The translations under genes and the position numbers were made by a program. This document shows, one piece after another, positions 1 through 64,000 of a stretch of 64,000 nt of DNA. Numbering within the stretch: the stretch's first letter is position 1; each line of letters begins with the position of its first letter. The stretch lies in the NCBI GenBank assembly GCA_018696395.1, contig JABHQR010000013.1, positions 1,802-65,801 of the forward strand. Reading direction: 5' to 3'. The stretch is from an archaeon (lineage in GTDB: Archaea > Nanobdellota > Nanobdellia > Woesearchaeales > GW2011-AR9). The notes under the pieces were generated by a model, which worked only from the letters and a program-made list of their open reading frames with translations, was not told the DNA's origin and did no database searches.

Positions 1-2
1 CT

Positions 3-182
3 GGTTTTTTAGCAGGGGTCATTGAAAAAAATGAAATTAAATATGCTATTAAATTAGGTCAAGCAAATGCTTCATCTGTAATTCAACATATGGGAACAAA
101 AAATAAGTTACTAACAAAAAAACAAGCTATTAATTTTATTAAGAAACATAAAATTAAAGTTAAAAAATGCAAAAATAAGTAG
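3..182 (+). CDS. PfkB-family carbohydrate kinase, C-terminal fragment (5' end outside window)
   Basis: Frame 3 reads ...GFLAGVIEKNEIKYAIKLGQANASSVIQHMG..., stop TAG at 180-182. This resembles the PfkB/ribokinase C-terminal GAGDxF-GGFL region. There is no start codon within the window. Confidence 0.45.
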   Translation, partial: GFLAGVIEKNEIKYAIKLGQANASSVIQHMGTKNKLLTKKQAINFIKKHKIKVKKCKNK

Positions 183-203
183 AATACTGATTAAAAAAGA
201 AAA

Positions 204-1118
204 ATGTTAGCCAATACTAAAAAAATACTTGAAAAAGCAAGAAAAGAAAATTATGCAGTCGGACATTTCAATATCAATAATATGGAAACTGTTCAAGCAA
301 TAGTTAAAGCTGCAGAAAATTTAAAATCCCCTGTAATTCTTGCAATCTCAGAAGGTGCAATAAAATATGCTGGATTAGAATATCTTTACAATTTGGCATT
401 AATATCTTCTAAAAATAGTAAAGTTCCGATTGCATTACATTTAGATCATGGTAAAGATTTAAAAATTATTAAAAGATGTATCAAGATAGGATTCTCTTCA
501 GTTATGATTGATGCATCACATGAAAATTTTGAAACAAATATTAATTTAACTAAAAAAATTGTAAAATTGGCACATAAAAAAAAGATATCTGTAGAAGCAG
601 AACTTGGAACAATTGGGGGCATTGAAGATTATGTTTCATCAAAAAAAATTATTTATACTGACCCCTATAAAGCAGAAGAGTTTGTTAAAAGAACAGGTTG
701 TGATTTTTTAGCAGTTGCAATAGGTACTTCACATGGTGCTTACAAATTTAAAGGAAAAGCTCATTTGAAAATTGACATATTAAAACAAATTCAAAATAAA
801 GTTAAAATACCATTAGTTCTTCATGGAGCTTCTTCAGTTCCAAAAAATATTGTGAATTTAGCCGAAAAGTATGGTGCAAACCTTAAAGGAGTTAAAGGGG
901 TTCCAGAAAAACAACTTACTACTTCAGTTAAAAACGGGATTTGTAAAGTTAATACTGATACTGATTTAAGAATATCTTTTGATGCTGCAGTAAGAAAAGT
1001 TATCAAAAATCAACCAAAAGATTTTGATCCAAGACATATTTTAGGACCAGCAAGAGACTTAATACAAAAAACTGTTGAAAGAAAGATTAAAATACTAGGT
1101 TCAGATAATAAAGCTTAA
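204..1118 (+). CDS. fba: Class II fructose-bisphosphate (or tagatose-bisphosphate) aldolase
   Basis: 304 aa. TIM-barrel class II aldolase motifs are present: HLDHG, MIDASH, GTIGG, AIGTSHGAYKF, LHGASSVP. Confidence 0.8.
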   Translation: MLANTKKILEKARKENYAVGHFNINNMETVQAIVKAAENLKSPVILAISEGAIKYAGLEYLYNLALISSKNSKVPIALHLDHGKDLKIIKRCIKIGFSSVMIDASHENFETNINLTKKIVKLAHKKKISVEAELGTIGGIEDYVSSKKIIYTDPYKAEEFVKRTGCDFLAVAIGTSHGAYKFKGKAHLKIDILKQIQNKVKIPLVLHGASSVPKNIVNLAEKYGANLKGVKGVPEKQLTTSVKNGICKVNTDTDLRISFDAAVRKVIKNQPKDFDPRHILGPARDLIQKTVERKIKILGSDNKA

Positions 1119-1142
1119 GAAGATTAATATTGGTTAAAAATA

Positions 1143-1796
1143 ATGGAAAAAGAAAAAGTAGAGATTAAGAAAAAATCAAACAATAAGATACAGATCCCTA
1201 AGAAAAAAACAGTAATAAAGACAAATCATCTAAAAGGAAATGTTAATAAGAATAAAATTGTAAAAACAGTTAATAAAACAAAAACATCAAAAATAATTCA
1301 TACTAACAAAAATAAGGATAAAAAAATTAACAGGATAAAAAAGAAACCAGAATATAAAGGAAAAACGATATATATTGGTTCAGATCATGCTGGATTTAAA
1401 CTTAAAGAAAAAATAAAAGAATGGTTAATCAATTCAAATATGCCTTTCTTAGATTTAGGTAACACTATTCTTGACAAAAATGATGATTACCCTGATTTTG
1501 CGATTAAAGTTTCTAACTTAACTTCATCAAATAATTCTAAAGGGATATTGGTTTGTGGATCTGGACAAGGAATGTGTATGGCAGCTAATAAAATAAAAGG
1601 AATTAGAGCAGGAATTGCTTACACAGTTAGAGATGCAAGATTGTTAAGAGAACATAATAATGCCAATATCATGTGCCTTTCAGGTTGGGGAATGTCTTTT
1701 GAAGATTCTAAAAAAATGATTAAAAAATTTCTTGACACAGAATTTTCTTCAGAGCCAAGACATAAAAGAAGAATTGGCAAAATCATGGAGATATAA
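1143..1796 (+). CDS. rpiB: Ribose-5-phosphate isomerase B (RpiB/LacAB family) with a ~70 aa Lys-rich N-terminal extension
   Basis: The C-terminal ~145 aa (IYIGSDHAGFKLKEKI...GILVCGSGQGMCMAANK...IMCLSGWG) match RpiB. The N-terminal part is K/N-rich low complexity. Confidence 0.8.
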   Translation: MEKEKVEIKKKSNNKIQIPKKKTVIKTNHLKGNVNKNKIVKTVNKTKTSKIIHTNKNKDKKINRIKKKPEYKGKTIYIGSDHAGFKLKEKIKEWLINSNMPFLDLGNTILDKNDDYPDFAIKVSNLTSSNNSKGILVCGSGQGMCMAANKIKGIRAGIAYTVRDARLLREHNNANIMCLSGWGMSFEDSKKMIKKFLDTEFSSEPRHKRRIGKIMEI

Positions 1797-1811
1797 TAAT
1801 CCTTAATTATA

Positions 1812-2273
1812 ATGATAATCAGAAAAGCAATTCCAAAAGATTTTGAAAAATTGAAAGATATTAAGAAAGAGTTTTACTTATGGGAATGTAAAAAAGATCC
1901 TAAACTACGGGTTGAATTTGCTAATAAAAATCTAGGGATAAGATTAGGAAAAAATTTGAGACAAAATAATGTCTCTTTCTTTATTGCAATTGAAAAAGGA
2001 GAAATTATTGCTTATTCTGGTGGAGAGATAGAAATAAATCCACCAACTCATAAAGAAAAATTTAAAGGACATTTGTTCAATTTGTATGTTAAACCTGATT
2101 ATAGGAAAAAAGGGATTGGAAAAAAGTTGATTCTAAAGATATTACATTGGTTTAAAAAAAACAAGATCAAAGAGATAGAATTGTATACTAAAGCAGATAA
2201 TATTAAAGCACAAAGTTTGTACAAAAAAAATGGTTTTAATGATTATTATTTAAAATTGGAAAAAAGGATTTAA
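1812..2273 (+). CDS. GNAT family N-acetyltransferase
   Basis: 153 aa. Acetyl-CoA-binding-like motif RKKGIGKKL, and a C-terminal KKNGF typical of GNAT enzymes. Confidence 0.65.
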   Translation: MIIRKAIPKDFEKLKDIKKEFYLWECKKDPKLRVEFANKNLGIRLGKNLRQNNVSFFIAIEKGEIIAYSGGEIEINPPTHKEKFKGHLFNLYVKPDYRKKGIGKKLILKILHWFKKNKIKEIELYTKADNIKAQSLYKKNGFNDYYLKLEKRI

Positions 2274-2326
2274 TTTTTTAAAACAAGCAAAAAACTAAAT
2301 AATATCAATAATAATATAACTTAAAA

Positions 2327-2974
2327 ATGAAACAAAAAATCCTACCTTCAATCATGGCAAAAAGCCAAAAAGAACTTAACCAAGATTGTAAAAATTTAGA
2401 TAAGGTAGTTAAATATTTACATTTAGACGTTATAGATGGCAAATTTGCTAATAATAAAACATTTAATTTTAACTTTAAATTAAGTAATAAATTTTCTTAT
2501 ATATTACATTTGATGGTTAAAAAACCAGAACAATGGATTGAAAATAAAAATATTTTAAAAAGAAAAAATATTGAATTGATTATACCCCATTTTGAAGAGA
2601 TTAATAATGTTAAAAATTACATCCATTTTATTAAAAAGAAAAAAAGAAAAGTTTCTCTGGCAATTCTTCCTAAAACCAAAATTTCTTCAATCAAAAAATA
2701 TTTGATAAATTTAGATTATTTATTAATTTTAACAGTTCAACCTGGTTTTTATGGATCAAAATTCTTAAAATCCAATCTAAACAAAATTAAACAAGCTAAA
2801 AAAATAAATCCTAATTTACAAGTAATTGTCGATGGTGGAATTAATCCTGAAACAATTAAATTAGCTTTATTAGCTGGTGCGAATTATTTTGTATCAGGAT
2901 CTTATATAACCAAAATAGAAAATCCCAAACAAAGAATAAAGAATTTATTGCAAAGTATTAAAAGTGCTAAATGA
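2327..2974 (+). CDS. rpe: Ribulose-phosphate 3-epimerase
   Basis: 215 aa. HLDVIDGKF, HLMV, VDGGI and GANYFVSGS motifs of Rpe. Confidence 0.8.
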   Translation: MKQKILPSIMAKSQKELNQDCKNLDKVVKYLHLDVIDGKFANNKTFNFNFKLSNKFSYILHLMVKKPEQWIENKNILKRKNIELIIPHFEEINNVKNYIHFIKKKKRKVSLAILPKTKISSIKKYLINLDYLLILTVQPGFYGSKFLKSNLNKIKQAKKINPNLQVIVDGGINPETIKLALLAGANYFVSGSYITKIENPKQRIKNLLQSIKSAK

Positions 2975-3030
2975 TTAACAGAATATTAATAAATTATTAA
3001 TATAACTATTTTAATTTTATAGGGATAAAG

Positions 3031-3873
3031 ATGTTAACAAAAAAAGAATTGAAAGAATTAAAATTAAAGTCTAATTCTGTTCGTATTAATATTATTAAAA
3101 TGATTTCTGAATCAAAATCAGGGCATCCTGCTGGATCATTAGGAATTGTAGACATATTAATCACGTTATATTCTAAATTAATTAAACATAATCCTAAAAA
3201 ACCTAATTGGAATAAAAGAGACAGATTTATTCTTTCACCAGGCCATGTTTGCCCAGCATTATATGCCACTTTAGCAGAAGAAGGATATTTCAAAAAAGAA
3301 GAATTAATAACTTTACGTAAACTAGGTTCAAAATTACAAGGTCACCCCCACAAAGAAGATCTTCAAGGAATAGAATTAAGTACAGCTTCTTTAGGACAAG
3401 GACTTGGTGCAGCAGTAGGAATAGCATTAGGATTAAAACTTAACAAAAGTAAAAATTATGTTTATTGTATTTCAAGTGATGGAGAACATGATGAAGGTTC
3501 TGTATGGGAAGCAGTTAATGCAGCAAATAAATATAAGTTAAATAATTTAATTAACATTATTGATGTTAATAACATCCAAATATGTGGCTATACTAAAGAT
3601 GTCTGGCCATTAGAATCATTTAAAGCAAAATATGAATCATTTAATTGGAAAGTAATTGAAATTAATGGTAATAATCATTGCCAGATTGTTAGTGCAATTG
3701 AAAAAGCCAAGAAATTGAATTACCCTGTTTGTATTGTTGCTTATACTGTCCCAGGTAAAGGAGTATCTTTTATGGAACATAAATATCAATGGCATGGTAA
3801 AGCGCCAAATCAAGAAGAAAAAGAGTCAGCATTACAAGAGTTAGAAAAAGAAAGGGAATTGATTATTAAATAA
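3031..3873 (+). CDS. tktA: Transketolase, N-terminal (TPP-binding) subunit
   Basis: 280 aa. GHPAGSLG, GHVCPALYA, SSDGEHDEGSVWEA (TPP-binding GDG-like motif). Split transketolase is typical of archaea. Confidence 0.85.
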   Translation: MLTKKELKELKLKSNSVRINIIKMISESKSGHPAGSLGIVDILITLYSKLIKHNPKKPNWNKRDRFILSPGHVCPALYATLAEEGYFKKEELITLRKLGSKLQGHPHKEDLQGIELSTASLGQGLGAAVGIALGLKLNKSKNYVYCISSDGEHDEGSVWEAVNAANKYKLNNLINIIDVNNIQICGYTKDVWPLESFKAKYESFNWKVIEINGNNHCQIVSAIEKAKKLNYPVCIVAYTVPGKGVSFMEHKYQWHGKAPNQEEKESALQELEKERELIIK

Positions 3874-3923
3874 AAATAGTTTTAATTTAAAATTAAATAG
3901 AATAAAATGGTTAAACAAAACAA

Positions 3924-4871
3924 ATGGATTCAGTTAGAGAACTAAAATCTACCAGGCAAGGATTTGGGAAAGCATTGTTAGAGTTAGGTAAGAAAAATAA
4001 AAAAGTTGTTGTGTTAAGTGCAGATCTTACTAGTTCTGTCCAAGCACATAAATTTGAAGAAAAGTATCCAACCAGATTCTTTCAAGCAGGTGTTGCAGAA
4101 CAAAATATGATCAGTATGGCGACAGGATTATCTTTAGAAAGTTTTATTCCATTTGCAACTTCGTTCGGAGTGTTTGTTCCAATGAGATGTCTTGACCAGA
4201 TTAGAGTTAGTGTTTGTTATAATAATTCTAATGTCAAACTAGTTGGAAGTCATTGCGGATTATCTACTGGTGAAGATGGCGCCACACATCAAGCGCTAGA
4301 GGATGTGGCTTCTTTAAGATCTTTACCAAACATGACAATCATTGAACCCTGTGATTATAATCAAACAATTTTAGCAACAAAAGCTATTGTTAACATGAAT
4401 GGTCCTGCCTATTTAAGGATCCATAGGCCTAAAATGAAACAGTTAACCAAAATAAGTTCTAAGTTTAAAATTGGAAAAGCAGATATAATTCAAAAAGGAG
4501 AAAAATTAACTATCATTACTTCTGGGCCAGTATTAGTGGAAGTTATCAAAGCCAGTAAAATTTTGGTTAAGGAAAAAATAATTAACTTTAAACCAGAAAT
4601 TATTAATTGCCACACTATTAAACCAATTGATTATAAAACAATAATTAATTCAGTTAAAAAAACAAATAAAGTCTTAGTAATTCAAGACCACCAGATTGTA
4701 GGAGGATTAGGTTCTTCAGTTTGTGAAGTTTTAAGTCAACATTTTCCTGCACCGGTGAAAATATTGGGTATGAAAGATAAATTTGGAGAATCCGGTAGTC
4801 CAAAAGAATTATGGCATAGGTATGGTTTAGATCATGAAGGGATTATGAGGGAGATAAAGAAGTTTGTTTAA
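3924..4871 (+). CDS. tktB: Transketolase, C-terminal (pyrimidine-binding) subunit
   Basis: 315 aa. RQGFGKAL, GVAEQNM, HCGLSTGEDGATHQALEDVA motifs. It lies immediately downstream of the N-terminal subunit. Confidence 0.85.
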   Translation: MDSVRELKSTRQGFGKALLELGKKNKKVVVLSADLTSSVQAHKFEEKYPTRFFQAGVAEQNMISMATGLSLESFIPFATSFGVFVPMRCLDQIRVSVCYNNSNVKLVGSHCGLSTGEDGATHQALEDVASLRSLPNMTIIEPCDYNQTILATKAIVNMNGPAYLRIHRPKMKQLTKISSKFKIGKADIIQKGEKLTIITSGPVLVEVIKASKILVKEKIINFKPEIINCHTIKPIDYKTIINSVKKTNKVLVIQDHQIVGGLGSSVCEVLSQHFPAPVKILGMKDKFGESGSPKELWHRYGLDHEGIMREIKKFV

Positions 4872-4949
4872 ATATTGTAAAAAATCCGATTAGGTAAAAC
4901 CAAATATTAACTCGAAATCTTTAAAAAAAGGCTTCTAATTCAGTTAATT

Positions 4950-5702
4950 ATGGCAACTAAACAAAAAACTCTTGGTGAAGCAGCAGTGACTGAAACTTCT
5001 ACAGGAAAAAAAGAAAAAAAACAAACTCAACCAGCAGAAATTAAACAAGTTGAGTTAGGTACAGCTAAAAAAGAAAAAAGTAAAGTAGATGATAAATCAA
5101 ACAATTCTAAAAAGAAAAAAGTTCCTTCTAGAAAATCAAAAGATAAAAAGGAAAATAACAACCAGGTTAAGAAAAAGATCCTAATAAGAACCATTCTTTG
5201 TAGTGAAAAAGTGATCACAGAATCTTCTGATGAAGCAAGATCCTTGAATAATCAATCTTGTTTTGGAAGTTTTGGTGATAATGGTAAAATTGAGTTATCA
5301 TTATTAGAAGGACTTTACTTAATGGAAAAAGGTAAAATTGAAATTAAAAGTGAAGCTGGAAGAAAAATTAATTTTGAATCCTACGTTAGAAGAGCACGAA
5401 AAATTGAACCTAATTTTTGGACAAGATATAGGGTTTTCAAAGATATTAGAAACAGAGGTTACATTATCAAAACTGCACTTAAATTTGGAGCAGATTTTAG
5501 AGTTTATGATAGAGGCATTAAACCAGGTGAAGATCATGCAAGATGGATTGTTTACCCAGTACATGAAGGCGAAACTTTAACTTGGTACGAATTTGCAGCT
5601 AAAAATAGAGTAGCACACAGTACTAAGAAACGTCTTTTGATGGGTATCGTGGATGATGAGGGAGATGTGACTTATTACGAAATCAGATGGTTAAGACCTT
5701 GA
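4950..5702 (+). CDS. endA: tRNA-splicing endonuclease (EndA) with a ~100 aa Lys/Glu-rich N-terminal extension
   Basis: C-terminal ~150 aa (LYLMEKGKIEI...RYRVFKDIRNRGYIIKTALKFGADFRVYDRG...HARWIVYPV...YYEIRWLRP) resemble the archaeal EndA catalytic domain. Confidence 0.7.
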   Translation: MATKQKTLGEAAVTETSTGKKEKKQTQPAEIKQVELGTAKKEKSKVDDKSNNSKKKKVPSRKSKDKKENNNQVKKKILIRTILCSEKVITESSDEARSLNNQSCFGSFGDNGKIELSLLEGLYLMEKGKIEIKSEAGRKINFESYVRRARKIEPNFWTRYRVFKDIRNRGYIIKTALKFGADFRVYDRGIKPGEDHARWIVYPVHEGETLTWYEFAAKNRVAHSTKKRLLMGIVDDEGDVTYYEIRWLRP

Positions 5703-5725
5703 TTTAATTTTTCTTTATTTTCAAA

Positions 5726-6349
5726 ATGATCAAAAACATAATCTTTGACAGAAGTGGAACCCTTAGTAATGATATTAGACCAGTACATGAAGCTACTTGT
5801 ATAGTCTTCAGAGAACTAGGAAAAGAACCCATTTCAATTGAAGAATTTAAAAGAGAATTTACGTTACCTTACATGAATTTCTGGAACAAATATTTCCCAG
5901 ATTTAACTAAAAAAAAACAAGACAGATTATTTCTTGAAGCAATCCATAAAGTTAGTGAACCAGAACCATTTCCAGGGATAGAAGTATTGTTAGAAAAATT
6001 GTATAATAAAAAAATAAATATGGTTATTTTTAGTTCACACCCACAGAAAAAATTAGATAAAGAGATGTTAGATAACAACTTCACTCAATATTTTAAAGAA
6101 ATACTTGGAAGTACCCATGATAAAACTAAGTGTATTATGAAAGTTCTGAAAAGGAATAATTTCAAAAGGAATGAAACACTTTATGTTGGAGATATGGTTC
6201 ATGATATTAAAACTAGTAAAAAAGCAGGAATTAAAATATTAGCTGTATCATGGGGTTATGATAGTAAAGAGAAATTATCGCAAGCAAACCCAGATTATTT
6301 AATTGAAAACTTAGATGAATTAAATAATATTTTGTTTAAGTTAGTTTAA
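5726..6349 (+). CDS. HAD-superfamily hydrolase (phosphoglycolate phosphatase-like)
   Basis: 207 aa. Motif I IIFDRSGTL has Ser in place of the second Asp. A C-terminal GDMVHD-like motif IV (YVGDMVHDI) is present. Confidence 0.6.
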   Translation: MIKNIIFDRSGTLSNDIRPVHEATCIVFRELGKEPISIEEFKREFTLPYMNFWNKYFPDLTKKKQDRLFLEAIHKVSEPEPFPGIEVLLEKLYNKKINMVIFSSHPQKKLDKEMLDNNFTQYFKEILGSTHDKTKCIMKVLKRNNFKRNETLYVGDMVHDIKTSKKAGIKILAVSWGYDSKEKLSQANPDYLIENLDELNNILFKLV

Positions 6350-6650
6350 AGATCTCTCTCCCAATATCTTCTTTAATTTTTAGTAATATCTCTAAAGGAA
6401 ATTTTCTTTTATTGTAAGGAAAATAATTACTGGATGGGTTTAGACCATGTACAAAACCTAAATTATTATTTGCTTAAATATTTATTTAACTTTGAGAACA
6501 ATAATATTTTTAATTGATATAATTTGATAAACAAATATTCTAAATAAAAAGGTTCTTAAAATGGTTATTTACAATAATAATCAATCAAAACTATAAACCA
6601 GATAATTGAAAAATACTTCTCAGCAAGCAAAAACTATTTAAACATAGATT

Positions 6651-8156
6651 ATGACTTTTCAAAATATGAAGACTGAGGACAAAATTCTCAATTTTTTGAA
6701 ATATAGCGGACCTAGCCTAGCTATGAAAATAGCTAAGAATATTAAAGAAGATAGTATTATAGCTTCAGCTTACTTATCTGAACTAGCATCTAAAAGAAAA
6801 ATTAAAATTTCTAAACTAAAAATTGGAACTTCACCTTTATATTATTTACCTGGCCAAGAAGATCAACTAATTAGATTCACTCAAGAGATTAATCCAAAAA
6901 ATAGAGATGTATTAGAAAATTTACAAAAATGGAAAGTTCTAAGAGAAAATGATTTAGAACTTTTAGCTAAAGTTGCATTAAGATCATTACAAGATTTTGC
7001 AATACCATTACACGTAAATTTTAATGGCCAGAAAGAATTGTTCTGGAAATGGTATTTATTAGGTGATGATGAAACAAACAATATAATCTCCGACATTTTA
7101 ACAGGATTGACACCAATTACAAATAATGATACTAGATTAAATTCTAACAATCAAGAAGTTCAACCTGAACAAGTTAAAGTTGTCCAAACACAAGAAACAC
7201 AGCAAAATCATCAACATAATCAATATAATGAGATTGAACCAGAAAAGGAAGAAGTTAAATCTGAAGTTAAAGAAGTACCAAAAGAAGTTGTTCAAGAAAA
7301 AGAAGAAATCAAACAAGGAATAGAAATTAAAGAGATTCAGGAAAAACAACCTAATTTTGAATCTTATCCTCCTAACACTGCACAAAATATTGAACCATTA
7401 AATCGAAGTAATACTTATCCGCCAAATACTGCAATTACTGGGAGGGGTGGAAATGTTTGGCTAGATCAGAAAGAAATTAATTTAAACTCAGAAGAATCTA
7501 AAAGTGAAGTTAAAGAAGATTCAAAAGAAGTTGTAAAAGAAAAAGAAGAAATAAAAAAGGAAATTGAAGTTAAAACAGAAACTGAAATTAAAGAAATTAC
7601 AACAAAAGCTATTGACCATGAAAAAGATATAAAAAAACAGAATGAAAAAAATCAAATTAAGTTAAGTGATGTTAAGGAAAAAGAAACAGATAAAGAATAT
7701 GAAAAAAATGCTGATATTAAAGAGACTAAAGATTTAGAAAAAGTATCAGAAGATGAAAGACCTAAAGGTAAAAAATCGTTCATGTCAATTATTAAAGATA
7801 AATTTTCTAGTAAGTACAAAAAAAAGATTGATAAAGGTTTTTTAGATAAAGTAAGTAATTATTTAGACAGTTTAGATGTTAAAATTGAAAATAAAGAAAT
7901 TGTTAGAAAAAATTCTGAATTGAATTTTATAATTAATGTTCCATCAACAATTGGAAAAATTAAATATTTTTGTAAAGCAAAAAACAAAAATAAGTGTGAT
8001 GAAAAAGATTTATCAGCGGCCTATATGGAATCCCAGATGAAAAAGATGCCATTACTTTTTCTGTACAGTTGTGATATTAACAAGAAAGCAATTGAAATGT
8101 TAGAATCAAAAGCGTTTGATAATTTAATCATAAAAAGAATAGATAGAGAAGTATAA
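6651..8156 (+). CDS. Hypothetical protein: N-terminal winged-helix-like region, internally repeated KE-rich linker, conserved C-terminal domain
   Basis: 501 aa. Internal duplication: SEVKE(V/D)xKEVVxEKEEIKxxIE(I/V)K occurs twice and YPPNTA occurs twice. The N-terminus resembles a wHTH. Confidence 0.5.
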   Translation: MTFQNMKTEDKILNFLKYSGPSLAMKIAKNIKEDSIIASAYLSELASKRKIKISKLKIGTSPLYYLPGQEDQLIRFTQEINPKNRDVLENLQKWKVLRENDLELLAKVALRSLQDFAIPLHVNFNGQKELFWKWYLLGDDETNNIISDILTGLTPITNNDTRLNSNNQEVQPEQVKVVQTQETQQNHQHNQYNEIEPEKEEVKSEVKEVPKEVVQEKEEIKQGIEIKEIQEKQPNFESYPPNTAQNIEPLNRSNTYPPNTAITGRGGNVWLDQKEINLNSEESKSEVKEDSKEVVKEKEEIKKEIEVKTETEIKEITTKAIDHEKDIKKQNEKNQIKLSDVKEKETDKEYEKNADIKETKDLEKVSEDERPKGKKSFMSIIKDKFSSKYKKKIDKGFLDKVSNYLDSLDVKIENKEIVRKNSELNFIINVPSTIGKIKYFCKAKNKNKCDEKDLSAAYMESQMKKMPLLFLYSCDINKKAIEMLESKAFDNLIIKRIDREV

Positions 8157-8158
8157 GA

Positions 8159-9196
8159 ATGGGTTTAAAAATTAAAGATATTATTGTTAAAGAAGAAATC
8201 AGCATCAGAGATTTAAATAAAAAAATAGTTGCCATTGATACAATGAACATGTTGTACCAATTTCTTACAACCATAAGACAACCAGATGGTAAAGTGCTAA
8301 CTAATAGTAAAGGAAAAGTCACCTCGCATTTGATAGGATTATTTAGTAGAACAACCCATTTTATGGAAAGAGGTTTAAAACCAGTATTTGTATTTGATGG
8401 AAAAGCTCCAGAAATAAAAATTAAAACTTGGGAAAAAAGAACAGCTATCAAAAAGGAAGCGTCATTAAAATTACAAGAGGCGGAAGAAGCTGGCGATATT
8501 GAAGCTATGAGAAAATTTTCTTCAAGAACTGTTAAGTTAGATAAAGAAATGATTGAAGATTCTAAAAGATTGATTAAATCTTTAGGGTTACCAATAGTTC
8601 AAGCAAAATCAGAAGGTGAAGCACAAACTGCTTATATGGTAAAAACAGGTGTAGCTTATGCATCCATATCACAAGATTATGATAATTTAATTTTTGGATG
8701 CCCATTATTGGTAAGAAATCTTTCCATTGAAGGTAAAAGAAAAAAAGTGGGTAAATTTGCTTACAAAACTGTTAAACCAGAAGCAATTAAATTAGAAGAA
8801 GTTTTGAAAAAGTTAGATATTACCCATAACCAATTAATTGTCCTTGCAATTTTAGTAGGAACAGATTATAATCCAGATGGAATAAAAGGTATTGGACAAA
8901 AAAAAGCATTGAAATTAATTAAGGAACAAAGAGATAATTTTAATAAAATATTTGAAATTGTTGAATGGGGAAAAAATTGTCCAGAAATTTCTTGGAAAGA
9001 AATATATGATACAATCAAAAACATACCAGTAAGTGATGAACAAAATTTAGAGTGGCACAAAATTAATGATGAAGAAGTTATTAATTTATTAGTTGATGAA
9101 TATGAATTTGGAAGAGACAGGGTAGAAAGTAAATTAGAGAAACTTAGAAAACAACAAGGTGAACTTAAACAAACAGGGTTGAATAGTTTCTTTTGA
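8159..9196 (+). CDS. fen: Flap endonuclease 1 (FEN-1)
   Basis: 345 aa. N-domain (MGLKIKDII...IDTMNMLYQFL), I-domain (GLPIVQAKSEGEAQTAYM) and an H3TH region (GTDYNPDGIKGIG), typical of archaeal and eukaryotic FEN-1. Confidence 0.9.
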   Translation: MGLKIKDIIVKEEISIRDLNKKIVAIDTMNMLYQFLTTIRQPDGKVLTNSKGKVTSHLIGLFSRTTHFMERGLKPVFVFDGKAPEIKIKTWEKRTAIKKEASLKLQEAEEAGDIEAMRKFSSRTVKLDKEMIEDSKRLIKSLGLPIVQAKSEGEAQTAYMVKTGVAYASISQDYDNLIFGCPLLVRNLSIEGKRKKVGKFAYKTVKPEAIKLEEVLKKLDITHNQLIVLAILVGTDYNPDGIKGIGQKKALKLIKEQRDNFNKIFEIVEWGKNCPEISWKEIYDTIKNIPVSDEQNLEWHKINDEEVINLLVDEYEFGRDRVESKLEKLRKQQGELKQTGLNSFF

Positions 9197-9233
9197 GAGT
9201 TAGACAAATTTTAAAAAATAAAAAGAAAAAAAC

Positions 9234-9728
9234 CTATTCACCAAGAACAGTTAAATTAGCAGTTTCATATTCTGTTCCACTAATTAAAATTTTACGACCT
9301 TCTAGATCATTAGTTCTATTAGCTATTACTTGGGCTGCTAATCGAGTCATATTAGAATCATAACCCCTAACAATCATAGTAGTGTAACCAGTATCATGAA
9401 ATGATAATTCAATTAAAGCTTGATTTTCACTAAGACCAAATTCACATTCAGTAGTGTTTAAAATATCAGCAGTTACTGAATTATCACAAGGCATACCTAC
9501 GCTAATTAAATTTTGTGCAGTGTAATCATTAATTTCATTATCAAGCTTTGTTACATCTACAACTTCAACTTGTTCAATTTCACCATCATTGTTAGTATAC
9601 TGCATGTTTACTGCAATGTCAACCATAGCCAGAGAATCAATAGAAGGAGAATTTTCGCCAACTACAAAATAACTGTTAAATTCACCACCCAGAAGTAATA
9701 GTATTGATTGGGTGAATTTAATGATCAA
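9234..9728 (-). CDS. Hypothetical protein (possible N-terminal signal or anchor)
   Basis: 164 aa ORF with a hydrophobic N-terminus. No recognisable motif. Confidence 0.35.
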   Translation of the reverse strand: MIIKFTQSILLLLGGEFNSYFVVGENSPSIDSLAMVDIAVNMQYTNNDGEIEQVEVVDVTKLDNEINDYTAQNLISVGMPCDNSVTADILNTTECEFGLSENQALIELSFHDTGYTTMIVRGYDSNMTRLAAQVIANRTNDLEGRKILISGTEYETANLTVLGE

Positions 9729-9831
9729 TATGTCACACCACCACCAAACATATTTTATTCTAAATCCCCTTATAGTTCTATTGTAAGACTATTAAGTCAC
9801 AGACTAGAGGTGTTAGTTTGGATAATGAAAA

Positions 9832-10215
9832 ATGGCATATGGGGCAGAATCAATAAATGGTAAAGGCTTTGCAGATAATACGGCTACGCATGAGTATAAT
9901 TCTAAAACTAAAATTCACTTAACTAATATGCCTGACGCAAGTAAATACTTTTGTAAAAATCCAGACGATATTTACCTTAAGAATATATTTAAAATTCAAA
10001 CACCAATTTCAGTTAATGGTTCTAAAATATACCAAACCTCATTAGATAGTAAACTAACTAAAAATGATTCTTTAAATAAATTAATGTATGATTCATTTAA
10101 ACCCAATTCTGCTTATAGCCCAGTTACTGCCAATTATATGTCATTAAATGCAAAAGAATTTTACAAAGGGTTAGATGATTTAGAATACTTAAGTGGAGGA
10201 GTTGGGTATCATTAA
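9832..10215 (+). CDS. Hypothetical protein
   Basis: 127 aa ORF with no recognisable motif. Confidence 0.3.
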   Translation: MAYGAESINGKGFADNTATHEYNSKTKIHLTNMPDASKYFCKNPDDIYLKNIFKIQTPISVNGSKIYQTSLDSKLTKNDSLNKLMYDSFKPNSAYSPVTANYMSLNAKEFYKGLDDLEYLSGGVGYH

Positions 10216-10217
10216 AT

Positions 10218-11066
10218 TTAACACCAACTACTTGATAAAGTCCTATCTGGGAATAAAGTTACTTTCTGCCCAGTTTGATATTTTTGATCATTACTTTTTC
10301 TTAACAACCTTATTCTATTATTAGAATTGTTTTGCTCAGCTGCCCATACATCCATTTTGTTAAGTTCATATTCAGAAGGGCTCAATTCATCATCAACAAC
10401 ATCATTGTCATTTCTAATCGACCATGCAGAAACATGATCAAAACCGATATTTCTCAACTCACTTACTATACCAACATATTCATTAAAAGTACCAATATTA
10501 TTTTTAGATAATACTACATTTGCCCTTGCTAGTAGTCCCGAAGAATGTATTCTTGAAACGATTAAATCTAATGAGGGATAATTTCCCACATTATAAATTT
10601 CTGCATTTTTTTCAAGGTCTAAATTATGTACAGTAATGTAAACTGTTTTCAGCCCTAAACCTTGCCATAAAGGCAAATACTTTTCACTAAATTTTTCTTC
10701 TTCACCAATCTTAATCCCATTGGAATAAAGATTGACCCAATCATATTTCATCCCTTCAAGTTCTAATTTTTGAACAAGTTCTAAAGTTAGAGTAACAGAT
10801 AAAGGAGATAATGTTGGTTCACCTCCACTTGTAATAGATAAAGACCTGGAACCTTGTTCATAACAAGATTTTAAAGTATTATAAAATAATTTTTCATTTA
10901 TCACACCATCATTTTTAGGCGCATATTTACGATGAATTATACCAGCACAATGTTTACATTTAGCATTACATTCACCTGTACCAACAAATAAACCTAAACT
11001 TAATATATTATTTTTACTATCTTCTTTTGAAGTCATTTCATACACAGAGCTCCTTTTTTTATCCAA
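10218..11066 (-). CDS. Radical SAM domain protein (paralog 2 of a tandem pair)
   Basis: 282 aa. CNAKCKHC (CX3CX2C) near the N-terminus, and a GGEP glycine-rich SAM motif (SITSGGEPTLSP). Confidence 0.75.
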   Translation of the reverse strand: MDKKRSSVYEMTSKEDSKNNILSLGLFVGTGECNAKCKHCAGIIHRKYAPKNDGVINEKLFYNTLKSCYEQGSRSLSITSGGEPTLSPLSVTLTLELVQKLELEGMKYDWVNLYSNGIKIGEEEKFSEKYLPLWQGLGLKTVYITVHNLDLEKNAEIYNVGNYPSLDLIVSRIHSSGLLARANVVLSKNNIGTFNEYVGIVSELRNIGFDHVSAWSIRNDNDVVDDELSPSEYELNKMDVWAAEQNNSNNRIRLLRKSNDQKYQTGQKVTLFPDRTLSSSWC

Positions 11067-11908
11067 GAATATGCCACAGTATTATCTTGAAAAACAACCA
11101 ATTGTCTAACAAAATCTTTTTTAGGATTATGTTTAGTAACATAATTAGTATATCTCAAGATACTTCCATGATAATCAAACACACCACCGCCCCAAACATG
11201 CCCATGACAGATTTTGGCGTTAAGATGTAACCAAGCTTGTATGCCAAGTAAACCTAATCTTGAAGGAGTATATTTATTTCTAGTAGAATCAGGATTACCA
11301 ACTGGCCAAGAAGTTATGTTGTTAATACCTTTATCAATTAAAGTTGTTACAGAAGATTCATACTTTTTATGATTATCAACACCACCCTTCCTTAACAAAA
11401 GAGTACCTCTCACCCCTAAACCATGTTTTTCTACATTTCTTACAATAGTTTCGAAATCAGGATATTTTTTTATCCCATAAATTTGTGTTTGTTTATTTTC
11501 ATCAACCTCATGAATAGAAACTGCAACATTGTTTAAACCTAATTTTCTCCAAGTATCAAGATATTTATCACAAAAATTTTCATCACCCAACAAGATACCA
11601 TTAGTAAATAAATTTACATTTGGAAAGTAAGCACCTTCCTGAGCACATTTATTATAAATTTTTAAAGCATCAGTTAATGCACCTGGATCACAAGTAGGTT
11701 CGCCACTAGAAGTTAGAGATAATGACCAACCACCATACCTTGCAGACAATTTAATCGCAGCTTCAAGGTTCTTATCATAAAGTTTGTTTTCTTCACTTGA
11801 TTTTGCTTCTGATCTCAAATATTTTCCTGCACAAAAATCACAATTTGCATTACAAGCACCATCACCAACTAAAGCTGAAACACTATAAATCTTTTCGATA
11901 CAAGCCAT
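11033..11908 (-). CDS. Radical SAM domain protein (paralog 1 of a tandem pair)
   Basis: 291 aa. CNANCDFC (CX3CX2C) and LTSSGEPT. Colinear similarity to the downstream paralog (LFTNGILLGDENFCDKYLDTWRKLGL vs LYSNGIKIGEEEKFSEKYLPLWQGLGL). The two genes overlap by 34 nt. Confidence 0.75.
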   Translation of the reverse strand: MACIEKIYSVSALVGDGACNANCDFCAGKYLRSEAKSSEENKLYDKNLEAAIKLSARYGGWSLSLTSSGEPTCDPGALTDALKIYNKCAQEGAYFPNVNLFTNGILLGDENFCDKYLDTWRKLGLNNVAVSIHEVDENKQTQIYGIKKYPDFETIVRNVEKHGLGVRGTLLLRKGGVDNHKKYESSVTTLIDKGINNITSWPVGNPDSTRNKYTPSRLGLLGIQAWLHLNAKICHGHVWGGGVFDYHGSILRYTNYVTKHNPKKDFVRQLVVFQDNTVAYSWIKKGALCMK

Positions 11909-12041
11909 GTTATCACCTAAGTTATATTAGTAGTTTTACAATATAACCAAATTGTGAGAAATATTTTTCTGAGTAGTTGGAATTTTAGGTTTAGTTTTTA
12001 GTTACGAAATTTATTTAATTAAAAGATAATTAATAACAAGG

Positions 12042-12311
12042 ATGGAAATTAAACTAATTAAAGAAAATGATAAAGGAAAGACATATCAAACCGATGATTT
12101 TAAGATTTTATATAGATATAAAGATAAAATAGCAGGTGACAATTCTGAAAATGTTGAAGAGTTAATCTATTTTATTGCTGGTTCTGCTGAAATCACATTA
12201 AAAAATAAAACTTGGATTGTTACTTCCCCTGCAAAAGTAGAGTTCCCAGCTAAGACTTATCATAAAATTAAAGCTTTAACAAATATAAACTTTATACTTT
12301 TTGAAAAATAG
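12042..12311 (+). CDS. Small cupin-fold-like protein (hypothetical)
   Basis: 89 aa. Weak resemblance to single-domain cupins. Confidence 0.35.
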   Translation: MEIKLIKENDKGKTYQTDDFKILYRYKDKIAGDNSENVEELIYFIAGSAEITLKNKTWIVTSPAKVEFPAKTYHKIKALTNINFILFEK

Positions 12312-12415
12312 TGTTTTAAAATACTTGTTAATTTAAAGAAAGATCATACTAATACTAACTCATTTTTATTTTTTTAGGTTATTTAGTACAGATTTGTTTT
12401 TATAATAAAACAATC

Positions 12416-13900
12416 TTGCTTATATTCTTGATGAGAAATTTAATTTCAATCAAGGACCTTCTTAGAGATGATATTGAATTATTGATTAAAAAATCTCTAA
12501 GTATGAAAAATAAAGGAATCAAACAAAGTGAAAAACAGATTAAAATTGCCTCCCTATTTTTCGAGAATTCTACAAGAACAAGAGTAAGTTTTGAAACTGC
12601 AGCTCAAAATTTAGGACATTACATTAATGGTTTTTCCGGAATTGAAGGTACTTCAGTAAAGAAAGGTGAACCTTTAATTGATACATTAAAAATGTTTGAG
12701 GGATATGGTTATCAATTAATCCACATGCGTCATAACCTAGAAGGATCATCAAGGTATGCGTCCGATAATTGTCAATGCAACATTGTTAATGGTGGTGATG
12801 GATCAAATAGTCATCCAACTCAAACACTAATTGATTTAATGACGATTAAAGAAAAAAAAGGAAAATTAGAAAACATTAAAATAGCATTAATTGGTGATCT
12901 GAAGTACGGGAGAACAGTTCACTCCTTACTTCAAGCGATGGAATGTTTTAATAGTAAAATTTTCTTAGTATCACCAGAAAGTTTAGCAATGTCAGAATGG
13001 CGAAAAAAAGATTACTCATCCAAAACAGGAAATGAACTAATAATTTCTAATAATTTAAATGAAGTTATAAAAGAGTTAGATGTATTATATGTCACCAGAA
13101 TTCAAAGAGAAAGGTTCCCAGAAGGATTAGAGGGAGATATTGAATACAAAAAAGTTAGTGGAAGTTATAATATTAATCCAGAACTGTTACAACAAGCTAA
13201 AAATGATCTTCTAATTTTACACCCTTTACCAAGATATAAATTTAATATGGAAATTAGTATGGACATAAATCAACTAGACCAATGTGGATATTATGATCAA
13301 GCAACTAATGGGAGATTTATGCGAGCAGCAATTATTGAATGTCTACTTAATAAAAAATTAAATGGAAAAACAAGAGAACCTAATAACAATCCTCAACTTT
13401 GGCAAAGTTTATCAATTAAGCATGGGACAAAAAAAGGCGAAAGGATGATTTATCGGTTAGATAATGGTACCTTAATAGACCATATTGAACATAACCGGGG
13501 AGATTTAGTAAGATCATTACTAGGGATTAATTCTCAAGAAGGTCCAATCTTAGTTGCGAGCGGTATTAGAAGTAAAACATATGGAAGAAAAGATGTTCTT
13601 GCAATACATAATGTATCATTAAGTCCTGAACAATCATATATGTTAGGCTTAATTTCTGACCAAGCCACAGTAAACATTATTCAAACACAGAAAGTAGTTC
13701 GTAAAGGTAAAGTTGGTCTTCCAGATGTAATTGACAATTTAGTTCAATGTCAAAATATGAGATGCATTTCAAGGCCAGAACATTATGAGTTTGCCACAAA
13801 CAAATTTTATGTTGAGAGTAGAGAACCATTAAAGATAAGGTGCCATTACTGTGAACACCCCATGGAAAGATCAGAAATAACTAAAGCTTTGATGGGTTGA
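12416..13900 (+). CDS. pyrB: Aspartate carbamoyltransferase, catalytic (PyrB) and regulatory (PyrI) domains fused in one polypeptide
   Basis: 494 aa. N-terminal STRTR (carbamoyl-phosphate binding), HPTQ and HPLP motifs of ATCase. The C-terminal ~150 aa carry the PyrI allosteric motif GTLIDHI and a Zn domain with C-x4-C ... C-x2-C (CQNMRC ... CHYC). Confidence 0.85.
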   Translation: MLIFLMRNLISIKDLLRDDIELLIKKSLSMKNKGIKQSEKQIKIASLFFENSTRTRVSFETAAQNLGHYINGFSGIEGTSVKKGEPLIDTLKMFEGYGYQLIHMRHNLEGSSRYASDNCQCNIVNGGDGSNSHPTQTLIDLMTIKEKKGKLENIKIALIGDLKYGRTVHSLLQAMECFNSKIFLVSPESLAMSEWRKKDYSSKTGNELIISNNLNEVIKELDVLYVTRIQRERFPEGLEGDIEYKKVSGSYNINPELLQQAKNDLLILHPLPRYKFNMEISMDINQLDQCGYYDQATNGRFMRAAIIECLLNKKLNGKTREPNNNPQLWQSLSIKHGTKKGERMIYRLDNGTLIDHIEHNRGDLVRSLLGINSQEGPILVASGIRSKTYGRKDVLAIHNVSLSPEQSYMLGLISDQATVNIIQTQKVVRKGKVGLPDVIDNLVQCQNMRCISRPEHYEFATNKFYVESREPLKIRCHYCEHPMERSEITKALMG

Positions 13901-13931
13901 ATTGGAAATATTCAAAAAAAAATGGAACAAT

Positions 13932-14639
13932 TTATTTTATTAATTCCTTAAACTTTTCTGATTCAAATAAGCGTTCATGCATTTTCTTAAAAGCATTTAT
14001 TTTTGTTCTATAATTTATTTTATCAGAAAATATTTTTTGTAGCTGTTTATAGAATTTTGGATCTTTCTCTTTAATATATGGAAAAGCCTGTTGAGGCCTT
14101 AATTCAAACTCTTGTCTGATACCAAACCACCAGTCAATTATATTTTCTGAATAATGCCAGGAAATTCTTAAGAACAATTCTGCAAAATTTTTATCCTTTA
14201 AATTGTCTTCAAATTTTTTCATATACCTTTGAGATTTGTATACCCTACCCTGTGCATAATATTTTGTCCACTTTTTAGGTCCTTTTTGATATATATCTAA
14301 AGCTTTCTTTCTTAATTTCTTACCAAATTCAGAATTAGTATCAAGTAGAACATTAGAATTTCTTAAATCTCTCCACAATTTAGGCGGAAAACTATTAATT
14401 TTCATTGAATTTTTGTAAACATCCAAATCTTCATGTTTAATAGTTTCTGGAAGTGAATTATAAAATTGATTAGGAGTTTCTTTTAGCAATTTTTTATCAG
14501 TAAACAAATAAATATCCCAGTCACTATTTGGTTTATAATCACCAACTGCCCTTGAACCAACAACAATAAGAACTTTAGCTTTATATCTATCTTTTAAAAA
14601 TTCAACAATTAAATTAAGCTTTTCATCTTTTTTAACCAT
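13932..14639 (-). CDS. Pol-beta-superfamily nucleotidyltransferase (KNTase/ANT-like, N-terminal NTase plus helical C-domain)
   Basis: 235 aa. Nucleotidyltransferase motif GSRAVGDYKPNSDWDIYLF (G[SG]...D.D). Confidence 0.6.
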   Translation of the reverse strand: MVKKDEKLNLIVEFLKDRYKAKVLIVVGSRAVGDYKPNSDWDIYLFTDKKLLKETPNQFYNSLPETIKHEDLDVYKNSMKINSFPPKLWRDLRNSNVLLDTNSEFGKKLRKKALDIYQKGPKKWTKYYAQGRVYKSQRYMKKFEDNLKDKNFAELFLRISWHYSENIIDWWFGIRQEFELRPQQAFPYIKEKDPKFYKQLQKIFSDKINYRTKINAFKKMHERLFESEKFKELIK

Positions 14640-14687
14640 AATGTATCTTGAAAGAACAAATAGTTTAATAATCTTTTTCTTTATTAA

Positions 14688-15470
14688 TCACTTACCAAAA
14701 AACCTTAACAAACCATCCTTAAACTTGTTTTTATTAATTTTTATCTTTTGGTGATTTACTTTCAACAGTTCCTTCTTCCTAACTAAACCTCGTTTGATTT
14801 TATAACTTCTAATTTGAAGATTAATTTGTTTTTCAATATCATCTTGATTAGGATAAAGTTTTTCTGCATCTTTAAACTGTTTTGAATGATAACTGTTTCT
14901 AGAACCATTATGTTTAAACTTCAAATGTTTATGTAACAGTTCATGGTACATTAGATAATCTAACATTGCAGGATTGGTTTCTTCAATCCCTTGAAAAATT
15001 TTTGATACAGTAACAGTATCATTATGGTAATTATAAGAAGCTAATCTTCTTGTAGAATCTCTCCCCCACACCAGATTTGGTTTATCTATCAAGTTAGCAA
15101 AAAATCGTTCATTTACCCTATAAAAAGATTCTTCAAGTTTAGGATCAATTTTTTCTGCTTCACTAAATTCATGAATTCTTTTAACGAAATTATTGTATAG
15201 GTTAATATTTAGTTTAGAATAATCTTTTTCATATTTTTTAGGTTTAAATACTTTCAAAAGAAGGGTTTGAATTAAACCAATTTTAATTTCATCATCAATA
15301 TTTTTCCATTTAAGGTTATACTTGATTTTAATATTTTTTTTTCCAAAACCATTATCATACTTAATATTGGCATTAAAATCAGAAAGTTGTAAACTATAAT
15401 GTTCTTCAAAATGATAATCAAATGTCCTATTTGGATATATCCTTCTAAAAGATTCTTCTATAAGGTTCAT
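14688..15470 (-). CDS. Putative Zn-dependent metallopeptidase-like protein (HExxH, SprT/WLM/DUF45-like)
   Basis: 260 aa. YHELLHKHLKFKH contains HExxH plus a downstream His. Confidence 0.45.
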   Translation of the reverse strand: MNLIEESFRRIYPNRTFDYHFEEHYSLQLSDFNANIKYDNGFGKKNIKIKYNLKWKNIDDEIKIGLIQTLLLKVFKPKKYEKDYSKLNINLYNNFVKRIHEFSEAEKIDPKLEESFYRVNERFFANLIDKPNLVWGRDSTRRLASYNYHNDTVTVSKIFQGIEETNPAMLDYLMYHELLHKHLKFKHNGSRNSYHSKQFKDAEKLYPNQDDIEKQINLQIRSYKIKRGLVRKKELLKVNHQKIKINKNKFKDGLLRFFGK

Positions 15471-15480
15471 TTTCTTAGAA

Positions 15481-16596
15481 TTATCCTATTGGAAACCTTA
15501 GTATTGCCGCAAATCCACCCATGTTCTTTAATTGAACACCCTCACGAGTTTCAGTGGAAATAATCTTTACTTCAGTTCCACCAACCTGGGCAAGTTCTTC
15601 AAAATGTAAAATTTTATCTTCACCAAGATCCTCAGATAAAAGCAAAATATTTACTGCACTCATTCCCAAAGCTCTAGTAACTTCAACTTCACCATACGAC
15701 ACTTTAGTATGGTCATCTAACATTTGTTTTAAGAAATCTTGTACAGCTTCCTTTTCTTTTGTAACTTCTTCTTCAGCTAGTAAATCACTTGATTTTTCTA
15801 ATAATTCTTGCAAACCAAAATCACCAGTATAGGACAAATCTTTAGTACCAATAATTTTTTTCTTAATATCACCAGTGATGTAATCTTTTCCTAAAAAACT
15901 TCCCACAGTAGTGCCTGGTCCACCAATAATAATACCTTTCAAATTTGTACCAATTGGAAGAAAATTTTCTTTCATATACTCAGCAATTTTTTTGAAATGA
16001 TCTTTGTATGCCCCTTCCCTAATACGTGCGAAACGTTGTGAAGATTGACCCCCAGCACGTGTTTTTCCAGGAACTTCAGAATGAGTCTTTTGTAAAGGTA
16101 CAATTGTTTTACCTTTTAATAATGCAATTACTGCATCCCTCCTGTCAAGAACAACTAAACCATATACTTCATGGTCAATTAACATTTCTTCCAAGATATC
16201 GGTAACAAAATTTTTATCACACCTATAAATTCTGATATTTAATGGAATTGGTGGTTCCATACTCCAAGCACGAATATCTTGCTTACCTTCTACCGATGCA
16301 ACATTACCAGCAAATACTGCCAAACCATGTTCAGGAGTTTTTGGAAAATTACGTAAATGTTGAATCATTTTTTCTAAAGATGCTTGAACATTCTTACGAG
16401 TTGATGCAGATTTAATGTTAGAAGCTGTACCTTGTTCTTCAGAAAGATGTTTAATGATTTTAGTGATCTCATATCCAGCAGGAATATAAACTGTTACAAA
16501 CTCAGTATGTAAAGCCTTATGAGACTTCAAATCCTTCATAAACTTTTTCAAATGTAACTTATCTTTGCTGGTTAATGCCATGGTATATTTAAACAC
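15481..16596 (-). CDS. prf1: Peptide chain release factor aRF1
   Basis: 371 aa. NIKS motif (TASNIKSAS) and GGQ motif (KTRAGGQSSQRF). Archaeal/eukaryotic class I release factor. Confidence 0.9.
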   Translation of the reverse strand: MFKYTMALTSKDKLHLKKFMKDLKSHKALHTEFVTVYIPAGYEITKIIKHLSEEQGTASNIKSASTRKNVQASLEKMIQHLRNFPKTPEHGLAVFAGNVASVEGKQDIRAWSMEPPIPLNIRIYRCDKNFVTDILEEMLIDHEVYGLVVLDRRDAVIALLKGKTIVPLQKTHSEVPGKTRAGGQSSQRFARIREGAYKDHFKKIAEYMKENFLPIGTNLKGIIIGGPGTTVGSFLGKDYITGDIKKKIIGTKDLSYTGDFGLQELLEKSSDLLAEEEVTKEKEAVQDFLKQMLDDHTKVSYGEVEVTRALGMSAVNILLLSEDLGEDKILHFEELAQVGGTEVKIISTETREGVQLKNMGGFAAILRFPIG

Positions 16597-16678
16597 GAGG
16601 TTAATTTATAAATGTTGTTGAAAAATAATTTTAAGATGAAATAATTATAATGTAAGATAAGAAGCTAAAATAATTTAA

Positions 16679-17182
16679 TTAAACTAACATACTAACTCCT
16701 TTCACCAACTCCTTTTGAACAATTTTTTTAGAACTATCAACCACAATATGCTTTACACCCAACTCAACTATTGCATCAAAACATTCGTCAAAGATTTCAC
16801 ATTGTAAATTTTCTTCAATTTTTTTCTTACCATACTTTCTTCCTTCAAGCCTTTCCCTTAGCTTTTTAAGATTAGAACATTTCATAACAATTGCTAAATC
16901 AATTATTTTTTTTGGTAAAAGGTGGGAGATATGAGTATCAAATACAAATATTTTAAGAGGATTATTTTTCAAGATTTCATCAATAACTTTCCTTAAAATT
17001 TTGATGTTAAGATCATAACATTTACTACTACGATCATACCCTAAAGAAAGTTTTTTATTTTGTTTCAACAGGTCATGCCAATCAATCTGTTCATATCCCA
17101 ATCTATCACACAACAATTTTGCAACAGTGGTTTTACCAGTACCGGGAGTACCAGTAATAATTATTAATTTTGCTCTTTTCAC
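16679..17182 (-). CDS. AK6/Fap7-like putative adenylate kinase or nucleoside triphosphatase
   Basis: 167 aa. P-loop ITGTPGTGKTT at the N-terminus. Size and layout match archaeal Fap7-like kinases. Confidence 0.65.
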   Translation of the reverse strand: MKRAKLIIITGTPGTGKTTVAKLLCDRLGYEQIDWHDLLKQNKKLSLGYDRSSKCYDLNIKILRKVIDEILKNNPLKIFVFDTHISHLLPKKIIDLAIVMKCSNLKKLRERLEGRKYGKKKIEENLQCEIFDECFDAIVELGVKHIVVDSSKKIVQKELVKGVSMLV

Positions 17183-17191
17183 TTTTTACTT

Positions 17192-19084
17192 CTACTTTTT
17201 CTTCCTTCTAGAAAATATTTTTATAAATGCAGGTGGCTTTTTAATTTTGATAGTATAATACTCTTCATCATGTAATTCTAATTTTTTCTTGTGAGGTTTA
17301 TAATCACCTCTTTCAATTGCTTTTTTACGTGCTTCTGCTCTTTCTTTCATATGTTGCTCTTTTTGTCTTTCTTTCTTATGTTTAGTGTACATAATTCTTT
17401 CCATAATTCTTTTTCTCACAATTGAATCTATAACCATAATTAACAAGAATAAAAATAAGCCATAGAAAAATAAGATTAAAAAGTCTTCCCAAACTGAAAA
17501 AAGAGTACCTTGAAATATGAACATTTCTCTAATTATATTTTGAGTAAGAACAAAAGGGTTTAACTTAGTAATTTCTCTTAACCCTTCAGACATACCCTCC
17601 ACTGGCAAAATAACTCCTGATACAAATAAGAAGAAACTACCTGTCGAGATTGAAGCTAAAATTCCTGTTTCCTCTGAACTAAATGCATATCCGATAACCA
17701 TACCTATTAAGCTAAACACAGTTGCAGCAAAAACAAGAGCAAGGAAAATAAAAGGGAATGTAGAAATAGACTCTGGCATAAATAATAAAGCAATAACAAG
17801 AATGACAATTAATTGAGCAATAATAATAACTAAATTAGTTAACACAGTAGCTAATACAAAAGTAACCTTTTTTACAGGAATCAAATAATTTCTCACATAA
17901 GCTTGATTACCTTTCTCAATCATTACTAAAGTACAACCTAACATGATAGAAAGGAACATCACTATTAATGTTAAAAGAATTGGGAACATATAATCTAAAT
18001 GACTATCACCAGAATTTACTGTTTCAATATTTGTTGTAATCGGACTTGAAACTACAGATGCATCTGAAACAGCTAAACTTTCCAAATTTGTTTGGATAGT
18101 AGTTAATGATTCGGACAGATCAGATAAAGAACCACTTAATTCAGATAATGAAGTTGTTAATCCTGTTACTGTTGAAGTTGTTGAATTTACAGAAGAAGCT
18201 GCTTCGACAACTTTAGAGTTAGCTTCTTCAAGTTCACCTATAAGCAAAGTCACCATATATTCAACTTGACCATAACTGTAAGTCCCATTACCAGATATTA
18301 AACTTGATACTTCATCCAAATCAGAATTAATATCACTTAAATAATCCTCAACATCACTTATATAAGAACCAGTTAAATTAGAATCCTCCAATGCTTCTTG
18401 AGCACTTTCAACATTACTTTCCGCTGATAAAATCCTAGAATTAGTATACATCCTAAATTCATCTAATAAGTTTTGGTCAATAGAATATTCTAAACTACCC
18501 AAATCAATAGTCCCAAGATTCGAACTAATTGTTTCTGAACTAGTTTTATATTCATCGTTAGAAGTTTTTAAAGATTGTAAGTTACTTACTTCGTTAGATA
18601 AAGAAGTTTGTGCAGAATAAATTTTAGTAAATAAATCACTAACTAAAGATTCAGAAAGTTCTTGAGTTTGCAAATCAAGTTCTTCAAAAAGAACTTCTTG
18701 AACAGCCCAAACAATATTAATTTTACTTTCATCAAGATAAAACGTAACTTCGGTGGCAGTATTCTCCGATATTTCAAAATTTAAAGGTAAAGATACACAA
18801 GCATGAATATTTTCTGATTGAACATCTTCGATACAATTATCAACATCAAAATAACTTACTGTACTATACCCTCGACTTTCTAAAGAATCAATTAAGGACA
18901 TACTAACATCTGAATTTGCTATAGTATGGATCCCAATTGTTAAACCATAAGTTTGTGAAGTACTATAAGATAATCCAATTAAAAGGATCATAAGTAAAGG
19001 TGCAAAGATTACAATTAAAGCAGAACTTTTAGACCTAACTAAAATTTTTAAATTCTTTTTTATCAATAAAGGTAAATATTTCAT
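17192..19084 (-). CDS. ABC-2 type transporter permease with a large extracytoplasmic domain
   Basis: 630 aa. N-terminal TM helix, a ~330 aa extracellular region, a C-terminal cluster of TM helices and a Lys-rich tail. Adjacent to the ABC ATPase gene. Confidence 0.6.
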   Translation of the reverse strand: MKYLPLLIKKNLKILVRSKSSALIVIFAPLLMILLIGLSYSTSQTYGLTIGIHTIANSDVSMSLIDSLESRGYSTVSYFDVDNCIEDVQSENIHACVSLPLNFEISENTATEVTFYLDESKINIVWAVQEVLFEELDLQTQELSESLVSDLFTKIYSAQTSLSNEVSNLQSLKTSNDEYKTSSETISSNLGTIDLGSLEYSIDQNLLDEFRMYTNSRILSAESNVESAQEALEDSNLTGSYISDVEDYLSDINSDLDEVSSLISGNGTYSYGQVEYMVTLLIGELEEANSKVVEAASSVNSTTSTVTGLTTSLSELSGSLSDLSESLTTIQTNLESLAVSDASVVSSPITTNIETVNSGDSHLDYMFPILLTLIVMFLSIMLGCTLVMIEKGNQAYVRNYLIPVKKVTFVLATVLTNLVIIIAQLIVILVIALLFMPESISTFPFIFLALVFAATVFSLIGMVIGYAFSSEETGILASISTGSFFLFVSGVILPVEGMSEGLREITKLNPFVLTQNIIREMFIFQGTLFSVWEDFLILFFYGLFLFLLIMVIDSIVRKRIMERIMYTKHKKERQKEQHMKERAEARKKAIERGDYKPHKKKLELHDEEYYTIKIKKPPAFIKIFSRRKKK

Positions 19085-19204
19085 CTTTCACATTCTCATG
19101 AATATCATTCATGACTCTTTTTTTAAGTTTTTATTTTGATTAATTAATTTTTATTTTGTAATAATTTCCTATGATTTACTTTTTATGAATTAATTACATG
19201 AATT

Positions 19205-20164
19205 TTAAGGTTTTAATATTTCTCCCCCATCTTTAGTTATTGTTTCAAAAATTGTTTTTAATGAAGGTTGAGAGATCTCCATCTGGTTAAGAGTTAAACC
19301 ATGTCTATCAATAAAAGAGGTAATAGCATTAACTGTTTGATTAAAATTATCTGATTCTAATAATATGTGGGTCCTACAATCAATTATTTTTTTAATTGGT
19401 AAACGTTTAGCATATTCTAAAAATAAGTCGTGATATTTCCCAGTCTTTAAACTGATTAAACTGTTTTGATGTAAGAAAGGTTTCCTTATTTCATCAATTT
19501 TCCCCTCATAATAAAATTTTCCTTCATTAACAATAGCAATCTTATTACAGATAAGCTCCATATTGTCTAAATCGTGAGATGCAATAATTACAGTAACACC
19601 CTGTTTATTAACTTCTTTAATTAGTTCAAGAATTTGATGTCTCAGTCCTGGATCAAGATCAGTTATTGGTTCATCCAATACTAATAATTTTGGTTTATGT
19701 ATTAAACTACAAGCTAAATCTAACCTACGTTGCATACCACCAGATAACTCTTCAGCTAAGAAATTTTTATATTCTAATAAACCCATAAAATCAAGAATGT
19801 TTTTAGCATTGTCAACCAATATGTTATCTCTGATCCCATAAGATCTTCCAAAATGTAAAACGTTTTCTTTAACTGTAAGTTTAGGATAGAAAGATAAATG
19901 TTGAGGGGTGAAACCAATCTTTTTTCTAATTTTCATATGATGTTTCTTTAGGTTTAGGCACTGCCCGGTTGGAGAATAAAATAAAACTTGCCCTTCATCA
20001 GGTTCAGAAAAACCCACAATCAAGTTTAATAAAGTTGACTTTCCAGAACCGGATTTACCTATAATACCAAATATATCGCCTTCTTCTACCACCATATTAA
20101 CATTAGATAGGATTAGACGAGACCCAAATTCCTTAGTCACCCCTTTTAATCTTAACAGTTCCAC
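19205..20164 (-). CDS. ABC transporter ATP-binding protein
   Basis: 319 aa. Walker A GKSGSGKST, signature LSGGMQRRL, Walker B LLVLDEP, H-loop ASHD. Confidence 0.85.
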   Translation of the reverse strand: MELLRLKGVTKEFGSRLILSNVNMVVEEGDIFGIIGKSGSGKSTLLNLIVGFSEPDEGQVLFYSPTGQCLNLKKHHMKIRKKIGFTPQHLSFYPKLTVKENVLHFGRSYGIRDNILVDNAKNILDFMGLLEYKNFLAEELSGGMQRRLDLACSLIHKPKLLVLDEPITDLDPGLRHQILELIKEVNKQGVTVIIASHDLDNMELICNKIAIVNEGKFYYEGKIDEIRKPFLHQNSLISLKTGKYHDLFLEYAKRLPIKKIIDCRTHILLESDNFNQTVNAITSFIDRHGLTLNQMEISQPSLKTIFETITKDGGEILKP

Positions 20165-20307
20165 ACTTTATTATTAATATATTTTTGTTTATAAAACTTT
20201 TCACTGAGTTAAGTCAATAACAAAGATTGTGAGAAAAAAAATAACAAAACTATAATTAAAATAATAATTAAAATTCATAAAAAATAGATGATAAATCTAA
20301 GAAAAAA

Positions 20308-20571
20308 TTAGATTATATCTTCTTCAGAAACAACAATGAAATCACCAGTTGCAATTACAGCTGAAAATGGAATTAATTGTTGTTCATCTTTATTTTTCTC
20401 AAGTTCCATCTTATCAGTATAAGTTGTTGGATTTTTAAGAACGATATGTATTAATTCACCTGAACCAACTTCAAACACTAAATCGCCAACCTCTCCAAAT
20501 TTCTTACCTGATTTAGATACAATTGTCTTACCAAGCAATTCCTTAGAATAATTCTTTTCTTTTTCCATCAT
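20308..20571 (-). CDS. PRC-barrel domain protein
   Basis: 87 aa. LLGKTIVSKSGKKFGEVGDLVFEVGSGELIHIVL resembles the PRC barrel. Confidence 0.5.
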   Translation of the reverse strand: MMEKEKNYSKELLGKTIVSKSGKKFGEVGDLVFEVGSGELIHIVLKNPTTYTDKMELEKNKDEQQLIPFSAVIATGDFIVVSEEDII

Positions 20572-20752
20572 AATAAACCCCTCATTTAAATTTGATATTT
20601 TCTTATCAAATATTAGAAATAGCTTATATAAACTTTTTGGTGGCCTAAAATAAAAATCCCAATCTCTCTTCTCAAGATTAATTAATCAAAAAAACTAAAA
20701 ACACCTTAAAAAAGCAAAAATTTAATAACATTTACCTTAATTCACACTATTA

Positions 20753-21001
20753 ATGGCAAAAACAACTAAACAAGTCGATGATGCTTCTAAATATGAAAAG
20801 ATTGGTTTCCATAAAGGAAGTTTAGCAACACTCTCTAAAGAAAGAGAAGAAATGATGAGAATTTTGCAAATTGTTGAACAATTAATGCAAATGCACATCA
20901 AAGAACTTAAAGACCTCGGAGTGGATTTAGCAGCAGAAGCAAAACAAGTTCAAACTGCTAAGAAAATGAAAGGTAAAAAACCAATTGAAGAAATTCTTTA
21001 A
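20753..21001 (+). CDS. Hypothetical small protein
   Basis: 82 aa ORF, predicted helical. No recognisable motif. Confidence 0.3.
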   Translation: MAKTTKQVDDASKYEKIGFHKGSLATLSKEREEMMRILQIVEQLMQMHIKELKDLGVDLAAEAKQVQTAKKMKGKKPIEEIL

Positions 21002-21024
21002 ATTATTATTTTATTTTTTAATAT

Positions 21025-21300
21025 TTATTCTTCTTCTGATTTTCTTAAAGAATAACAACTGCCACGATAACCAGCAACCAAATCACCACATTGAGCTAAT
21101 TCCACAGTAATACTATCTGTATCATCTTCTAAATCTGAAGATTGTTGCACAGGATTAACAACATAAGAGAGAGGTTCTTGAATTCTACTCTTGTAATCAA
21201 ATCCATCAAATAATTCTTCTTTTGGAGTTTTGTTATCTGTGATTTTACCTCGAATTACAAGTTCAGAGAGATCATCTTTATTACTTTCACGATATGCCAT
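21025..21300 (-). CDS. Hypothetical small acidic protein
   Basis: 91 aa ORF. Confidence 0.3.
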   Translation of the reverse strand: MAYRESNKDDLSELVIRGKITDNKTPKEELFDGFDYKSRIQEPLSYVVNPVQQSSDLEDDTDSITVELAQCGDLVAGYRGSCYSLRKSEEE

Positions 21301-21345
21301 ATATTCATCACCAATTAAAATAAAAAATTAAGAAAAAAGAAAAAA

Positions 21346-23316
21346 TCATTTCTTACTGACTAATAAAGCAAGTAAAAAAATTAATATTGCCGCTACAATA
21401 ACAATCAAAGAGATTAATAAAGCAGTGTATCTTGCATTATCCCAAGATGATTCTTCCACAGTTGATGTTGCACCAGTTGTTGCTTCACCAGATGGACTGA
21501 AGGTAGTTACTACAACATCTTCATCCCCACCATTATCATCACTACTGGAATCATCACTACTAGAACTAGTAGTACTTGTCGAAGAACTACTTGAACTAGA
21601 TTCTGTTGCAGATTCACCATCAAGATCATTATCACTGTCATCACTAGAATAATCTGTGCCATCATCGATCAAACTTTCAATATCTTCAATTAAATCAGCA
21701 ATATCTTCTTCTAATGTTTCTAAATCATCTTGAAGGTCAGCTTCTAAATCACTATCAAGATCACCATCATCTTCTGCATCTTCAAGATCATTTTGTAAAT
21801 CATCTAAATCGTCATCAAGACTTTGTACATCATCTAAAAGATCTTCTAAATCATTAACAATGTCTTCAATTTCATCTTCATCTTCATCATCTTCTGCATC
21901 TTCATAATCTGATTCAAAGTCATCATAATCATTTTCGAAATCATCATATGCTTCTTGAAGATCAATTACGTCTTGTTCATAATCAGAATAACCAACTGTA
22001 ATTGTAAATGAAGTTGTTGAACTATCACCATTAGCATCACTAAATGTTAAAGAAACAGTGTGCACACCAGCATCATCTTCAGTTGGAATCCAAGTGATAG
22101 TATAAGTCCCACTTGATTCAACCATATTTGTACTTAAATCTAAACTTGTCGAATCATCACAATCCCCAGAACTAGAATCACTACAAGTAACTGAATAAGA
22201 GTCTAAAGTAATAGCATCACTTTCAGGATCAGACACAGTAAAAGACATTGTAAAATCTTCTAGTTCAGTTGATGTTTGATCACTTACACTAACAACCGGA
22301 GCGTCATTAATGTTAGCTACAGTAAAAGTAACTGTTTCTGTATCAGTATTATGTCCATCACTAACAGTAATTGTAAAGGTTTGAATACCAACATCATCAT
22401 TAGTTGGAGTCCAAGATAAAGTTGCAGTATTGTCAGTATTATCAATAAAATTAACACTAGTATCAAAAGTACTTGCAGAACCATAAGTTAAACTTGTAGA
22501 ATCTTGAGTAATGCTAAAAGTTAATGAATCACCATCATCATCTGTTGCACTAATACTTAATTCAACAGTAGAATCTTCATTTACTTCTTGATTACTAATA
22601 CTACTTAATACAGGGGCATTAGAACTTACAGTTGCCTCTACAATAACATTAAAAGTTTCACTTGTACTATCAGTACCATCGCTCACAGTTAAAGTTAATT
22701 CATGATCACCAACATCATCACTTGAAGGAGTCCAAGTTAAAGTTGCAGTGGTATCACCATTATCAACTAACATAGTAGATAAATCAAGAGAACTACTAGT
22801 ACTAGTATAACTATTTTCAGTTGCAGAATATGTTAAAGTATCACCATCAATATCAGATGCTGAAAGACTTAAACTTAATTCAGAACTTTCTGAAACTGTT
22901 TGATCGCCAATGCTACTTAATTCAGGGACATCATTAACATTACTAACAGTAATTGTAAATGTTTCTGAACTAGTTTCACTAGCACTATCAGTAATTGTTA
23001 CAGTAATTGTATGGTCACCAACATCATCATTAGTTGGAGTCCAAGTTAAAGTTGCAGTATTATCAGTATTATCAACTAACATAGTAGATAAATCAAGAGA
23101 ACTACTAGTACTAGTAGAACTATCTTCAGTTGCTGTATAAGAGATTGAATCTCCATCAGAATCTGAAGAACTTAGACTTAATACTAATTCAGTATCTTCA
23201 CTAGCACTTTGGTCACCAATACTTTCCAAAACAGGTGCAGTAGCAAGAACTAAAGATGCACTAGCTAACAATAAGAAAACTGCAAAAATAATTGCAAATA
23301 TTTGTCTAGACTTCAT
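21346..23316 (-). CDS. Cell-surface protein with tandem Ig/cadherin-like repeats, an acidic stalk and a C-terminal TM anchor
   Basis: 656 aa. N-terminal signal peptide. At least 4 repeats (TATLTWTP..DDVGDH..T(I/L)TVSD). A ~150 aa D/E-rich segment, an S/T-rich segment and a C-terminal hydrophobic helix ending in KK. Confidence 0.7.
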   Translation of the reverse strand: MKSRQIFAIIFAVFLLLASASLVLATAPVLESIGDQSASEDTELVLSLSSSDSDGDSISYTATEDSSTSTSSSLDLSTMLVDNTDNTATLTWTPTNDDVGDHTITVTITDSASETSSETFTITVSNVNDVPELSSIGDQTVSESSELSLSLSASDIDGDTLTYSATENSYTSTSSSLDLSTMLVDNGDTTATLTWTPSSDDVGDHELTLTVSDGTDSTSETFNVIVEATVSSNAPVLSSISNQEVNEDSTVELSISATDDDGDSLTFSITQDSTSLTYGSASTFDTSVNFIDNTDNTATLSWTPTNDDVGIQTFTITVSDGHNTDTETVTFTVANINDAPVVSVSDQTSTELEDFTMSFTVSDPESDAITLDSYSVTCSDSSSGDCDDSTSLDLSTNMVESSGTYTITWIPTEDDAGVHTVSLTFSDANGDSSTTSFTITVGYSDYEQDVIDLQEAYDDFENDYDDFESDYEDAEDDEDEDEIEDIVNDLEDLLDDVQSLDDDLDDLQNDLEDAEDDGDLDSDLEADLQDDLETLEEDIADLIEDIESLIDDGTDYSSDDSDNDLDGESATESSSSSSSTSTTSSSSDDSSSDDNGGDEDVVVTTFSPSGEATTGATSTVEESSWDNARYTALLISLIVIVAAILIFLLALLVSKK

Positions 23317-23599
23317 TTTGTTTTTTACCTCGTAAACTAATTAGTTTTGTCATATTTTAAGATCTTAATATTTACTACTTTAAAATAGGCTTTGGTTTAT
23401 AAATCTTTCGTTTTTTGTGCCACTCTGGAGTAACAACGAGCAAGTAAACTTTAATTGAATTAATATGTTAAAACACATAGCAAAAAATTTTGTATTTAAA
23501 CATACTTTAAGATTTAATTTAAAATAAGAGAAAAATTAGCTCAAAACAGTTTATTAAACTTTATAATGGCCAAACATAGAAAAAAGAAGTAAATTTAAC

Positions 23600-24082
23600 T
23601 CAAACAATAACTTCACCACGATGAATTTTTGGCATGAAATTGATCAAAGTACCAAATTTCAATTTTGCACAACCAAATACATCATCTTTATATTTTAGAA
23701 GAACTAACTTACTTTCTTTTGATAATTCCGGCTTTTCTAAATCCATCCCTTTAAAATATTCTCTTAATTCAAGTTCTGTCAATTCAAGAACATTAGATAA
23801 TTCCACATTATTTTCTTTAGCATCTTTGTAAAGTAATTGAGAAGCTTCTAAACTTAACCTAAATTGATCCCACTTCAATTCACCGAGATAGATCCCATAC
23901 CTATCAATTCTTAATTTTTCCAATTCAATATTAGCAATATTTTTTGTTACAATGTAAATTTTATGTTTATTTTCGTTCTCAAGATAAGCATAATCTTCTT
24001 GAAAGGAATGAGAGAATTGTTTTTCTAATAATTGTTTTAACCTTTTTATTTCCTTACTGTTAAGTATTTTTAATTTCTGCAT
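23600..24082 (-). CDS. Hypothetical protein (possibly Nip7/PUA-like)
   Basis: 160 aa. Weak resemblance only. Confidence 0.35.
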   Translation of the reverse strand: MQKLKILNSKEIKRLKQLLEKQFSHSFQEDYAYLENENKHKIYIVTKNIANIELEKLRIDRYGIYLGELKWDQFRLSLEASQLLYKDAKENNVELSNVLELTELELREYFKGMDLEKPELSKESKLVLLKYKDDVFGCAKLKFGTLINFMPKIHRGEVIV

Positions 24083-24206
24083 CCTGTATCTGCAAATTAA
24101 GGCTTATTATTAAACTTTATTCAAATAAATGAGTCATTACTGCCATAATACCAATGCACCACACCTACAATATTTTACAATTTGATTACACAGAAATCTA
24201 TTTGAG

Positions 24207-25355
24207 TCAATTAAATAGATACTTCGCAAACAAAACAAATCTCGGTTCTTTCAAGATTAAATTAACAAATAAAGGGACAGGATTATCCCTAGAATATTTT
24301 TTTAAAACTTTCTGAACTTTATCTTGTTTAACCAGATAGAACAGTTTGTTCAAATCATTGTCATTAATTTTATCAAAAATATTCCTTGCTAAAAGATGAA
24401 CTTTTAATCCTCGCCTCAATTTTCTTAATTGTTTATTATAGCAAAAGTTATTATTAATACTATCAACTAATATATGAGCTGCTTTGAATGAAGGTATAAT
24501 CCCACCTAAAGTAGTAGCTTTAACTTGAGCAGCAGAATCACCTATTAAATAACATTTTCCTTTTTGAAATTTTTGTTTTGAAGAATAGATTGGAATTATT
24601 GCAGATTGAAATTTAATTGACTCCCCTTCAAATTCAAAATTAAAATCCCGACAATATTTTTCAATAAAATTATTAAAATATTTTTTAACATTATTTTTAC
24701 TTGCAATCCCAACCCTGGCATGAGTTTTAGATTCTGGAACTACCCAACCAAAAAAGTCTGGACAAACATTATTACCAAAATAAGTATAATAACAATTAGG
24801 ATTAAAATTTCCTTTAATAACTGCTTGAACACCATGATAATATTTTCTATGTTTGGTATTGAAAGAAAATTCTTTTGCTACACTTGATAAAGGACCATCA
24901 GCACCGATTACAATATCATAACCAACTTTTTTGATTTCATTATTATTCTTATCTTTGATTAAAAGAGATTCTTCTTTTTTGTCATTAACACTTTTTTTAA
25001 TAAAATGATGTGAAATAAAAATTTTTGTACCTGCTTCCAGAGCAAGATTTGCTAAATAAGAATCAAATTTAGCCCTATTAACTAAAAATTCTTCTTGAGA
25101 AAGTTCCACCTTAACACCAGGAGAATTTAATACAATTTCATTAAATTTATTAACAATAAAAACATTAGAAATATTACTGGGCAGATCATGAAATATTTCA
25201 AATTTCTTAAATTCAGAACTTAATAAACCAGTACATTGTATTGGAACCCCAATTTCATTATGTTCTTCATACAATTCAACATCATGCCCAGATTTAGATA
25301 ATAAATATGACACATAACTCCCTGCAGGTCCAGCTCCAATAACAACTATTTTCAT
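24207..25355 (-). CDS. Geranylgeranyl reductase family FAD-dependent oxidoreductase
   Basis: 382 aa. N-terminal Rossmann motif IVVIGAGPAGS...ELYEE. Size and layout match archaeal digeranylgeranylglycerophospholipid reductases. Confidence 0.8.
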   Translation of the reverse strand: MKIVVIGAGPAGSYVSYLLSKSGHDVELYEEHNEIGVPIQCTGLLSSEFKKFEIFHDLPSNISNVFIVNKFNEIVLNSPGVKVELSQEEFLVNRAKFDSYLANLALEAGTKIFISHHFIKKSVNDKKEESLLIKDKNNNEIKKVGYDIVIGADGPLSSVAKEFSFNTKHRKYYHGVQAVIKGNFNPNCYYTYFGNNVCPDFFGWVVPESKTHARVGIASKNNVKKYFNNFIEKYCRDFNFEFEGESIKFQSAIIPIYSSKQKFQKGKCYLIGDSAAQVKATTLGGIIPSFKAAHILVDSINNNFCYNKQLRKLRRGLKVHLLARNIFDKINDNDLNKLFYLVKQDKVQKVLKKYSRDNPVPLFVNLILKEPRFVLFAKYLFN

Positions 25356-25574
25356 ATTATGATTATTTTTTTATCACTAGATTAAAAAGTTTATGAATAA
25401 TTGAGATTTATTAATTTAAAATCATTAACAACAATGACCACACCTAAAATTTATTTGTTTAGAATGATATATGAATGTAAATTGGGATCCTCCTTAAGGC
25501 CATAAAAGAGTAAGTAAAAAGAAAAAAAAGAAAAAAATTTTAGAGGAAGATCACCTCATTAGGTTAGGACAAAC

Positions 25575-26894
25575 TTAATAATAAGTTTGTTCTTCCTCTT
25601 CGTCGTCTTTCCTTAATCTACTGAAACCAACAATTAATCCAATGATTACTAATAATACTACTAGTACAATCAAAGCAATTTCAAGTCCGTTTCTTAGACT
25701 AAAGTCGTTACTATCTACGTTTTCGCTAGCTACTACATCAGCAGTTAAACCGATAGTTTCTAAAGTTTCACCTTCGTTCTCAAGAACTAAGCTAACAGTA
25801 TAACTACCCGCAGCTGCATTATCAGCAACATTAACGTAAGCATAAACAACGTCAGATTCACCTTCACCTAAAACAACTAAACTGTCAGATAAGCTAGTAG
25901 TAGCCCAATCGCCAGTTTGTAGTTCTAAAGTGTAAGTTTCTGAGTTACTACCTTCGTTACTTAAAGCGATAGCGTAAACAGCTTGTTGACCCGCGTTAAC
26001 AGATTGAGATTCTGGACCTACTGCAACGATTAACTTTTCAGAATCGCTATCACAGTAACCACCATCAACAACAGTTAAAGCATAAGAGTTTGTAACTGAT
26101 TCATCATGGTCGTATTCAACAGTAACATCAACAGTGTATTCACCAGCTTCTGCACAATCAGGGATGCTTAAAAACATTTCTTCAGTTGTTTCATAAGCAA
26201 CATGTTCTGCATCGCCATCGATTTCAACAAAGTCAATATAATCAGTTGCACTAACGCCTAAATCATCAATTGCGATAGTAACTTTAACATCTTCTTCTTC
26301 AGTTCCACCATAGTTTTCAACTTGAACAGTAGTCAATAAAGATCTACCTGAGCTTACTTCACTACCAGGGGAAAATACTACATCAGAGATGTCCATACCG
26401 TGTCTAACAGGATCAATAATTAATTTAGTGTAAACAGTAATATCATTACCAGTTCTATCAGTAACTCTAACTGTTAACCAATATTCATCCTTGTCCATTT
26501 CTGCTGGAAGTTCTAATTCTAATTCAACATATTTATTAGTACTTTCTTCCATATCGAAAAGGTCAGATTCAGCTTCTAAGTCACCATATTCATAACCATG
26601 AATTTCAACTTCAACTTCAACATCTTCAACATTTTCACCAGCTTCTAAGCCAATTTTAAGTTCAAGAATGTCACCTTCGTCAACAGTTAAACTGTTCTCA
26701 GGAATGTTGTCAGCGTCAATATCTTCTTGATCGAAGATTTCAACTTCATCGCCATTTAATTTTACTACATCAATGCTAATTGATTCACTTGCAGTTGTAT
26801 CATCTGCAATCACCACTGCACTTAATAATAAACTAAAAACAGCCAATAAAGCTACTATATTTAGTAATTTTTTCATTTTTTTGTCTTCCTCCAA
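25575..26894 (-). CDS. Acidic cell-surface protein (signal peptide, C-terminal TM anchor)
   Basis: 439 aa. N-terminal signal/TM (LLNIVALLAVFSLLLSAVVIA), D/E/T/V-rich body, C-terminal TM followed by a charged tail. Confidence 0.65.
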   Translation of the reverse strand: MEEDKKMKKLLNIVALLAVFSLLLSAVVIADDTTASESISIDVVKLNGDEVEIFDQEDIDADNIPENSLTVDEGDILELKIGLEAGENVEDVEVEVEIHGYEYGDLEAESDLFDMEESTNKYVELELELPAEMDKDEYWLTVRVTDRTGNDITVYTKLIIDPVRHGMDISDVVFSPGSEVSSGRSLLTTVQVENYGGTEEEDVKVTIAIDDLGVSATDYIDFVEIDGDAEHVAYETTEEMFLSIPDCAEAGEYTVDVTVEYDHDESVTNSYALTVVDGGYCDSDSEKLIVAVGPESQSVNAGQQAVYAIALSNEGSNSETYTLELQTGDWATTSLSDSLVVLGEGESDVVYAYVNVADNAAAGSYTVSLVLENEGETLETIGLTADVVASENVDSNDFSLRNGLEIALIVLVVLLVIIGLIVGFSRLRKDDEEEEQTYY

Positions 26895-27064
26895 AATATC
26901 TTCTTATTTATATTTTGAGCGTCATGTTAATTTTTGAGCTTGTTTTTCCTCAAAAGTAATGACAACTATATAAAGTTTTTGGTTTTGTTAGTCTTTTCAA
27001 GTAGTTAATACTCTTGAATTTGTGTTTAGGTCTTTTGATTATATAAATTAAAAAAAATATAAAA

Positions 27065-30000
27065 TTAGACCAATCTTAATGTTCGGTGAGTAACATGACT
27101 AAAGTCGTCGTTACTTACTGTAATTCTAATATCATAAATTCCTTCGTTTGCACTTTCAGGAATTTCCATTGTAATTACTTCACTTAATTGATCATTAGAG
27201 TCTATGTCAAAGTTCCCACTGGAATACTTAATACCTAATTCATAAACTACTATACTGATCTCTAAATCTTCTAAGTCTTTCTCACCATCGTTGTTCAAGC
27301 CAACTGATAACCGAACTTCGTCACCAGCACTTGCAACTTCGTCATCAAACATAACGTTACTATATTTCAAGTTTGAACTTAATTCTGTTACAAAGATAGT
27401 ATAACTTTGAGTGGATGTGTAAACACCATCGCTAGCATAGATTGTAACATCAAAGTTACCTCTCCATTCAGGAGTCCAACTAACCATACCATCTTCATCC
27501 ATTTCCATACCATCTGGTCCATCAAACCATAAAGTTATTTCTTCTCCTTCAGGATCATCAACAACAATTTGGTAAAGATATTCATCATCTACGTAAGCAG
27601 TTGTATCTGGTTCTGACATGAAAATAGGTGCACTGTTTACATCATAAACTGTAATAGTAAAACTATCTTGAGTTGAAAGACCAGTATCATCTTCTGCGAT
27701 TAATTCAAATGAATGATCATCCCCACTTTCACTTCCTTGGTAATAATCAATTTCCCAAGTAAATGTCCAGGTACCATCACTATTATCAGACAATTCAACA
27801 TCATAATATTCTTCAGCAAATACAATACTGAACTCATCATCATCAGGATCGGCTGCTTCAAAAGTATATTCTAAAGTTGTACCTTCGTAAGCTACTTGAT
27901 CTTCTAATGACATATCAGGTGCCTGGTTAACATTATTAACAGTAATTACAACAACATCTGAAACCTCTTCTTGGCCATCGCTTACAATAAAAGTTACTTC
28001 ATAATCACCTGCATCATAATAATCTGTTTGCCAAGTGAAAGTTGCTGTAGTTGCACTTTCTTCATAAACTAAACTTGCCCCTTCAGGTAAATCTTCTGCA
28101 GTGAAACTTAATTCATCACCATCACCATCAGTTGCTTCAATAGTAAATGATAGTTCTTCACCTTCATCAATTTCTTGATCACCAGGCACAGTTAATTCAG
28201 GTGCTTGATTAGTTTCAGTAACTTCAATTTCAATAGTCATAGTATCTTCTAAATTAGGACTACCGCTGTCAGTTACAGTAAAAGTAACATAATAAGGACT
28301 GTCTTCTGCATCATCATAATCTGTTTGCCATTCAAAATCAGCAGTACCATCGCCATTATCAATCAATGCTGCAGCACCAGGCAAATCAGTCCCAGTAATA
28401 GTTAATGTATCACTATCAACATCAGATGCTGAAACAGTAAAAGTTAATTCGTTACCTTCTGAAACTGACTGATCTTCTAAACTATCAAATTCAGGAGCCC
28501 TATTAGTATTAGTAATGGTAATTTCCCAATCTTGTGTTACTTCAGTACCAGTCCAAGTGTCAACATAATCTAAAACAGAGATTTCTACTTCGATTACATC
28601 GCCATCTGTGTAAGTGTCATAATCAGGAGTCCAACTAAGAGTTGTATCATCTAAACTCATGTCACTAGGCCCAGTTACTAAACCGTATTGTAATAAATCT
28701 TCATCATCTGAATCACTAGCTACAATTTCGTAAGTGTATTCTACGCCTTCAGTTGCAGCAGTAGTTGGAGTTGATTCAATTACAGATTCTAAATTTACAT
28801 CATTTACAGTAACAGTAAAAGTTTCTTCAACAGTTGCACTGTCATCAGTTACTTGTAAAGTTATATCAAAATCCCTTTCAGTGTCAGGATGTGTTACAAA
28901 AGTGTAAGTTGGTTGTAACATAATTGTTGCAGTACCATCACTATTATCTGTGATTAATACCGCTTCACCACTAAGTTCAACCAGATCTTCTGAAACACCA
29001 GATTCTAATAAAACAGTAAATGTTAAAGCATCACCATTAGGATCTTCAACACCAATATCAAAACTTAATAATTCTCCTTCGTCAACTTCTTGATCATCAA
29101 TATAATCTAATACTGGAGTATCACAAGCATCACCATAACCATCACCATCAGTGTCAATACCAATAACTGTGATATCTAATTCTACAGTTTCAGTATCACC
29201 AGAGTCAGTTGTTACAGTTGCTTCCACAGTGTATGATCCTGCACCATTAGTGAAAAAAGTTGCATCCACAGTCATGTAATCGTTGATCATTGTACCAGTA
29301 GAATTACCATCAGTAACTAAAGTGTCAACTAAAACACCACCATCATTAAGTTCAACTTCTAAGTCAAAACCCTCAGAAGACCATGCAACATATTCAAAAC
29401 TTACTTCACCATCACAATAGTCAATTTCTTGTGCGTCAGTACTAGCATCATCCCAAATACCATCACCATCAGCATCAACTAACCAGTATAATAATAGTCC
29501 AATTGAAGATGAATCACTGCTTGTGGAGTCAAGGTCGTTTACTCTAACAATCCATTGATCATATACAATGTTACCATCTTCATCAGTTCCTTTAATTATA
29601 AAGTCCCAGTCATCTTCCGGTAAACCACTACTTTCAGGAGCAGTACCAGTAACTGTTGCAGTAGTAATACAAGTACTCGCATCATAACTTTCGCTACTTA
29701 AAGATGCCCAACTTGGAAATAAATATTCTTCCAAAGTAACTTCGTCACAATCTGCATCGTAAACTTCCACTTCATATTCATAAGTATCATGTTCATCAAC
29801 ATCAGTAGGTGGGGTACTGACAAATTCTGGAACATTGTTAATAATTTCATTAACAGCTAAGTACAATATGATTTCATCATTAACACTACCACTAACGATA
29901 GTTGCTACGATAGTATAATCACCGCTTAATGAGTTTGTATTCATATCAAGTACATTATCTGCAACATCCGTATAAGATGTTAAAGCAGTTGTACCACTTA

Positions 30001-30292
30001 ATACACCACTAGATACATCTGCACCAGTTGAATCATAAATAGTTACGTCTAAATCATAATCATCGCTTGCCCAAGAGATATATTCAACTTGTAAATTATC
30101 GCCTTGTGAAACTTCTAAGCTAGTATCAGTTGGACTGTCGACCCAGAAAAATAATAATCCAGTATCGTCTGCACTAACCATTGCTGGTGTAAGTACAGAT
30201 AGTACCAACAGTGCCACTAACATAAAAGCACTTGTTTTTTTATTTTTTAATTTCATTATTGTGAACCTCCACGAGTTCTTTTTTCCCATCAA
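27065..30292 (-). CDS. Giant acidic secreted surface/adhesin-like protein with repeated Ig/cadherin-like domains
   Basis: 1075 aa. Signal peptide. Repeated ~90 aa modules (e.g. WQTDYDDAEDSPYYVTFTVTDSG, WQTDYYDAGDYEVTFIVSDGQ, WEIDYYQGSESGDDHSFELIAEDDTG). Extremely D/E/T-rich. Confidence 0.7.
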   Translation of the reverse strand: MMGKKNSWRFTIMKLKNKKTSAFMLVALLVLSVLTPAMVSADDTGLLFFWVDSPTDTSLEVSQGDNLQVEYISWASDDYDLDVTIYDSTGADVSSGVLSGTTALTSYTDVADNVLDMNTNSLSGDYTIVATIVSGSVNDEIILYLAVNEIINNVPEFVSTPPTDVDEHDTYEYEVEVYDADCDEVTLEEYLFPSWASLSSESYDASTCITTATVTGTAPESSGLPEDDWDFIIKGTDEDGNIVYDQWIVRVNDLDSTSSDSSSIGLLLYWLVDADGDGIWDDASTDAQEIDYCDGEVSFEYVAWSSEGFDLEVELNDGGVLVDTLVTDGNSTGTMINDYMTVDATFFTNGAGSYTVEATVTTDSGDTETVELDITVIGIDTDGDGYGDACDTPVLDYIDDQEVDEGELLSFDIGVEDPNGDALTFTVLLESGVSEDLVELSGEAVLITDNSDGTATIMLQPTYTFVTHPDTERDFDITLQVTDDSATVEETFTVTVNDVNLESVIESTPTTAATEGVEYTYEIVASDSDDEDLLQYGLVTGPSDMSLDDTTLSWTPDYDTYTDGDVIEVEISVLDYVDTWTGTEVTQDWEITITNTNRAPEFDSLEDQSVSEGNELTFTVSASDVDSDTLTITGTDLPGAAALIDNGDGTADFEWQTDYDDAEDSPYYVTFTVTDSGSPNLEDTMTIEIEVTETNQAPELTVPGDQEIDEGEELSFTIEATDGDGDELSFTAEDLPEGASLVYEESATTATFTWQTDYYDAGDYEVTFIVSDGQEEVSDVVVITVNNVNQAPDMSLEDQVAYEGTTLEYTFEAADPDDDEFSIVFAEEYYDVELSDNSDGTWTFTWEIDYYQGSESGDDHSFELIAEDDTGLSTQDSFTITVYDVNSAPIFMSEPDTTAYVDDEYLYQIVVDDPEGEEITLWFDGPDGMEMDEDGMVSWTPEWRGNFDVTIYASDGVYTSTQSYTIFVTELSSNLKYSNVMFDDEVASAGDEVRLSVGLNNDGEKDLEDLEISIVVYELGIKYSSGNFDIDSNDQLSEVITMEIPESANEGIYDIRITVSNDDFSHVTHRTLRLV

Positions 30293-30359
30293 TTATTGTG
30301 AAATTTTTATTTTTTGATTTTGTGTTATTGTATTATGTTTAGTTAAAATATAATAAAAA

Positions 30360-31622
30360 TTAAAATTTAACTCCAGCTTCTAAATTACCACCAAAACCTG
30401 TACCTTCATCAGACCCACCATTAAGTGATTTTACACCAACAATATAACCGTTAGCTCCGATGTATAAATGACTCCCAAAACCTAATTCAGCGCCAACACC
30501 TAAGTAAGGTTGTAATGCCACAGGATTTGAGTTATCAGTAACAGGATCATGAGTTACAGAATCTCCATCAACCCATTCTTGGTTAACATAGAAATCTTTT
30601 GTTTCTTCCCATTTCTCAGTATTACTTGAACCATCGTTAATTAACAAATTTAATCCGCCAACAAGGCCAGCACTTAAATTTGTAGAGTTGTTTAACCTTA
30701 CATCTACAAAATCAAATCTGCCCGAAATTCCAGCTTGCCAATTTCCTTGTTCATTAATAGTTTCATAAGTCCTAGTATCAGTTTCTAATAAATAGCCAAC
30801 ACCACTTGCAGTATCAGTTTGAGTTTCAGAAACTTCTGATTCTAAACTATTTCGATCTTCAGAGTTTCTTACTTTACCAACATTTACATTAAGTTCTAAA
30901 GGACCCATATCATAACCAACAGTTACTCCACCACCTAACCACGCGCCACCTTCTTGACCCATAGCAGTTGCATAAGCGCCAACAGAAAGTTTACTTTCTT
31001 CATAAGCAGGAACTTCTCTTGGTTTTTTTACACCATCTTGTGCTTCAGGAACAGCTGCATGAGTTGGAACAGGAAAACTTGCGTCAGCATAACCAGCAGG
31101 GGTAGAATTATCAGTAGGAATTTTTGCAGCTTGTAAATCAGCTTCTAAAGAAGAAACTTGACCTTCCAATTCACCTAATCTTCCTTGAACACCACTTACA
31201 TCATAACATAAGTTAGTTGCAGTATGGCACCCTAAACCATCATAATCAGAATGTTTTAAACCAGTTGTTAAACCTAAACCTTCTGCAACGCTTGGTTCTA
31301 AACAAGTGTAATTAGTAAAATTACCATTAAAATCTTCACCCATTGCAGGAGTTCCACAAGCAGGTTTTACAGTTACAGTTCTAGTTTGAACCTGAGTCAT
31401 AACTCCACCATCATTAACTTGGTATAAACCAGGGTTAAGTACTTCAGCATCAGGAGTAAGTAATAGTTGTGATGGAACCACAGGAGCAGGTTGTGCAGGC
31501 TGTGCCACCGGTTGTTCGTCAGCAGGTTGAGCTTCATCTTGTCCAGATTTTTTCAAACCAGCATAAGCAGGTGAGGTCATTAAACCAACTGCTAAAGGTA
31601 ATGCGTATTTTGATATATTCAT
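30360..31622 (-). CDS. Secreted protein with a beta-barrel-like C-terminal region ending in Phe (outer-membrane-protein-like)
   Basis: 420 aa. Signal peptide with an AYAG cleavage-like site, a Pro/Gln-rich linker, a short coiled-coil, then alternating hydrophobic beta-strand-like segments ending ...GNLEAGVKF. Confidence 0.5.
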   Translation of the reverse strand: MNISKYALPLAVGLMTSPAYAGLKKSGQDEAQPADEQPVAQPAQPAPVVPSQLLLTPDAEVLNPGLYQVNDGGVMTQVQTRTVTVKPACGTPAMGEDFNGNFTNYTCLEPSVAEGLGLTTGLKHSDYDGLGCHTATNLCYDVSGVQGRLGELEGQVSSLEADLQAAKIPTDNSTPAGYADASFPVPTHAAVPEAQDGVKKPREVPAYEESKLSVGAYATAMGQEGGAWLGGGVTVGYDMGPLELNVNVGKVRNSEDRNSLESEVSETQTDTASGVGYLLETDTRTYETINEQGNWQAGISGRFDFVDVRLNNSTNLSAGLVGGLNLLINDGSSNTEKWEETKDFYVNQEWVDGDSVTHDPVTDNSNPVALQPYLGVGAELGFGSHLYIGANGYIVGVKSLNGGSDEGTGFGGNLEAGVKF

Positions 31623-31646
31623 TTTATTTTTTCCTCCAATTAAAAA

Positions 31647-32777
31647 TTATTCAATTTTCCAGCCACTTTGATAGCCAGAATCTACTTCCCAAGTATTAAG
31701 GGTATTATCTTCAAAACCAATTTCTGATAAAAGTCCTAAAACTTTTGTGTTATCATTTTCATTTAATGGTTTGTAATCTGCAATCAAAGTATCAATTACT
31801 TCTTGCCCATTATTTGCTTCAAGTGCACCACCGTGATGTAATGTGTATTCATTCAAAACAGAAGTAACTCCTTCAACTGAATCTGTTTTTCTTAACAAAT
31901 TTCTGTAAGTTAAAGTTTGTAATGCTTCGTACTCTGCAGAGATTATATTTGCTTGTTCTAGTTTAACATTAGCGTCTTCAAGAACTTGTGCAGAAACACC
32001 ATCATTACTATTTACATTATAAGCAACTAAACCAAGAACTGCCATCCCAGCAAGACCTAATCCACCATACAAATTCCTTGCACTTTTAGTTGCATCTTCT
32101 GTTGCATTTTGAACTGCCAGACTTTTTTCTTTATCAGATTCATTTTGTTTAGTTGATAAATAACCAAATTCAATTTCTTTAAACAGTTTTAGCCCATTAT
32201 TTCCAGATTCATCATCTGATTCTAGCATTAAAGTAAAATAAGACTTAAGTTGAGGAATCACTATTTTTGCAATTTCAACATCAGTATATTTTCTAACTAT
32301 ACCCTCTTCAGTGTTATCAGAATTTTTAGGAACATTTAAGATTCTTAATTTATCTGTTTCATCGTGGAATATCCTTTGTACACCCGTTAGGTATTGGTCT
32401 ATAATTTCAGGCACGTTAGTTAAAAGATGTAACTTATTAAATGCACCAGCATGATATAAATTAATTGCTAAACGTTTGTCGTCCATAGCAGATTCATCTT
32501 CTTTTCCTTCTGCATTAACTAACCTATCTAGCCTACCAACATAACTTGCAACAGAATGCCCTTGAAATGGGTTAATTAATTCTGCAAATTCAGGGATGTT
32601 TGGATGTTGAGTTAATTCATCCCCTTTTTTTATTAATGTGAAATTACCACTAGAATTAAAATTATTTTTTTCTAAATTTTCTAAACCTTCTACAAGAGAT
32701 TCAAGAACAGTTGGTGCTACTGTTTCATCAGCTGATACGTCTTGCACCGTTACGTTAACTTTTTGTTTATCTGACAT
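31647..32777 (-). CDS. Hypothetical membrane-associated protein (likely co-transcribed with 30360-31622)
   Basis: 376 aa with one central hydrophobic helix. It sits 24 nt upstream of the beta-barrel-like gene on the same strand. Confidence 0.45.
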   Translation of the reverse strand: MSDKQKVNVTVQDVSADETVAPTVLESLVEGLENLEKNNFNSSGNFTLIKKGDELTQHPNIPEFAELINPFQGHSVASYVGRLDRLVNAEGKEDESAMDDKRLAINLYHAGAFNKLHLLTNVPEIIDQYLTGVQRIFHDETDKLRILNVPKNSDNTEEGIVRKYTDVEIAKIVIPQLKSYFTLMLESDDESGNNGLKLFKEIEFGYLSTKQNESDKEKSLAVQNATEDATKSARNLYGGLGLAGMAVLGLVAYNVNSNDGVSAQVLEDANVKLEQANIISAEYEALQTLTYRNLLRKTDSVEGVTSVLNEYTLHHGGALEANNGQEVIDTLIADYKPLNENDNTKVLGLLSEIGFEDNTLNTWEVDSGYQSGWKIE

Positions 32778-33186
32778 GTTTAATATTCCTCCTCAATTAG
32801 ACCGCGATTTATTTTTAATTATACTTAGGTTAGATATAATACTACTCCAAAGTAGCCACCAGTATTTAAATCTTTTGGAAAATTGCTAATATAGAGTAGT
32901 GACAAAAAGGGGATTTGCATAGACACTATTTACTATATATAACAATTTCTTGCAAATTTAAATCTGCTTAAACCTATTAACACCTACACCCCAAATACTT
33001 TCCACAACACCCACCAGTTATAATAATTTCTAGAATTTAGTCAATATGTTACAGATTAATCATTATAGGATATTAAATTATTATAATTAATAAATCTAAC
33101 TAAGAATCTCAAAAATATGTTGAAATAAGTGTATTGCGTGTTACAACATACGAATAAATAATTCAATGGATAGTTAAGTTGTTACA

Positions 33187-33648
33187 ATGAAAACTAAATA
33201 TGTTATTGGACTTGTGGGCTTAACTGCCTTAGGCGCGGCAGGAATTGCTTATGCAACTCCTAAAGCTAAAAATATGCTTGGGAATTTTAATCAAACTATC
33301 GATTCTGTTGTTCTCGAGCAAGATGTGACTGATTATTTAACTCCAATAGGAGAGAGGTTATCAGTCCTTGAAGATAGTTTTGGTGAATTGTATGATGGAA
33401 TATCATCTAATCAAGATTTAATTGAAGAAAATGCTAATGGTTACATGACAATGTCAGAAAACAATACAATATTAGCAGACAGATTAGACAAGTTAGAACA
33501 ACAAATTAATTCAGAACAAAAAGTTTACTGTACTGATGCTAAAATACCTTTTGTAGAAACTGAATTTCTATTTTGCTACAAAGAAGAAACTGTTGAACAA
33601 CCAGAGTTGGAACCAAAAATAGAGGGACCAGTTGTTAATGAAGAATAA
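33187..33648 (+). CDS. Small secreted protein (signal peptide)
   Basis: 153 aa. N-terminal signal (VIGLVGLTALGAAGIAYA). Confidence 0.5.
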   Translation: MKTKYVIGLVGLTALGAAGIAYATPKAKNMLGNFNQTIDSVVLEQDVTDYLTPIGERLSVLEDSFGELYDGISSNQDLIEENANGYMTMSENNTILADRLDKLEQQINSEQKVYCTDAKIPFVETEFLFCYKEETVEQPELEPKIEGPVVNEE

Positions 33649-33988
33649 AACTATTAAGAAGATTAGAAATTTCAGAACTAAACATTTGACAATTTCTAAT
33701 TTTATTTGTAGTTATGAGTATTACTGCACAAGTTTATACTCTTCAACAATTAAAGAGACTGATAGTGTTATACAAGGGAATGCTTACCTAACCATGTCTT
33801 CGTGATGTGTTGGAAAAAGAGGATGAACTGTCATAAGTCAAACGGGACCGCCCCCTTCCACGCGTGTCTTGGAAGAAGGTCAGGACAGTTTAATCTTCCA
33901 AAAAGTTAGGTAAGTTATTTCTTTAAAAAGTCATCAAAAAAAGAAAGAATGAAAAAAATAAAAACAAAATTAATGGAGGATAAATAAA

Positions 33989-34441
33989 ATGGATTTAGTA
34001 AAATTATTAATTGGTGGAACTGTAGCTACAGGATTAGGAGTAGGAGGATATTTTTTAGGTAACAAAATGGGTTTTGATCAAGGACATGATCAGGGATATG
34101 CTTTAGCTGACCAGATTCCAGTAACAGTAGATGAATGTAAAAATGTTTATACATCTGAAATGGACAAATATAGTTCAATAGAATCTAATAATTTGATTAA
34201 CTCAGATAACAGCAGTTTAAATCTTTATGTTTGTGAAGAACTAGGCTTGAAAGCTTTTGGAATTGAGAATAAAGCAGAAGGGATACAATCTTTGTTAGGA
34301 TATAATACCAGCCCATTTGGAGTTAAACAAATATCTGCAACACAAATTATGCCAGAAACTTTCTGTAATGGTAGTTATGAAAAATTACAGATCATCCCAG
34401 AGATGGTAACTTACGACGCAGTTGCAGAATTGCCTATGTAA
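33989..34441 (+). CDS. Small N-terminally membrane-anchored protein (paralog A)
   Basis: 150 aa. N-terminal TM, then GFDQGHDQGYALA ... ECKNVYTSEMDKY. Confidence 0.5.
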   Translation: MDLVKLLIGGTVATGLGVGGYFLGNKMGFDQGHDQGYALADQIPVTVDECKNVYTSEMDKYSSIESNNLINSDNSSLNLYVCEELGLKAFGIENKAEGIQSLLGYNTSPFGVKQISATQIMPETFCNGSYEKLQIIPEMVTYDAVAELPM

Positions 34442-34491
34442 TTATTTCTTTTTTCTTTTTATTAAATATTTTTAATTGAGAACAAATAAAA

Positions 34492-34992
34492 ATGGATAAA
34501 ATCCCCAAGATATTACTTTGTACAATTAGCCCATTAATAGTTGGAACCGTAGCATACTTTTATCACAATAGCAAGCTAGAAAAAGAATTTGAAAAAGGTT
34601 ATCAAGATGGTTTTAATAGTGGTTATGAGCAAGGTAAAAATGAGGAACCAACACAAAATGAGTGTAATAATTTATATGATCAGCAATTAGAACAATTTTT
34701 AGAAAATTGTAAAGACATACCATTTCAAGACAAATTCAATAATCAATTTACTAATCCAAATGAGTTAGATTTATCGTTAATATGTTCTAAAGATGCAGGA
34801 TTCAAATCATTAGTTTATCAATTTGTTAATGGTGACCAAGGTATGATTTACAGTAGAATAAATTTCTTAGGAGAAAGAGAATACCAGATTGAGAAAGGAA
34901 ACTTATCTCAACTAATTGAAGATCATGAATATAATAGTTTTGGAATAAAACCAATATTAGTGATAAGCAATTATGAAAATAATGAACCTTAA
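34492..34992 (+). CDS. Small N-terminally membrane-anchored protein (paralog B)
   Basis: 166 aa. N-terminal TM, then GYQDGFNSGYEQG ... ECNNLYDQQLEQF, colinear with paralog A. Confidence 0.5.
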   Translation: MDKIPKILLCTISPLIVGTVAYFYHNSKLEKEFEKGYQDGFNSGYEQGKNEEPTQNECNNLYDQQLEQFLENCKDIPFQDKFNNQFTNPNELDLSLICSKDAGFKSLVYQFVNGDQGMIYSRINFLGEREYQIEKGNLSQLIEDHEYNSFGIKPILVISNYENNEP

Positions 34993-35088
34993 CTTGTTTT
35001 TGTAGTTTACTTTACCACTACACCAGTTTAAATCAAAAAGTACATTATAAAATTTTGTGGAAGGATATAAAATAAAAAAACAGAATTA

Positions 35089-36468
35089 ATGGAGGACATT
35101 AAAAAAATGGAAGAAGGAGAAGGAATATTGCCAGGAAATGAACCAGGCGCACAAAGTACAAATTATCAAAGTCAAAGTTTAGAACAAACTATTGATCAAA
35201 AAGAGATTTATAATGCAGATGAAGAACTAGACAGATTAGATGAAGAATTACATAAAAAAGGAATCAGTTATGAACGTATTGGAGCTGAACAAAGAGATAG
35301 GGCAAGTGCAACAACTCAACAAGAATATAATCAACCCATTGTTCAAAACCAAGAAGATCTTAATAAAAATGTTCTAAATACTATTTACAATAAAGCTGCC
35401 GAAGAATTAGATGATAAGCAGAAAGAACAACATGAACAATCAATTAAATTTAGACAATTTTTATACACTGCGTTAAGTTATGTTGGAGTAGATATGTATC
35501 AAAAAGATATTGAGAAAAAAGCAGATTTTGCAAAAGAACTTACTGATACACAACTAACTGTTATTAATGAGATAGAAACAAGATACTTTGGAAGAAAAAG
35601 AACAGGAGTCACAGAAAAAGAAGCAGAACGTATGAGGCAAATTGAAAAAAGATACAAAGCAAATGACACATTAGGCCTTAGTCAATTAAAGTCAGCAGGA
35701 GTTGACCCAGAAGGAGGTATTGAAGGTAAAATTAAATATTTAGGAAGAGATATAGAAAAAATAGATCTAAACATAGATACCCAAGAAGGAATTATCTCCC
35801 AATTAGATACAATGATTTCTTCAAATGAAACCACATACCAAAAAATTGTACAAAATGTACAAAATGTTGAAAGTTTAATTGGAACAGAACAAGATGAAAC
35901 TAAAATAAATGAATATCAAAATAAAAAAGGAGAATTTGAACTTAGAGCAATAGTTCTAAATAAAGAAATTGACAACCAAAAAAGAGATAGGGAAGACCTT
36001 AAAGATAGACTTGACGAATTATATGACAAACTAGAAGATAAAGAAAACTTTTTAGAAGATTTAGAAGATGAAAGGTTAGAACTGAAAGAAGTTTGGATGG
36101 ATGAGAAGAGTAACTACCAAGATGTTAGAAGAGCTTACAATTTTCTTCAAAGAAATATTGACAAAATGAATCGTTTCTCTAAAAATAAAGAAATTTTGAA
36201 CATTGCTGATTTGATTAATGAAACTGAAAGTTTCTATAAATTAGGAGAGCTCTTAGGTGAATATCAAAGTTCAAGTAGAACCCTTAATTCAGGAGTAGGA
36301 CGAGATAATAGAGATAGAAATGAAAAAAATAGAAAAACAAGAAGACAGAATACCGAAACACGAATTAAAGAAAAAGAAAAATCTTTAGAGATGGGTCGAA
36401 GAGAGAAAAGATTAAAAAGAAGAAGAAGAAGAAGAAGTGGAAGTGACTTCTTACAACCAACAACATAA
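35089..36468 (+). CDS. Coiled-coil protein with an Arg-rich C-terminal tail
   Basis: 459 aa. Long heptad-like E/K/Q/L-rich segments. The C-terminus is RREKRLKRRRRRRSGSDF. Confidence 0.5.
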   Translation: MEDIKKMEEGEGILPGNEPGAQSTNYQSQSLEQTIDQKEIYNADEELDRLDEELHKKGISYERIGAEQRDRASATTQQEYNQPIVQNQEDLNKNVLNTIYNKAAEELDDKQKEQHEQSIKFRQFLYTALSYVGVDMYQKDIEKKADFAKELTDTQLTVINEIETRYFGRKRTGVTEKEAERMRQIEKRYKANDTLGLSQLKSAGVDPEGGIEGKIKYLGRDIEKIDLNIDTQEGIISQLDTMISSNETTYQKIVQNVQNVESLIGTEQDETKINEYQNKKGEFELRAIVLNKEIDNQKRDREDLKDRLDELYDKLEDKENFLEDLEDERLELKEVWMDEKSNYQDVRRAYNFLQRNIDKMNRFSKNKEILNIADLINETESFYKLGELLGEYQSSSRTLNSGVGRDNRDRNEKNRKTRRQNTETRIKEKEKSLEMGRREKRLKRRRRRRSGSDFLQPTT

Positions 36469-36512
36469 TTTTTATTTTTTTATTTTAAATTAACTAAAAA
36501 AGGTATTTACAA

Positions 36513-38129
36513 ATGGGATTAGAACAAGTTGTTGGCAAGGAAGAGATTTTAAATAATTTCGCTAGAAATAAAAATCAGTTTGAACAGCTCTTGCAATCAA
36601 TAGGGTTAAGAATTGAACATAGCACTAAAAGAGAAACTGTAAGGCCCCTTATTGAAGAATACTGTAAATTGATGATTGGAACATATTATTCTGTTGAAAA
36701 AAAAATTAAGGAGAATGACTTAGTTGGAAATGTACTGGGAAGAGAAGAAATTAATTCTATTTATTCAATGTATATTGCATCAAAATTAATTGATATTAAT
36801 TTAAACAAACGATTAGGTCAGAACGGAAAAAAACAACATATGATTAGTAGGTCATCAAATAAAAGAAGATTAATTAGAACTGGACACCAAGATGAGTATA
36901 GTAATTTTGATTTAGCATTGTCTTCTTTATTTGAACAAGTTAATAGGTCCAGAACCCCAAATTTAAGAGATGTGAGAGAATTTAACAAAGAATATCAAAA
37001 ACAAGCAGCAATATGTTTAAGAAATTTAACAAATGAAGATCAATTTAATTCATTAAGTGACATTAAATGGAATATTGCAGGATACAATGTCACAGGTGTA
37101 GAGATACCAAAAGAAGTGAGTTTAGTTCAAAGTAATTCTGTCAAAAAAGCTCAACATAAAGAAACAGAGATGTTTGAAACTCCTTTAGAATACATGCACA
37201 TAGATAAGAAAAAAGTCATGGCAAAAGAAAAAATAATAGGAGATCAGAAAGTTATTGATGAATTAGAAAAAAGTGTAAGACAATTAATGACTTATAATAT
37301 AAATCACCAGACTAATTTATTCAAAGATTTGGGGATATTTAATAACAAACATTTACTTCAAGGGCTTCCTGGGACTGGAAAAACTAGAGTAGCTTTTTAT
37401 TTGATAGATTATGCTGAAAAACTAAATGCAAGGTATGGAGGCAATTTAATGGTTTCAGCATTAAATATCAACTCTTCTTGGAAAGATGGAGACATACAAA
37501 AATTACAAAGCCAGTTTAATCAGATATGTTCTGAAAATAAAACTTTCTTTATATTTGAAGATGAAATTGATGCACTTTTGAAAGAAGGTCCACAAGATAA
37601 AGAAGATCGAGGACAGGTTAGAATAAAGAAAGAGTTCAATAAATTCCTAGAAGGAGCTTATCCAGATAGAGGAAATTACTTATTTTTAACAACATTAAAC
37701 AGATTAGAAAACTTGACAAGAGATAATAGAGAAAGATTTGATTGTCATAATTGGAGAGGGGCAGTAACTTCTGAAGAGAAAGCGCTTTTAATTAAATATA
37801 AATTAGAAGAAGGCTATTCTGGAAATATTAATATTTCACAAAAAGATTTAGGATTGTTAGGTGATTTAGCTTATAGGTCTGATTTAGGGGGAAGAGATAT
37901 AGCTAAAATATGTGTTGGAATAAAACAAGAGTCATTTAATGATTCAGAAGAAATATTTGACATGTTAAAGAAAAATGAATCTTCAATCGAATCTCAAAGA
38001 AAAATTATCACATCAAACTTGCAAGAAGTTAATTACAATTCATTAAAATCTAAATTTGAAGCATATCTAGAAAATAGAGAAAATATTCTACAAGATTCTA
38101 CCCAATATTCTGGAGGAAATAATGGTTAA
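36513..38129 (+). CDS. AAA+ ATPase (classical clade) with a unique ~280 aa N-terminal domain
   Basis: 538 aa. Walker A GLPGTGKT, Walker B FFIFEDEIDAL, sensor-1-like LFLTTLN, Arg-finger-like RDNRERFD. Confidence 0.75.
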   Translation: MGLEQVVGKEEILNNFARNKNQFEQLLQSIGLRIEHSTKRETVRPLIEEYCKLMIGTYYSVEKKIKENDLVGNVLGREEINSIYSMYIASKLIDINLNKRLGQNGKKQHMISRSSNKRRLIRTGHQDEYSNFDLALSSLFEQVNRSRTPNLRDVREFNKEYQKQAAICLRNLTNEDQFNSLSDIKWNIAGYNVTGVEIPKEVSLVQSNSVKKAQHKETEMFETPLEYMHIDKKKVMAKEKIIGDQKVIDELEKSVRQLMTYNINHQTNLFKDLGIFNNKHLLQGLPGTGKTRVAFYLIDYAEKLNARYGGNLMVSALNINSSWKDGDIQKLQSQFNQICSENKTFFIFEDEIDALLKEGPQDKEDRGQVRIKKEFNKFLEGAYPDRGNYLFLTTLNRLENLTRDNRERFDCHNWRGAVTSEEKALLIKYKLEEGYSGNINISQKDLGLLGDLAYRSDLGGRDIAKICVGIKQESFNDSEEIFDMLKKNESSIESQRKIITSNLQEVNYNSLKSKFEAYLENRENILQDSTQYSGGNNG

Positions 38130-39624
38130 GAATATTTTTGGAGAAGAAGATTCTCAATTTAGATCTGAAGGAACAAGGAAATTATTTAGGACATATCACA
38201 GGTATTTTTTAGATGAAGATAAACAGAGAGATAAAAGTCCTAACAGTAGCAATAGTAATAGTAGTTATAATAATGACAATAATGATGATAATGTAGAATT
38301 TATTGAAAAAAATCAAGAGAATGATCAAAAGAATAATGAACAAAATGGTCTTGAAGATAATTTATCAATTGAAACAACAGTAAGAAAAAAGAGAAAAAAA
38401 TTTATTAGGCCACAAGCGTTGGAGATTGAAGTTGAACAAACCAATGAATTACATACACCAACTGAATTTGAAGAAGTACCAACAGGAACATATCAATTTG
38501 GCGAGAATATTTTTAATGAGATATTAGATTATTACAAAGCTAACATTATTGGTGGAATTAAAAGTACCCCTATCCTAGAGGAAGATAGTAACTGTTTATT
38601 ATCCACTATATGTGCTTCTTCAAGAAATTCTTTTATTGTAGAAGGAGAATCTAGGACTGGAAAATCTTTGATTGTGGATAAATTAACACCCCTTTTAACA
38701 TCAGTATATTATTTAAGAAATTGTTCAAATAAATCAATGTTTGGTAATTCTGAACAGATTAATAAAAATGATTTTCTTTACATAACAGAATTTCAATCAG
38801 CAATTGAAGGAAACCCAGCTGTAAAAGAAGCATTGAAATTAATTACAGAAGATAAAGATGCTAGTAATGATGGGTATGGGGAAAGAGTTACATTAAATGG
38901 GGATATTACAGTAATGAGTACTGGTGCGGATGAAAATATTAAAACTCAAAGAAGAGATGTTGAACTTTCTGGCAGATTCATCATTCTAAAAACCAGGGCT
39001 GACGCAGAAAAAATTAAAGCAATATGTGATTATCAAGATGGTTTATTAGATGGAAGTATTGAAGGTGTTAACTTCAGTAAAGATAGATTAAGAAAACTTA
39101 AAAAACATATTGTAGATACCATCAATTTAAAAGATGTAAATTTTGAAAATCCTTTTGTAAGTTCTTATTCACAACATTTACCTAACACTAAAAAATCGGT
39201 TTATTATAGGACATTATATTATTCATTAGTTAATGCATTTACCAAGATAGATAGACATAATAGGGTTTGGAAAGGAGAAGATAAGTTAATCACTAATATC
39301 CAAGATATTTATATCACACACCAACTATATCATCAAAATTATTGTAATATTCTAAAAAACTTGTCATTGCAATCATATTCATCAATGGAAAAAAGTCTTA
39401 CTACTTTGGAAAAAGATGTTAAAAAACAAGAGATGGAAAATGAGATTAAACTTATTGACAATTTAATTTCAAAACCAGTTGATTGGGAACAAGTATGGGA
39501 TTCAGGTTATAAAATTATGAAAGAAAGGAACTTTGATTTGGCAGAACAATGGAAAATAAACCAAAGCCTAGGAGATAGTGTATTAGTTTACGACCCCATA
39601 ATAAAACAACAGATAGGAATTTAG
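38122..39624 (+). CDS. P-loop NTPase of unknown family
   Basis: 500 aa. Walker A GESRTGKS, candidate Walker B FLYITEF, and a low-complexity N-terminus (SNSNSS, NNDNNDDN). The start overlaps the upstream AAA+ gene by 8 nt. Confidence 0.55.
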   Translation: MVKNIFGEEDSQFRSEGTRKLFRTYHRYFLDEDKQRDKSPNSSNSNSSYNNDNNDDNVEFIEKNQENDQKNNEQNGLEDNLSIETTVRKKRKKFIRPQALEIEVEQTNELHTPTEFEEVPTGTYQFGENIFNEILDYYKANIIGGIKSTPILEEDSNCLLSTICASSRNSFIVEGESRTGKSLIVDKLTPLLTSVYYLRNCSNKSMFGNSEQINKNDFLYITEFQSAIEGNPAVKEALKLITEDKDASNDGYGERVTLNGDITVMSTGADENIKTQRRDVELSGRFIILKTRADAEKIKAICDYQDGLLDGSIEGVNFSKDRLRKLKKHIVDTINLKDVNFENPFVSSYSQHLPNTKKSVYYRTLYYSLVNAFTKIDRHNRVWKGEDKLITNIQDIYITHQLYHQNYCNILKNLSLQSYSSMEKSLTTLEKDVKKQEMENEIKLIDNLISKPVDWEQVWDSGYKIMKERNFDLAEQWKINQSLGDSVLVYDPIIKQQIGI

Positions 39625-39655
39625 ATCAAGTAATCATTGAATTTATCAAAAATGA

Positions 39656-41377
39656 TTGGAGGCAAGAAAAATGAGATATAAAAATACTTACGATGAACTT
39701 ATGTCAATCTATTCAGATAGATTAGATGATAATATCAGGTTCGTATTAGAACCAGGTATGTTTAAAACATCAAATCAAATTGAAACAATTACTGAGCAAT
39801 TATATTCACAAAAAGATAATGTTGAAAAATTAAGAAAAAAGGATTATAATCAATTGTCTATTGATGAGCTAATCAAAGTTAGTATTCAAATGGTATCATT
39901 AGAAGACACTTGCCAAAATCTTCAACAACAACACAGGTCTATACCAGAAAGAGATAATTATGAACTTCTTGCCACTAAAATTTTAGACATAAGCCAAAGA
40001 ATTGATGATGGTTTCATTAACATAGCAAACGAATTAAAAGATGATTTTGAAGTTAGATATAGTTCACTAAAAAATTTGAGGCCAGGAGATATTGAACAGG
40101 CTGGAGAATTAAGGTCAGAATTAAATCACCTAATCTCAAAAGTAGATTACTTTGAAGAGATATTTGACCAAAGAAAAATTGATCAATCAGTGATGAATGA
40201 AATTAAAAGTAATTTTAATAATTATATGCAAGAAAGTAAGGAGATTAATTCAATTACACAAAATTTTAATAATATTGTTGAAACTTATCAATCATTATCA
40301 ACATCCCACGAGATTAGAAAATTCATTAGATCAAATTTAAGAAATTTTGAAAATAGAATTATTAAAGGAAAATTACTCAAAGATTGTGAATCTGCAAATT
40401 ATCATGAAATGATTCCTAAAATTGAATTTTTAAAAGAAGAGTTTAATTCTATGTTAGAAAATTCTGAAGATTCAATTAATCTTAGAAATGAAATGAGATC
40501 ATACTTGGAAGGATTAGAAACAATTTCAGATTATGTTGATAGTATGGGCAGTGAAGATAAAATTGTTAAAACTAAAGATAAAGTTATATTAAATAGAATT
40601 ATCAATAATATCAACCCAGATAGATTTTCTCAAGAAAAAGGATCAATTTATTTAGATTCTTTAGTTTCTCAAGTTAGTTCCACAGCTTCAGAAATAATGA
40701 ACAAAGTAAAACAATTATATCAACAAGATTTTGATTTTGAGATTTCCAGATATAATTTAGGAATTAAAGGGAGATTATTGGAAAAAATAACTCTCTCGGA
40801 TTCAGAAGAAAATATTTGTTCCATGATAGATAATTATAATCTACTTAATCAGGAAGTAACTTTGTTCTTAAACAATCAATATAATGGTAAAATTGAACAA
40901 GTTAAATATTTACAAAAATGTCAAGATAAAATTAAAAATCATTTGGCAAAAACTTCAGAATTAAGTAATGATAATTTAAAAATTAAATTTGAAAGTCTAA
41001 ACAGTTTAATTGAAATTTATTCTAAAAGAGCATTTTTTGACATCACTGGTAATCAAACAAGGGATTATGAGACATCTAACACCCCATCAAATGGAAATAA
41101 AAATAATGGTATAGAAAACAACAATAGTACTAATATTAATTCCAAAAATGAATTAATTAGTTTTGCTTACCAAGCGCACCAAGATTGTCAATCTGAAGAA
41201 TTGAAACAAATTTGTGCAGACATAAGTTGTATTGACAGGAATGGATATCTTAAACCGTTATACAAGCGAGCTGGAAAGATTAAAGATCAATTGTCTGAGA
41301 TTAAAATTGAAGATTTACAAGATTATGAAAGATTGACTTACCGATCAATTGAAACTGCAATGGGCAGTTTGTTTTGA
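39656..41377 (+). CDS. Large coiled-coil protein (hypothetical)
   Basis: 573 aa, predominantly helical with heptad-like repeats. Confidence 0.5.
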   Translation: MEARKMRYKNTYDELMSIYSDRLDDNIRFVLEPGMFKTSNQIETITEQLYSQKDNVEKLRKKDYNQLSIDELIKVSIQMVSLEDTCQNLQQQHRSIPERDNYELLATKILDISQRIDDGFINIANELKDDFEVRYSSLKNLRPGDIEQAGELRSELNHLISKVDYFEEIFDQRKIDQSVMNEIKSNFNNYMQESKEINSITQNFNNIVETYQSLSTSHEIRKFIRSNLRNFENRIIKGKLLKDCESANYHEMIPKIEFLKEEFNSMLENSEDSINLRNEMRSYLEGLETISDYVDSMGSEDKIVKTKDKVILNRIINNINPDRFSQEKGSIYLDSLVSQVSSTASEIMNKVKQLYQQDFDFEISRYNLGIKGRLLEKITLSDSEENICSMIDNYNLLNQEVTLFLNNQYNGKIEQVKYLQKCQDKIKNHLAKTSELSNDNLKIKFESLNSLIEIYSKRAFFDITGNQTRDYETSNTPSNGNKNNGIENNNSTNINSKNELISFAYQAHQDCQSEELKQICADISCIDRNGYLKPLYKRAGKIKDQLSEIKIEDLQDYERLTYRSIETAMGSLF

Positions 41378-41392
41378 AATAATTATTTTTTA

Positions 41393-42769
41393 TTATTCTA
41401 TTGTAAAATTTAAAGTATTTGACCTTCCGATTACCTCCCCAGAAAATCTGTTATAACATTGAACTGCCATTTCAAATTCTGAAATATCTATGCCTGACAA
41501 TAAATCAAAAATTAAAACATGATCAAAAGGATTAAAATATTGTATTTTATTTGAATTTAGTGTTAAACTTTCAATTGAATTAACATAAGATGCAACAACA
41601 TCACAATTACCATTAGAATAACCAGAATTATTAATTAAATGACAAAAATTTTTGTGTCCAGAATGAATTATTGGATCAATAGAGTTATCAAGACAAGATA
41701 ATTCAAAATTTTCATTATGTTTTTTTCTTTCAAATTCAAATTTGTACCAAGTACTGGTTCCTGAATCTTCAAGAATAGCATTTGAATTTGAGTTAATTAA
41801 TAAACTCAAATTAGAATCAATTAAAATAGGGGATTCCCTCCCAACACTAGTTACAGATTCCCCTCTTTCTTCTGCTTCAGCCATCCTTTGTTGACTTGTT
41901 TGAGAATGTGAAAAATGAGGCAAAGTTAATGCACCATTATTTTCAAAACTGCCCATGGTTCCATTTTGATATTCCCCACCATAATTATGTTCTCTTAAAC
42001 TTTCTTGAAGTTCAGTTAAACTAGTCATAAGAGGATTGTCAATAGGTAAACTTATATCTTGAGAACCTTGCTCCAAGTTATGTAAATAAATTTCATCAGA
42101 ATTTTCATTAGCATTAGTTAAAAAACCAAGTAATTCTTCAGGACTAACTCTTTCCACTAAAGGAGTTACATCTTGTTCAATATTATTTTGATTAGCATCA
42201 TTTAAACTAGGTGTTGTTGAAACTCTTCTAGAATGTGGTTTTTTATCAGCATAACTAAATTCTTGTTCAGAAAAACCTAATTCTTCAACTTGAGAAACTG
42301 GATAGTTAACAAAATAATGACTATAATTATCGCCAGACTTAATTTCAGTAATTGAACCATGTAAAGATGACATAACAACCCAACCTGAACCATATGAATT
42401 GTTATCAGAACTACAAAATAGATTAAAATTCAAGTTATAATTTTCGCCTAACGTAGCGTTAAGTCTTGTTATATCTAATTTATTTCCTGGTAAAGAAAGA
42501 TTATCTAAAGATACAACATTACCATCTTTTACTACAACATATTTCAAATTACATCGCTGCCAATTAGTTAACATGTTAACAGGACCTAACCAACAGAAAT
42601 CACCATCATCTAAAGGCACATTTTTATTACACGCAATTTTACCATCAAAATAATAAAATGATTGTGTTCTTTTTTGTTCTTTTTGTTTTTCAAGTTCAGA
42701 AAGTTTTGATCCTTCTTCGTTTGCCTTATTTATATCTTCTTCACCCATTATACTTACTACAAGTTCCAA
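41393..42769 (-). CDS. Hypothetical protein (first gene of the convergent minus-strand array)
   Basis: 458 aa with no recognisable catalytic motif. Confidence 0.5.
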   Translation of the reverse strand: MELVVSIMGEEDINKANEEGSKLSELEKQKEQKRTQSFYYFDGKIACNKNVPLDDGDFCWLGPVNMLTNWQRCNLKYVVVKDGNVVSLDNLSLPGNKLDITRLNATLGENYNLNFNLFCSSDNNSYGSGWVVMSSLHGSITEIKSGDNYSHYFVNYPVSQVEELGFSEQEFSYADKKPHSRRVSTTPSLNDANQNNIEQDVTPLVERVSPEELLGFLTNANENSDEIYLHNLEQGSQDISLPIDNPLMTSLTELQESLREHNYGGEYQNGTMGSFENNGALTLPHFSHSQTSQQRMAEAEERGESVTSVGRESPILIDSNLSLLINSNSNAILEDSGTSTWYKFEFERKKHNENFELSCLDNSIDPIIHSGHKNFCHLINNSGYSNGNCDVVASYVNSIESLTLNSNKIQYFNPFDHVLIFDLLSGIDISEFEMAVQCYNRFSGEVIGRSNTLNFTIE

Positions 42770-42798
42770 AGATTGTTCATTTGCTAGACTAATCTCTT

Positions 42799-44802
42799 CT
42801 ACTTCTGGCCTATAGACTTTTTTTTTATCCCCGAAGAAGGGGAAGAGGTTTGTAATCCACCACGTCTTGGAATTGATTCAGAATTCTCTTTTGGAGGACA
42901 ACAATAAGTATGTTCTTCACAAACTTGAAGATTATTTTGTTCAATAAGTTCAGGAGTAGTATAATTATTTAAGTTTTTACAAAATCCCCCTTTTCTAGAT
43001 TTATCCTGACGACATTCATATTCGGACCAATTAGTTGGTGGCACAAAATCATCTTTAACATACTCACTACCACAAACAGATATTTTTGAAATCTCAACTG
43101 TTATTGGGATTGTACCTGAAGAATGTCTTTCTTTATAGTCACCATAATATTCCTGAATATCAGAAGACACATCAGAAATAAAAGGAGATATGTAATTTTT
43201 AATGGTATGTTTACCAATAGCATAAATTCCAATTGCTCCAGCTCCCACCATTAAAAATCCTAAAACACCTAAACTGGCATAAGCTGCTTCTCTTTTAAAA
43301 CCATTTAGACTAAACCCACTTTTGTTTACTAAAGGTTTAGTAACTATTTGTTCTTGTTTTTCAATTATCAAATTAATATTTGGTTTTACTAAAGGATCAT
43401 AAGTTTTCTTAGCATTGATATTAAAAGCCAATCCAAAACTATCTAACAAGACACTATCAGAATCATAATTATTATCAGTAATCAAATCAGATTTTTTATC
43501 AACATCAGAATAATATAATCCTAATGGCCCTAATATATCTTCAAAATCTGTTTCATTTAAGATTGATTTATATTCAGATTTTTTTTCGGAGGAATGCACA
43601 TATTCTACCATATCAATCCTTAAATTGAATTCTTCTTCAATTTTTGTTAATCTATCAGTAATATTTTTTGAATTTTTAAATCTTGATTTTCGATTAATAG
43701 CTGTACCTTCAAAAATTAAATCAACTAAGTTTCCTATTAATGAATCATAATCTTTAACATCTTTAGATTCTCCCTTAAATCTATCGTATGCTTGTTCAGT
43801 AATATCAACTTTTATAGATTTTAATTTAGTTTCTAAATTATCCTTTTTTTCTTTTTCAACTTCATCATTAAAGGAACGACTATTCGCAAAATTCCTGTCA
43901 TTTTCTGAGATATTATGATTATTATAAAAATGTTCAACTAGTCTACCTGTAAACATTAAGCAGACTAAATTTGCAGTACAATATGTGTCAATTTCTGGTA
44001 AAGCTTGACCATACTGTTTTAAGTCAGGGGGCGAATAAATTGAATTTGCAATTATATCATCTTTAGCATAATATTTGTTCTTGATATTTTCAGCAGATGC
44101 TTTATTAAATAGCTCTTTTACAGATTTATTTTTCTGCCTAGAGATTCCAAAATCATTAACAATACATCTTCTCTGCCCTATTTTCCCTACTAGAAGCATA
44201 TTACCAGGATTTAAATCAAAATGAATAATACCATCACCACCCATATTGTGATATATTTCTAATTGCTCAGATATATCATAAGAAATGTTAACAATTTCTT
44301 TTAATGATAATGGGGCGATATTATTAGAATGTACCTCGTGAGCAAATATTTCTTTATCTTCATTTTCAAAATTAGGAATTTTTACACCTAATAAAGATTC
44401 TAAAGTAGATAAAGTTTCAAATTTAGTTCTAAGATTATTAAAAAATAAACAAGTTGATTCATTAATTTGATAAGCACCCAAATATTCTCTTCCCTTAATT
44501 GCCCAATTATCATAAATTTCAGGAAATTTTTGTTTATTAAATGAAATAAATGTTTCAACGATATTTTCATTATGAATTATTTGAGATGAATCTGAGATTG
44601 GACATAGATCAGGATCATTAGTTGTTGTTTTTAAGAAACTATTAGCTTCATTACGATCTTCAGGAGGATTTCCTCCTAAATGGGCAGTAAATCTCATGGA
44701 GATAGACCCTTTATGAGCTGAGTCAGATAAAGGATTCCAAATTCTAACTTTATCTTTCTTGGAATCTTCAGTTACATAGTCTTTGTATTGTTTTTTTGTC
44801 AT
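42799..44802 (-). CDS. Membrane-spanning eukaryotic-like Ser/Thr protein kinase-domain protein with a C-terminal Cys-rich ectodomain (receptor-like)
   Basis: 667 aa. Catalytic loop IIHFDLNPGNMLL (HxDLxPxN) followed 13 residues later by NDFGIS (DFG). A single TM helix (AAYASLGVLGFLMVGAGAIGIYAIG), then a C-terminal ~150 aa region with about 8 Cys. Confidence 0.7.
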   Translation of the reverse strand: MTKKQYKDYVTEDSKKDKVRIWNPLSDSAHKGSISMRFTAHLGGNPPEDRNEANSFLKTTTNDPDLCPISDSSQIIHNENIVETFISFNKQKFPEIYDNWAIKGREYLGAYQINESTCLFFNNLRTKFETLSTLESLLGVKIPNFENEDKEIFAHEVHSNNIAPLSLKEIVNISYDISEQLEIYHNMGGDGIIHFDLNPGNMLLVGKIGQRRCIVNDFGISRQKNKSVKELFNKASAENIKNKYYAKDDIIANSIYSPPDLKQYGQALPEIDTYCTANLVCLMFTGRLVEHFYNNHNISENDRNFANSRSFNDEVEKEKKDNLETKLKSIKVDITEQAYDRFKGESKDVKDYDSLIGNLVDLIFEGTAINRKSRFKNSKNITDRLTKIEEEFNLRIDMVEYVHSSEKKSEYKSILNETDFEDILGPLGLYYSDVDKKSDLITDNNYDSDSVLLDSFGLAFNINAKKTYDPLVKPNINLIIEKQEQIVTKPLVNKSGFSLNGFKREAAYASLGVLGFLMVGAGAIGIYAIGKHTIKNYISPFISDVSSDIQEYYGDYKERHSSGTIPITVEISKISVCGSEYVKDDFVPPTNWSEYECRQDKSRKGGFCKNLNNYTTPELIEQNNLQVCEEHTYCCPPKENSESIPRRGGLQTSSPSSGIKKKSIGQK

Positions 44803-44831
44803 TCTAATTTTTATGACCTCATATTTTTCAT

Positions 44832-46097
44832 CTATTCACTTTGAGTTTTTGGACAACAAGCATGAAATGGCTTTTTGCTGGAATACACTTCATTTATTTT
44901 TTCTTGAGTTTCAAAACCAGCGATAGTTACATCCATTAATTCACACCCCAATATGCTGGGTTCATATAAATGAATCCATTCCTCAGTAAAATAACCTTTA
45001 TAACTAAGGCAACCATTATGGGTAACATCACTTAATTCTGCAACCCTACATTCATAATCTGCAACTTCAGGAATTTTACTAAACCCACACAATACTGTTT
45101 GAGGATTATTTGATGTGTCAAATACAACAGGTAGCCCATGAGGATTATCATCTTCTGAAGAATATTTCACATCTTCAACAAGCCCATTATTTTGTAATTC
45201 AGTTACTGGAATGGTATTAATTACCGCTTGGTTTGTTGAATTATCATGTTCTATTCTAACTTCAAGTAGTTCTGAATTAATTTTTGGAGTATTACATTTC
45301 GCTTTAATATACAGGTGATTAAGTTGGTTAATGACTTCTTCACCTTGAACAAGATTTAATTGATTAATAACATCATTTAAATTTATTATTACCGAATCAT
45401 TTTGAAAAATATAATTTGACATTTGAGTCATTTCACTTACTAAATTTAATTTTGCCCAAACAATACATCCACTTTTAGTAGGTTGATCATAATCAAACAG
45501 TTTAATTGTACAAGTTTCGTCTTCATCACTACTAAAAATAATACTACCAGGACAATTTTCGAATTTAAAGTAAGGTTCTTTTACATTTTCAATGGGATTA
45601 TTTTCTGGTTCACTTAAACGTTTGATTGTTTCATCAACATTGTAAGTTTGAGAGTTATCTTCTGGAGATAAATATTCATTTTGATTTAGATAATGTACCA
45701 CCCCAATTGAAGTTAAAATTAATCCAGAAAAAATAAAGCCGAGATTACGTTGTCTTTTCAATTTTTTAAATTTAGTGATTACTGCATCACGAACTTCAAT
45801 AGAAGTTAAATCAGCATTTAACTTAAGATTATCTTGGAGTGTAATAAGATGGGAATTATTCTGTTGAATTAATTCTTCAACACTTACTTTTAATTTCTCA
45901 ATACCTTCTTCAGTATAATCAATGTTAATGTTTTCTTCTTTACCATAAAGTGCTTCAGAAATTGGTTGAATTATTTTTTCTAAAGTTTTATTTTTAGATT
46001 GAAAATCACTAGTGATTTCACTTAATCTGTCAAGAGTACTACGTAATTCTTTACAATAGTTTACTAATTCCGATGACTTAATTGTTTTTTTTGACAT
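44832..46097 (-). CDS. Type II-like membrane protein: N-terminal coiled-coil, one TM, Cys-containing C-terminal domain
   Basis: 421 aa. TM LGFIFSGLILTSIGVVHYL. Its first ~30 codons and upstream region are duplicated at 46345-46440. Confidence 0.55.
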   Translation of the reverse strand: MSKKTIKSSELVNYCKELRSTLDRLSEITSDFQSKNKTLEKIIQPISEALYGKEENINIDYTEEGIEKLKVSVEELIQQNNSHLITLQDNLKLNADLTSIEVRDAVITKFKKLKRQRNLGFIFSGLILTSIGVVHYLNQNEYLSPEDNSQTYNVDETIKRLSEPENNPIENVKEPYFKFENCPGSIIFSSDEDETCTIKLFDYDQPTKSGCIVWAKLNLVSEMTQMSNYIFQNDSVIINLNDVINQLNLVQGEEVINQLNHLYIKAKCNTPKINSELLEVRIEHDNSTNQAVINTIPVTELQNNGLVEDVKYSSEDDNPHGLPVVFDTSNNPQTVLCGFSKIPEVADYECRVAELSDVTHNGCLSYKGYFTEEWIHLYEPSILGCELMDVTIAGFETQEKINEVYSSKKPFHACCPKTQSE

Positions 46098-46107
46098 TTT
46101 ATTTTTT
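46013..46107. repeat. Direct repeat copy A (~95 nt, ~97% identical to 46345-46440), covering the 5' coding end and upstream region of 44832-46097
   Basis: tgatttcacttaatctgtcaagagtactacgtaattctttacaatagtttactaattccgatgacttaattgttttttttgacattttatttttt. Confidence 0.75.
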
Positions 46108-46429
46108 AAATTGTTAAACTTAAACTAAAACCATATTCAAAATTAGATGAATTTGCTAATTTTCTTTTACTATCTGAATCTTCAATAATCAATAAATCAT
46201 CTAATTCATAAAATTTATTTTTAGGTTCATAGATTTCTAATTGGGCATGTAATCTTTTATTTTCAATTATAATTAAATTATAATTAACTTCTAAAATATT
46301 ATAATTAACTTCAAGTTCTTCTGATTTTCTTTTATATCCCTCTGTGATTTCACTTAATTCGTCAAGAGTACTACGTAATTCTTTACAATAGTTTACTAAT
46401 TCCGATGACTTAATTGTTTTTTTTGACAT
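46106..46429 (-). CDS. Small protein sharing an identical N-terminal 25-30 aa with 44832-46097 (truncated or diverged paralog, possibly a pseudogene remnant)
   Basis: 107 aa. MSKKTIKSSELVNYCKELRSTLD(E/R)LSEIT is identical to the larger neighbour. The rest is unrelated and repetitive (LEVNYN twice). Confidence 0.4.
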   Translation of the reverse strand: MSKKTIKSSELVNYCKELRSTLDELSEITEGYKRKSEELEVNYNILEVNYNLIIIENKRLHAQLEIYEPKNKFYELDDLLIIEDSDSKRKLANSSNFEYGFSLSLTI

Positions 46430-46440
46430 TTTATTATTTT
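46345..46440. repeat. Direct repeat copy B, covering the 5' coding end and upstream region of 46106-46429
   Basis: tgatttcacttaattcgtcaagagtactacgtaattctttacaatagtttactaattccgatgacttaattgttttttttgacattttattatttt. It differs from copy A by a 2 nt swap and a 1 nt indel. Confidence 0.75.
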
Positions 46441-46442
46441 AA

Positions 46443-48626
46443 TTAGGATTTAAATTTTTTTAAAAGTTTAGATCCATCAAATTCATTGTATGAATCATAA
46501 AATAGCTTATCTGCTGGTAGCTCAATATCTTCAATTTGGTTATCAGTATCTTGTTCACTTTCAAAGCCAGGTTCTTCAGCAGAGGTCATATCTTCTGATG
46601 TTTGAGTAACCATTACTTCGTTGACAACATCATGATCAAATTTTGGTACAGATTCTAAATTATGTTCTAACTCAGAATTGATACTCTCAGGCTGATGTGC
46701 ACCATTATCATTATCTTTAACCTGTAATCCTTGATGTAAAGTTTCAATTACTATTTTTTTTGTGTTAAGTTCTTCTTTTAATTTTTCAAGTTCGTCTGTT
46801 TGGTTAAAAAAATCCTTTTGAAGAGTGATATAATTTCCTTGATGAGTACTTAATTCTTGACCCTGTGTTTCAAAAGAGACTTCCAACTGACTATATTTAT
46901 TTGTTTCAATTCTTAATGATTCTTTTACACCAGATAATTCATCTGTATGATATTCAAAAAATTGTTTGAAATTAGATAAAGAAATATCTCTTAAATTCCT
47001 CAACCTTTTAAGTTTATTTTTTAATTCTTTCTCACTTATCACTAATTTTTTTATTTCATCTTTAAATTTATCTTGATTATCTTCAAGAATATCAACAAGA
47101 TAACCTAACTTCCCAGCTTCATCATAAAAACAGATTAAATTTTGATCTAATTTTCCTAGTTCCAGTTCTTGCCTGCCTAATTCTGATTGAGAATGAAAAT
47201 AATTAATTTTCCAAAATATTTTTTCTCCTTGATTTTGTTCAGATTCTAATTTTAAATCGTTTATTCTAATTAAGTTACTTTCAAATAATTTTGAATTATA
47301 TTTTAAAACAGACTGGTTAAGATTTAAAGCAGTATTAATACGAGATACTTTTAATTTTGTTTCTTCAGATCCATCATAAAAATAGATTAAATTTTGAAAA
47401 GTTTCATTAAGTAATTCATTCTGATTGAAACATTTTCTTTTGAGAGACTTAACTCGAGATTCTAATTTAATCTTTTTTTTTTCAACCTTTTTATAATCTC
47501 CAAAAAATATTTTAAATGCATTATTTAAAATATCAAAAACGGTACATTTAGCTTGATAATTTGATTTTAAATCATCATAATCTTTACTTACCTGATCTAG
47601 TCTCCCCCCAGCATTAACTAATTCACCTTCAACATTTGATAGTTTGGATTCTAATTCCATTACCCTTTGATTAGAGTTAGCCATCTTACCTACTTGATCT
47701 TCTAAATCTACATACACTAAAGCAGTATCATCAAATTTCAAACTGTAAAAATTCTGAGAATCGTTCACAAAATCAACTAATTTAGAAATTTTATTTTCAC
47801 AATAAGCTTTAATTACCAGTTCAATATAATTTTCAATATTTTCATCTGTCATAGGGCCACTTTGACCAAGATCATACCTATTAAATACAAACTCGTTTAA
47901 TTTATCTACACCCAAACTTCTTAATCGATCTCTAGGATTTTCTACTTTATCTATCAAAACATTAATTTTTTGATCAGGGGTATAGCTCTTATCAATGATT
48001 ACTTTTTCAATAACTTTCCCAGGAACCCTATCAAGCCCATCAGTGTAAAGGAATAAAGCAGAAACATTTTCTAAAGAAATTTCTTTGTAATTTATCCTAT
48101 CTTCAATACTTCCCCTAACTCTCCCACCATTATCAAGTTCATTGTTAATTAAATCTGCTCCAACAACATTTGGAGGTGGAGGATTAGTTCCCACACCATG
48201 TTCACGAGCAATAATTTCAGGAGAATATTTTCCTGATTTAAGCACCCCTATTGCACTATCCCCAATATTAACAAGATACGCAGTATTTTCATTTTTATTT
48301 ACTAAAGCCAAAGATAATGTTGATTCTGAAATATTGTTTAAAAGTAATTTATTAGCCTCGATAACATTTTCCCTTAATAAATTTTCATAATCTTCAATTT
48401 CAGTGTATTGTAATATATTTTTGATGTTTCGGTGTAATTGAGATACTAATAAATTACTTGCCTCATTTCCTCTACGATCATTTCTCCCATCAGCTACAAT
48501 ATACAAACCAAATAGATTAGTAATTTCACTATTTTTTACTTCAAATTCTAAGTTCAACAAACTGTCATCATTCATTAAACGATATTGTCCGGAAATATTT
48601 TTTGCATATGATCTCATTTTACACAC
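46443..48626 (-). CDS. PP2C-like Ser/Thr phosphatase domain fused to a long C-terminal coiled-coil
   Basis: 727 aa. PP2C-like motifs LYIVADGRNDRRGNEAS (motif 1, with the conserved glycines substituted), NIGDSAIGVL (GDS motif) and LFLYTDGLDRV. A ~450 aa coiled-coil follows. The C-terminal module is paralogous to 57002-58240. Confidence 0.6.
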   Translation of the reverse strand: MCKMRSYAKNISGQYRLMNDDSLLNLEFEVKNSEITNLFGLYIVADGRNDRRGNEASNLLVSQLHRNIKNILQYTEIEDYENLLRENVIEANKLLLNNISESTLSLALVNKNENTAYLVNIGDSAIGVLKSGKYSPEIIAREHGVGTNPPPPNVVGADLINNELDNGGRVRGSIEDRINYKEISLENVSALFLYTDGLDRVPGKVIEKVIIDKSYTPDQKINVLIDKVENPRDRLRSLGVDKLNEFVFNRYDLGQSGPMTDENIENYIELVIKAYCENKISKLVDFVNDSQNFYSLKFDDTALVYVDLEDQVGKMANSNQRVMELESKLSNVEGELVNAGGRLDQVSKDYDDLKSNYQAKCTVFDILNNAFKIFFGDYKKVEKKKIKLESRVKSLKRKCFNQNELLNETFQNLIYFYDGSEETKLKVSRINTALNLNQSVLKYNSKLFESNLIRINDLKLESEQNQGEKIFWKINYFHSQSELGRQELELGKLDQNLICFYDEAGKLGYLVDILEDNQDKFKDEIKKLVISEKELKNKLKRLRNLRDISLSNFKQFFEYHTDELSGVKESLRIETNKYSQLEVSFETQGQELSTHQGNYITLQKDFFNQTDELEKLKEELNTKKIVIETLHQGLQVKDNDNGAHQPESINSELEHNLESVPKFDHDVVNEVMVTQTSEDMTSAEEPGFESEQDTDNQIEDIELPADKLFYDSYNEFDGSKLLKKFKS

Positions 48627-50203
48627 CTAAAAGACACATCATAAGAGCCAATTCTGTGATTAGCTGGAAAAATAAATTGGACATGTTTTGAATTATTTTC
48701 TTTTAATAAACTAGCTTGATAATCATTAAAATAATCAACATAATTGTCTGGAATTTTATTAAGATCTAAACTTAAAATTTGACCTTTATCAACCATTCGC
48801 TCATTTAAAAGAAATTTTGCTTCTTCAGTTATGGCCCTACCTCTTCGATTGATTCCTTTCTTAGCATTATTGAAAAAATCGTACAGGTCCCCTTGAGAAG
48901 CTATTGAATTGGTTGTATAAGCTTTTTGAAATAGGTCAGTAAAATTAATATTGATATAAAAATTACGATAAGTAAAATGTAACACATTCTTAGTAGTTTT
49001 AAAATTTTTAATTGAGCTCTCACGATAACTGGATTTGTTGAAAGGAAAGTCGTCCAAATCATTCAATGTAACTCCCAAATAATCTTTCATAGAAATTAAC
49101 TGAATTTTTTTATGAAATTCTAAATTAATTGAATTTTCATTTTGATTAATTTTATAACATTTCAGAATACCTTTACTTAAACCAAGGATAGCATAATAAT
49201 CATCATAATGTTTAACTAATTTAACCGAACCGATATCTGAAGAAGGAACCAATAATTCATCATTGTTAAAAAAAGGAGAGATCATTTTTCCCTCATTGTT
49301 TTTTTCACCAGGGCCATGATAATATTTTCTAACTTCATTACCTTCCCCCTCTTTACCTATGTATATCCCTAAATTATTATCTGTATACAAGATTAAATCT
49401 CCCAAAACATCTAAATTTAAAATTTTACGATTTTGTTTACCGTTAGATATTCTTTTAACCTCATTAATTTCATTAGTTAAAGGATCAAAATCTAAAATTC
49501 TTAATATGTTTTGATTTGGAACATAAAGATTCAATTTTTTGATATTTGGATTTTTAAAATCTACAACATTTCTAGCAATTACTGGCCCAGATATTTCAAT
49601 AGGTCCATTATGATCTTTCAATAAAACTAATTTTTCTAAATCACCACTAGGACAATTAAACAAATAACCACAAGGTAATTTTACTTGGTCATCTTCAGAA
49701 GAGACAATCCTTCTAGGCAAGTATGCCCCTAGAATAAAATGGTGCTTTATTGAATTATGATTATTTTGTTCTTTTTCATAGGTTAAGTAATCTGAAGTGG
49801 AAAAGGAAACATTATCTTCACCTAAAATAGACCTCATACCTTTTAGACTATCGCTACCATCAATAAAATAATTTTGAGCTTCAATAAAACTTTTTTGTTC
49901 ATCATTAAAATCAAACCTAAAGAATCCCCTCCTACTAAAAGAATAAATTGAATTCCTTGAAATAATTAATTCCCTTGGGGAAGGTAATTCAATTTCCCGA
50001 CCTTCACTATCTAGATATTTTAAAGGTAAAAATATTGGACTAATTTCATTGAAATTAGATTCCCTACTAATTATTTGTAACCCAACACCTTCACGTTTCT
50101 TAACTGTAGAACCTACTTTTTTAGTTGATGCAACGAATGCGATATAATCTTCCAATCCATTACTAAATTCAAATCCCTTCTTCTTAAATTCTTGTTTCGC
50201 CAT
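48614..50203 (-). CDS. Hypothetical protein
   Basis: 529 aa. Overlaps the upstream PP2C-like gene by 13 nt (operon-like). Confidence 0.5.
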   Translation of the reverse strand: MAKQEFKKKGFEFSNGLEDYIAFVASTKKVGSTVKKREGVGLQIISRESNFNEISPIFLPLKYLDSEGREIELPSPRELIISRNSIYSFSRRGFFRFDFNDEQKSFIEAQNYFIDGSDSLKGMRSILGEDNVSFSTSDYLTYEKEQNNHNSIKHHFILGAYLPRRIVSSEDDQVKLPCGYLFNCPSGDLEKLVLLKDHNGPIEISGPVIARNVVDFKNPNIKKLNLYVPNQNILRILDFDPLTNEINEVKRISNGKQNRKILNLDVLGDLILYTDNNLGIYIGKEGEGNEVRKYYHGPGEKNNEGKMISPFFNNDELLVPSSDIGSVKLVKHYDDYYAILGLSKGILKCYKINQNENSINLEFHKKIQLISMKDYLGVTLNDLDDFPFNKSSYRESSIKNFKTTKNVLHFTYRNFYININFTDLFQKAYTTNSIASQGDLYDFFNNAKKGINRRGRAITEEAKFLLNERMVDKGQILSLDLNKIPDNYVDYFNDYQASLLKENNSKHVQFIFPANHRIGSYDVSFRCVK

Positions 50204-50233
50204 TTTTTAAGTTTTTAAATTGTAATCATTTTT

Positions 50234-51676
50234 TTAACTTATCAAATTATTTAAAAAATTAATTAATATATTCTCTTTACCTAGATATTCTTCTTTCAAC
50301 CTAATAATATCTTGGTATCCTTTTTTGATACCATAATCTAATAAAAATTGAGAAGATTGGTCCAATTCTTTACCTTCTTTTTTGTTAGAAAATTCAAATC
50401 TTAAATATCTTTCAACATCACCATGTTCATATAACATATTAAGGAAATTTTCTTGATTTAAATCAGAATTTTTAAACTTAAATCCCTTTTCTTTATTTTT
50501 AGTTCCAACAAAATAAGATTGATATAACTTCATACTGTGGTTATAATAATTAGAATTGGTCTCAGTATTTTCTAAAAGTAATCTTCCCAGATATAATTTA
50601 GTATCATGATCTAAATGTAATTCATTAAAATGAGGAGATGCAAGTGATTTACTTTGAAAATCAAAAAGATAATCACATAGATTCAATTTATCTGAATCGT
50701 TGATATCCTCTGTGTTTAAAAAATAACCATTTAAAAATTGTCTAATCGTTTCAAATGTAAATTTCAAATCTTGTGTCATCTTAATTTTTTGTTTTAAATT
50801 ATTTTTCTTAGACGGCAGATCTTTGATTATAGAAAGATATGAACTAACCATTAATTTTATGGCATCAATACTTTCAGAAGAGCTATCAATATTCCAATTT
50901 ACTGGTTTGTTAACAAGAGTAGTTAATTTTTTTGAATCTAAATTCACCCAACTAAGTGAACTTTTCTCTTTACCTTCAACAATATACTTTGCCAAAAGTA
51001 AGTAAGCACCATAATCTAAGTTCGTACCATATTTGAAATTATTATCTTCCTGTAAAGCAACCAATTTAATGATTGAACCTTCTTTCTTCAACTCGTTTTT
51101 CTTCCCAACATACTTGTGGTATAATGACCTTGCTAACACTATGTTTTGAAGTTGATGATATTTAGAATTAAATTCAAATGGTTCTTTTTTTGAAGCTTTA
51201 TTAATTAATTTTATTGCACCATCAAAATCCCCTTGTTCTAAGAAAGATTTAGCATAATCTAAATCAACCAGGTTGTCATCTGAAACATCAAATTCATCAG
51301 GTGAGTAATTAGTTCTTTCTTCAAGATTAAGTAAATCAATTTGACATACTACAAAATTAAGTTTTTTAAGATGTGAGTTCGCAGAATTGACCATATTACT
51401 ATCATCACTATGTTTAGAAACTAATTCAAACAATTTTAATGATTTTTCAATATCATCGTTAGCAGAAGAATACCTGCCTTTGTCAAAATCTTTTTTAAAT
51501 CTATTAACACGAAGAACTCCCTCTTTAAATGCAAATTCAAAATCATCTGGAAAAAAATGACCTAGATCACAAGAATTAAGATATTGTTCACACAGATTAA
51601 TACATTTCTCCAAGTCATCAGAGTATAGTTCTAATTCCTTACTACACATATTTCGCTTTTGTTTTTGGCAATCCAT
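50234..51676 (-). CDS. Hypothetical protein (helical, possibly TPR-like)
   Basis: 480 aa ORF. Confidence 0.45.
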   Translation of the reverse strand: MDCQKQKRNMCSKELELYSDDLEKCINLCEQYLNSCDLGHFFPDDFEFAFKEGVLRVNRFKKDFDKGRYSSANDDIEKSLKLFELVSKHSDDSNMVNSANSHLKKLNFVVCQIDLLNLEERTNYSPDEFDVSDDNLVDLDYAKSFLEQGDFDGAIKLINKASKKEPFEFNSKYHQLQNIVLARSLYHKYVGKKNELKKEGSIIKLVALQEDNNFKYGTNLDYGAYLLLAKYIVEGKEKSSLSWVNLDSKKLTTLVNKPVNWNIDSSSESIDAIKLMVSSYLSIIKDLPSKKNNLKQKIKMTQDLKFTFETIRQFLNGYFLNTEDINDSDKLNLCDYLFDFQSKSLASPHFNELHLDHDTKLYLGRLLLENTETNSNYYNHSMKLYQSYFVGTKNKEKGFKFKNSDLNQENFLNMLYEHGDVERYLRFEFSNKKEGKELDQSSQFLLDYGIKKGYQDIIRLKEEYLGKENILINFLNNLIS

Positions 51677-51703
51677 TTTAAATTAAATTTGTTTAAGGTA
51701 AAA

Positions 51704-53398
51704 TTATTTTTTATTACGCCTCAGATATATCATCAAATCTGTAATTTCACTAGCATTATTACCACAACTGGCTATTTTTTCAGTTAACTGATTTATTTTA
51801 GTACCATAACTTTCACTTTCTTTTTCAGATAAATGTAATTTATCTTTTATTCCTATAATATGATCAATTGTACTTTGATAATTTAAATTATCAATAGAAT
51901 CTATTACTTCAGGATTAGCACCACCATCTTTGAAACTAAATTTACTTTTACGAGTATTCAAATGGTAATTATTATCTTCAGCGATACCCAAAACTAAATT
52001 ACTTAATTTAACAAGTTTTTCTTTTTCTTCAGTTAGCTGAGACTGATAAGTTTTAATACTTGCATCTGTTTTTCCCTTATTTCGAATATACCTATCTTTT
52101 TTAGTGGTGTGTTCAGATTCTTTGGTTTTGAATGTATTTTTCCTTACTTCTAACCAATTAGAAACAGAATCAATAGTACTATGAAGATAAGATTTCATTC
52201 TTTCTTTTTCTTCAAGCGAAATTGTTTCATCACCTTTTTTCCACCCAATTAGATTTTTATAATCAGTATCGATTAATTTTTTAACATCGTTTTCTAAATC
52301 ATTATGATTATAATCGGGGGTTTCGTCTAATTTTTTATTTAATTCAGTACACTTAATTCTTACTTCATCAATTGGACGAAATATATTTTCAATTATACCT
52401 CCTTCCTTATTATTAACCCAACTAACTTGATGATACTTTTTCACAATTTTTTCTTGTAAAGCAAATCTTAATTGTTTAGCAGAAGGAATGTTTCGATTAC
52501 TTCTAGATGCAACCCCAGTAAATTGATCTCCCCCTGGGCCAAATTCAAGACCAAGTCTATCTTGCAAAAACTCACCATACCTGCCCATACTTGCTAAACC
52601 ATAAGCATCTTCTTTTTTCTCAAGGAACATAAAGACCATAATTGCAGAATCAATATCAGTTGCAAAATAATCAGTGATGATTTTTTTACTAGAGTTATCC
52701 CAATCAGATAAAGGAGATAATGAAAAAGGTTTACGTAAAGGATCTTCAGAAAGACTATATTTACTACTAGAAAGTTCTTTTGATTTAGGATATTTATTAC
52801 TCCCTCCTGGGATTGGATCAGCCATTAATACTTGTTTTTCAAATAAGTCTAAATCTAGATTTTTCTGAACTAATGAATCATTAATATCAAAACCCAATAG
52901 AATATTATCTAATTTTAGATCATTGTGAGTATGACCTTTCTCATGTAATTCTTCCAACCTTAAGAATAAGAAGTACATTGTTTTATCAATTAAATAATCT
53001 TTTGTCCGATTATCAAATTCAGCAGGATTATTTTGTTGAAGTGAATCAAAATTTTTAATTAAATCATATAAACTGGTACCCCCATATTCCATCAACATGC
53101 CGGGTGTTGTCCCATTTTCCCTTTTGATTTTATTTTGAAACCCTAATACTTTAACAAAACCAGGCATGTTATAAGGGTTATTTTCATTAGATAAAAATTC
53201 TGATTTTTCTTTAAACTCTTTTTTAATATCATCTTCTTCTTTATTTAAAAATTTTAATGCATACCTCATGCCAGGGTTAGATTCGCAAGTTGCATTGTAT
53301 ACCAATCCAACACTACCATCTCCAATTGTTTTTAAACCTAACATTAATTCTAAATCTTCACCTTGATTTGTTGTAAATTTAACTGTTTCTGTAGTCAT
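51704..53398 (-). CDS. Eukaryotic-like protein kinase-domain protein (soluble; possibly atypical or pseudokinase)
   Basis: 564 aa. Gly-rich loop IGDGSVGLVY, Lys motif YALKFL, catalytic loop HTHNDLKLDNILL. No clear DFG (the region reads NLDLDLFEK). Confidence 0.6.
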   Translation of the reverse strand: MTTETVKFTTNQGEDLELMLGLKTIGDGSVGLVYNATCESNPGMRYALKFLNKEEDDIKKEFKEKSEFLSNENNPYNMPGFVKVLGFQNKIKRENGTTPGMLMEYGGTSLYDLIKNFDSLQQNNPAEFDNRTKDYLIDKTMYFLFLRLEELHEKGHTHNDLKLDNILLGFDINDSLVQKNLDLDLFEKQVLMADPIPGGSNKYPKSKELSSSKYSLSEDPLRKPFSLSPLSDWDNSSKKIITDYFATDIDSAIMVFMFLEKKEDAYGLASMGRYGEFLQDRLGLEFGPGGDQFTGVASRSNRNIPSAKQLRFALQEKIVKKYHQVSWVNNKEGGIIENIFRPIDEVRIKCTELNKKLDETPDYNHNDLENDVKKLIDTDYKNLIGWKKGDETISLEEKERMKSYLHSTIDSVSNWLEVRKNTFKTKESEHTTKKDRYIRNKGKTDASIKTYQSQLTEEKEKLVKLSNLVLGIAEDNNYHLNTRKSKFSFKDGGANPEVIDSIDNLNYQSTIDHIIGIKDKLHLSEKESESYGTKINQLTEKIASCGNNASEITDLMIYLRRNKK

Positions 53399-53399
53399 T

Positions 53400-54332
53400 T
53401 TATTTTTCCCCCATTAAATAAATTGAATTTATTTTTTCATCACGATTGTAACTTAAAGAGCTTTCTAACTCAAAAATTTTATTTTTACCTAAAACGTACT
53501 TACTCAAACTTCCTTCTGTTAAAACAATTAATTCTTGTTCATTTTTTGAAAAGTAGAACCCCATAATCGGCGAACTAAAAGATTTAACCCTACTATTAAC
53601 ACCAGAAGCAATATCAAGTGAAAAGAGATTACTTGACACTGAATAAACTAATTTTGAGTTTTCTAGTAACTGAAGATTATTTGTAATCAACCTATTATCA
53701 GAGCATTCATTTGACAAAGTACTGACACAACCAATTTTGTTAGAATTATTTTTCAAATTTAATTTAATTATTCCGCCAAAATTATTTCCTAAATAAACAT
53801 TGGATTCATCACAACACATTGAAGTAATGTGTCCTTTATTAAGCTTAAATTTAGATCCTTCTGAAATTAGATCCCCTAAATTATCTGAGAAAAATAAATT
53901 CCCCCTTTCATAAGTAAATATCTTTTTACTATTACAACCCAATCCCATTGGATTTAAGAAACCATCACAATATTTAATGATAAAAAAATCTTTTTTTCCT
54001 GAATCAACTTCAATCTTGTCTGTGTTGCCATTAATGTAAAAATCACTTAATGGAACTTTTAATACACCAACAAAACTATGGGAAGCCAACAAATAATTTT
54101 CATCATTAGTAGAATTGTTAAAAAGTATGATATCATTAAATTTTGATTGACTCCATTTTCCAAAATTAAGTGAAATATTTTCTAATTCAACCTTTTTAAT
54201 TTGACCAGATTCTAAATTCAATAAATCAACACCATAACTGTGACCTAAACCCAAATGAGGTACACCTAAAATGTGTAAAGGTTTAATTGATTGATAATTT
54301 TTACTGGTCCTTACTAAATCTTTTAGTTTCAT
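53400..54332 (-). CDS. Hypothetical protein (beta-rich, possibly propeller-like)
   Basis: 310 aa. It is separated from the upstream kinase gene by 1 nt. Confidence 0.45.
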   Translation of the reverse strand: MKLKDLVRTSKNYQSIKPLHILGVPHLGLGHSYGVDLLNLESGQIKKVELENISLNFGKWSQSKFNDIILFNNSTNDENYLLASHSFVGVLKVPLSDFYINGNTDKIEVDSGKKDFFIIKYCDGFLNPMGLGCNSKKIFTYERGNLFFSDNLGDLISEGSKFKLNKGHITSMCCDESNVYLGNNFGGIIKLNLKNNSNKIGCVSTLSNECSDNRLITNNLQLLENSKLVYSVSSNLFSLDIASGVNSRVKSFSSPIMGFYFSKNEQELIVLTEGSLSKYVLGKNKIFELESSLSYNRDEKINSIYLMGEK

Positions 54333-54349
54333 ATTTTTTATTTTATTTT

Positions 54350-55954
54350 CTAGCGTTTTACTATTTTAATCGTCCCATTTTGAGAAAGATAAATATTACC
54401 TTCAAATCCAATATTATTTGAATTGTCAGGAACTGAAAGTTGAGGAGATTCCAAACTAATACCAAAATGTTTCTTTACTAATGAATCTTCAGATTCTTTT
54501 TCTATTGGATCTTTTTTATCGTAGATAAGGATATTATTTAATTTTTCAATGTCATCCATAAGTGCAAAATAACTTGATTTCTGGTTTCTATTTAAGTAAT
54601 TAAGAAACCCTTCTGGATTCACAAACTGATTTCTAAACCGATGTAATCCATTAAGAAATAAACCTTTTCCACCCCTCCCATTAATTTCTTGAAAATAGCA
54701 ATTGTTTAATGGATTATAATCCATAGATGGATAAATTTCTAAAGGTTTATCTTTTGATGAGATAGAACTAACCAACAATTGAACACCGTTCTTATTTATT
54801 GCAGCATTAACTAATTTTCGATTAGATTGATTTCTAAAAAAATATCCTTCTAAAAGAGGAGTTAATTTACCAATGACTTTTCCAAAATTTGTTCTATTAA
54901 AAACTTTTTGAAAAGGTTGTTCATAACCTTTTTGAGGAATAATCATAGGCAATATAAAGTCTTTATCATGAATCCCAGCAACACCTAATAATTTAATTCC
55001 ACCTTGATTATCTGATCTTGACAGCACCCCATTATAAAGTTCATTAGTAGATTCATTTAGCCGGTCTAAATCATAATTTGTTAATCCAACTAATCTGTCG
55101 GTCATATCATTACATACCGAACTAATAATATTTAACATTATTGAAGGTTCATTAGCAGCAACAATATAAACTGGCAAACTTTTTTTATTCAGACTTAACC
55201 CCATAACTGCATTTTTAATTAGTTCTGCCCTCTCTAAAAAGATGGGAATATTAAAGGGAACAAGCTCATATATCCTATGACCCCTAGGGTTATTTTTAGA
55301 GCCATGATTAAAATTACTTGCTAAAGTATCCATTGTATCTATTGCAAATTTCAAATTACGAACATAAACATCACGTTCAATACAGATCTTACCATTTAAA
55401 TTACAATTATCAGAATAAGATTTGTAAAATTCATTTAAGAGATTATTAGTATAATTTGTTTCATCGTTGTTATCAATTAAATTATTTGCAAGTTTATTAA
55501 CCAAACCATCTAAATAATCTTCACCTTGAACAAATTTTCTAATATCATTAAAAATACTTTCAGGAACATGGGGGCCAGTAGCATCAAAAATCACATCACA
55601 AGATGAGAAAAAATCTTTAAAATCATTTAACCCTGTACCTTTATTTTTATTTTTATCATTGTCACAATAACTAATCTTTGGGCCTAATTGATTAACATTA
55701 AAACCAAATTTTCTGAATTCAACTTCACATATTTTCTTGAAATTACCTAAATCAGAATACCCATAATTATAAAAAATTATTTCTTCATAATTACTTGAAA
55801 ACATATCACGCATATCTGAAAGGTCGTAATTAACAATAGGGTTCCCATAATTATCTAAAATTGCAGCACTCGCTTTATCTTGACTAGAAATCTTATTCAA
55901 CAATAGTTTGACAAGGTTTCCCTTACCAATTATCCCTAAGGTTTTTTTACTCAT
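54350..55954 (-). CDS. Hypothetical protein (first gene of the minus-strand island array)
   Basis: 534 aa. N-terminal GIIGKGN glycine-rich segment, no firm family assignment. Confidence 0.45.
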   Translation of the reverse strand: MSKKTLGIIGKGNLVKLLLNKISSQDKASAAILDNYGNPIVNYDLSDMRDMFSSNYEEIIFYNYGYSDLGNFKKICEVEFRKFGFNVNQLGPKISYCDNDKNKNKGTGLNDFKDFFSSCDVIFDATGPHVPESIFNDIRKFVQGEDYLDGLVNKLANNLIDNNDETNYTNNLLNEFYKSYSDNCNLNGKICIERDVYVRNLKFAIDTMDTLASNFNHGSKNNPRGHRIYELVPFNIPIFLERAELIKNAVMGLSLNKKSLPVYIVAANEPSIMLNIISSVCNDMTDRLVGLTNYDLDRLNESTNELYNGVLSRSDNQGGIKLLGVAGIHDKDFILPMIIPQKGYEQPFQKVFNRTNFGKVIGKLTPLLEGYFFRNQSNRKLVNAAINKNGVQLLVSSISSKDKPLEIYPSMDYNPLNNCYFQEINGRGGKGLFLNGLHRFRNQFVNPEGFLNYLNRNQKSSYFALMDDIEKLNNILIYDKKDPIEKESEDSLVKKHFGISLESPQLSVPDNSNNIGFEGNIYLSQNGTIKIVKR

Positions 55955-56218
55955 TGATTAGTACCTATTGCAAGATGGTAACACCTAGCTTGTATTTAAA
56001 ACTTGTTATCCAACAGCCCCTTTTTAATAACGACACAGTGATTAAAACTGGATAAAAATTGATTTTAATAAATATTTATTACAATTTAATGGACAATTGA
56101 TTTAATCAAATGTAGTATAGGACAATACAACATATGATTATTAAATATTTCAATCTAAGTCAAATAAAGACTAAAGGTAGGTGTTTTGTAAGGAAAATTA
56201 TTTATATTACAACCAATA

Positions 56219-56980
56219 TTGTATGATAATACTATGAAAGAAAACATCTTAATGGACCTAGGACTTTCTAAGAACGAGTCTAAGATATATTTATCATTAT
56301 TAGAGCAAGGCATTTCTACTGCAACACAAGTTGCAGAAAAAAGTGGGATTCATAGAGTTAATGTCTATGATTCATTAAATAAATTAAAAGAAAAAGATTT
56401 GGTTGGAGAGATAAATATTTCTAATAAGAAATGTTATCAAGCCTCACCCCCAGAAACATTAAAAAATATTATTAAAGAAAAAGAAATGCAATTAAATAAA
56501 ATTCTACCACAATTAGCTTTATTTCAACAAATGAATCAAAAAAAAATTGATGTCCAAGTATATACTGGATATGATTTTATTAGAAAAATCATGTTAAAAT
56601 TTCTTAATATGAAAGAAGATATTTATGTTATGGACGCACCAAAGTTTATTTTAGAAAGAGTGGGAAAGGAGTTTCAAGAAGCGATACATAAAAGAAGAAT
56701 TTCGCAAAAACAAACTATGTGGCATCTTTATAGTAAAGAAGCGATTGATCGAGTTAAAATTCTTAATACTTACCCACACACAGAAGCTAAATGTCTTGAA
56801 CAAGAACATAGTAACTATGTAACTACCTTCCTTTGTGGGGACGAATCAGTTATTGTAATTCATGACGAAACACAAAATAAAAAAACATGCACTTCAATAA
56901 GAATTAAAAATAATGGACTTGCAAAAACTTACAAAAACCATTTTGAAATTCTTTGGAAAAGAAGTAAAAAACCAGAATAA
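56219..56980 (+). CDS. TrmB-family transcriptional regulator
   Basis: 253 aa. N-terminal wHTH LGLSKNESKIYLSLLEQGISTATQVAEKSGIHRVNVYDSLNKLKEKDLV, typical of TrmB. Transcribed divergently from the island. Confidence 0.75.
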   Translation: MYDNTMKENILMDLGLSKNESKIYLSLLEQGISTATQVAEKSGIHRVNVYDSLNKLKEKDLVGEINISNKKCYQASPPETLKNIIKEKEMQLNKILPQLALFQQMNQKKIDVQVYTGYDFIRKIMLKFLNMKEDIYVMDAPKFILERVGKEFQEAIHKRRISQKQTMWHLYSKEAIDRVKILNTYPHTEAKCLEQEHSNYVTTFLCGDESVIVIHDETQNKKTCTSIRIKNNGLAKTYKNHFEILWKRSKKPE

Positions 56981-57001
56981 ACATAATAATATATTGTCCA
57001 T

Positions 57002-58240
57002 TTACTCATTCAAATTTTTTTCTAGCCAAGCATTAAATCTATTCTTTGCTTCATCAACATAAATTTCTTGACCATCACCATAAAGGTCTTTGAAAAGATC
57101 TTTAATCATAGAATCGTATTTGTCATTTTTTAATCTTAATTCTGAAAGTTGAGAATTTAATTCCATATTGTCTTCAATTAAACTCATCCTATCAAGTAAC
57201 ATGTGCTGATTTAATTCAGGATCATCAGATGAATTTTGTTTTAATCCAATCAATTTTTGATATTCAGAATTAAGATTATCATTATATGATGTCAATTGTT
57301 TAATCTTTACATCTTTCTTATTCAACTCTTCTTGGTTCCGAGACATTAACATTTTAACATATTGGTGTTGTTCCAAAGTGATCTTAGTTTTAATAGATTT
57401 AATTTCTTCTTCATGACCTGATTTTAATTGACTAATTATCACAGAGAAAAATTCATCCTTTTCAGAAAAAACAAATTGATGATATTCACAAAATTGTTTA
57501 AAGTTAGATAAAGAAGTATCACTTAAATTTCTTAATAACCCAAGTTCATATTTTAATCTTTTCTTATCCCTCACTAATTTAATTTTTTCTATTTCAACTT
57601 GTTTATATTTTTCAAAAATACCTATAAATTCACCATTAAGTTCATCAAAAGCATCGCACTTAGATTGATATTCAGATTTTAAATCACCTAGATCATTACT
57701 AACTTGGCCCAATCTTTCTTCAGAGTATGATAATTTATGTTCTGTATTAGATAGCATAACTAATAATTCAGTTTCTTTATCTCTTCTATCAGAGATATGT
57801 GCTGAAGCTTTATTCTTTAAAACTTCACAATTAATTTCTTCTTGTTGTGATACTTTATCTTCTAACCGACTGAGAGTTAATTTTTTATTTCTGTTAGAGA
57901 TAGTTAATTTTTCAACTTGTTGACATAATTCATCATTAACCTTTTCACTTTCTCTAAGCTCATTTTCAAGATAAGAAATTTCTTGAGATTTAACAAGCAA
58001 TTCACTTTTAACAGCATGAAATTCACTTACTCCTGCCGCAACATTAAGAAATTCAGCTAATTCTTCAAGATCAAATAGACAGGAATTATTTTGAACATAA
58101 ACATCCCTAGTAGGATCATATTTTAAATTAAACTTTTCAAGAAGATTGTATAACTGTCCTTCTTTAATATTTGGATTAAGACCAGAAGCATTAAGAATTG
58201 CAATACCAGTTTTATCAAAGTGATCAGACATATATATCAA
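57002..58240 (-). CDS. Coiled-coil protein paralogous to the C-terminal module of the PP2C-like protein
   Basis: 412 aa. DLKSEYQSKCDAFDELNGEFIGIFEKYKQVEIEKIKL and LSNFKQFCEYH align with DLKSNYQAKCTVFDILNNAFKIFFGDYKKVEKKKIKL and LSNFKQFFEYH in 46443-48626. Confidence 0.55.
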   Translation of the reverse strand: MIYMSDHFDKTGIAILNASGLNPNIKEGQLYNLLEKFNLKYDPTRDVYVQNNSCLFDLEELAEFLNVAAGVSEFHAVKSELLVKSQEISYLENELRESEKVNDELCQQVEKLTISNRNKKLTLSRLEDKVSQQEEINCEVLKNKASAHISDRRDKETELLVMLSNTEHKLSYSEERLGQVSNDLGDLKSEYQSKCDAFDELNGEFIGIFEKYKQVEIEKIKLVRDKKRLKYELGLLRNLSDTSLSNFKQFCEYHQFVFSEKDEFFSVIISQLKSGHEEEIKSIKTKITLEQHQYVKMLMSRNQEELNKKDVKIKQLTSYNDNLNSEYQKLIGLKQNSSDDPELNQHMLLDRMSLIEDNMELNSQLSELRLKNDKYDSMIKDLFKDLYGDGQEIYVDEAKNRFNAWLEKNLNE

Positions 58241-58315
58241 AAAAGATAATTACTATTTATAGTTTTCCAAGATAAACTACTTGAAAGTAGTCTCAATCAC
58301 CAGATTAATATTTAT

Positions 58316-59566
58316 TCAAATCAAATACTCTACCAATTTGTAAACTATCCCTACTACAAACAAAACAATCAAAATATAACTTAAAAATTTAGGTAATTTA
58401 AGGGAATATTCTGGTTCACGATTGCCTAACTTTTTAGCTTTCCAATATGCAAGAATAATCAAGATCGCTTCTGTCCCACCGGTAACACAACCTGTGAAAG
58501 CTAATGCAGAAATAAAAGTAGTAAAATTCCCTAATGACAAAATCATTGGAACACTTAATGTTAATACTAAGGCAAGATTTTTATTTATTTTATAATCATA
58601 TTCATAAACTTCAGATAAAGCTATTGATAAAGTTAAAAAAGTAGTAAACATAGTAAACACTGCAAAAATGTTTGCCAACAAACCCAACAATGAACCACTG
58701 TAAACACTCAATGCAACTGTTGCAATTCGTTCATTAGCACTTAACAATTCAAAATTTTCTAAACCAACAATGCCAACAACAATCAATGAGAATAAAAAAT
58801 ACAACACTAAAGGGATAATACTACCAACAATTATTGCACTTTTGAAATCTTTTTTATTTTTTCCAAATTGTTCATTAATTTCTGGAACTGCTGCAATTCC
58901 CATGAATGAAAATAAAATAACACCATAAGGTAAAAAGAAGCCTGCTGGATTAAATGTGTTGAAGTTTGAAACACTAATATTTTTCAAAGAAAATAATCCA
59001 ATTAAAAAAACAATCAGAATTAAAATAGAAATTATTACTAACTCAACTTCCCCGGCAGCCTTAACACCCCTATAAATAATCAATGATGCAATGATAAAAA
59101 ATAATATTGAATAAAAATGTGTTTGTAAAATTGTTATTAAAGATATTGGGATAAATGATAAGCTTGCAATAAAAGTAGGTTCACCAAAAATAGATTTTAA
59201 AACTTCTCCTTCACCAATCAGAAAAGCTGTTAATGCACCATAAATTCCAAATACCATGGCAAGAGTCATTAACCATTTACCATATTTGCCCAAATATTTT
59301 CCAATGTAACCAGTTAATTGAAATTTTTCTTTGGTACGAAGAATCATTTCACCACTATATAAGTTTAGTAAAACAAATGCCGCACCAAGTAAAATAATAA
59401 GTAAAGAACCATAAATAAAGCCACCTTTAGCCAAAACATAAGGTATACCTAAAATTCCTGCACCAACAATTGTCCCAGCCAAAGTTGCAACAGCAACCAG
59501 AAATTGATGTTTAGTTTTTAATTTTGATAATAAACTACCAAATAAATTCAACCTCTTTTTCGCCAT
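58316..59566 (-). CDS. Polytopic membrane transporter (amino-acid/APC-like permease)
   Basis: 416 aa with about 11 predicted TM helices. Resembles amino acid permease families. Confidence 0.6.
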   Translation of the reverse strand: MAKKRLNLFGSLLSKLKTKHQFLVAVATLAGTIVGAGILGIPYVLAKGGFIYGSLLIILLGAAFVLLNLYSGEMILRTKEKFQLTGYIGKYLGKYGKWLMTLAMVFGIYGALTAFLIGEGEVLKSIFGEPTFIASLSFIPISLITILQTHFYSILFFIIASLIIYRGVKAAGEVELVIISILILIVFLIGLFSLKNISVSNFNTFNPAGFFLPYGVILFSFMGIAAVPEINEQFGKNKKDFKSAIIVGSIIPLVLYFLFSLIVVGIVGLENFELLSANERIATVALSVYSGSLLGLLANIFAVFTMFTTFLTLSIALSEVYEYDYKINKNLALVLTLSVPMILSLGNFTTFISALAFTGCVTGGTEAILIILAYWKAKKLGNREPEYSLKLPKFLSYILIVLFVVGIVYKLVEYLI

Positions 59567-59631
59567 ATCAAGAATAAGAACAAACTTTGTGCTTATATAG
59601 TTTACTGTAATAGTTATGATTAAATATAAAG

Positions 59632-59967
59632 TTAATTGTTATATAATTCGTCATCACACCAAACAGAATCTAAACTTTCTTTAAGGCAAATTAATTTGAT
59701 GCTTTCCACAGGGTGTAAGAGCTCATAAAGAGTAGAACCCACCCTTGAAACTAAATTTGTTTCTTGAGATGGTTCAGGAAGCTCATCAAGAGATTCAATT
59801 AAATCCATATATTGTTCATTAGGCAATGATTTTGCATTATAAAGTGTTGTAAACAGATTTGATTCTTGTTTGATTTCATCCCTTCTTAATTCATATGCTT
59901 GTAGTATTGCCATGTTGTTGCTACTTAGACATACTATTTTTAAGTGTTTGGATAATATTTTAACCAA
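59632..59967 (-). CDS. Hypothetical protein
   Basis: 111 aa ORF. Confidence 0.3.
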   Translation of the reverse strand: MVKILSKHLKIVCLSSNNMAILQAYELRRDEIKQESNLFTTLYNAKSLPNEQYMDLIESLDELPEPSQETNLVSRVGSTLYELLHPVESIKLICLKESLDSVWCDDELYNN

Positions 59968-60009
59968 AAACCCACTGGACAGGTATACAAATTGTTTATA
60001 AATTAATAA

Positions 60010-60759
60010 ATGATTAAAAAGTTAATGCACATTTTAAACAAAAAAAAAGAGATTATAAAATTTTACATTCGTAAAAATCCCAATTGCACATATAAGGAGA
60101 TAAGAAGACATACAAAAATTAAAGTTGAAAGAATTTACAAAAATATGAAAGAAGCATATATTGATGCTGGTGTGAAGTTATCTAAAAACTTATTAAAAAG
60201 AAATGAATTGCAACAAAGAAAGGAAGTTGTTAAATTTATCAAGAATAACCCAACTTGCACTGTTTCTGAGATACAAATAAAATTAAGAGTTAATATCCCC
60301 AGATTATATGGTAGTATTATAAATGCATATGAATCTGCAGAAACAAATTACCCAGAGAGAGAAATTGATTATGGCGTTAGAAACCCCAAGGTAATAAAAA
60401 GATGTAAAATATATGAATCTAAAGTGATTAAGTATCTTGAAAAATTAGGTGATGTTAAACCACAAGTAAGAGTTAAAAATAAAATTATTGATTGTTTATT
60501 TTGCTATAACAAAAAGAAATTCGTTGTTGAGATCAAAGATTTTAGATCAAGAAACAACATTACCAAATCTCAAATCAAACAATTAGAACAATACATGAAA
60601 CTAGTAGGGATTAATAATGGTTTAATTATTTGCCCTAAAGAAAGTTTTCCAAAAAGAAATAACCACAGAAATATTTATATAGAAAACCTAAACATAAAGA
60701 TTTTATCAGATGAAGATATAAGGGGGCGTAGTATAAGCTATTTGCTAAATGCAAGATAG
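60010..60759 (+). CDS. HTH-like N-terminal domain fused to an Hjc-like PD-(D/E)xK nuclease-fold domain
   Basis: 249 aa. C-terminal ESKVIKYLEKLGDV...RVKNKIIDCLFCYNKKKFVVEIKDFRS has the E...D...E-x-K spacing of archaeal Hjc-type resolvases. The 3' end overlaps the predicted tRNA by about 38 nt. Confidence 0.4.
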   Translation: MIKKLMHILNKKKEIIKFYIRKNPNCTYKEIRRHTKIKVERIYKNMKEAYIDAGVKLSKNLLKRNELQQRKEVVKFIKNNPTCTVSEIQIKLRVNIPRLYGSIINAYESAETNYPEREIDYGVRNPKVIKRCKIYESKVIKYLEKLGDVKPQVRVKNKIIDCLFCYNKKKFVVEIKDFRSRNNITKSQIKQLEQYMKLVGINNGLIICPKESFPKRNNHRNIYIENLNIKILSDEDIRGRSISYLLNAR

Positions 60760-60893
60760 GTACACCCTGGCTAGAGGCGATATAAACGCCGGCAACTACA
60801 ACCGGCTCCAGTTATGGAGCGTCGAGCTCTCATACGAGCAATGACAAAAATAGGTGCTACCGGTCAATCTGGGTTCGAATCCCAGCGTCCCCA
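60722..60893 (+). tRNA. Intron-containing tRNA, probably tRNA-Trp (anticodon CCA), with a ~47 nt anticodon-loop intron (60812-60858) and extra sequence in the D-arm region
   Basis: The 3' half is canonical: ACCGGT / CAAT / CTGGG-TTCGAAT-CCCAG (T-arm) / CGTCCCC / A. The 5' acceptor strand GGGGGCG at 60722-60728 pairs perfectly with CGTCCCC, with one G-U pair. Anticodon stem ACCGG (60801-05) pairs with CCGGT (60860-64); the loop is CUCCAG|intron|A. The anticodon CUCCA pairs with the intron sequence UGGAG. A poly-T run follows the 3' end. Confidence 0.55.
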
Positions 60894-60902
60894 CTTTTTT
60901 AT
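60894..60902 (+). terminator. Oligo-T tract immediately after the tRNA 3' end (archaeal-type terminator)
   Basis: cttttttat follows the discriminator base. Confidence 0.3.
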
Positions 60903-61047
60903 AATTAAAAAAAAGGTCAGATTTTGGTTCAATAATTTCTTTATTAATATTTTTCTTTCAAATTCAAGATAAATTGGTAAAAGATAATAAATTAATTTAA
61001 AACTTCTCACAAACTTTTAAATATTCTCACTAAACTTAATCTTCAAT

Positions 61048-62154
61048 ATGGTTGAATTAGATGGTAATTATGGTGAGGGTGGAGGTGCACTGTTAAGAGT
61101 AGCTTTGGCAGCAGCAACAATTACAAACACTCCGTTCAGAATAAACAATATTCGTTCAGGAAGAACTAAACCCGGATTAAAAGCACAACATCTTCAGGCA
61201 ATTAACGCATTGAAACAAATTTCTGGTTCAAAATGTAGCGAGATAGAATTAGGAACCACTGAATTATGGTTTCAACCTGGAAAAGTTAAAGGCGGAACTT
61301 ACACTTTTGATATTGGCACAGCTGGAAGTATTACCTTATTCTTACAATCAATTATCTTACCTTGCATGTTTGCATCTAGTAAGATCAATTTAACTATCAA
61401 AGGTGGAACTTGTGGGAAATGGCAAGCTTCAGTAGATTATCTAAAAGAGATCCTATTACCACAACTAGAAAGGTTTGTCAAAAAAATTGATTTAAAAATT
61501 CTTAAAAGAGGATATTATCCTAAAGGTGGAGGAGAAATATTTTTGGAGATAAGTCCTTTAATTAAATTACAAAACAAAAATGTTCATGAACTAATCAAAG
61601 AAGTAAGTGATAAAGTTAAAAAGATTAATTTAAAAGAACAAGGTAAACTTCAACAAGTTAAAGGAGTTCTAAACATTTCATCCGAATTATCTGAATTTAA
61701 TGTTGACGAAAGAATTACTAGGTCAGCAAAAGTTAGAGTTCAAAACAGATTAAAAATAAACCAAGACGTTCCAATAAATATCAGAACAGAATTAGTTAAT
61801 ACCTTAAGTCAAGGAGGAGAGTTATTGTTATGGTCAGTACATAACAGAGATGAATGGAACAATATCAATAATCCGATTAGGCTGGGTTCTAGTTGTGTTT
61901 TAGAAAAAGGTAAAAAATCTGAAATTATTGGAAAAGAAACTGCAGAACAATTATTTAATGAAATTGAATCTGAAGCAGTAGTAGACCACCATTTAGCTGA
62001 CCAATTGATACAATTCATGAGTATTCTTCCAAATTCAGTAATAAGAACAAGTGAAATAACTAACCATACTAAAACAAACATTTTTGTAATTAAACAATTT
62101 ATTCCAACCAGATTTAAAATTGAAAATAATGTAATATCTTCTTTATTAGAGTAA
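61048..62154 (+). CDS. rtcA: RNA 3'-terminal phosphate cyclase
   Basis: 368 aa. N-terminal LDGNYGEGGGALLRVALAAA and the adenylated-His region match the RtcA family. Confidence 0.85.
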   Translation: MVELDGNYGEGGGALLRVALAAATITNTPFRINNIRSGRTKPGLKAQHLQAINALKQISGSKCSEIELGTTELWFQPGKVKGGTYTFDIGTAGSITLFLQSIILPCMFASSKINLTIKGGTCGKWQASVDYLKEILLPQLERFVKKIDLKILKRGYYPKGGGEIFLEISPLIKLQNKNVHELIKEVSDKVKKINLKEQGKLQQVKGVLNISSELSEFNVDERITRSAKVRVQNRLKINQDVPINIRTELVNTLSQGGELLLWSVHNRDEWNNINNPIRLGSSCVLEKGKKSEIIGKETAEQLFNEIESEAVVDHHLADQLIQFMSILPNSVIRTSEITNHTKTNIFVIKQFIPTRFKIENNVISSLLE

Positions 62155-62235
62155 TCTTTTTATAATTCAGAGCCTTAATTTATGAAATAAAGCTTATTTT
62201 AATTAAATTAGCTTAAAATATGAGGTGAAGGATAG

Positions 62236-62559
62236 ATGTTAAAAAAAGTTTTTCTTATATCAACATTATTAGTTATGACTATGTTTATGATAATGTCCTG
62301 TTCAGGAGAAAATTCTCTTACTGGAGGAGCAATGGTAAATTTAGATGTTGAAAATAATAATGGTGTTAATGATGAATCAGAAGACATATCAATAAATGAA
62401 GATGATTGTAACAGTTGTGAAAGTTCATATGATGAATGCAAAGATGTTTGTGAAAGTGAGAGTTCAGGAGATAGTTTAGAATTCTGCGCAGGCATTTGTG
62501 ACCATAAATACTGTTACTGCTCAGAAAAAGAGTGCGATACAAGTCCAAGTATTTGTTGA
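62236..62559 (+). CDS. Small secreted, lipoprotein-like Cys-rich acidic protein
   Basis: 107 aa. Signal peptide with a lipobox-like IMSC, then about 12 Cys in an acidic region. The opposite-strand ORFs over this locus look spurious. Confidence 0.45.
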   Translation: MLKKVFLISTLLVMTMFMIMSCSGENSLTGGAMVNLDVENNNGVNDESEDISINEDDCNSCESSYDECKDVCESESSGDSLEFCAGICDHKYCYCSEKECDTSPSIC

Positions 62560-62659
62560 ACAAAAAAATTTATTTATTTTCTTATCATTATTATTACTTA
62601 TTATTTTCATGAGAGACAGCCATATCAACCTAATTAACCCCATTCTATTTTTCAATAAA

Positions 62660-62667
62660 CTTTATAA
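62660..62667 (+). promoter_or_regulatory. TATA-box-like element (TTTATAAA) about 24-31 nt upstream of the Zn-ribbon ORF start, suggesting a leaderless transcript
   Basis: ctTTATAAAtgaacctcagttcaaggcagtcATG. Confidence 0.3.
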
Positions 62668-62690
62668 ATGAACCTCAGTTCAAGGCAGTC

Positions 62691-62861
62691 ATGGAAGCTA
62701 AAACTTGTATTTCAACTAAAAAAAGAATCGATAATGATATCGGATCTGTAAGTTTCATGTGCCCAAGTTGTGGAAAATTTGAAATTGTGAGAAGTTCATT
62801 CGCAAGAAAAAATGCTATGAAATATACATGTCCTAATTGTGGATTCACTGGACCAAACTAA
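62691..62861 (+). CDS. Zn-ribbon protein (COG2888-like predicted RNA-binding translation-associated protein); not in the supplied ORF track
   Basis: 56 aa: MEAKTCISTKKRIDNDIGSVSFMCPSCGKFEIVRSSFARKNAMKYTCPNCGFTGPN, with two CPxCG knuckles. It lies directly upstream of EF-1beta, a conserved archaeal gene pairing. Confidence 0.6.
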   Translation: MEAKTCISTKKRIDNDIGSVSFMCPSCGKFEIVRSSFARKNAMKYTCPNCGFTGPN

Positions 62862-62901
62862 CAATTATCATTAAAACAAATAAAGGGAGAGGTTATTAAA
62901 T

Positions 62902-63180
62902 ATGGCAAAAGCAGTTATTACATTTAAATTGATGCCTGAATCAGTAGAAACAGATTTAGAGCCGATTAAAGAAAAAGCATTAGAACTTGCCCGAGAAAAT
63001 GGTGCGATTGGAGAAATGCAATCCAAAATTGAACCAGTTGCATTTGGATTAAAAGCAGTATTAATCTTAGGTATGTACGAAGTTGAAGGTGCGGACTTTG
63101 ATAATATAGCAAATAAAATGGGCAAGATTGAAGGTGTTCAAAGTTCAGAAGTTGCTAAAATGGACTTACCATTAGGTTAA
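62902..63180 (+). CDS. ef1b: Translation elongation factor aEF-1 beta
   Basis: 92 aa. MAKAVITFKLMPESVETDLEPIKEKA... is typical of aEF-1beta. A GGGAGAGG Shine-Dalgarno-like motif lies about 10 nt upstream. Confidence 0.85.
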   Translation: MAKAVITFKLMPESVETDLEPIKEKALELARENGAIGEMQSKIEPVAFGLKAVLILGMYEVEGADFDNIANKMGKIEGVQSSEVAKMDLPLG

Positions 63181-63418
63181 TTTTTTAATTTATTTAATTT
63201 ACATTTTTAACAAGTAATAAGAAAAAAAGGGTGAGATGGTAATTATAAAAAGGATTATTTCTGTAATTAATATAACTGAGATTATAGAAGTAAGCAATAT
63301 CATTTTTCATGCATTACCTTTATCATTACTATTTCCAACTTGTTTACATTTAGTTATTTAAAACAAATTTTAATTAATTTCTTAAGAAACAAAGAGAAAT
63401 CACTTAACTTTATTTGAT

Positions 63419-63997
63419 TTAAGGGTTATAGCTTTTTAAATCTAAATCAGTTAAACCAAACAAATTATATTCTTTAGATTCTGCTTGAAAAAGGGGTTTA
63501 TTTAATTTTGAATCCCAATACAATTTAACATTAAAACCACAAGCAGAAAAAAATTTAACTTTATGTTCTAATTTTTCAACCAATAATTCTTTAACTTTAT
63601 TAAAATGTTGAGAAGTCTTATTTACCCTTTCTAAAGGGATTTCCATTGAATCTAATTCATCAATTTGATCCAATACTACCCGAATCTCTTCATTACGAGA
63701 ACCATAAACTCTAACTTTGTATTGAATAAAATTTTCACTTTGCCAACAATGAGATTTTTGAGTAAACCTATGTTCAGTCACAACAAAATCAAGATTATTA
63801 ACTGAATATCTTGTCCTTAAATGATCAGGCAGATAACTAAAATCATACATATTTGCTTTAACAAGATTGGGAAATTGAATTAATTCACATCCCTTAATTT
63901 CTGATTCTAACTCCAATTTACCATTAATAGTTTTATTTTCAGAAAGATCAACTTTACGAAGTTTTGCATATGATTCAAAATTTAAACTTTCACCCAT
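63419..63997 (-). CDS. Hypothetical protein
   Basis: 192 aa ORF with no firm motif. Confidence 0.35.
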   Translation of the reverse strand: MGESLNFESYAKLRKVDLSENKTINGKLELESEIKGCELIQFPNLVKANMYDFSYLPDHLRTRYSVNNLDFVVTEHRFTQKSHCWQSENFIQYKVRVYGSRNEEIRVVLDQIDELDSMEIPLERVNKTSQHFNKVKELLVEKLEHKVKFFSACGFNVKLYWDSKLNKPLFQAESKEYNLFGLTDLDLKSYNP

Positions 63998-64000
63998 AAG

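Follow-up and report, generated by a model that had tools for sequence, protein, structure and literature searches.

The locus examined here raises the question of what a compact block of genes without recognisable housekeeping homology does for the archaeon that carries it. The block lies in a 64,000-nucleotide stretch of DNA, here called the window. We conclude that this block, 25 kb long and from a tiny marine DPANN archaeon, is a Woesearchaeota/Nanoarchaeota gene cluster not described before, which is passed on vertically and evolves fast. It combines Ser/Thr kinases and a phosphatase with at least two AAA+ ATPases, a TrmB regulator and coiled-coil proteins.

A sequence-only reading had already outlined the block, and its ORF coordinates, strands and spacing agreed with ours when recomputed. 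A plus-strand unit occupies 35089-41377 and contains an 8-nt overlap (38122/38129), and the ten genes of a minus-strand array run from 55954 to 41393, separated by 1-30 nt or slightly overlapping; the tight spacing and gene order fit two operons. The parts that it had named were all found: two Hanks-type kinases, a PP2C–coiled-coil fusion, a classic AAA, a second P-loop ATPase, Cys-rich ectodomains, small paralogs at the left edge and a divergent TrmB gene at the right edge. Its description of the first 33 kb as housekeeping stood in part only, as 21-33 kb holds Ig-like surface proteins and proteins without assignment. The right boundary has to be moved to 58240, because 57002-58240 encodes a paralog of the PP2C tail. 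The genes are as follows.

33187-33648, plus strand: small protein, 153 aa, 2 Cys, N-terminal membrane anchor or signal (hydrophobic segment, residues 5-24)
33989-34992, plus strand (starts at 33989 and 34492): two small N-anchored, Cys-containing paralogs, 150 and 166 aa, family F9 (TM segment)
35089-36468, plus strand: coiled-coil protein cc, 459 aa, first core gene (80% identity in L016)
36513-38129, plus strand: classic-clade AAA ATPase, 538 aa (PF00004, 5e-12)
38122-39624, plus strand: P-loop ATPase, 500 aa, the cluster's anchor gene (invariant Walker A, AAA+ fold)
39656-41377, plus strand: Y, mostly helical, fast-evolving, 573 aa, last core gene (family F2)
41393-42769, minus strand: 458-aa protein, 8 Cys, last array gene (no family match)
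42799-44802, minus strand: receptor-type Hanks Ser/Thr kinase (Pkinase, 1.6e-8; HFDLNPGN and DFG motifs)
44832-46097, minus strand: 421-aa protein with coiled coil, TM helix (119-137) and Cys-rich ectodomain (Cys pattern)
46106-46429, minus strand: 107-aa fragment, duplicate of the 5' end of 44832-46097 (first 23 residues identical)
46443-48626, minus strand: PP2C phosphatase fused to a coiled coil (NCBIfam Stp1, 5e-11)
48614-50203, minus strand: 529-aa protein, family F13, kept in the arrays of L007 and L008
50234-51676, minus strand: helical protein, 480 aa, weak TPR-like signal (TPR_2, 1.3e-3, below cutoff)
51704-53398, minus strand: soluble kinase-like protein, 564 aa, helical C-terminal half (Pkinase, 9e-10)
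53400-54332, minus strand: 310-aa protein, ortholog at the same position in L013 with 46% identity (no family match)
54350-55954, minus strand: first array gene, 534 aa, divergent from TrmB (LDH-like motifs)
56219-56980, plus strand: TrmB-family transcription regulator (PF01978, 3.5e-18)
57002-58240, minus strand: 412-aa coiled-coil paralog of the PP2C tail, outside the original finding (BLASTP 5e-10 and 7e-9, specific common motifs)

Two ATPases lie in the plus-strand core. The classic AAA protein consists of a helical N-region (residues 1-240) of no assigned class and an AAA domain with intact motifs, whose closest families, VAT, CdvC/Vps4 and Rpt2, are approximately tied at ~3e-8. Across 12 orthologs, Walker A, Walker B and the sensor-1 Asn are invariant and an aromatic pore loop (SSW/YxDG) is conserved. 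The N-domain is the part that would point to a substrate class; its predicted structure reached a pLDDT of only 33.5, too low for a usable model, and no sign of a second, degenerate AAA domain was seen in the N-region. The 500-aa anchor ATPase founds a new AAA+ family within the MCM/MoxR/ChlI clade. Its predicted model has an MCM/RavA/BchI-like fold, with MCM as the best structural match and RavA/MoxR and BchI scoring close, and with residues 1-120 disordered; the family has an invariant Walker A Lys, catalytic Glu, sensor-1 Asn and Arg finger. It differs from the MoxR/RavA and BchI/ChlI chaperones in having no significant AAA_5 or Mg_chelatase match and no vWA partner in the window, and it can be aligned with the cluster's own MoxR-like paralog, found in other loci, at the P-loop only. 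The ATPases lie between two further core proteins. The first, cc, is homologous to the upstream family F3 of other loci (hhalign probability 82%, E 1e-5) and ends in the window in a poly-Arg tail of net charge +13, which is variable and not conserved across the family. Family F2, to which Y belongs, occupies the same position in 13 loci, and the Y orthologs of L010 and L011 carry a transglutaminase-like Cys/His/Asp insert.

The minus-strand array contains the kinases and the phosphatase. The receptor kinase has a cytoplasmic kinase domain, a TM helix (511-529) and a C-terminal six-Cys ectodomain, and orthologs in L007, L008, L019 and L029; the ectodomain motif CGSE..W.xYxC..GxC..C.E.TYCCP is common to it and the L007 ortholog. 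The 421-aa TM protein has a six-Cys module weakly similar to this ectodomain (E 0.028; YEC..CCP pattern in both), and the region contains a 99-nt direct repeat with 97% identity (46012-46109 versus 46344-46442). The phosphatase protein comprises PP2C (residues 1-310), a coiled coil of ~400 aa and an acidic tail; its Pfam PP2C_2 match (4e-5) falls slightly under the gathering cutoff, all four Asp motifs (ADG, GDS, TDG, DDT) are present, and it is orthologous to the PP2C–coiled-coil proteins of L007 and L008 (hhalign E 5e-17). Catalytic motifs are intact in both the TM kinase and PP2C. The soluble kinase retains a G-loop, the catalytic Lys (YALK) and HNDLKLDN, with ADP where DFG is expected. Among the other products, 48614-50203 has no Pfam or PDB match, and 41393-42769 has no clear ortholog in L007 or L008; in L029, a TPR protein comes next after the kinase. 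The first array gene, 54350-55954, had been counted among the large proteins without motifs, a description that fails here: it is probably a very divergent LDH/MDH-type Rossmann protein, with GIIGKGN, AANEPS, YDLDR and GIHDK motifs in LDH order and spacing. It aligns with family F8 (hhalign E 0.0025), which matches L-LDH (5e-10) and occupies the same TrmB-adjacent slot in L003, L010, L019 and L023. Because a PDB search with the protein's own profile returned no match, we infer this assignment rather than count it as observed.

Is the combination more than a chance juxtaposition? A gene-neighbourhood check confirmed that it is: the cluster is syntenic in ~20 related lineages, where the ATPase pair, the flanking helical proteins and TrmB occur together. 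A classic AAA gene is found in every locus, adjacent to the new AAA+ gene in all those examined, even where anchor identity is only ~20-25%, and the positions of cc, Y and TrmB are conserved. TrmB is the cluster's most conserved partner (HMM E-values of 1e-81 to 1e-96 in distant loci) and adjoins the core in L003, L009, L010, L011, L020, L022, L023, L025, L027, L029 and L031. We also noted that its length and architecture are TrmBL2-like. In 8 of the 11 lineages with that side visible, the core has a Hanks-type kinase no more than 10 kb away; there is none in the visible flank of L003, L025 or L031, implying that the phospho-control layer could be an add-on. The window, L007, L008 and L010 have a PP2C. 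Six loci (L003, L005, L011, L012, L023 and L027) carry two inserted genes, one MoxR-like (ChlI, 9e-4; AAA_5 with AAA_lid_2) and one vWA, the latter with MIDAS and HExxH intact, and L003-type loci bring together classic AAA, MoxR-like, vWA, helical Y, JAB and ThiF/E1 genes. At the edges, F9 clusters with same-position genes of L007 and L008 and is restricted to the sub-clade that these form with the window; 33187-33648 has no family match and counts as a member by position only; and the 57002-58240 paralog is absent from the syntenic L013. Overall, the family is small and sparse (5 of 185,579 GTDB species in a pattern scan; 292 clusters overall).

The block is conserved in place and divergent in sequence. 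In a close relative, gene order and chromosomal neighbours (permease, RtcA, aS21, EF-1 beta) are kept, and identity is 84-95% in the flanks, 71-80% in the ATPase unit and 26-48% in Y and the array. In L016, Y has 43-47% identity, versus 71-80% for the ATPases, and in L013 the TPR-like protein has only 26% and the soluble kinase 42%. The proposal that the block is an accessory island was checked by composition, and GC, GC3 (0.166 versus 0.175) and tetranucleotide usage (r = 0.965-0.986) did not distinguish it from its flanks. Neither a tRNA, an integrase or a PHROG match nor a viral, phage or plasmid relative was found in the block. The unchanged chromosomal position and flank-like composition argue for vertical inheritance, unlike typical defence islands.

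We tentatively read the block, the local version of the cluster, as a machine that remodels proteins at the expense of ATP and is regulated by transcription and phosphorylation, its functional links being drawn by guilt by association. The classic AAA, with its intact Walker motifs and aromatic pore loop, would form a hexamer that threads or unfolds protein substrates, and its partner would be a second ring ATPase, from the new MCM/MoxR-clade AAA+ family; some lineages may add a vWA/HExxH co-chaperone and a MoxR-like ATPase to the two. These ATPases would assemble, remodel or release a scaffold whose coiled-coil and helical building blocks come from the cluster itself, namely cc, Y, the 421-aa TM protein, the PP2C tail and the paralog of that tail. 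The receptor kinase may sense an extracellular cue through its six-Cys ectodomain, a module in common with the neighbouring TM protein, and together with the soluble kinase and the scaffold-tethered PP2C would set the phosphorylation state of the complex and hence its activity, with expression under TrmB control. Two points count against this reading: neither the basic cc tail nor the small membrane proteins are family-wide, and three lineages have no kinase in the visible flank.

The closest competitor, which we consider possible and clearly less probable, is a system dedicated to immunity or conflict and analogous, in an archaeon, to the bacterial ternary systems; in it, the ATPases would act as thresholding chaperones that free an effector upon infection, regulated by the kinases and PP2C (JAB and E1 in L003). 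The MoxR–vWA–classical-AAA ternary systems are the nearest described concept: they combine MoxR, a divergent vWA protein, a classical AAA, JAB/E1 and system-specific alpha-helical proteins (Kaur et al., 2020, eLife, PMC7159879). This component set is comparable to that of the cluster, above all in the L003-type loci. Both have a classical-clade AAA, MoxR-clade AAA+ ATPase(s) and system-specific alpha-helical proteins, a vWA protein (here in the six loci with the insertion), a reversible protein-modification layer (JAB and E1 in L003, kinases and PP2C in the window) and quickly diversifying accessory parts. The transglutaminase-like domain on Y, the fast divergence of the non-ATPase components and the sparseness of the family also fit. 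However, the cluster fails the tests of membership in the ternary (MoxR-vWA-FtsH) systems: those belong to multicellular bacteria and this cluster to DPANN archaea, no MoxR-vWA pair occurs in the window, and the universal second ATPase here is a separate, new MCM-like family. The classic AAA has one AAA domain and an unrelated N-region, without trace of a degenerate second domain, instead of two FtsH-type domains. No caspase, whether EAD-tagged or not, and no EAD-type or other effector, toxin or nuclease was recognised in the window, and PADLOC returned generic kinase and AAA matches but no system. The cluster, moreover, has a constant TrmB partner and a fixed, syntenic chromosomal position with flank-like composition, and the population is clonal across samples. 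Indeed, no described system fits in PADLOC, PHROGs, NCBIfam or the literature, as the sequence-only reading had supposed.

Two further alternatives we regard as unlikely, to the same degree. One is a DNA-transaction machine for replication, segregation or chromatin organisation. In it, the MCM-like AAA+, which may carry a winged helix at its C-terminus, would work as a ring translocase or a helicase together with coiled-coil proteins and an AAA of the segregase type; cell-cycle control would come from the kinases and PP2C, and TrmB would be the partner that binds DNA. A DNA-directed role for the anchor ATPase is possible, given that MCM is its best structural match and that some distant members have weak wHTH-like matches (FUR, Mnd1-HTH) C-terminal to the ATPase. 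A weak match to a Methanothermobacter plasmid protein domain, the poly-Arg tail of the window's cc and the tight linkage to a TrmB-family DNA-binding protein of TrmBL2-like length and architecture point the same way. Yet the anchor ATPase has only ~10-15% identity to the MCM replicative helicase and no Pfam MCM match; it lacks the N-terminal OB/Zn domain, because residues 1-120 are disordered; the helix-2 insert hairpin between beta2 and beta3 is not evident in the model; and RavA/MoxR and BchI score nearly as high. Its gene context is unrelated to replication, the basic tail is not conserved, replication and segregation machinery normally evolves slowly, unlike Y and the array, and the membrane-anchored kinase and Cys-rich ectodomains suggest the envelope.

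The other is that functionally independent units are merely syntenic: the ATPase core, a regulator-enzyme pair of TrmB and the LDH-like protein, and a kinase/PP2C envelope-signalling operon comparable to PknB/PstP or Stk1/Stp1. TrmB-family regulators typically control neighbouring metabolic genes, and the LDH-like F8 adjoins TrmB in several loci; the core occurs without a visible kinase in three loci, and the kinase array of the window, L007 and L008 has the opposite orientation to the core. The best NCBIfam matches are PknB_PASTA_kin for the kinase and Stp1 for the phosphatase. The bacterial pairs, which regulate envelope growth and division through coiled-coil proteins, resemble the array further: in both, the receptor kinase crosses the membrane once and has its sensor domain outside the cell, the same operon encodes a PP2C, and the likely substrates are coiled-coil proteins. 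Here, however, the extracellular part is a novel six-Cys module instead of PASTA, PP2C and its coiled coil are fused, there is an extra soluble kinase with a degenerate DFG, the host is an archaeon, and the array is tied to AAA+ ATPases rather than peptidoglycan genes. The same gene combination recurs in lineages with anchor identity of only 20-50%, at which conserved gene order is otherwise unexpected in these genomes without selection; TrmB adjoins Y even without the LDH-like gene (L009, L020, L025); and paralogs of the PP2C tail lie on either side of TrmB. Among archaea, the Sulfolobus Arn network (ArnA FHA, ArnB vWA, ArnC/D kinases and phosphatases), which controls a cell-surface structure, is likewise a Ser/Thr phospho-signalling module with a vWA link, but the cluster has no FHA domain or archaellum genes, and its ATPase core and TrmB lack Arn counterparts. 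Finally, the accessory island first proposed, gained by horizontal transfer, or else an integrated mobile element or a provirus, which the missing housekeeping homology, the local gene duplication and the 99-nt repeat would suit, is largely refuted by the composition, the lack of mobile or viral marks and the kept position described above, and we give it very little credence.

What the favoured remodelling machine would mean for these organisms depends on how the divergence is read. Quick divergence could reflect mere weak constraint on lineage-specific proteins; that of the array relative to its flanks is also consistent with conflict or host interaction. Because the non-ATPase parts diverge several-fold faster than the flanks, and because the cluster-bearing organisms are presumed to be episymbionts, the likeliest arena would be the cell envelope, where it touches a host cell or is in conflict with viruses. 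Overall, the best reading is that the cluster would serve as a lineage-specific, phosphorylation-controlled remodelling machine at the cell envelope, for interaction with hosts or viruses.

Comparison of homologous loci reveals an undescribed cluster, conserved by lineage in Woesearchaeota and Nanoarchaeota, that brings together several ATPases, a TrmB regulator and Ser/Thr-phospho genes around a new AAA+ family, with a function that we infer. The open reading frames predicted in the earlier sequence-only reading were reproduced in their coordinates, strands and spacing, and the cluster has the following features.

33187-34992: three small genes
35089-41377, plus strand: unit of four genes (coiled-coil protein, 35089-36468; classic AAA ATPase, 36513-38129; MCM-like AAA+ protein, 38122-39624; Y, 39656-41377), in which two gaps measure 44 and 31 nt and one pair of genes overlaps by 8 nt
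55954-41393, minus strand: convergent ten-gene array, the genes 1-30 nt apart or slightly overlapping
42799-44802, in the array: Hanks-type kinase with one TM helix (residues 511-529) and a C-terminal six-Cys ectodomain (HFDLNPGN, DFG; Pkinase above cutoff)
46443-48626, in the array: PP2C phosphatase with a ~400-aa coiled coil (four Asp motifs, profile match)
51704-53398, in the array: kinase (G-loop, catalytic Lys in YALK, HNDLKLDN; ADP replaces DFG)
56219-56980, plus strand: divergent TrmB (PF01978, 3.5e-18)
57002-58240, minus strand: coiled-coil paralog of the PP2C tail, 412 aa, between TrmB and an amino-acid permease

TrmB had been taken as the right edge of the block. That border moves, because the 57002-58240 protein beyond it, outside the block as first drawn, is genuinely paralogous to the tail of the PP2C protein; TrmB thus lies within the block. 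The paralog has no counterpart at the same site in L013, a close relative whose synteny with the window extends across the right border.

The window is an archaeal chromosome segment, with a GC content of ~28% and genes for eRF1, geranylgeranyl reductase, fused PyrB-PyrI and TrmB; no tRNA or Rfam match was found within it. PyrB and PyrI, the catalytic and the regulatory chain of aspartate carbamoyltransferase, share one 494-aa ORF (12416-13900, plus strand). Three large surface-type proteins with Big_9, He_PIG, cadherin-like, PKD and DUF4625 domains are encoded at 21346-30292 (minus strand), and the sole compositional outlier of the window is its 22-33 kb segment (GC 0.32-0.355; tetranucleotide r of 0.89-0.92 to the rest). 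Next to them, 30360-32777 (minus strand) encodes two acidic proteins of 420 and 376 aa without family matches, the former with a Gly-rich, alternating beta-strand-like C-terminal end. L007 and L008 have genes of comparable size and style at this position, and one paralog in L008 sits within the kinase array.

To define the cluster, neighbourhoods of homologs (designated L with a number) were fetched from metagenomes and MAGs, and their proteins were clustered with iterated HMMs. About 20 distinct lineages share a common plan. The plan runs: small proteins, coiled-coil protein, classic AAA, (MoxR-like AAA_5 ATPase plus partner), MCM-like AAA+, helical Y, (SAM methyltransferase), TrmB, a large protein, kinase and further genes. 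The coiled-coil protein of the window belongs to the same family as those of the other loci (hhalign probability 82%). The MCM-like family is invariably paired with the classic AAA ATPase and the conserved TrmB regulator. In the window, L007 and L008, TrmB and the array together run in reverse orientation relative to the core, which is why the array converges on Y. Of the 11 lineages in which that side of the core is visible, eight have a Hanks kinase no more than 10 kb away from it (the window, L007, L008, L010, L013, L019, L027 and L029), and PP2C was found in the window, L007, L008 and L010. The link between the cluster, eukaryote-type kinases and PP2C is a recurrent one; both kinds of enzyme are rare in such reduced genomes. 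Scans of GTDB and of metagenomes undercount carriers, because they use short peptide patterns, and the wide alignment A3 was too divergent to give patterns for the metagenome scan.

The homologs carry the labels 'archaeon', 'Candidatus Woesearchaeota' or 'Nanoarchaeota'. The MAG contigs L009 and L011 (GTDB records CAZPXC010000061 and CAZFSZ010000031) are titled 'uncultured Methanosarcinales archaeon', possibly through mis-binning or mislabelling; all other named carriers are Woesearchaeota or Nanoarchaeota. Upstream of the cluster, L031 (41-4412) encodes a LysM/SLT protein, a chemoreceptor-like protein with MCP-signal and HAMP domains, and a PD-(D/E)XK protein.

The MoxR-like ATPase is present only in L003, L005, L011, L012, L023 and L027, where an optional partner (family F6) joins the ChlI/AAA_5-like gene. 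This partner has an invariant DxSxS MIDAS motif, and two members weakly match VWA_2 (1.6e-4 and 3e-3); sub-threshold profile matches and motifs make a vWA domain the probable assignment for its fast-evolving members. The partner (L003 8413-10008 and orthologs, alignment A9) also has an invariant N-terminal HExxH, which suggests a fused zinc-metallopeptidase-like domain. Downstream of TrmB, L003 (15438-21458) encodes an LDH-like protein and a 404-aa protein of no known family, followed by a Prok-JAB protein (614 aa) and a ThiF/E1-like protein (472 aa); this segment may be a ubiquitin-like modification module in the place where the window has kinases and PP2C. Two Y orthologs (L010 11061-13304 and L011 8484-11219) contain an inserted transglutaminase-like, papain-fold domain (Transglut_core, 1.3e-10) with GDCEDG, GGHSWP and LD motifs.

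At the centre of the cluster is the 500-aa product of 38122-39624, which matched nothing in Pfam, NCBIfam, PADLOC, PHROG or PDB sequences. A word-indexed search returned only 20 clusters, and an exhaustive profile search 292 among 1.84 billion representatives. The family alignment contains GxSR[ST]GKS, a Walker-B-like hhhxE-x-Q, STGADEN and SGRF. PDB sequence-profile searches with the family were empty, and it was a fold search that identified it: the AF2 model has high confidence (pLDDT >90) for residues 125-500 and contains an MCM-type AAA+ ATPase domain, and residues 1-120 are disordered and of low complexity. Judged by this model, the protein defines a new AAA+ family of 292 sequence clusters with a predicted MCM/MoxR-like fold. 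Neither the N-terminal OB fold nor the Zn motif of MCM was found in it, and membership of the MCM family proper has no Pfam, NCBIfam or PDB sequence match. A BFVD fold search gave only generic AAA+/SF3 matches. We also considered whether the P-loop protein is paralogous to the MoxR-like ATPase of the cluster, and rejected this when hhalign matched the P-loop only.

Its neighbour, 36513-38129 (538 aa), is a classic-clade AAA protein with a single PF00004 domain (residues 281-412; 5e-12, above cutoff). In an alignment of 12 orthologs, Walker A (G-x-x-G-x-G-K), Walker B (D-E) and sensor-1 N396 are invariant, and the pore loop keeps its aromatic residue in 'SS[WY]xDG'; an Arg, replaced by Lys in two members, precedes F409. 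The protein thus has the features of a PF00004 unfoldase: Walker A and B, sensor-1, second region of homology and aromatic pore loop. Because these ATPase residues are invariant and the pore loop is conserved, it is most likely an active substrate-threading ATPase, by the established AAA mechanism. VAT, CdvC/Vps4 and Rpt2 are equally distant from it, the CdvC, CDC48 and PAN models score equally and all far below cutoff (CdvC, 33.9 bits against 650), and FtsH is not among its best PDB matches. A homolog search with this protein was dominated by generic AAA sequences and yielded one ortholog. A degenerate N-terminal AAA domain was without support, as profiles of the N-region and the AAA half show no similarity (hhalign E 0.2); an AF2 model of the N-region, built from a two-sequence alignment, had a pLDDT of 33.5. 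A Vps4/ESCRT-like reading of the AAA and coiled-coil pair was likewise rejected, neither protein having a Pfam match to MIT or Snf7.

The array supplies the phospho-signalling genes. The two kinases, the PP2C fused to a coiled coil and the Cys-rich ectodomains predicted from sequence are upheld by Pkinase and Stp1 matches, motifs and the TM helix at 511-529. Both kinases are of Hanks type: of the catalytic features of that class (HxD..N, DFG and, in the N-lobe, G-loop and VAIK Lys), 42799-44802 shows HxD..N and DFG, and 51704-53398 all but DFG. The PP2C protein has all the metal-binding Asp motifs (ADG45, GDS122, TDG195 and DDT299), a domain-level match to NCBIfam Stp1 (5e-11) and a Pfam PP2C_2 score of 23.6 bits, just under the 24.0 cutoff. 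The ectodomain of the receptor kinase has no match to PASTA repeats or to any other family; its motif, CGSE..W.xYxC..GxC..C.E.TYCCP, recurs in the L007 ortholog, and the adjacent gene (44832-46097) encodes an ectodomain with a similar Cys pattern. Since the receptor kinase has this Cys-rich ectodomain in common with the TM protein next to it, the system may be gated by a signal from outside the cell. The array also contains a local duplication, marked by a 99-nt direct repeat of 97% identity (46012-46109 and 46344-46442): a 107-aa gene (46106-46429) arose recently from the 5' end of the 421-aa TM protein gene 44832-46097.

TrmB has an N-terminal TrmB wHTH above the PF01978 cutoff, with NCBIfam TrmB and TrmBL1 matches at domain level, and is the best-conserved neighbour of the cluster (HMM E-values of 1e-81 to 1e-96 in distant loci). 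In L003, L010, L019 and L023, the large protein next to it (family F8) is LDH/MDH-like (L-LDH match, 5e-10). In the window this position is taken by 54350-55954, which contains the LDH motif series (GxGxxG, NPVD-like, LDxxR and catalytic His), correctly ordered and spaced, and has a weak profile match to F8 (hhalign E 0.0025). Its own profile matches neither Pfam nor the PDB. Position, motifs and the sub-threshold match together make it a probable divergent relative. PDB profile searches with Y, F6 and the 529-aa family of 48614-50203 were uninformative.

The components differ sharply in rate. In L013, the flanking genes share 84-95% identity with the window (TrmB 84, permease 86, RtcA 85, aS21 95, EF-1 beta 90), and the first array genes are 48, 46, 42 and 26% identical. 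Compared with L016, the coiled-coil protein, AAA and MCM-like protein are 80, 75 and 71% identical, and Y only 43-47%, implying moderately conserved motors with rapidly diverging partners. Within the population, contigs from two unrelated metagenomes (L001 and L002; JGI 3300003492 and ENA ERZ4200961) match window positions 26513-48129 (21.6 kb) with 99.995-100% identity, and the AAA protein appears in the index of 38 sample blocks, implying a widespread, essentially clonal population. With contigs this similar, within-population diversity was set aside as a signal of selection.

Several features, taken together, suggest a regulated assembly or remodelling machine: a threading AAA is consistently paired with a ring AAA+ from the chaperone/helicase clade, a MoxR-vWA co-chaperone pair is an optional addition, private coiled-coil and helical proteins abound, and there are genes of reversible modification (kinases and PP2C, or JAB and E1 in L003).

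The alternative that this is a true immune system draws on the nearest described concept, the bacterial MoxR-vWA-FtsH ternary conflict systems (Kaur et al. 2020, PMC7159879). By analogy, we hypothesize that the cluster works like them. The window has no MoxR-clade (AAA_5-type) AAA+, no vWA domain and no Ubl-conjugation gene (JAB, E1, E2-Ubl or RING; JAB and ThiF/E1 occur only in L003), and no EAD-tagged effector or caspase was detected in it or in related loci. The third component of the ternary system has an active FtsH-type AAA domain preceded by an inactive one; in the window protein one PF00004 domain was found, and no evidence of a double FtsH-type arrangement. As the window lacks the MoxR-vWA pair, the Ubl genes and the effector, we do not file the cluster as a ternary system. 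Nor is it a known anti-phage defence system: PADLOC-DB v2 gave only generic matches to a kinase (PD-T4-6, mad6) and an AAA (IetA, 4.6e-5), with no partner genes. No prior description was found in the literature, in keeping with the earlier claim that this gene set is not a described system. In kind, the cluster resembles NTPase-chaperone systems with a regulatory modification layer, with a substantial chance that it is something more distinct.

A DNA-transaction machine centred on the MCM-like translocase would fit the MCM-type ATPase domain; the missing MCM N-terminal elements speak against it, and a basic tail on the coiled-coil protein, considered as a DNA-binding clue, proved not to be conserved. 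Independent but syntenic operons would fit the inverted array; the recurrence of the same combination across distant lineages speaks against them. A mobile element, finally, is largely refuted, and with it the 'accessory island' of the sequence-only reading: the composition check that it proposed shows a block like its flanks (tetranucleotide r 0.965-0.986; GC3 0.166 versus 0.175), with no integrase or tRNA, no viral-contig, phage or plasmid relatives, no PHROG matches, and synteny with relatives in about 20 lineages. On sequence comparison, then, the observation that these genes belong together stands, and the island framing is wrong.

Extending the assembly or remodelling machine further, we tentatively propose, as a possibility with the odds against it, a new class of archaeal multi-AAA+ machine, comprising a classic AAA unfoldase, an MCM/MoxR-clade ring ATPase, private coiled-coil scaffolds and a dedicated TrmB, that is controlled by a receptor Ser/Thr kinase and PP2C and mediates contact-dependent interaction of DPANN archaea with hosts or viruses. 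If true, this would be a lineage-defining symbiosis or conflict apparatus without described counterpart.

DPANN archaea have tiny genomes, yet this lineage spends about 25 kb on a cluster of almost wholly unannotated, fast-evolving proteins, which suggests that it matters for their lifestyle. If the machine works where these cells meet their hosts, or in defence against viruses, it would provide a molecular handle on the cell interactions of uncultured Woesearchaeota, and would extend to archaea the logic of bacterial conflict systems, that of an NTPase chaperone plus reversible modification.

Follow-up and report, generated by a model that had tools for sequence, protein, structure and literature searches.

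The gene at positions 42,799-44,802 encodes a protein that is likely to be a receptor-like Ser/Thr kinase of the Hanks/ePK superfamily, having a type-I-like arrangement (N-terminus inside, C-terminus outside the cell) and belonging to a family that is rare and lineage-specific and occurs in Woesearchaeota-like DPANN archaea. The gene is situated on the minus strand of the window, the term used here for the whole 64,000-nucleotide stretch of archaeal DNA that was analysed, as are all other features for which coordinates are given below. According to the list of open reading frames (ORFs), its product starts with ATG and is 667 residues long. It consists of a kinase domain, a transmembrane (TM) helix and a six-cysteine module.

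The kinase domain occupies residues 17-392 (43,627-44,754), as found from the family alignment A3, an AlphaFold2 (AF2) model, Foldseek and profile matches to PDB sequences, and is about 375 residues long, insertions included. The 667-residue protein scores 34.7 bits against Pfam Pkinase (PF00069), above the gathering score of 31.7 (E=1.6e-8). The alignment is confined to the C-lobe (profile positions 92-234). Nevertheless, the N-lobe is present. The AF2 model of the domain, for which the family alignment served as input, has a pLDDT of 88.5 and a pTM of 0.91. A Foldseek search with this model gave 1314 PDB matches at E<=1e-3, the best 50 of which are all protein kinases or pseudokinase domains, in agreement with the original prediction of a eukaryotic-type protein kinase. 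Judged by profile comparison, the family is closest to the bacterial PknB/Stk1/StkP kinases, which supply its best profile matches among solved structures (E~3e-13). The Stk1/PknB PASTA-kinase equivalog NF033483 of NCBIfam reaches 23.6 bits against a cutoff of 450.

The family was recovered by exhaustive HMMER searching alone, which found about 30 relatives, and residue conservation is counted over 30. Word-indexed homologue searches were nearly blind, returning one match for the full protein, five for the family profile and none for the module alignment. N-terminal patterns taken from alignment A1, which were poor ones, detected no related loci among genome contigs, and a degenerate DNA pattern for DTYN..N.LCLMLTG occurred in 0 viral contigs and 2 metagenome contigs. 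The closest homologue, P0001, is 45% identical to the window kinase across 96% of its length.

A complete set of catalytic residues can be assigned in the predicted cytoplasmic N-terminal domain. The beta3 ('VAIK') lysine, K58 within SFLK (44,629-44,631), is intact; it is Lys in 29 of 30 relatives and invariant in A3. The alphaC glutamate E79 (44,566-44,568) is Glu in 26 relatives. The catalytic loop, H194-N201 (44,200-44,223), reads HFDLNPGN, confirming the HxDLxPxN motif recognized earlier, and forms part of the segment IIHFDLNPGNMLL (residues 192-204); D196 and N201 are invariant in 30/30. The DFG motif D217-G219 (44,146-44,154), within NDFGIS, follows with the normal spacing that had been claimed for it, D217 being 21 residues after D196 and invariant in 30/30. 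Further on are an APE-like motif, PPD (residues 258-260), the alphaF aspartate D272 (kept in 30/30) and the alphaH-I arginine R374 (27/30). Of the 30 relatives, 29-30 keep K58, D196, N201, D217 and D272, and 26-27 keep E79, H194, G219 and R374.

The Gly-rich loop HKGSISMRF (residues 30-38; 44,689-44,715) is reduced to H-K-G-S-I-S, as against G-x-G-x-x-S in the family. Position 30 is His, where 18/30 relatives have Gly; G32 is conserved in 29/30; and the third-Gly position is occupied by S35, with Ser in 21/30. F195 takes the place of the catalytic-loop Arg, making the protein a non-RD kinase. Position 198, canonically Lys, is Asn in the window kinase and Ser or Thr in 22/30 relatives. In canonical Ser/Thr kinases this lysine contacts the gamma-phosphate. 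N198, together with the His at the first P-loop Gly, may reduce or alter the activity. A non-RD subfamily having Ser, Thr or Asn for the catalytic-loop Lys would broaden the known variation among Hanks-type kinases.

The missing lysine, the reduced P-loop, the restriction of the Pfam alignment to the C-lobe and the H.DL.PGN form of the loop, which we take to be like that of aminoglycoside and choline kinases, would be compatible with a pseudokinase or scaffold, or with a small-molecule (APH/choline-kinase-like) kinase, instead of a protein Ser/Thr kinase. This is very improbable: every residue needed for phosphotransfer is present and conserved, the family has a protein-kinase-specific activation segment with the PPD motif, the alphaF Asp and the alphaH-I Arg, its profile is nearest to PknB-type kinases, and a PP2C protein phosphatase is encoded in the same operon. 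In addition, Pkinase passes its threshold, whereas the ABC1 (15.9, cutoff 22.9) and Bud32 (19.7, cutoff 125) profiles do not, and the RIO, APH and choline-kinase profiles gave no match to the window kinase (for RIO and APH, none at E<=1).

The receptor-like kinase is predicted to cross the membrane once, through residues 506-530 (AAYASLGVLGFLMVGAGAIGIYAIG; 43,213-43,287). This is the 25-residue hydrophobic segment noted earlier and the only segment of the protein above a Kyte-Doolittle value of 1.5, its 19-mer maximum being 2.11. The N-terminus is hydrophilic and has no signal peptide. The kinase is placed inside because Lys and Arg are biased to the N-side flank of the helix across the family (4-8, versus 0-3 on the C-side); the flanks of the window kinase itself are charge-neutral (2 versus 2). 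Cys accounts for 1.0% of the residues on the N-terminal side of the helix and for 4.3% on the C-terminal side. The prediction of a cytoplasmic kinase domain is based on the charge trend of the family, on the missing signal peptide and on how the cysteines are distributed.

The tail beyond the helix has 137 residues and six cysteines (577, 597, 608, 628, 634 and 635), somewhat fewer than the roughly 150 residues and about eight cysteines estimated originally. The extracellular module C577-P636 (42,895-43,074; CG..F..P..W..Y.C..C..Y..C..CCP) is defined by a module HMM, alignment A4 and AF2. The HMM, made from 12 modules that occur in other proteins and containing no window sequence, matches the kinase tail with E=1.1e-18. 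The module is about 65 residues long, has six nearly invariant cysteines in A4 and was modeled by AF2 with a pLDDT of 80.6. It is a conserved unit by HMM and has no match in Pfam, PDB sequences, PDB folds or viral folds; the ectodomain likewise gave no Pfam match, to PASTA or otherwise. Cysteines are rare elsewhere, as had been stated, making up 1.11% of the 19,079 residues in the 53 window ORFs of at least 100 residues. Six cysteines in 60 residues form the second densest cluster in the window, with a binomial P of 5.6e-5 per 60-residue stretch, uncorrected; chance is better excluded by the conservation of the module, as measured by its HMM match, than by this density. The module is situated at the C-terminus of the kinases P0003, P0012 and P0001, is internal in P0005, P0007 and P0021, and occurs also in non-kinase coiled-coil/TM proteins. 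Judged from these comparisons, it is a previously undescribed domain and a candidate new entry for family databases. Disulfide formation is an assumption, and the cysteines could instead bind metal. Archaea of the Woesearchaeota-like/DPANN kind are found largely in anoxic settings.

The gene adjoining the kinase gene upstream (44,832-46,097) encodes a partner protein of 421 residues, with a coiled-coil-like cytoplasmic N-terminus, one TM (residues 119-137; 45,687-45,743) and an ectodomain. The earlier description of this neighbour as a protein with a TM and a Cys-containing ectodomain is borne out, as it has the same topology as the kinase and 10 cysteines after the TM, but the TM is not similarly placed along the chain. 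At its C-terminus the partner has a divergent six-Cys module (44,850-45,089; module HMM E=2.1e-4), a modest match but the second-best among 214 window ORFs, the third being at 0.11. The relationship of the tails is seen by HMM; a BLASTP comparison of the kinase tail with the partner gave nothing significant. The shared module, together with the conserved adjacency of the two genes in other genomes, strengthens the proposal of a co-receptor. In L084 a module-bearing coiled-coil/TM protein is encoded directly upstream of a module-bearing kinase, in L085 two module-bearing partners precede a kinase lacking any ectodomain, and in L088 the module is absent from both kinase and partner.

Next to the partner gene is that of a small soluble paralogue of the partner N-terminus (107 residues; 46,106-46,429), in which the first ~30 residues are nearly identical (99 nt, 97% identity). 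At this position L088 and the P0012 contig have a gene of similar size. Further upstream is the gene of a PP2C-type phosphatase with a long coiled-coil tail (46,443-48,626), which matches PP2C_2 with E=4.2e-5 (23.6 bits, gathering score 24) and, best within NCBIfam, the Stp1/IreP PP2C family with E=4.9e-11, below the cutoff. The PP2C gene is co-operonic wherever the upstream region was recovered, namely in the window, L084, L085-87, L088 and the P0012 contig. The same operon contains a second kinase-like gene (51,704-53,398), which scores 38.8 bits against Pkinase over the N-lobe and has the motifs GDGSVG, YALK and HNDLKLDN, with ADP at the expected position of DFG. A BLASTP comparison of its product with the receptor-like kinase gave no significant match. 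Neither FHA nor any further phospho-reader domain was detected in the cluster.

The order of PP2C, small coiled-coil protein, coiled-coil/TM partner and kinase, with an AAA-ATPase operon opposite, is conserved in four or five other contigs, Woesearchaeota-like or unclassified. The kinase gene lies within a conserved locus of ~17 genes, and the gene order of the cluster is kept across genomes of 28-46% GC. The phosphatase and second kinase-like gene of the operon, the rare but conserved family, and the A9 tract with its -1 frame described below were absent from the original prediction. A defence system was considered, on account of PADLOC similarities to a generic kinase (PD-T4-6, mad6) and to an AAA protein (IetA), and rejected, as no system architecture is present. 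A virus or mobile element was likewise rejected: there is one weak PHROGs AAA match, 0 viral contigs were found and the composition is uniform.

The cluster resembles the bacterial pairs PknB/PstP, PrkC/PrpC, Stk1/Stp1 and StkP/PhpP, in which an N-terminal kinase in the cytoplasm is likewise joined by one TM to an extracellular sensor at the C-terminus, and a PP2C is encoded in the operon. The 'RYQ.A.EL..DL'-type C-terminal motif of the family and its GxGxxS P-loop are presumably also common to PknB. Unlike in the bacterial PASTA kinases, the ectodomain has the six-Cys module instead of PASTA repeats. The window kinase differs further from the PknB type in being non-RD, in the replacement of the catalytic-loop Lys by Ser, Thr or Asn in its family, in its large kinase domain with insertions, in its archaeal host, and in being accompanied by an extra coiled-coil/TM partner within the larger conserved locus. 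The Hanks-type kinases of the Sulfolobus Arn network and other archaea are likewise archaeal ePKs, some of them membrane-bound, which signal together with protein phosphatases (PMC5007285; PMC5300886). Signalling in the Arn-type systems involves FHA/vWA readers and PP2A, of which none was detected in the window cluster; they differ also from the window kinase with its six-Cys ectodomain and DPANN host, and no significant sequence relationship to the archaeal kinases was detected beyond the superfamily. The top Foldseek matches are plant RLK and animal IRAK (Pelle) kinases (BAK1, BRI1, IRAK1 and SYMRK; E~1e-8, TM scores 0.6-0.68), which share the receptor-like architecture. However, the identity is 11-15% and the fold scores are barely apart from those of the CaMK, CLK and PknB matches; nothing indicates that the window kinase is specifically related to this group.

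A tract of nine A followed by G (42,817-42,826), containing the zero-frame heptamer A AAA AAG, is situated near the end of the kinase gene; the TAG stop of the zero frame (42,799-42,801) is 15 nt past the terminal G. Three-frame translation shows that the -1 frame is open through the tract (41,393-42,877) into a 458-residue ORF, which represents a distal ectodomain and is 33% identical to residues 688-1113 of P0001 (E=8e-62). This frame stays open over 18 codons ahead of the tract and throughout the 458 codons beyond it; the genome has 28% GC. Adding one A gives a 1136-residue ORF colinear with P0001, and the predicted -1 fusion product has the junction peptide ..SSGIKKKVYRPEVEEISLANEQ.., also given as GIKKKVYRPEVEEISLANEQSLELVVSIMGEEDINK. 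P0001 is one protein of 1114 residues, and its gene (L001) has an in-frame A10 at an equal offset, followed by identical EEIS codons. The one-base shortening of the conserved tract, from A10 to A9, ends the window protein at 667 residues, between the module and a distal ectodomain of ~470 residues. Judged by the A9 tract and the -1 frame, the reading frame probably once continued for ~470 more codons. The 667-residue short form is probably functional, because its architecture is that of natural short family members. Among the natural short forms, P0003 terminates directly behind the module, and P0011 and P0028 terminate behind the TM.

An assembly error in the homopolymer is ruled out, since A9 is found also in the independent assembly L082, which is 99.83% identical and differs by 3 SNPs over 1730 nt, and since no frame is broken by the six further A/T runs of at least 9, of which five are in ORFs and one is intergenic. 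The distal ectodomain might be a recent pseudogene remnant, the one-base deletion being fixed in the lineage and the short receptor alone being in use, and we give this reading a fair, if somewhat less than even, chance. The A9 and the stop are identical in the two assemblies, and one of their 3 SNPs is a nonsense mutation, a TGG-to-TGA change that is the one substitution in the L082 downstream ORF. The natural short forms fit such a history, as does the absence of an RNA stimulatory structure downstream of the tract (MFE z=-0.71). However, the window ORF of 458 codons shows no other damage even at the low GC content, so that any decay would have to be very recent, unless selection still acts on the ORF. 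The same data would fit an 'OFF' phase state.

It is also possible, though rather unlikely, that the split is an expression switch. If A9/A10 were a phase-variable contingency site, DNA slippage would toggle between a long and a short ectodomain; if it were one of recoding, a minor 1136-residue receptor would arise beside the 667-residue form, either by slippage of transcription on A9 or by -1 ribosomal frameshifting (-1 PRF) on A AAA AAG. The position of the heptamer within the nine-A run and the long open -1 frame are consistent with this. The position of the tract is conserved in a species of only 45% identity, where it is an in-frame A10, and it is located exactly at a domain boundary, so that either product would make sense. 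With neither a signal peptide nor a TM, the product of the downstream ORF could reach the outside only as a fusion, whereas the downstream protein of L088, which is separate, carries its own signal. No consistent ribosome-binding motif was found upstream of genes in this genome. As precedents, nine-A runs are documented sites of transcriptional slippage, for example in Thermus thermophilus dnaX and in IS elements (PMC1088944), and -1 PRF on A-AAA-AAT is known in an archaeon, in fucA1 of Saccharolobus solfataricus (PMC8211752); there too the gene is split into 0/-1 ORFs at an A-rich heptamer or nine-A run. In contrast to these cases, the window has no flanking stem-loop and the split is not conserved in the homologue, which is in frame. 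Furthermore, no length polymorphism is seen between the window and L082 (A9 in both), A10 being that of a different species, and the nonsense change in L082 is a sign of relaxed selection. Where an AT-rich genome encodes Lys-rich linkers, codon bias by itself produces long A runs, and the L001 gene has two A9 runs elsewhere in its sequence.

A still more extended proposal, in which the tract is a functional switch (by DNA phase variation, transcriptional slippage or -1 PRF) between short and long surface receptors of a genome-reduced episymbiotic archaeon, and in which the kinase, six-Cys partner and PP2C are the sensing head of a DPANN-specific host/cell-contact apparatus encoded by the ~17 genes, is improbable. 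If it were true and the switch were translational, this would be the second case of -1 PRF in Archaea, as we know of a single established -1 frameshift in that domain. Phase variation or recoding in Archaea could be sought cheaply at the A9/A10 junction.

For the receptor-like kinase itself a signalling mechanism can be suggested. The six-Cys module would be a disulfide-stabilised binding domain, in contact with a ligand outside the cell, with the corresponding module of the partner encoded immediately upstream, or with both. Clustering brought about in this way would switch on the kinase, which would then phosphorylate the cytoplasmic coiled-coil components of the operon or other targets, and the PP2C would reset the signal, as in the bacterial Stk/Stp pairs. 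The distal ectodomain would be made only upon slippage of the RNA polymerase or ribosome at the tract, or upon reversion of the tract. DPANN archaea are believed to be host-attached and, to our knowledge, almost nothing is known of how they sense their surroundings. The cluster of kinase, PP2C and partner would be a concrete candidate for a surface-sensing pathway in a DPANN lineage.

No tRNA or Rfam elements were detected in the window. Its other genes encode a tRNA-intron endonuclease, FEN1, proteins with aRF1/Pelota-type domains, a geranylgeranyl reductase and TrmB; the FEN1 is 60-71% identical to those of Woesearchaeota/Nanoarchaeota MAGs.

The 667-residue product of ORF 42799-44802(-), which begins at an ATG, combines a protein kinase fold and its catalytic residues with one transmembrane helix and a six-cysteine module that it has in common with the adjacent partner protein. 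The same operon encodes a PP2C, and the synteny of the locus is conserved. The catalytic-loop motif HFDLNPGN (residues 194-201) and the DFG motif (217-219) lie where the original prediction had placed them. Its kinase assignment was borne out by profile searches, in which the Pfam Pkinase model scored 34.7 bits against a gathering threshold of 31.7 bits, ABC1 and Bud32 remained below their cutoffs, and RIO and APH gave no match. The C-lobe alone aligns to the Pfam model. Searching 5.8 billion proteins with a word index returned one homologue, P0001 (1114 aa). With HMMER, run exhaustively over 1.84 billion representatives, the count rose to 59 proteins at E<=1e-3, of which 29 had E<=1e-10. About 30 of them make up a coherent family: every member has an N-terminal kinase domain of about 320-400 aa, followed in most of them by a hydrophobic helix and then by a C-terminal region that varies.

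The N-lobe missed by Pfam is visible in the family alignment. The beta3 lysine, K58, situated in the family motif [FY]F.K, is conserved in 29 of 30 members, and E79, part of the alphaC NE motif, in 26. The glycine-rich loop is retained less strictly: the family pattern is G.G[ST][LF]S.R[YF], whereas the window protein has HKGSISMRF, with histidine in place of the first glycine. D196, N201, D217 and D272 are each invariant (30/30), and H194 (27/30), G219 (26/30) and R374 (27/30) are nearly so. The HRD arginine is missing across the family, making its members non-RD kinases, and the catalytic-loop lysine position is occupied by Ser/Thr in 22 of 30 members and by Asn in the window protein; both departures are family traits. 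Stk1, StkP and PknB, all transmembrane kinases of bacteria, are the best solved-structure matches to the family profile (E ~3e-13). An AlphaFold2 model of residues 15-392, calculated with the family alignment, has a pLDDT of 88.5 and a pTM of 0.91, and every one of the 50 Foldseek matches listed for it is a protein kinase or a pseudokinase domain; most of the target TM-scores lie at 0.55-0.70. This is a genuine Hanks-type kinase domain of a divergent subfamily, and it is probably active.

The single 25-residue hydrophobic stretch, AAYASLGVLGFLMVGAGAIGIYAIG, was found as predicted, at residues 506-530. The kinase has no N-terminal signal peptide. In the family, 4-8 Lys/Arg occur in the 15 residues before the helix and 0-3 in the 15 after it; the flanks of the window kinase itself are charge-neutral (2 versus 2). 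Cysteine density in members with long C-terminal regions rises from about 1% before the helix to 2-6% after it. Together, the lack of a signal peptide, the single helix, the Lys/Arg bias of the family and the cysteine distribution agree with the proposed topology, in which the kinase would lie on the cytoplasmic side of the membrane and the tail on the outer side. The closest systems in function and architecture are the bacterial receptor kinases PknB, PrkC and StkP with their PP2C partners. However, the window kinase lacks PASTA repeats and scores only 23.6 against the NF033483 cutoff of 450, and by these sequence measures does not belong to that family. Membrane-bound Hanks kinases are already known from Archaea (PMC5007285). 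Literature of incomplete coverage, and hence weak as evidence, yielded no description of DPANN membrane Hanks kinases, this subfamily, the six-cysteine module or the locus.

The tail is indeed cysteine-rich, but it has 137 residues and six cysteines rather than the expected 150 or so with about eight. Cysteine, noted as rare, amounts to 1.11% of the window's predicted proteins. Only one cluster in the window is denser than the kinase's six in sixty residues: ten within 60 residues, in a 107-aa ORF (62236-62559(+)) that has no Pfam match at E<=0.01. The module pattern, CG-x8-F-x2-P-x2-W-x2-Y-x-C ... C ... Y ... C ... CCP, recurs at the C-terminus of the kinases P0003 and P0012, directly before the distal ectodomain in P0001, and in one to three copies within the long ectodomains of P0005, P0007 and P0021. 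It also ends the non-kinases P0041, P0043, P0055 and P0059, which consist of a coiled coil, a transmembrane segment and an ectodomain, and two copies occur in P0031, a protein lacking a clear transmembrane segment. The kinase tail is a conserved and previously undescribed module. An HMM built from 12 instances, with the window sequences excluded, matched the kinase tail (E=1.1e-18) and the C-terminus of the upstream neighbor, 44832-46097(-) (E=2.1e-4); the next ORF scored 0.11. The neighbor keeps all six cysteines, with a shorter first loop and an insertion of about 25 residues before the final CC. BLASTP alone detected no relationship between the two.

The kinase gene is ninth in an operon on the minus strand. 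The genes transcribed before it encode, in order, products of 534 aa (54350-55954) and 310 aa (53400-54332), a second kinase-like protein of 564 aa (51704-53398), a TPR-like protein of 480 aa (50234-51676), a 529-aa product (48614-50203), a 727-aa PP2C with a coiled-coil tail (46443-48626), a 107-aa coiled-coil protein (46106-46429) and the 421-aa coiled-coil, transmembrane and six-cysteine partner (44832-46097). The kinase is followed by a 458-aa ORF (41393-42769(-)) encoding the distal ectodomain. Converging on it is a plus-strand operon that codes for three small proteins anchored at their N-termini, a charged coiled-coil protein of 459 aa, an AAA ATPase (36513-38129), a P-loop protein (38122-39624) and another coiled-coil protein, of 573 aa. 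The two operons (33187-41377(+) and 41393-55954(-)) comprise about 17 genes, nearly all lacking Pfam families. The first ~99 nt of 46106-46429 and 44832-46097 are 97% identical and the first ~30 residues are common to both proteins, which suggests that the partner's N-terminus underwent recent duplication or gene conversion. The second kinase-like protein retains its P-loop intact (GDGSVG), together with the beta3 lysine and HNDLKLDN, but has ADP at the expected DFG; as its N-lobe alone aligned to Pfam, it could be either a divergent kinase or a pseudokinase.

The order PP2C, small protein, partner and kinase, opposite two or three ~500-aa proteins, the AAA ATPase and smaller genes, is found from PP2C to AAA in contigs L084 and L088 and in the contig of P0012, which also has the flanking TrmB. 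L001 (the contig of P0001) and L089 keep the AAA-side operon, and L085-87 retain PP2C, partners and kinase. The GC content of these contigs ranges from 29% to 46%. In L084 the module is present in both partner and kinase; in L085 the kinase, which ends directly after its transmembrane helix, follows two partners that bear the module; in L088 the module is in neither. This distribution links kinase and partner. In L088 (11632-13734) the kinase ends directly after the helix and overlaps by 4 nt a separate protein of 700 aa, which has an N-terminal signal of its own with a lipobox-like LTSGC; kinase and ectodomain are naturally split here. PADLOC did not support a defense-system reading of the locus, nor PHROGs a viral one.

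In a possible mechanism, the six-cysteine modules would be disulfide-bonded, and binding of a ligand or partner through them would activate the kinase. The kinase could then phosphorylate cytoplasmic coiled-coil components, and PP2C would reset the signal, as in the Stk/Stp pairs of bacteria.

The kinase frame ends GGG ATA AAA AAA AAG TCT ATA GGC CAG AAG TAG. In the -1 frame no stop occurs from 18 codons before the tract to the end of the 458-aa ORF. This ORF is 33% identical to residues 688-1113 of the single-chain P0001 (E=8e-62), and inserting one A into the tract gives a 1136-aa ORF colinear with P0001. The gene for P0001 carries, at the identical offset (nucleotide 1977), an A10 that is in frame, TCA AAA AAA AAA GAA GAG ATT AGT, and the last four codons (EEIS) also occur in the -1 frame of the window; the window allele is therefore an A10-to-A9 deletion. 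The downstream ORF has neither signal peptide nor transmembrane helix and thus could not reach the outside alone. The 667-aa product should still be a working receptor because its architecture is that of P0003, which naturally stops after the module.

Three readings of the distal part remain. It may be a recent pseudogene, a reading favored by the lack of an RNA structure downstream of the tract (z=-0.71) and, in the near-identical contig L082, by a TGG-to-TGA change as the sole substitution in the ORF (L082 position 538, window 42560, codon 70), splitting it into 62 and 384 aa. It may instead be a phase-variable OFF state, or be rescued at low level if RNA polymerase slips on A9 or the ribosome on A AAA AAG; both stay alive because 458 codons are intact at 28% GC and the tract lies at a domain boundary. 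Runs of nine A are known slippage sites (PMC1088944), and the sole established archaeal -1 frameshift occurs on A-AAA-AAT (PMC8211752). A frameshift acting as a switch is speculative. An assembly artefact is rejected: L082, an independent MEGAHIT contig from another sample, 99.83% identical and gap-free, has the same A9 and stop, and six other A/T runs of at least nine in the window leave reading frames unbroken. A further assembly, L083 (ENA ERZ4200974 NODE_733), matches window 43838-54802 with 99.99% identity over 10,965 nt and ends within the kinase gene; the last ~8 residues of P0002, the product called on it, diverge, probably as a contig-end artefact.

The window is archaeal; it encodes a tRNA-intron endonuclease, FEN1, aRF1/Pelota-type domains, geranylgeranyl reductase, TrmB and a split transketolase, and its GC content is about 28% throughout. 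Its FEN1 is 60-71% identical to those of Woesearchaeota/Nanoarchaeota MAGs, including 61% for the source MAG of L088. Three large predicted surface proteins (21346-23316, 25575-26894 and 27065-30292, all on the minus strand) have Ig-like, cadherin-like, He_PIG and PKD repeats, and the six-cysteine module is absent from all three. The catalytic and regulatory domains of aspartate carbamoyltransferase, PyrB and PyrI, are fused in one 494-aa ORF (12416-13900(+)). A class-II fructose-bisphosphate aldolase (204-1118(+), E=2e-105) adjoins an RpiB-type ribose-5-phosphate isomerase (1143-1796(+)) that has an N-terminal extension of about 75 aa, with pentose-phosphate genes alongside.
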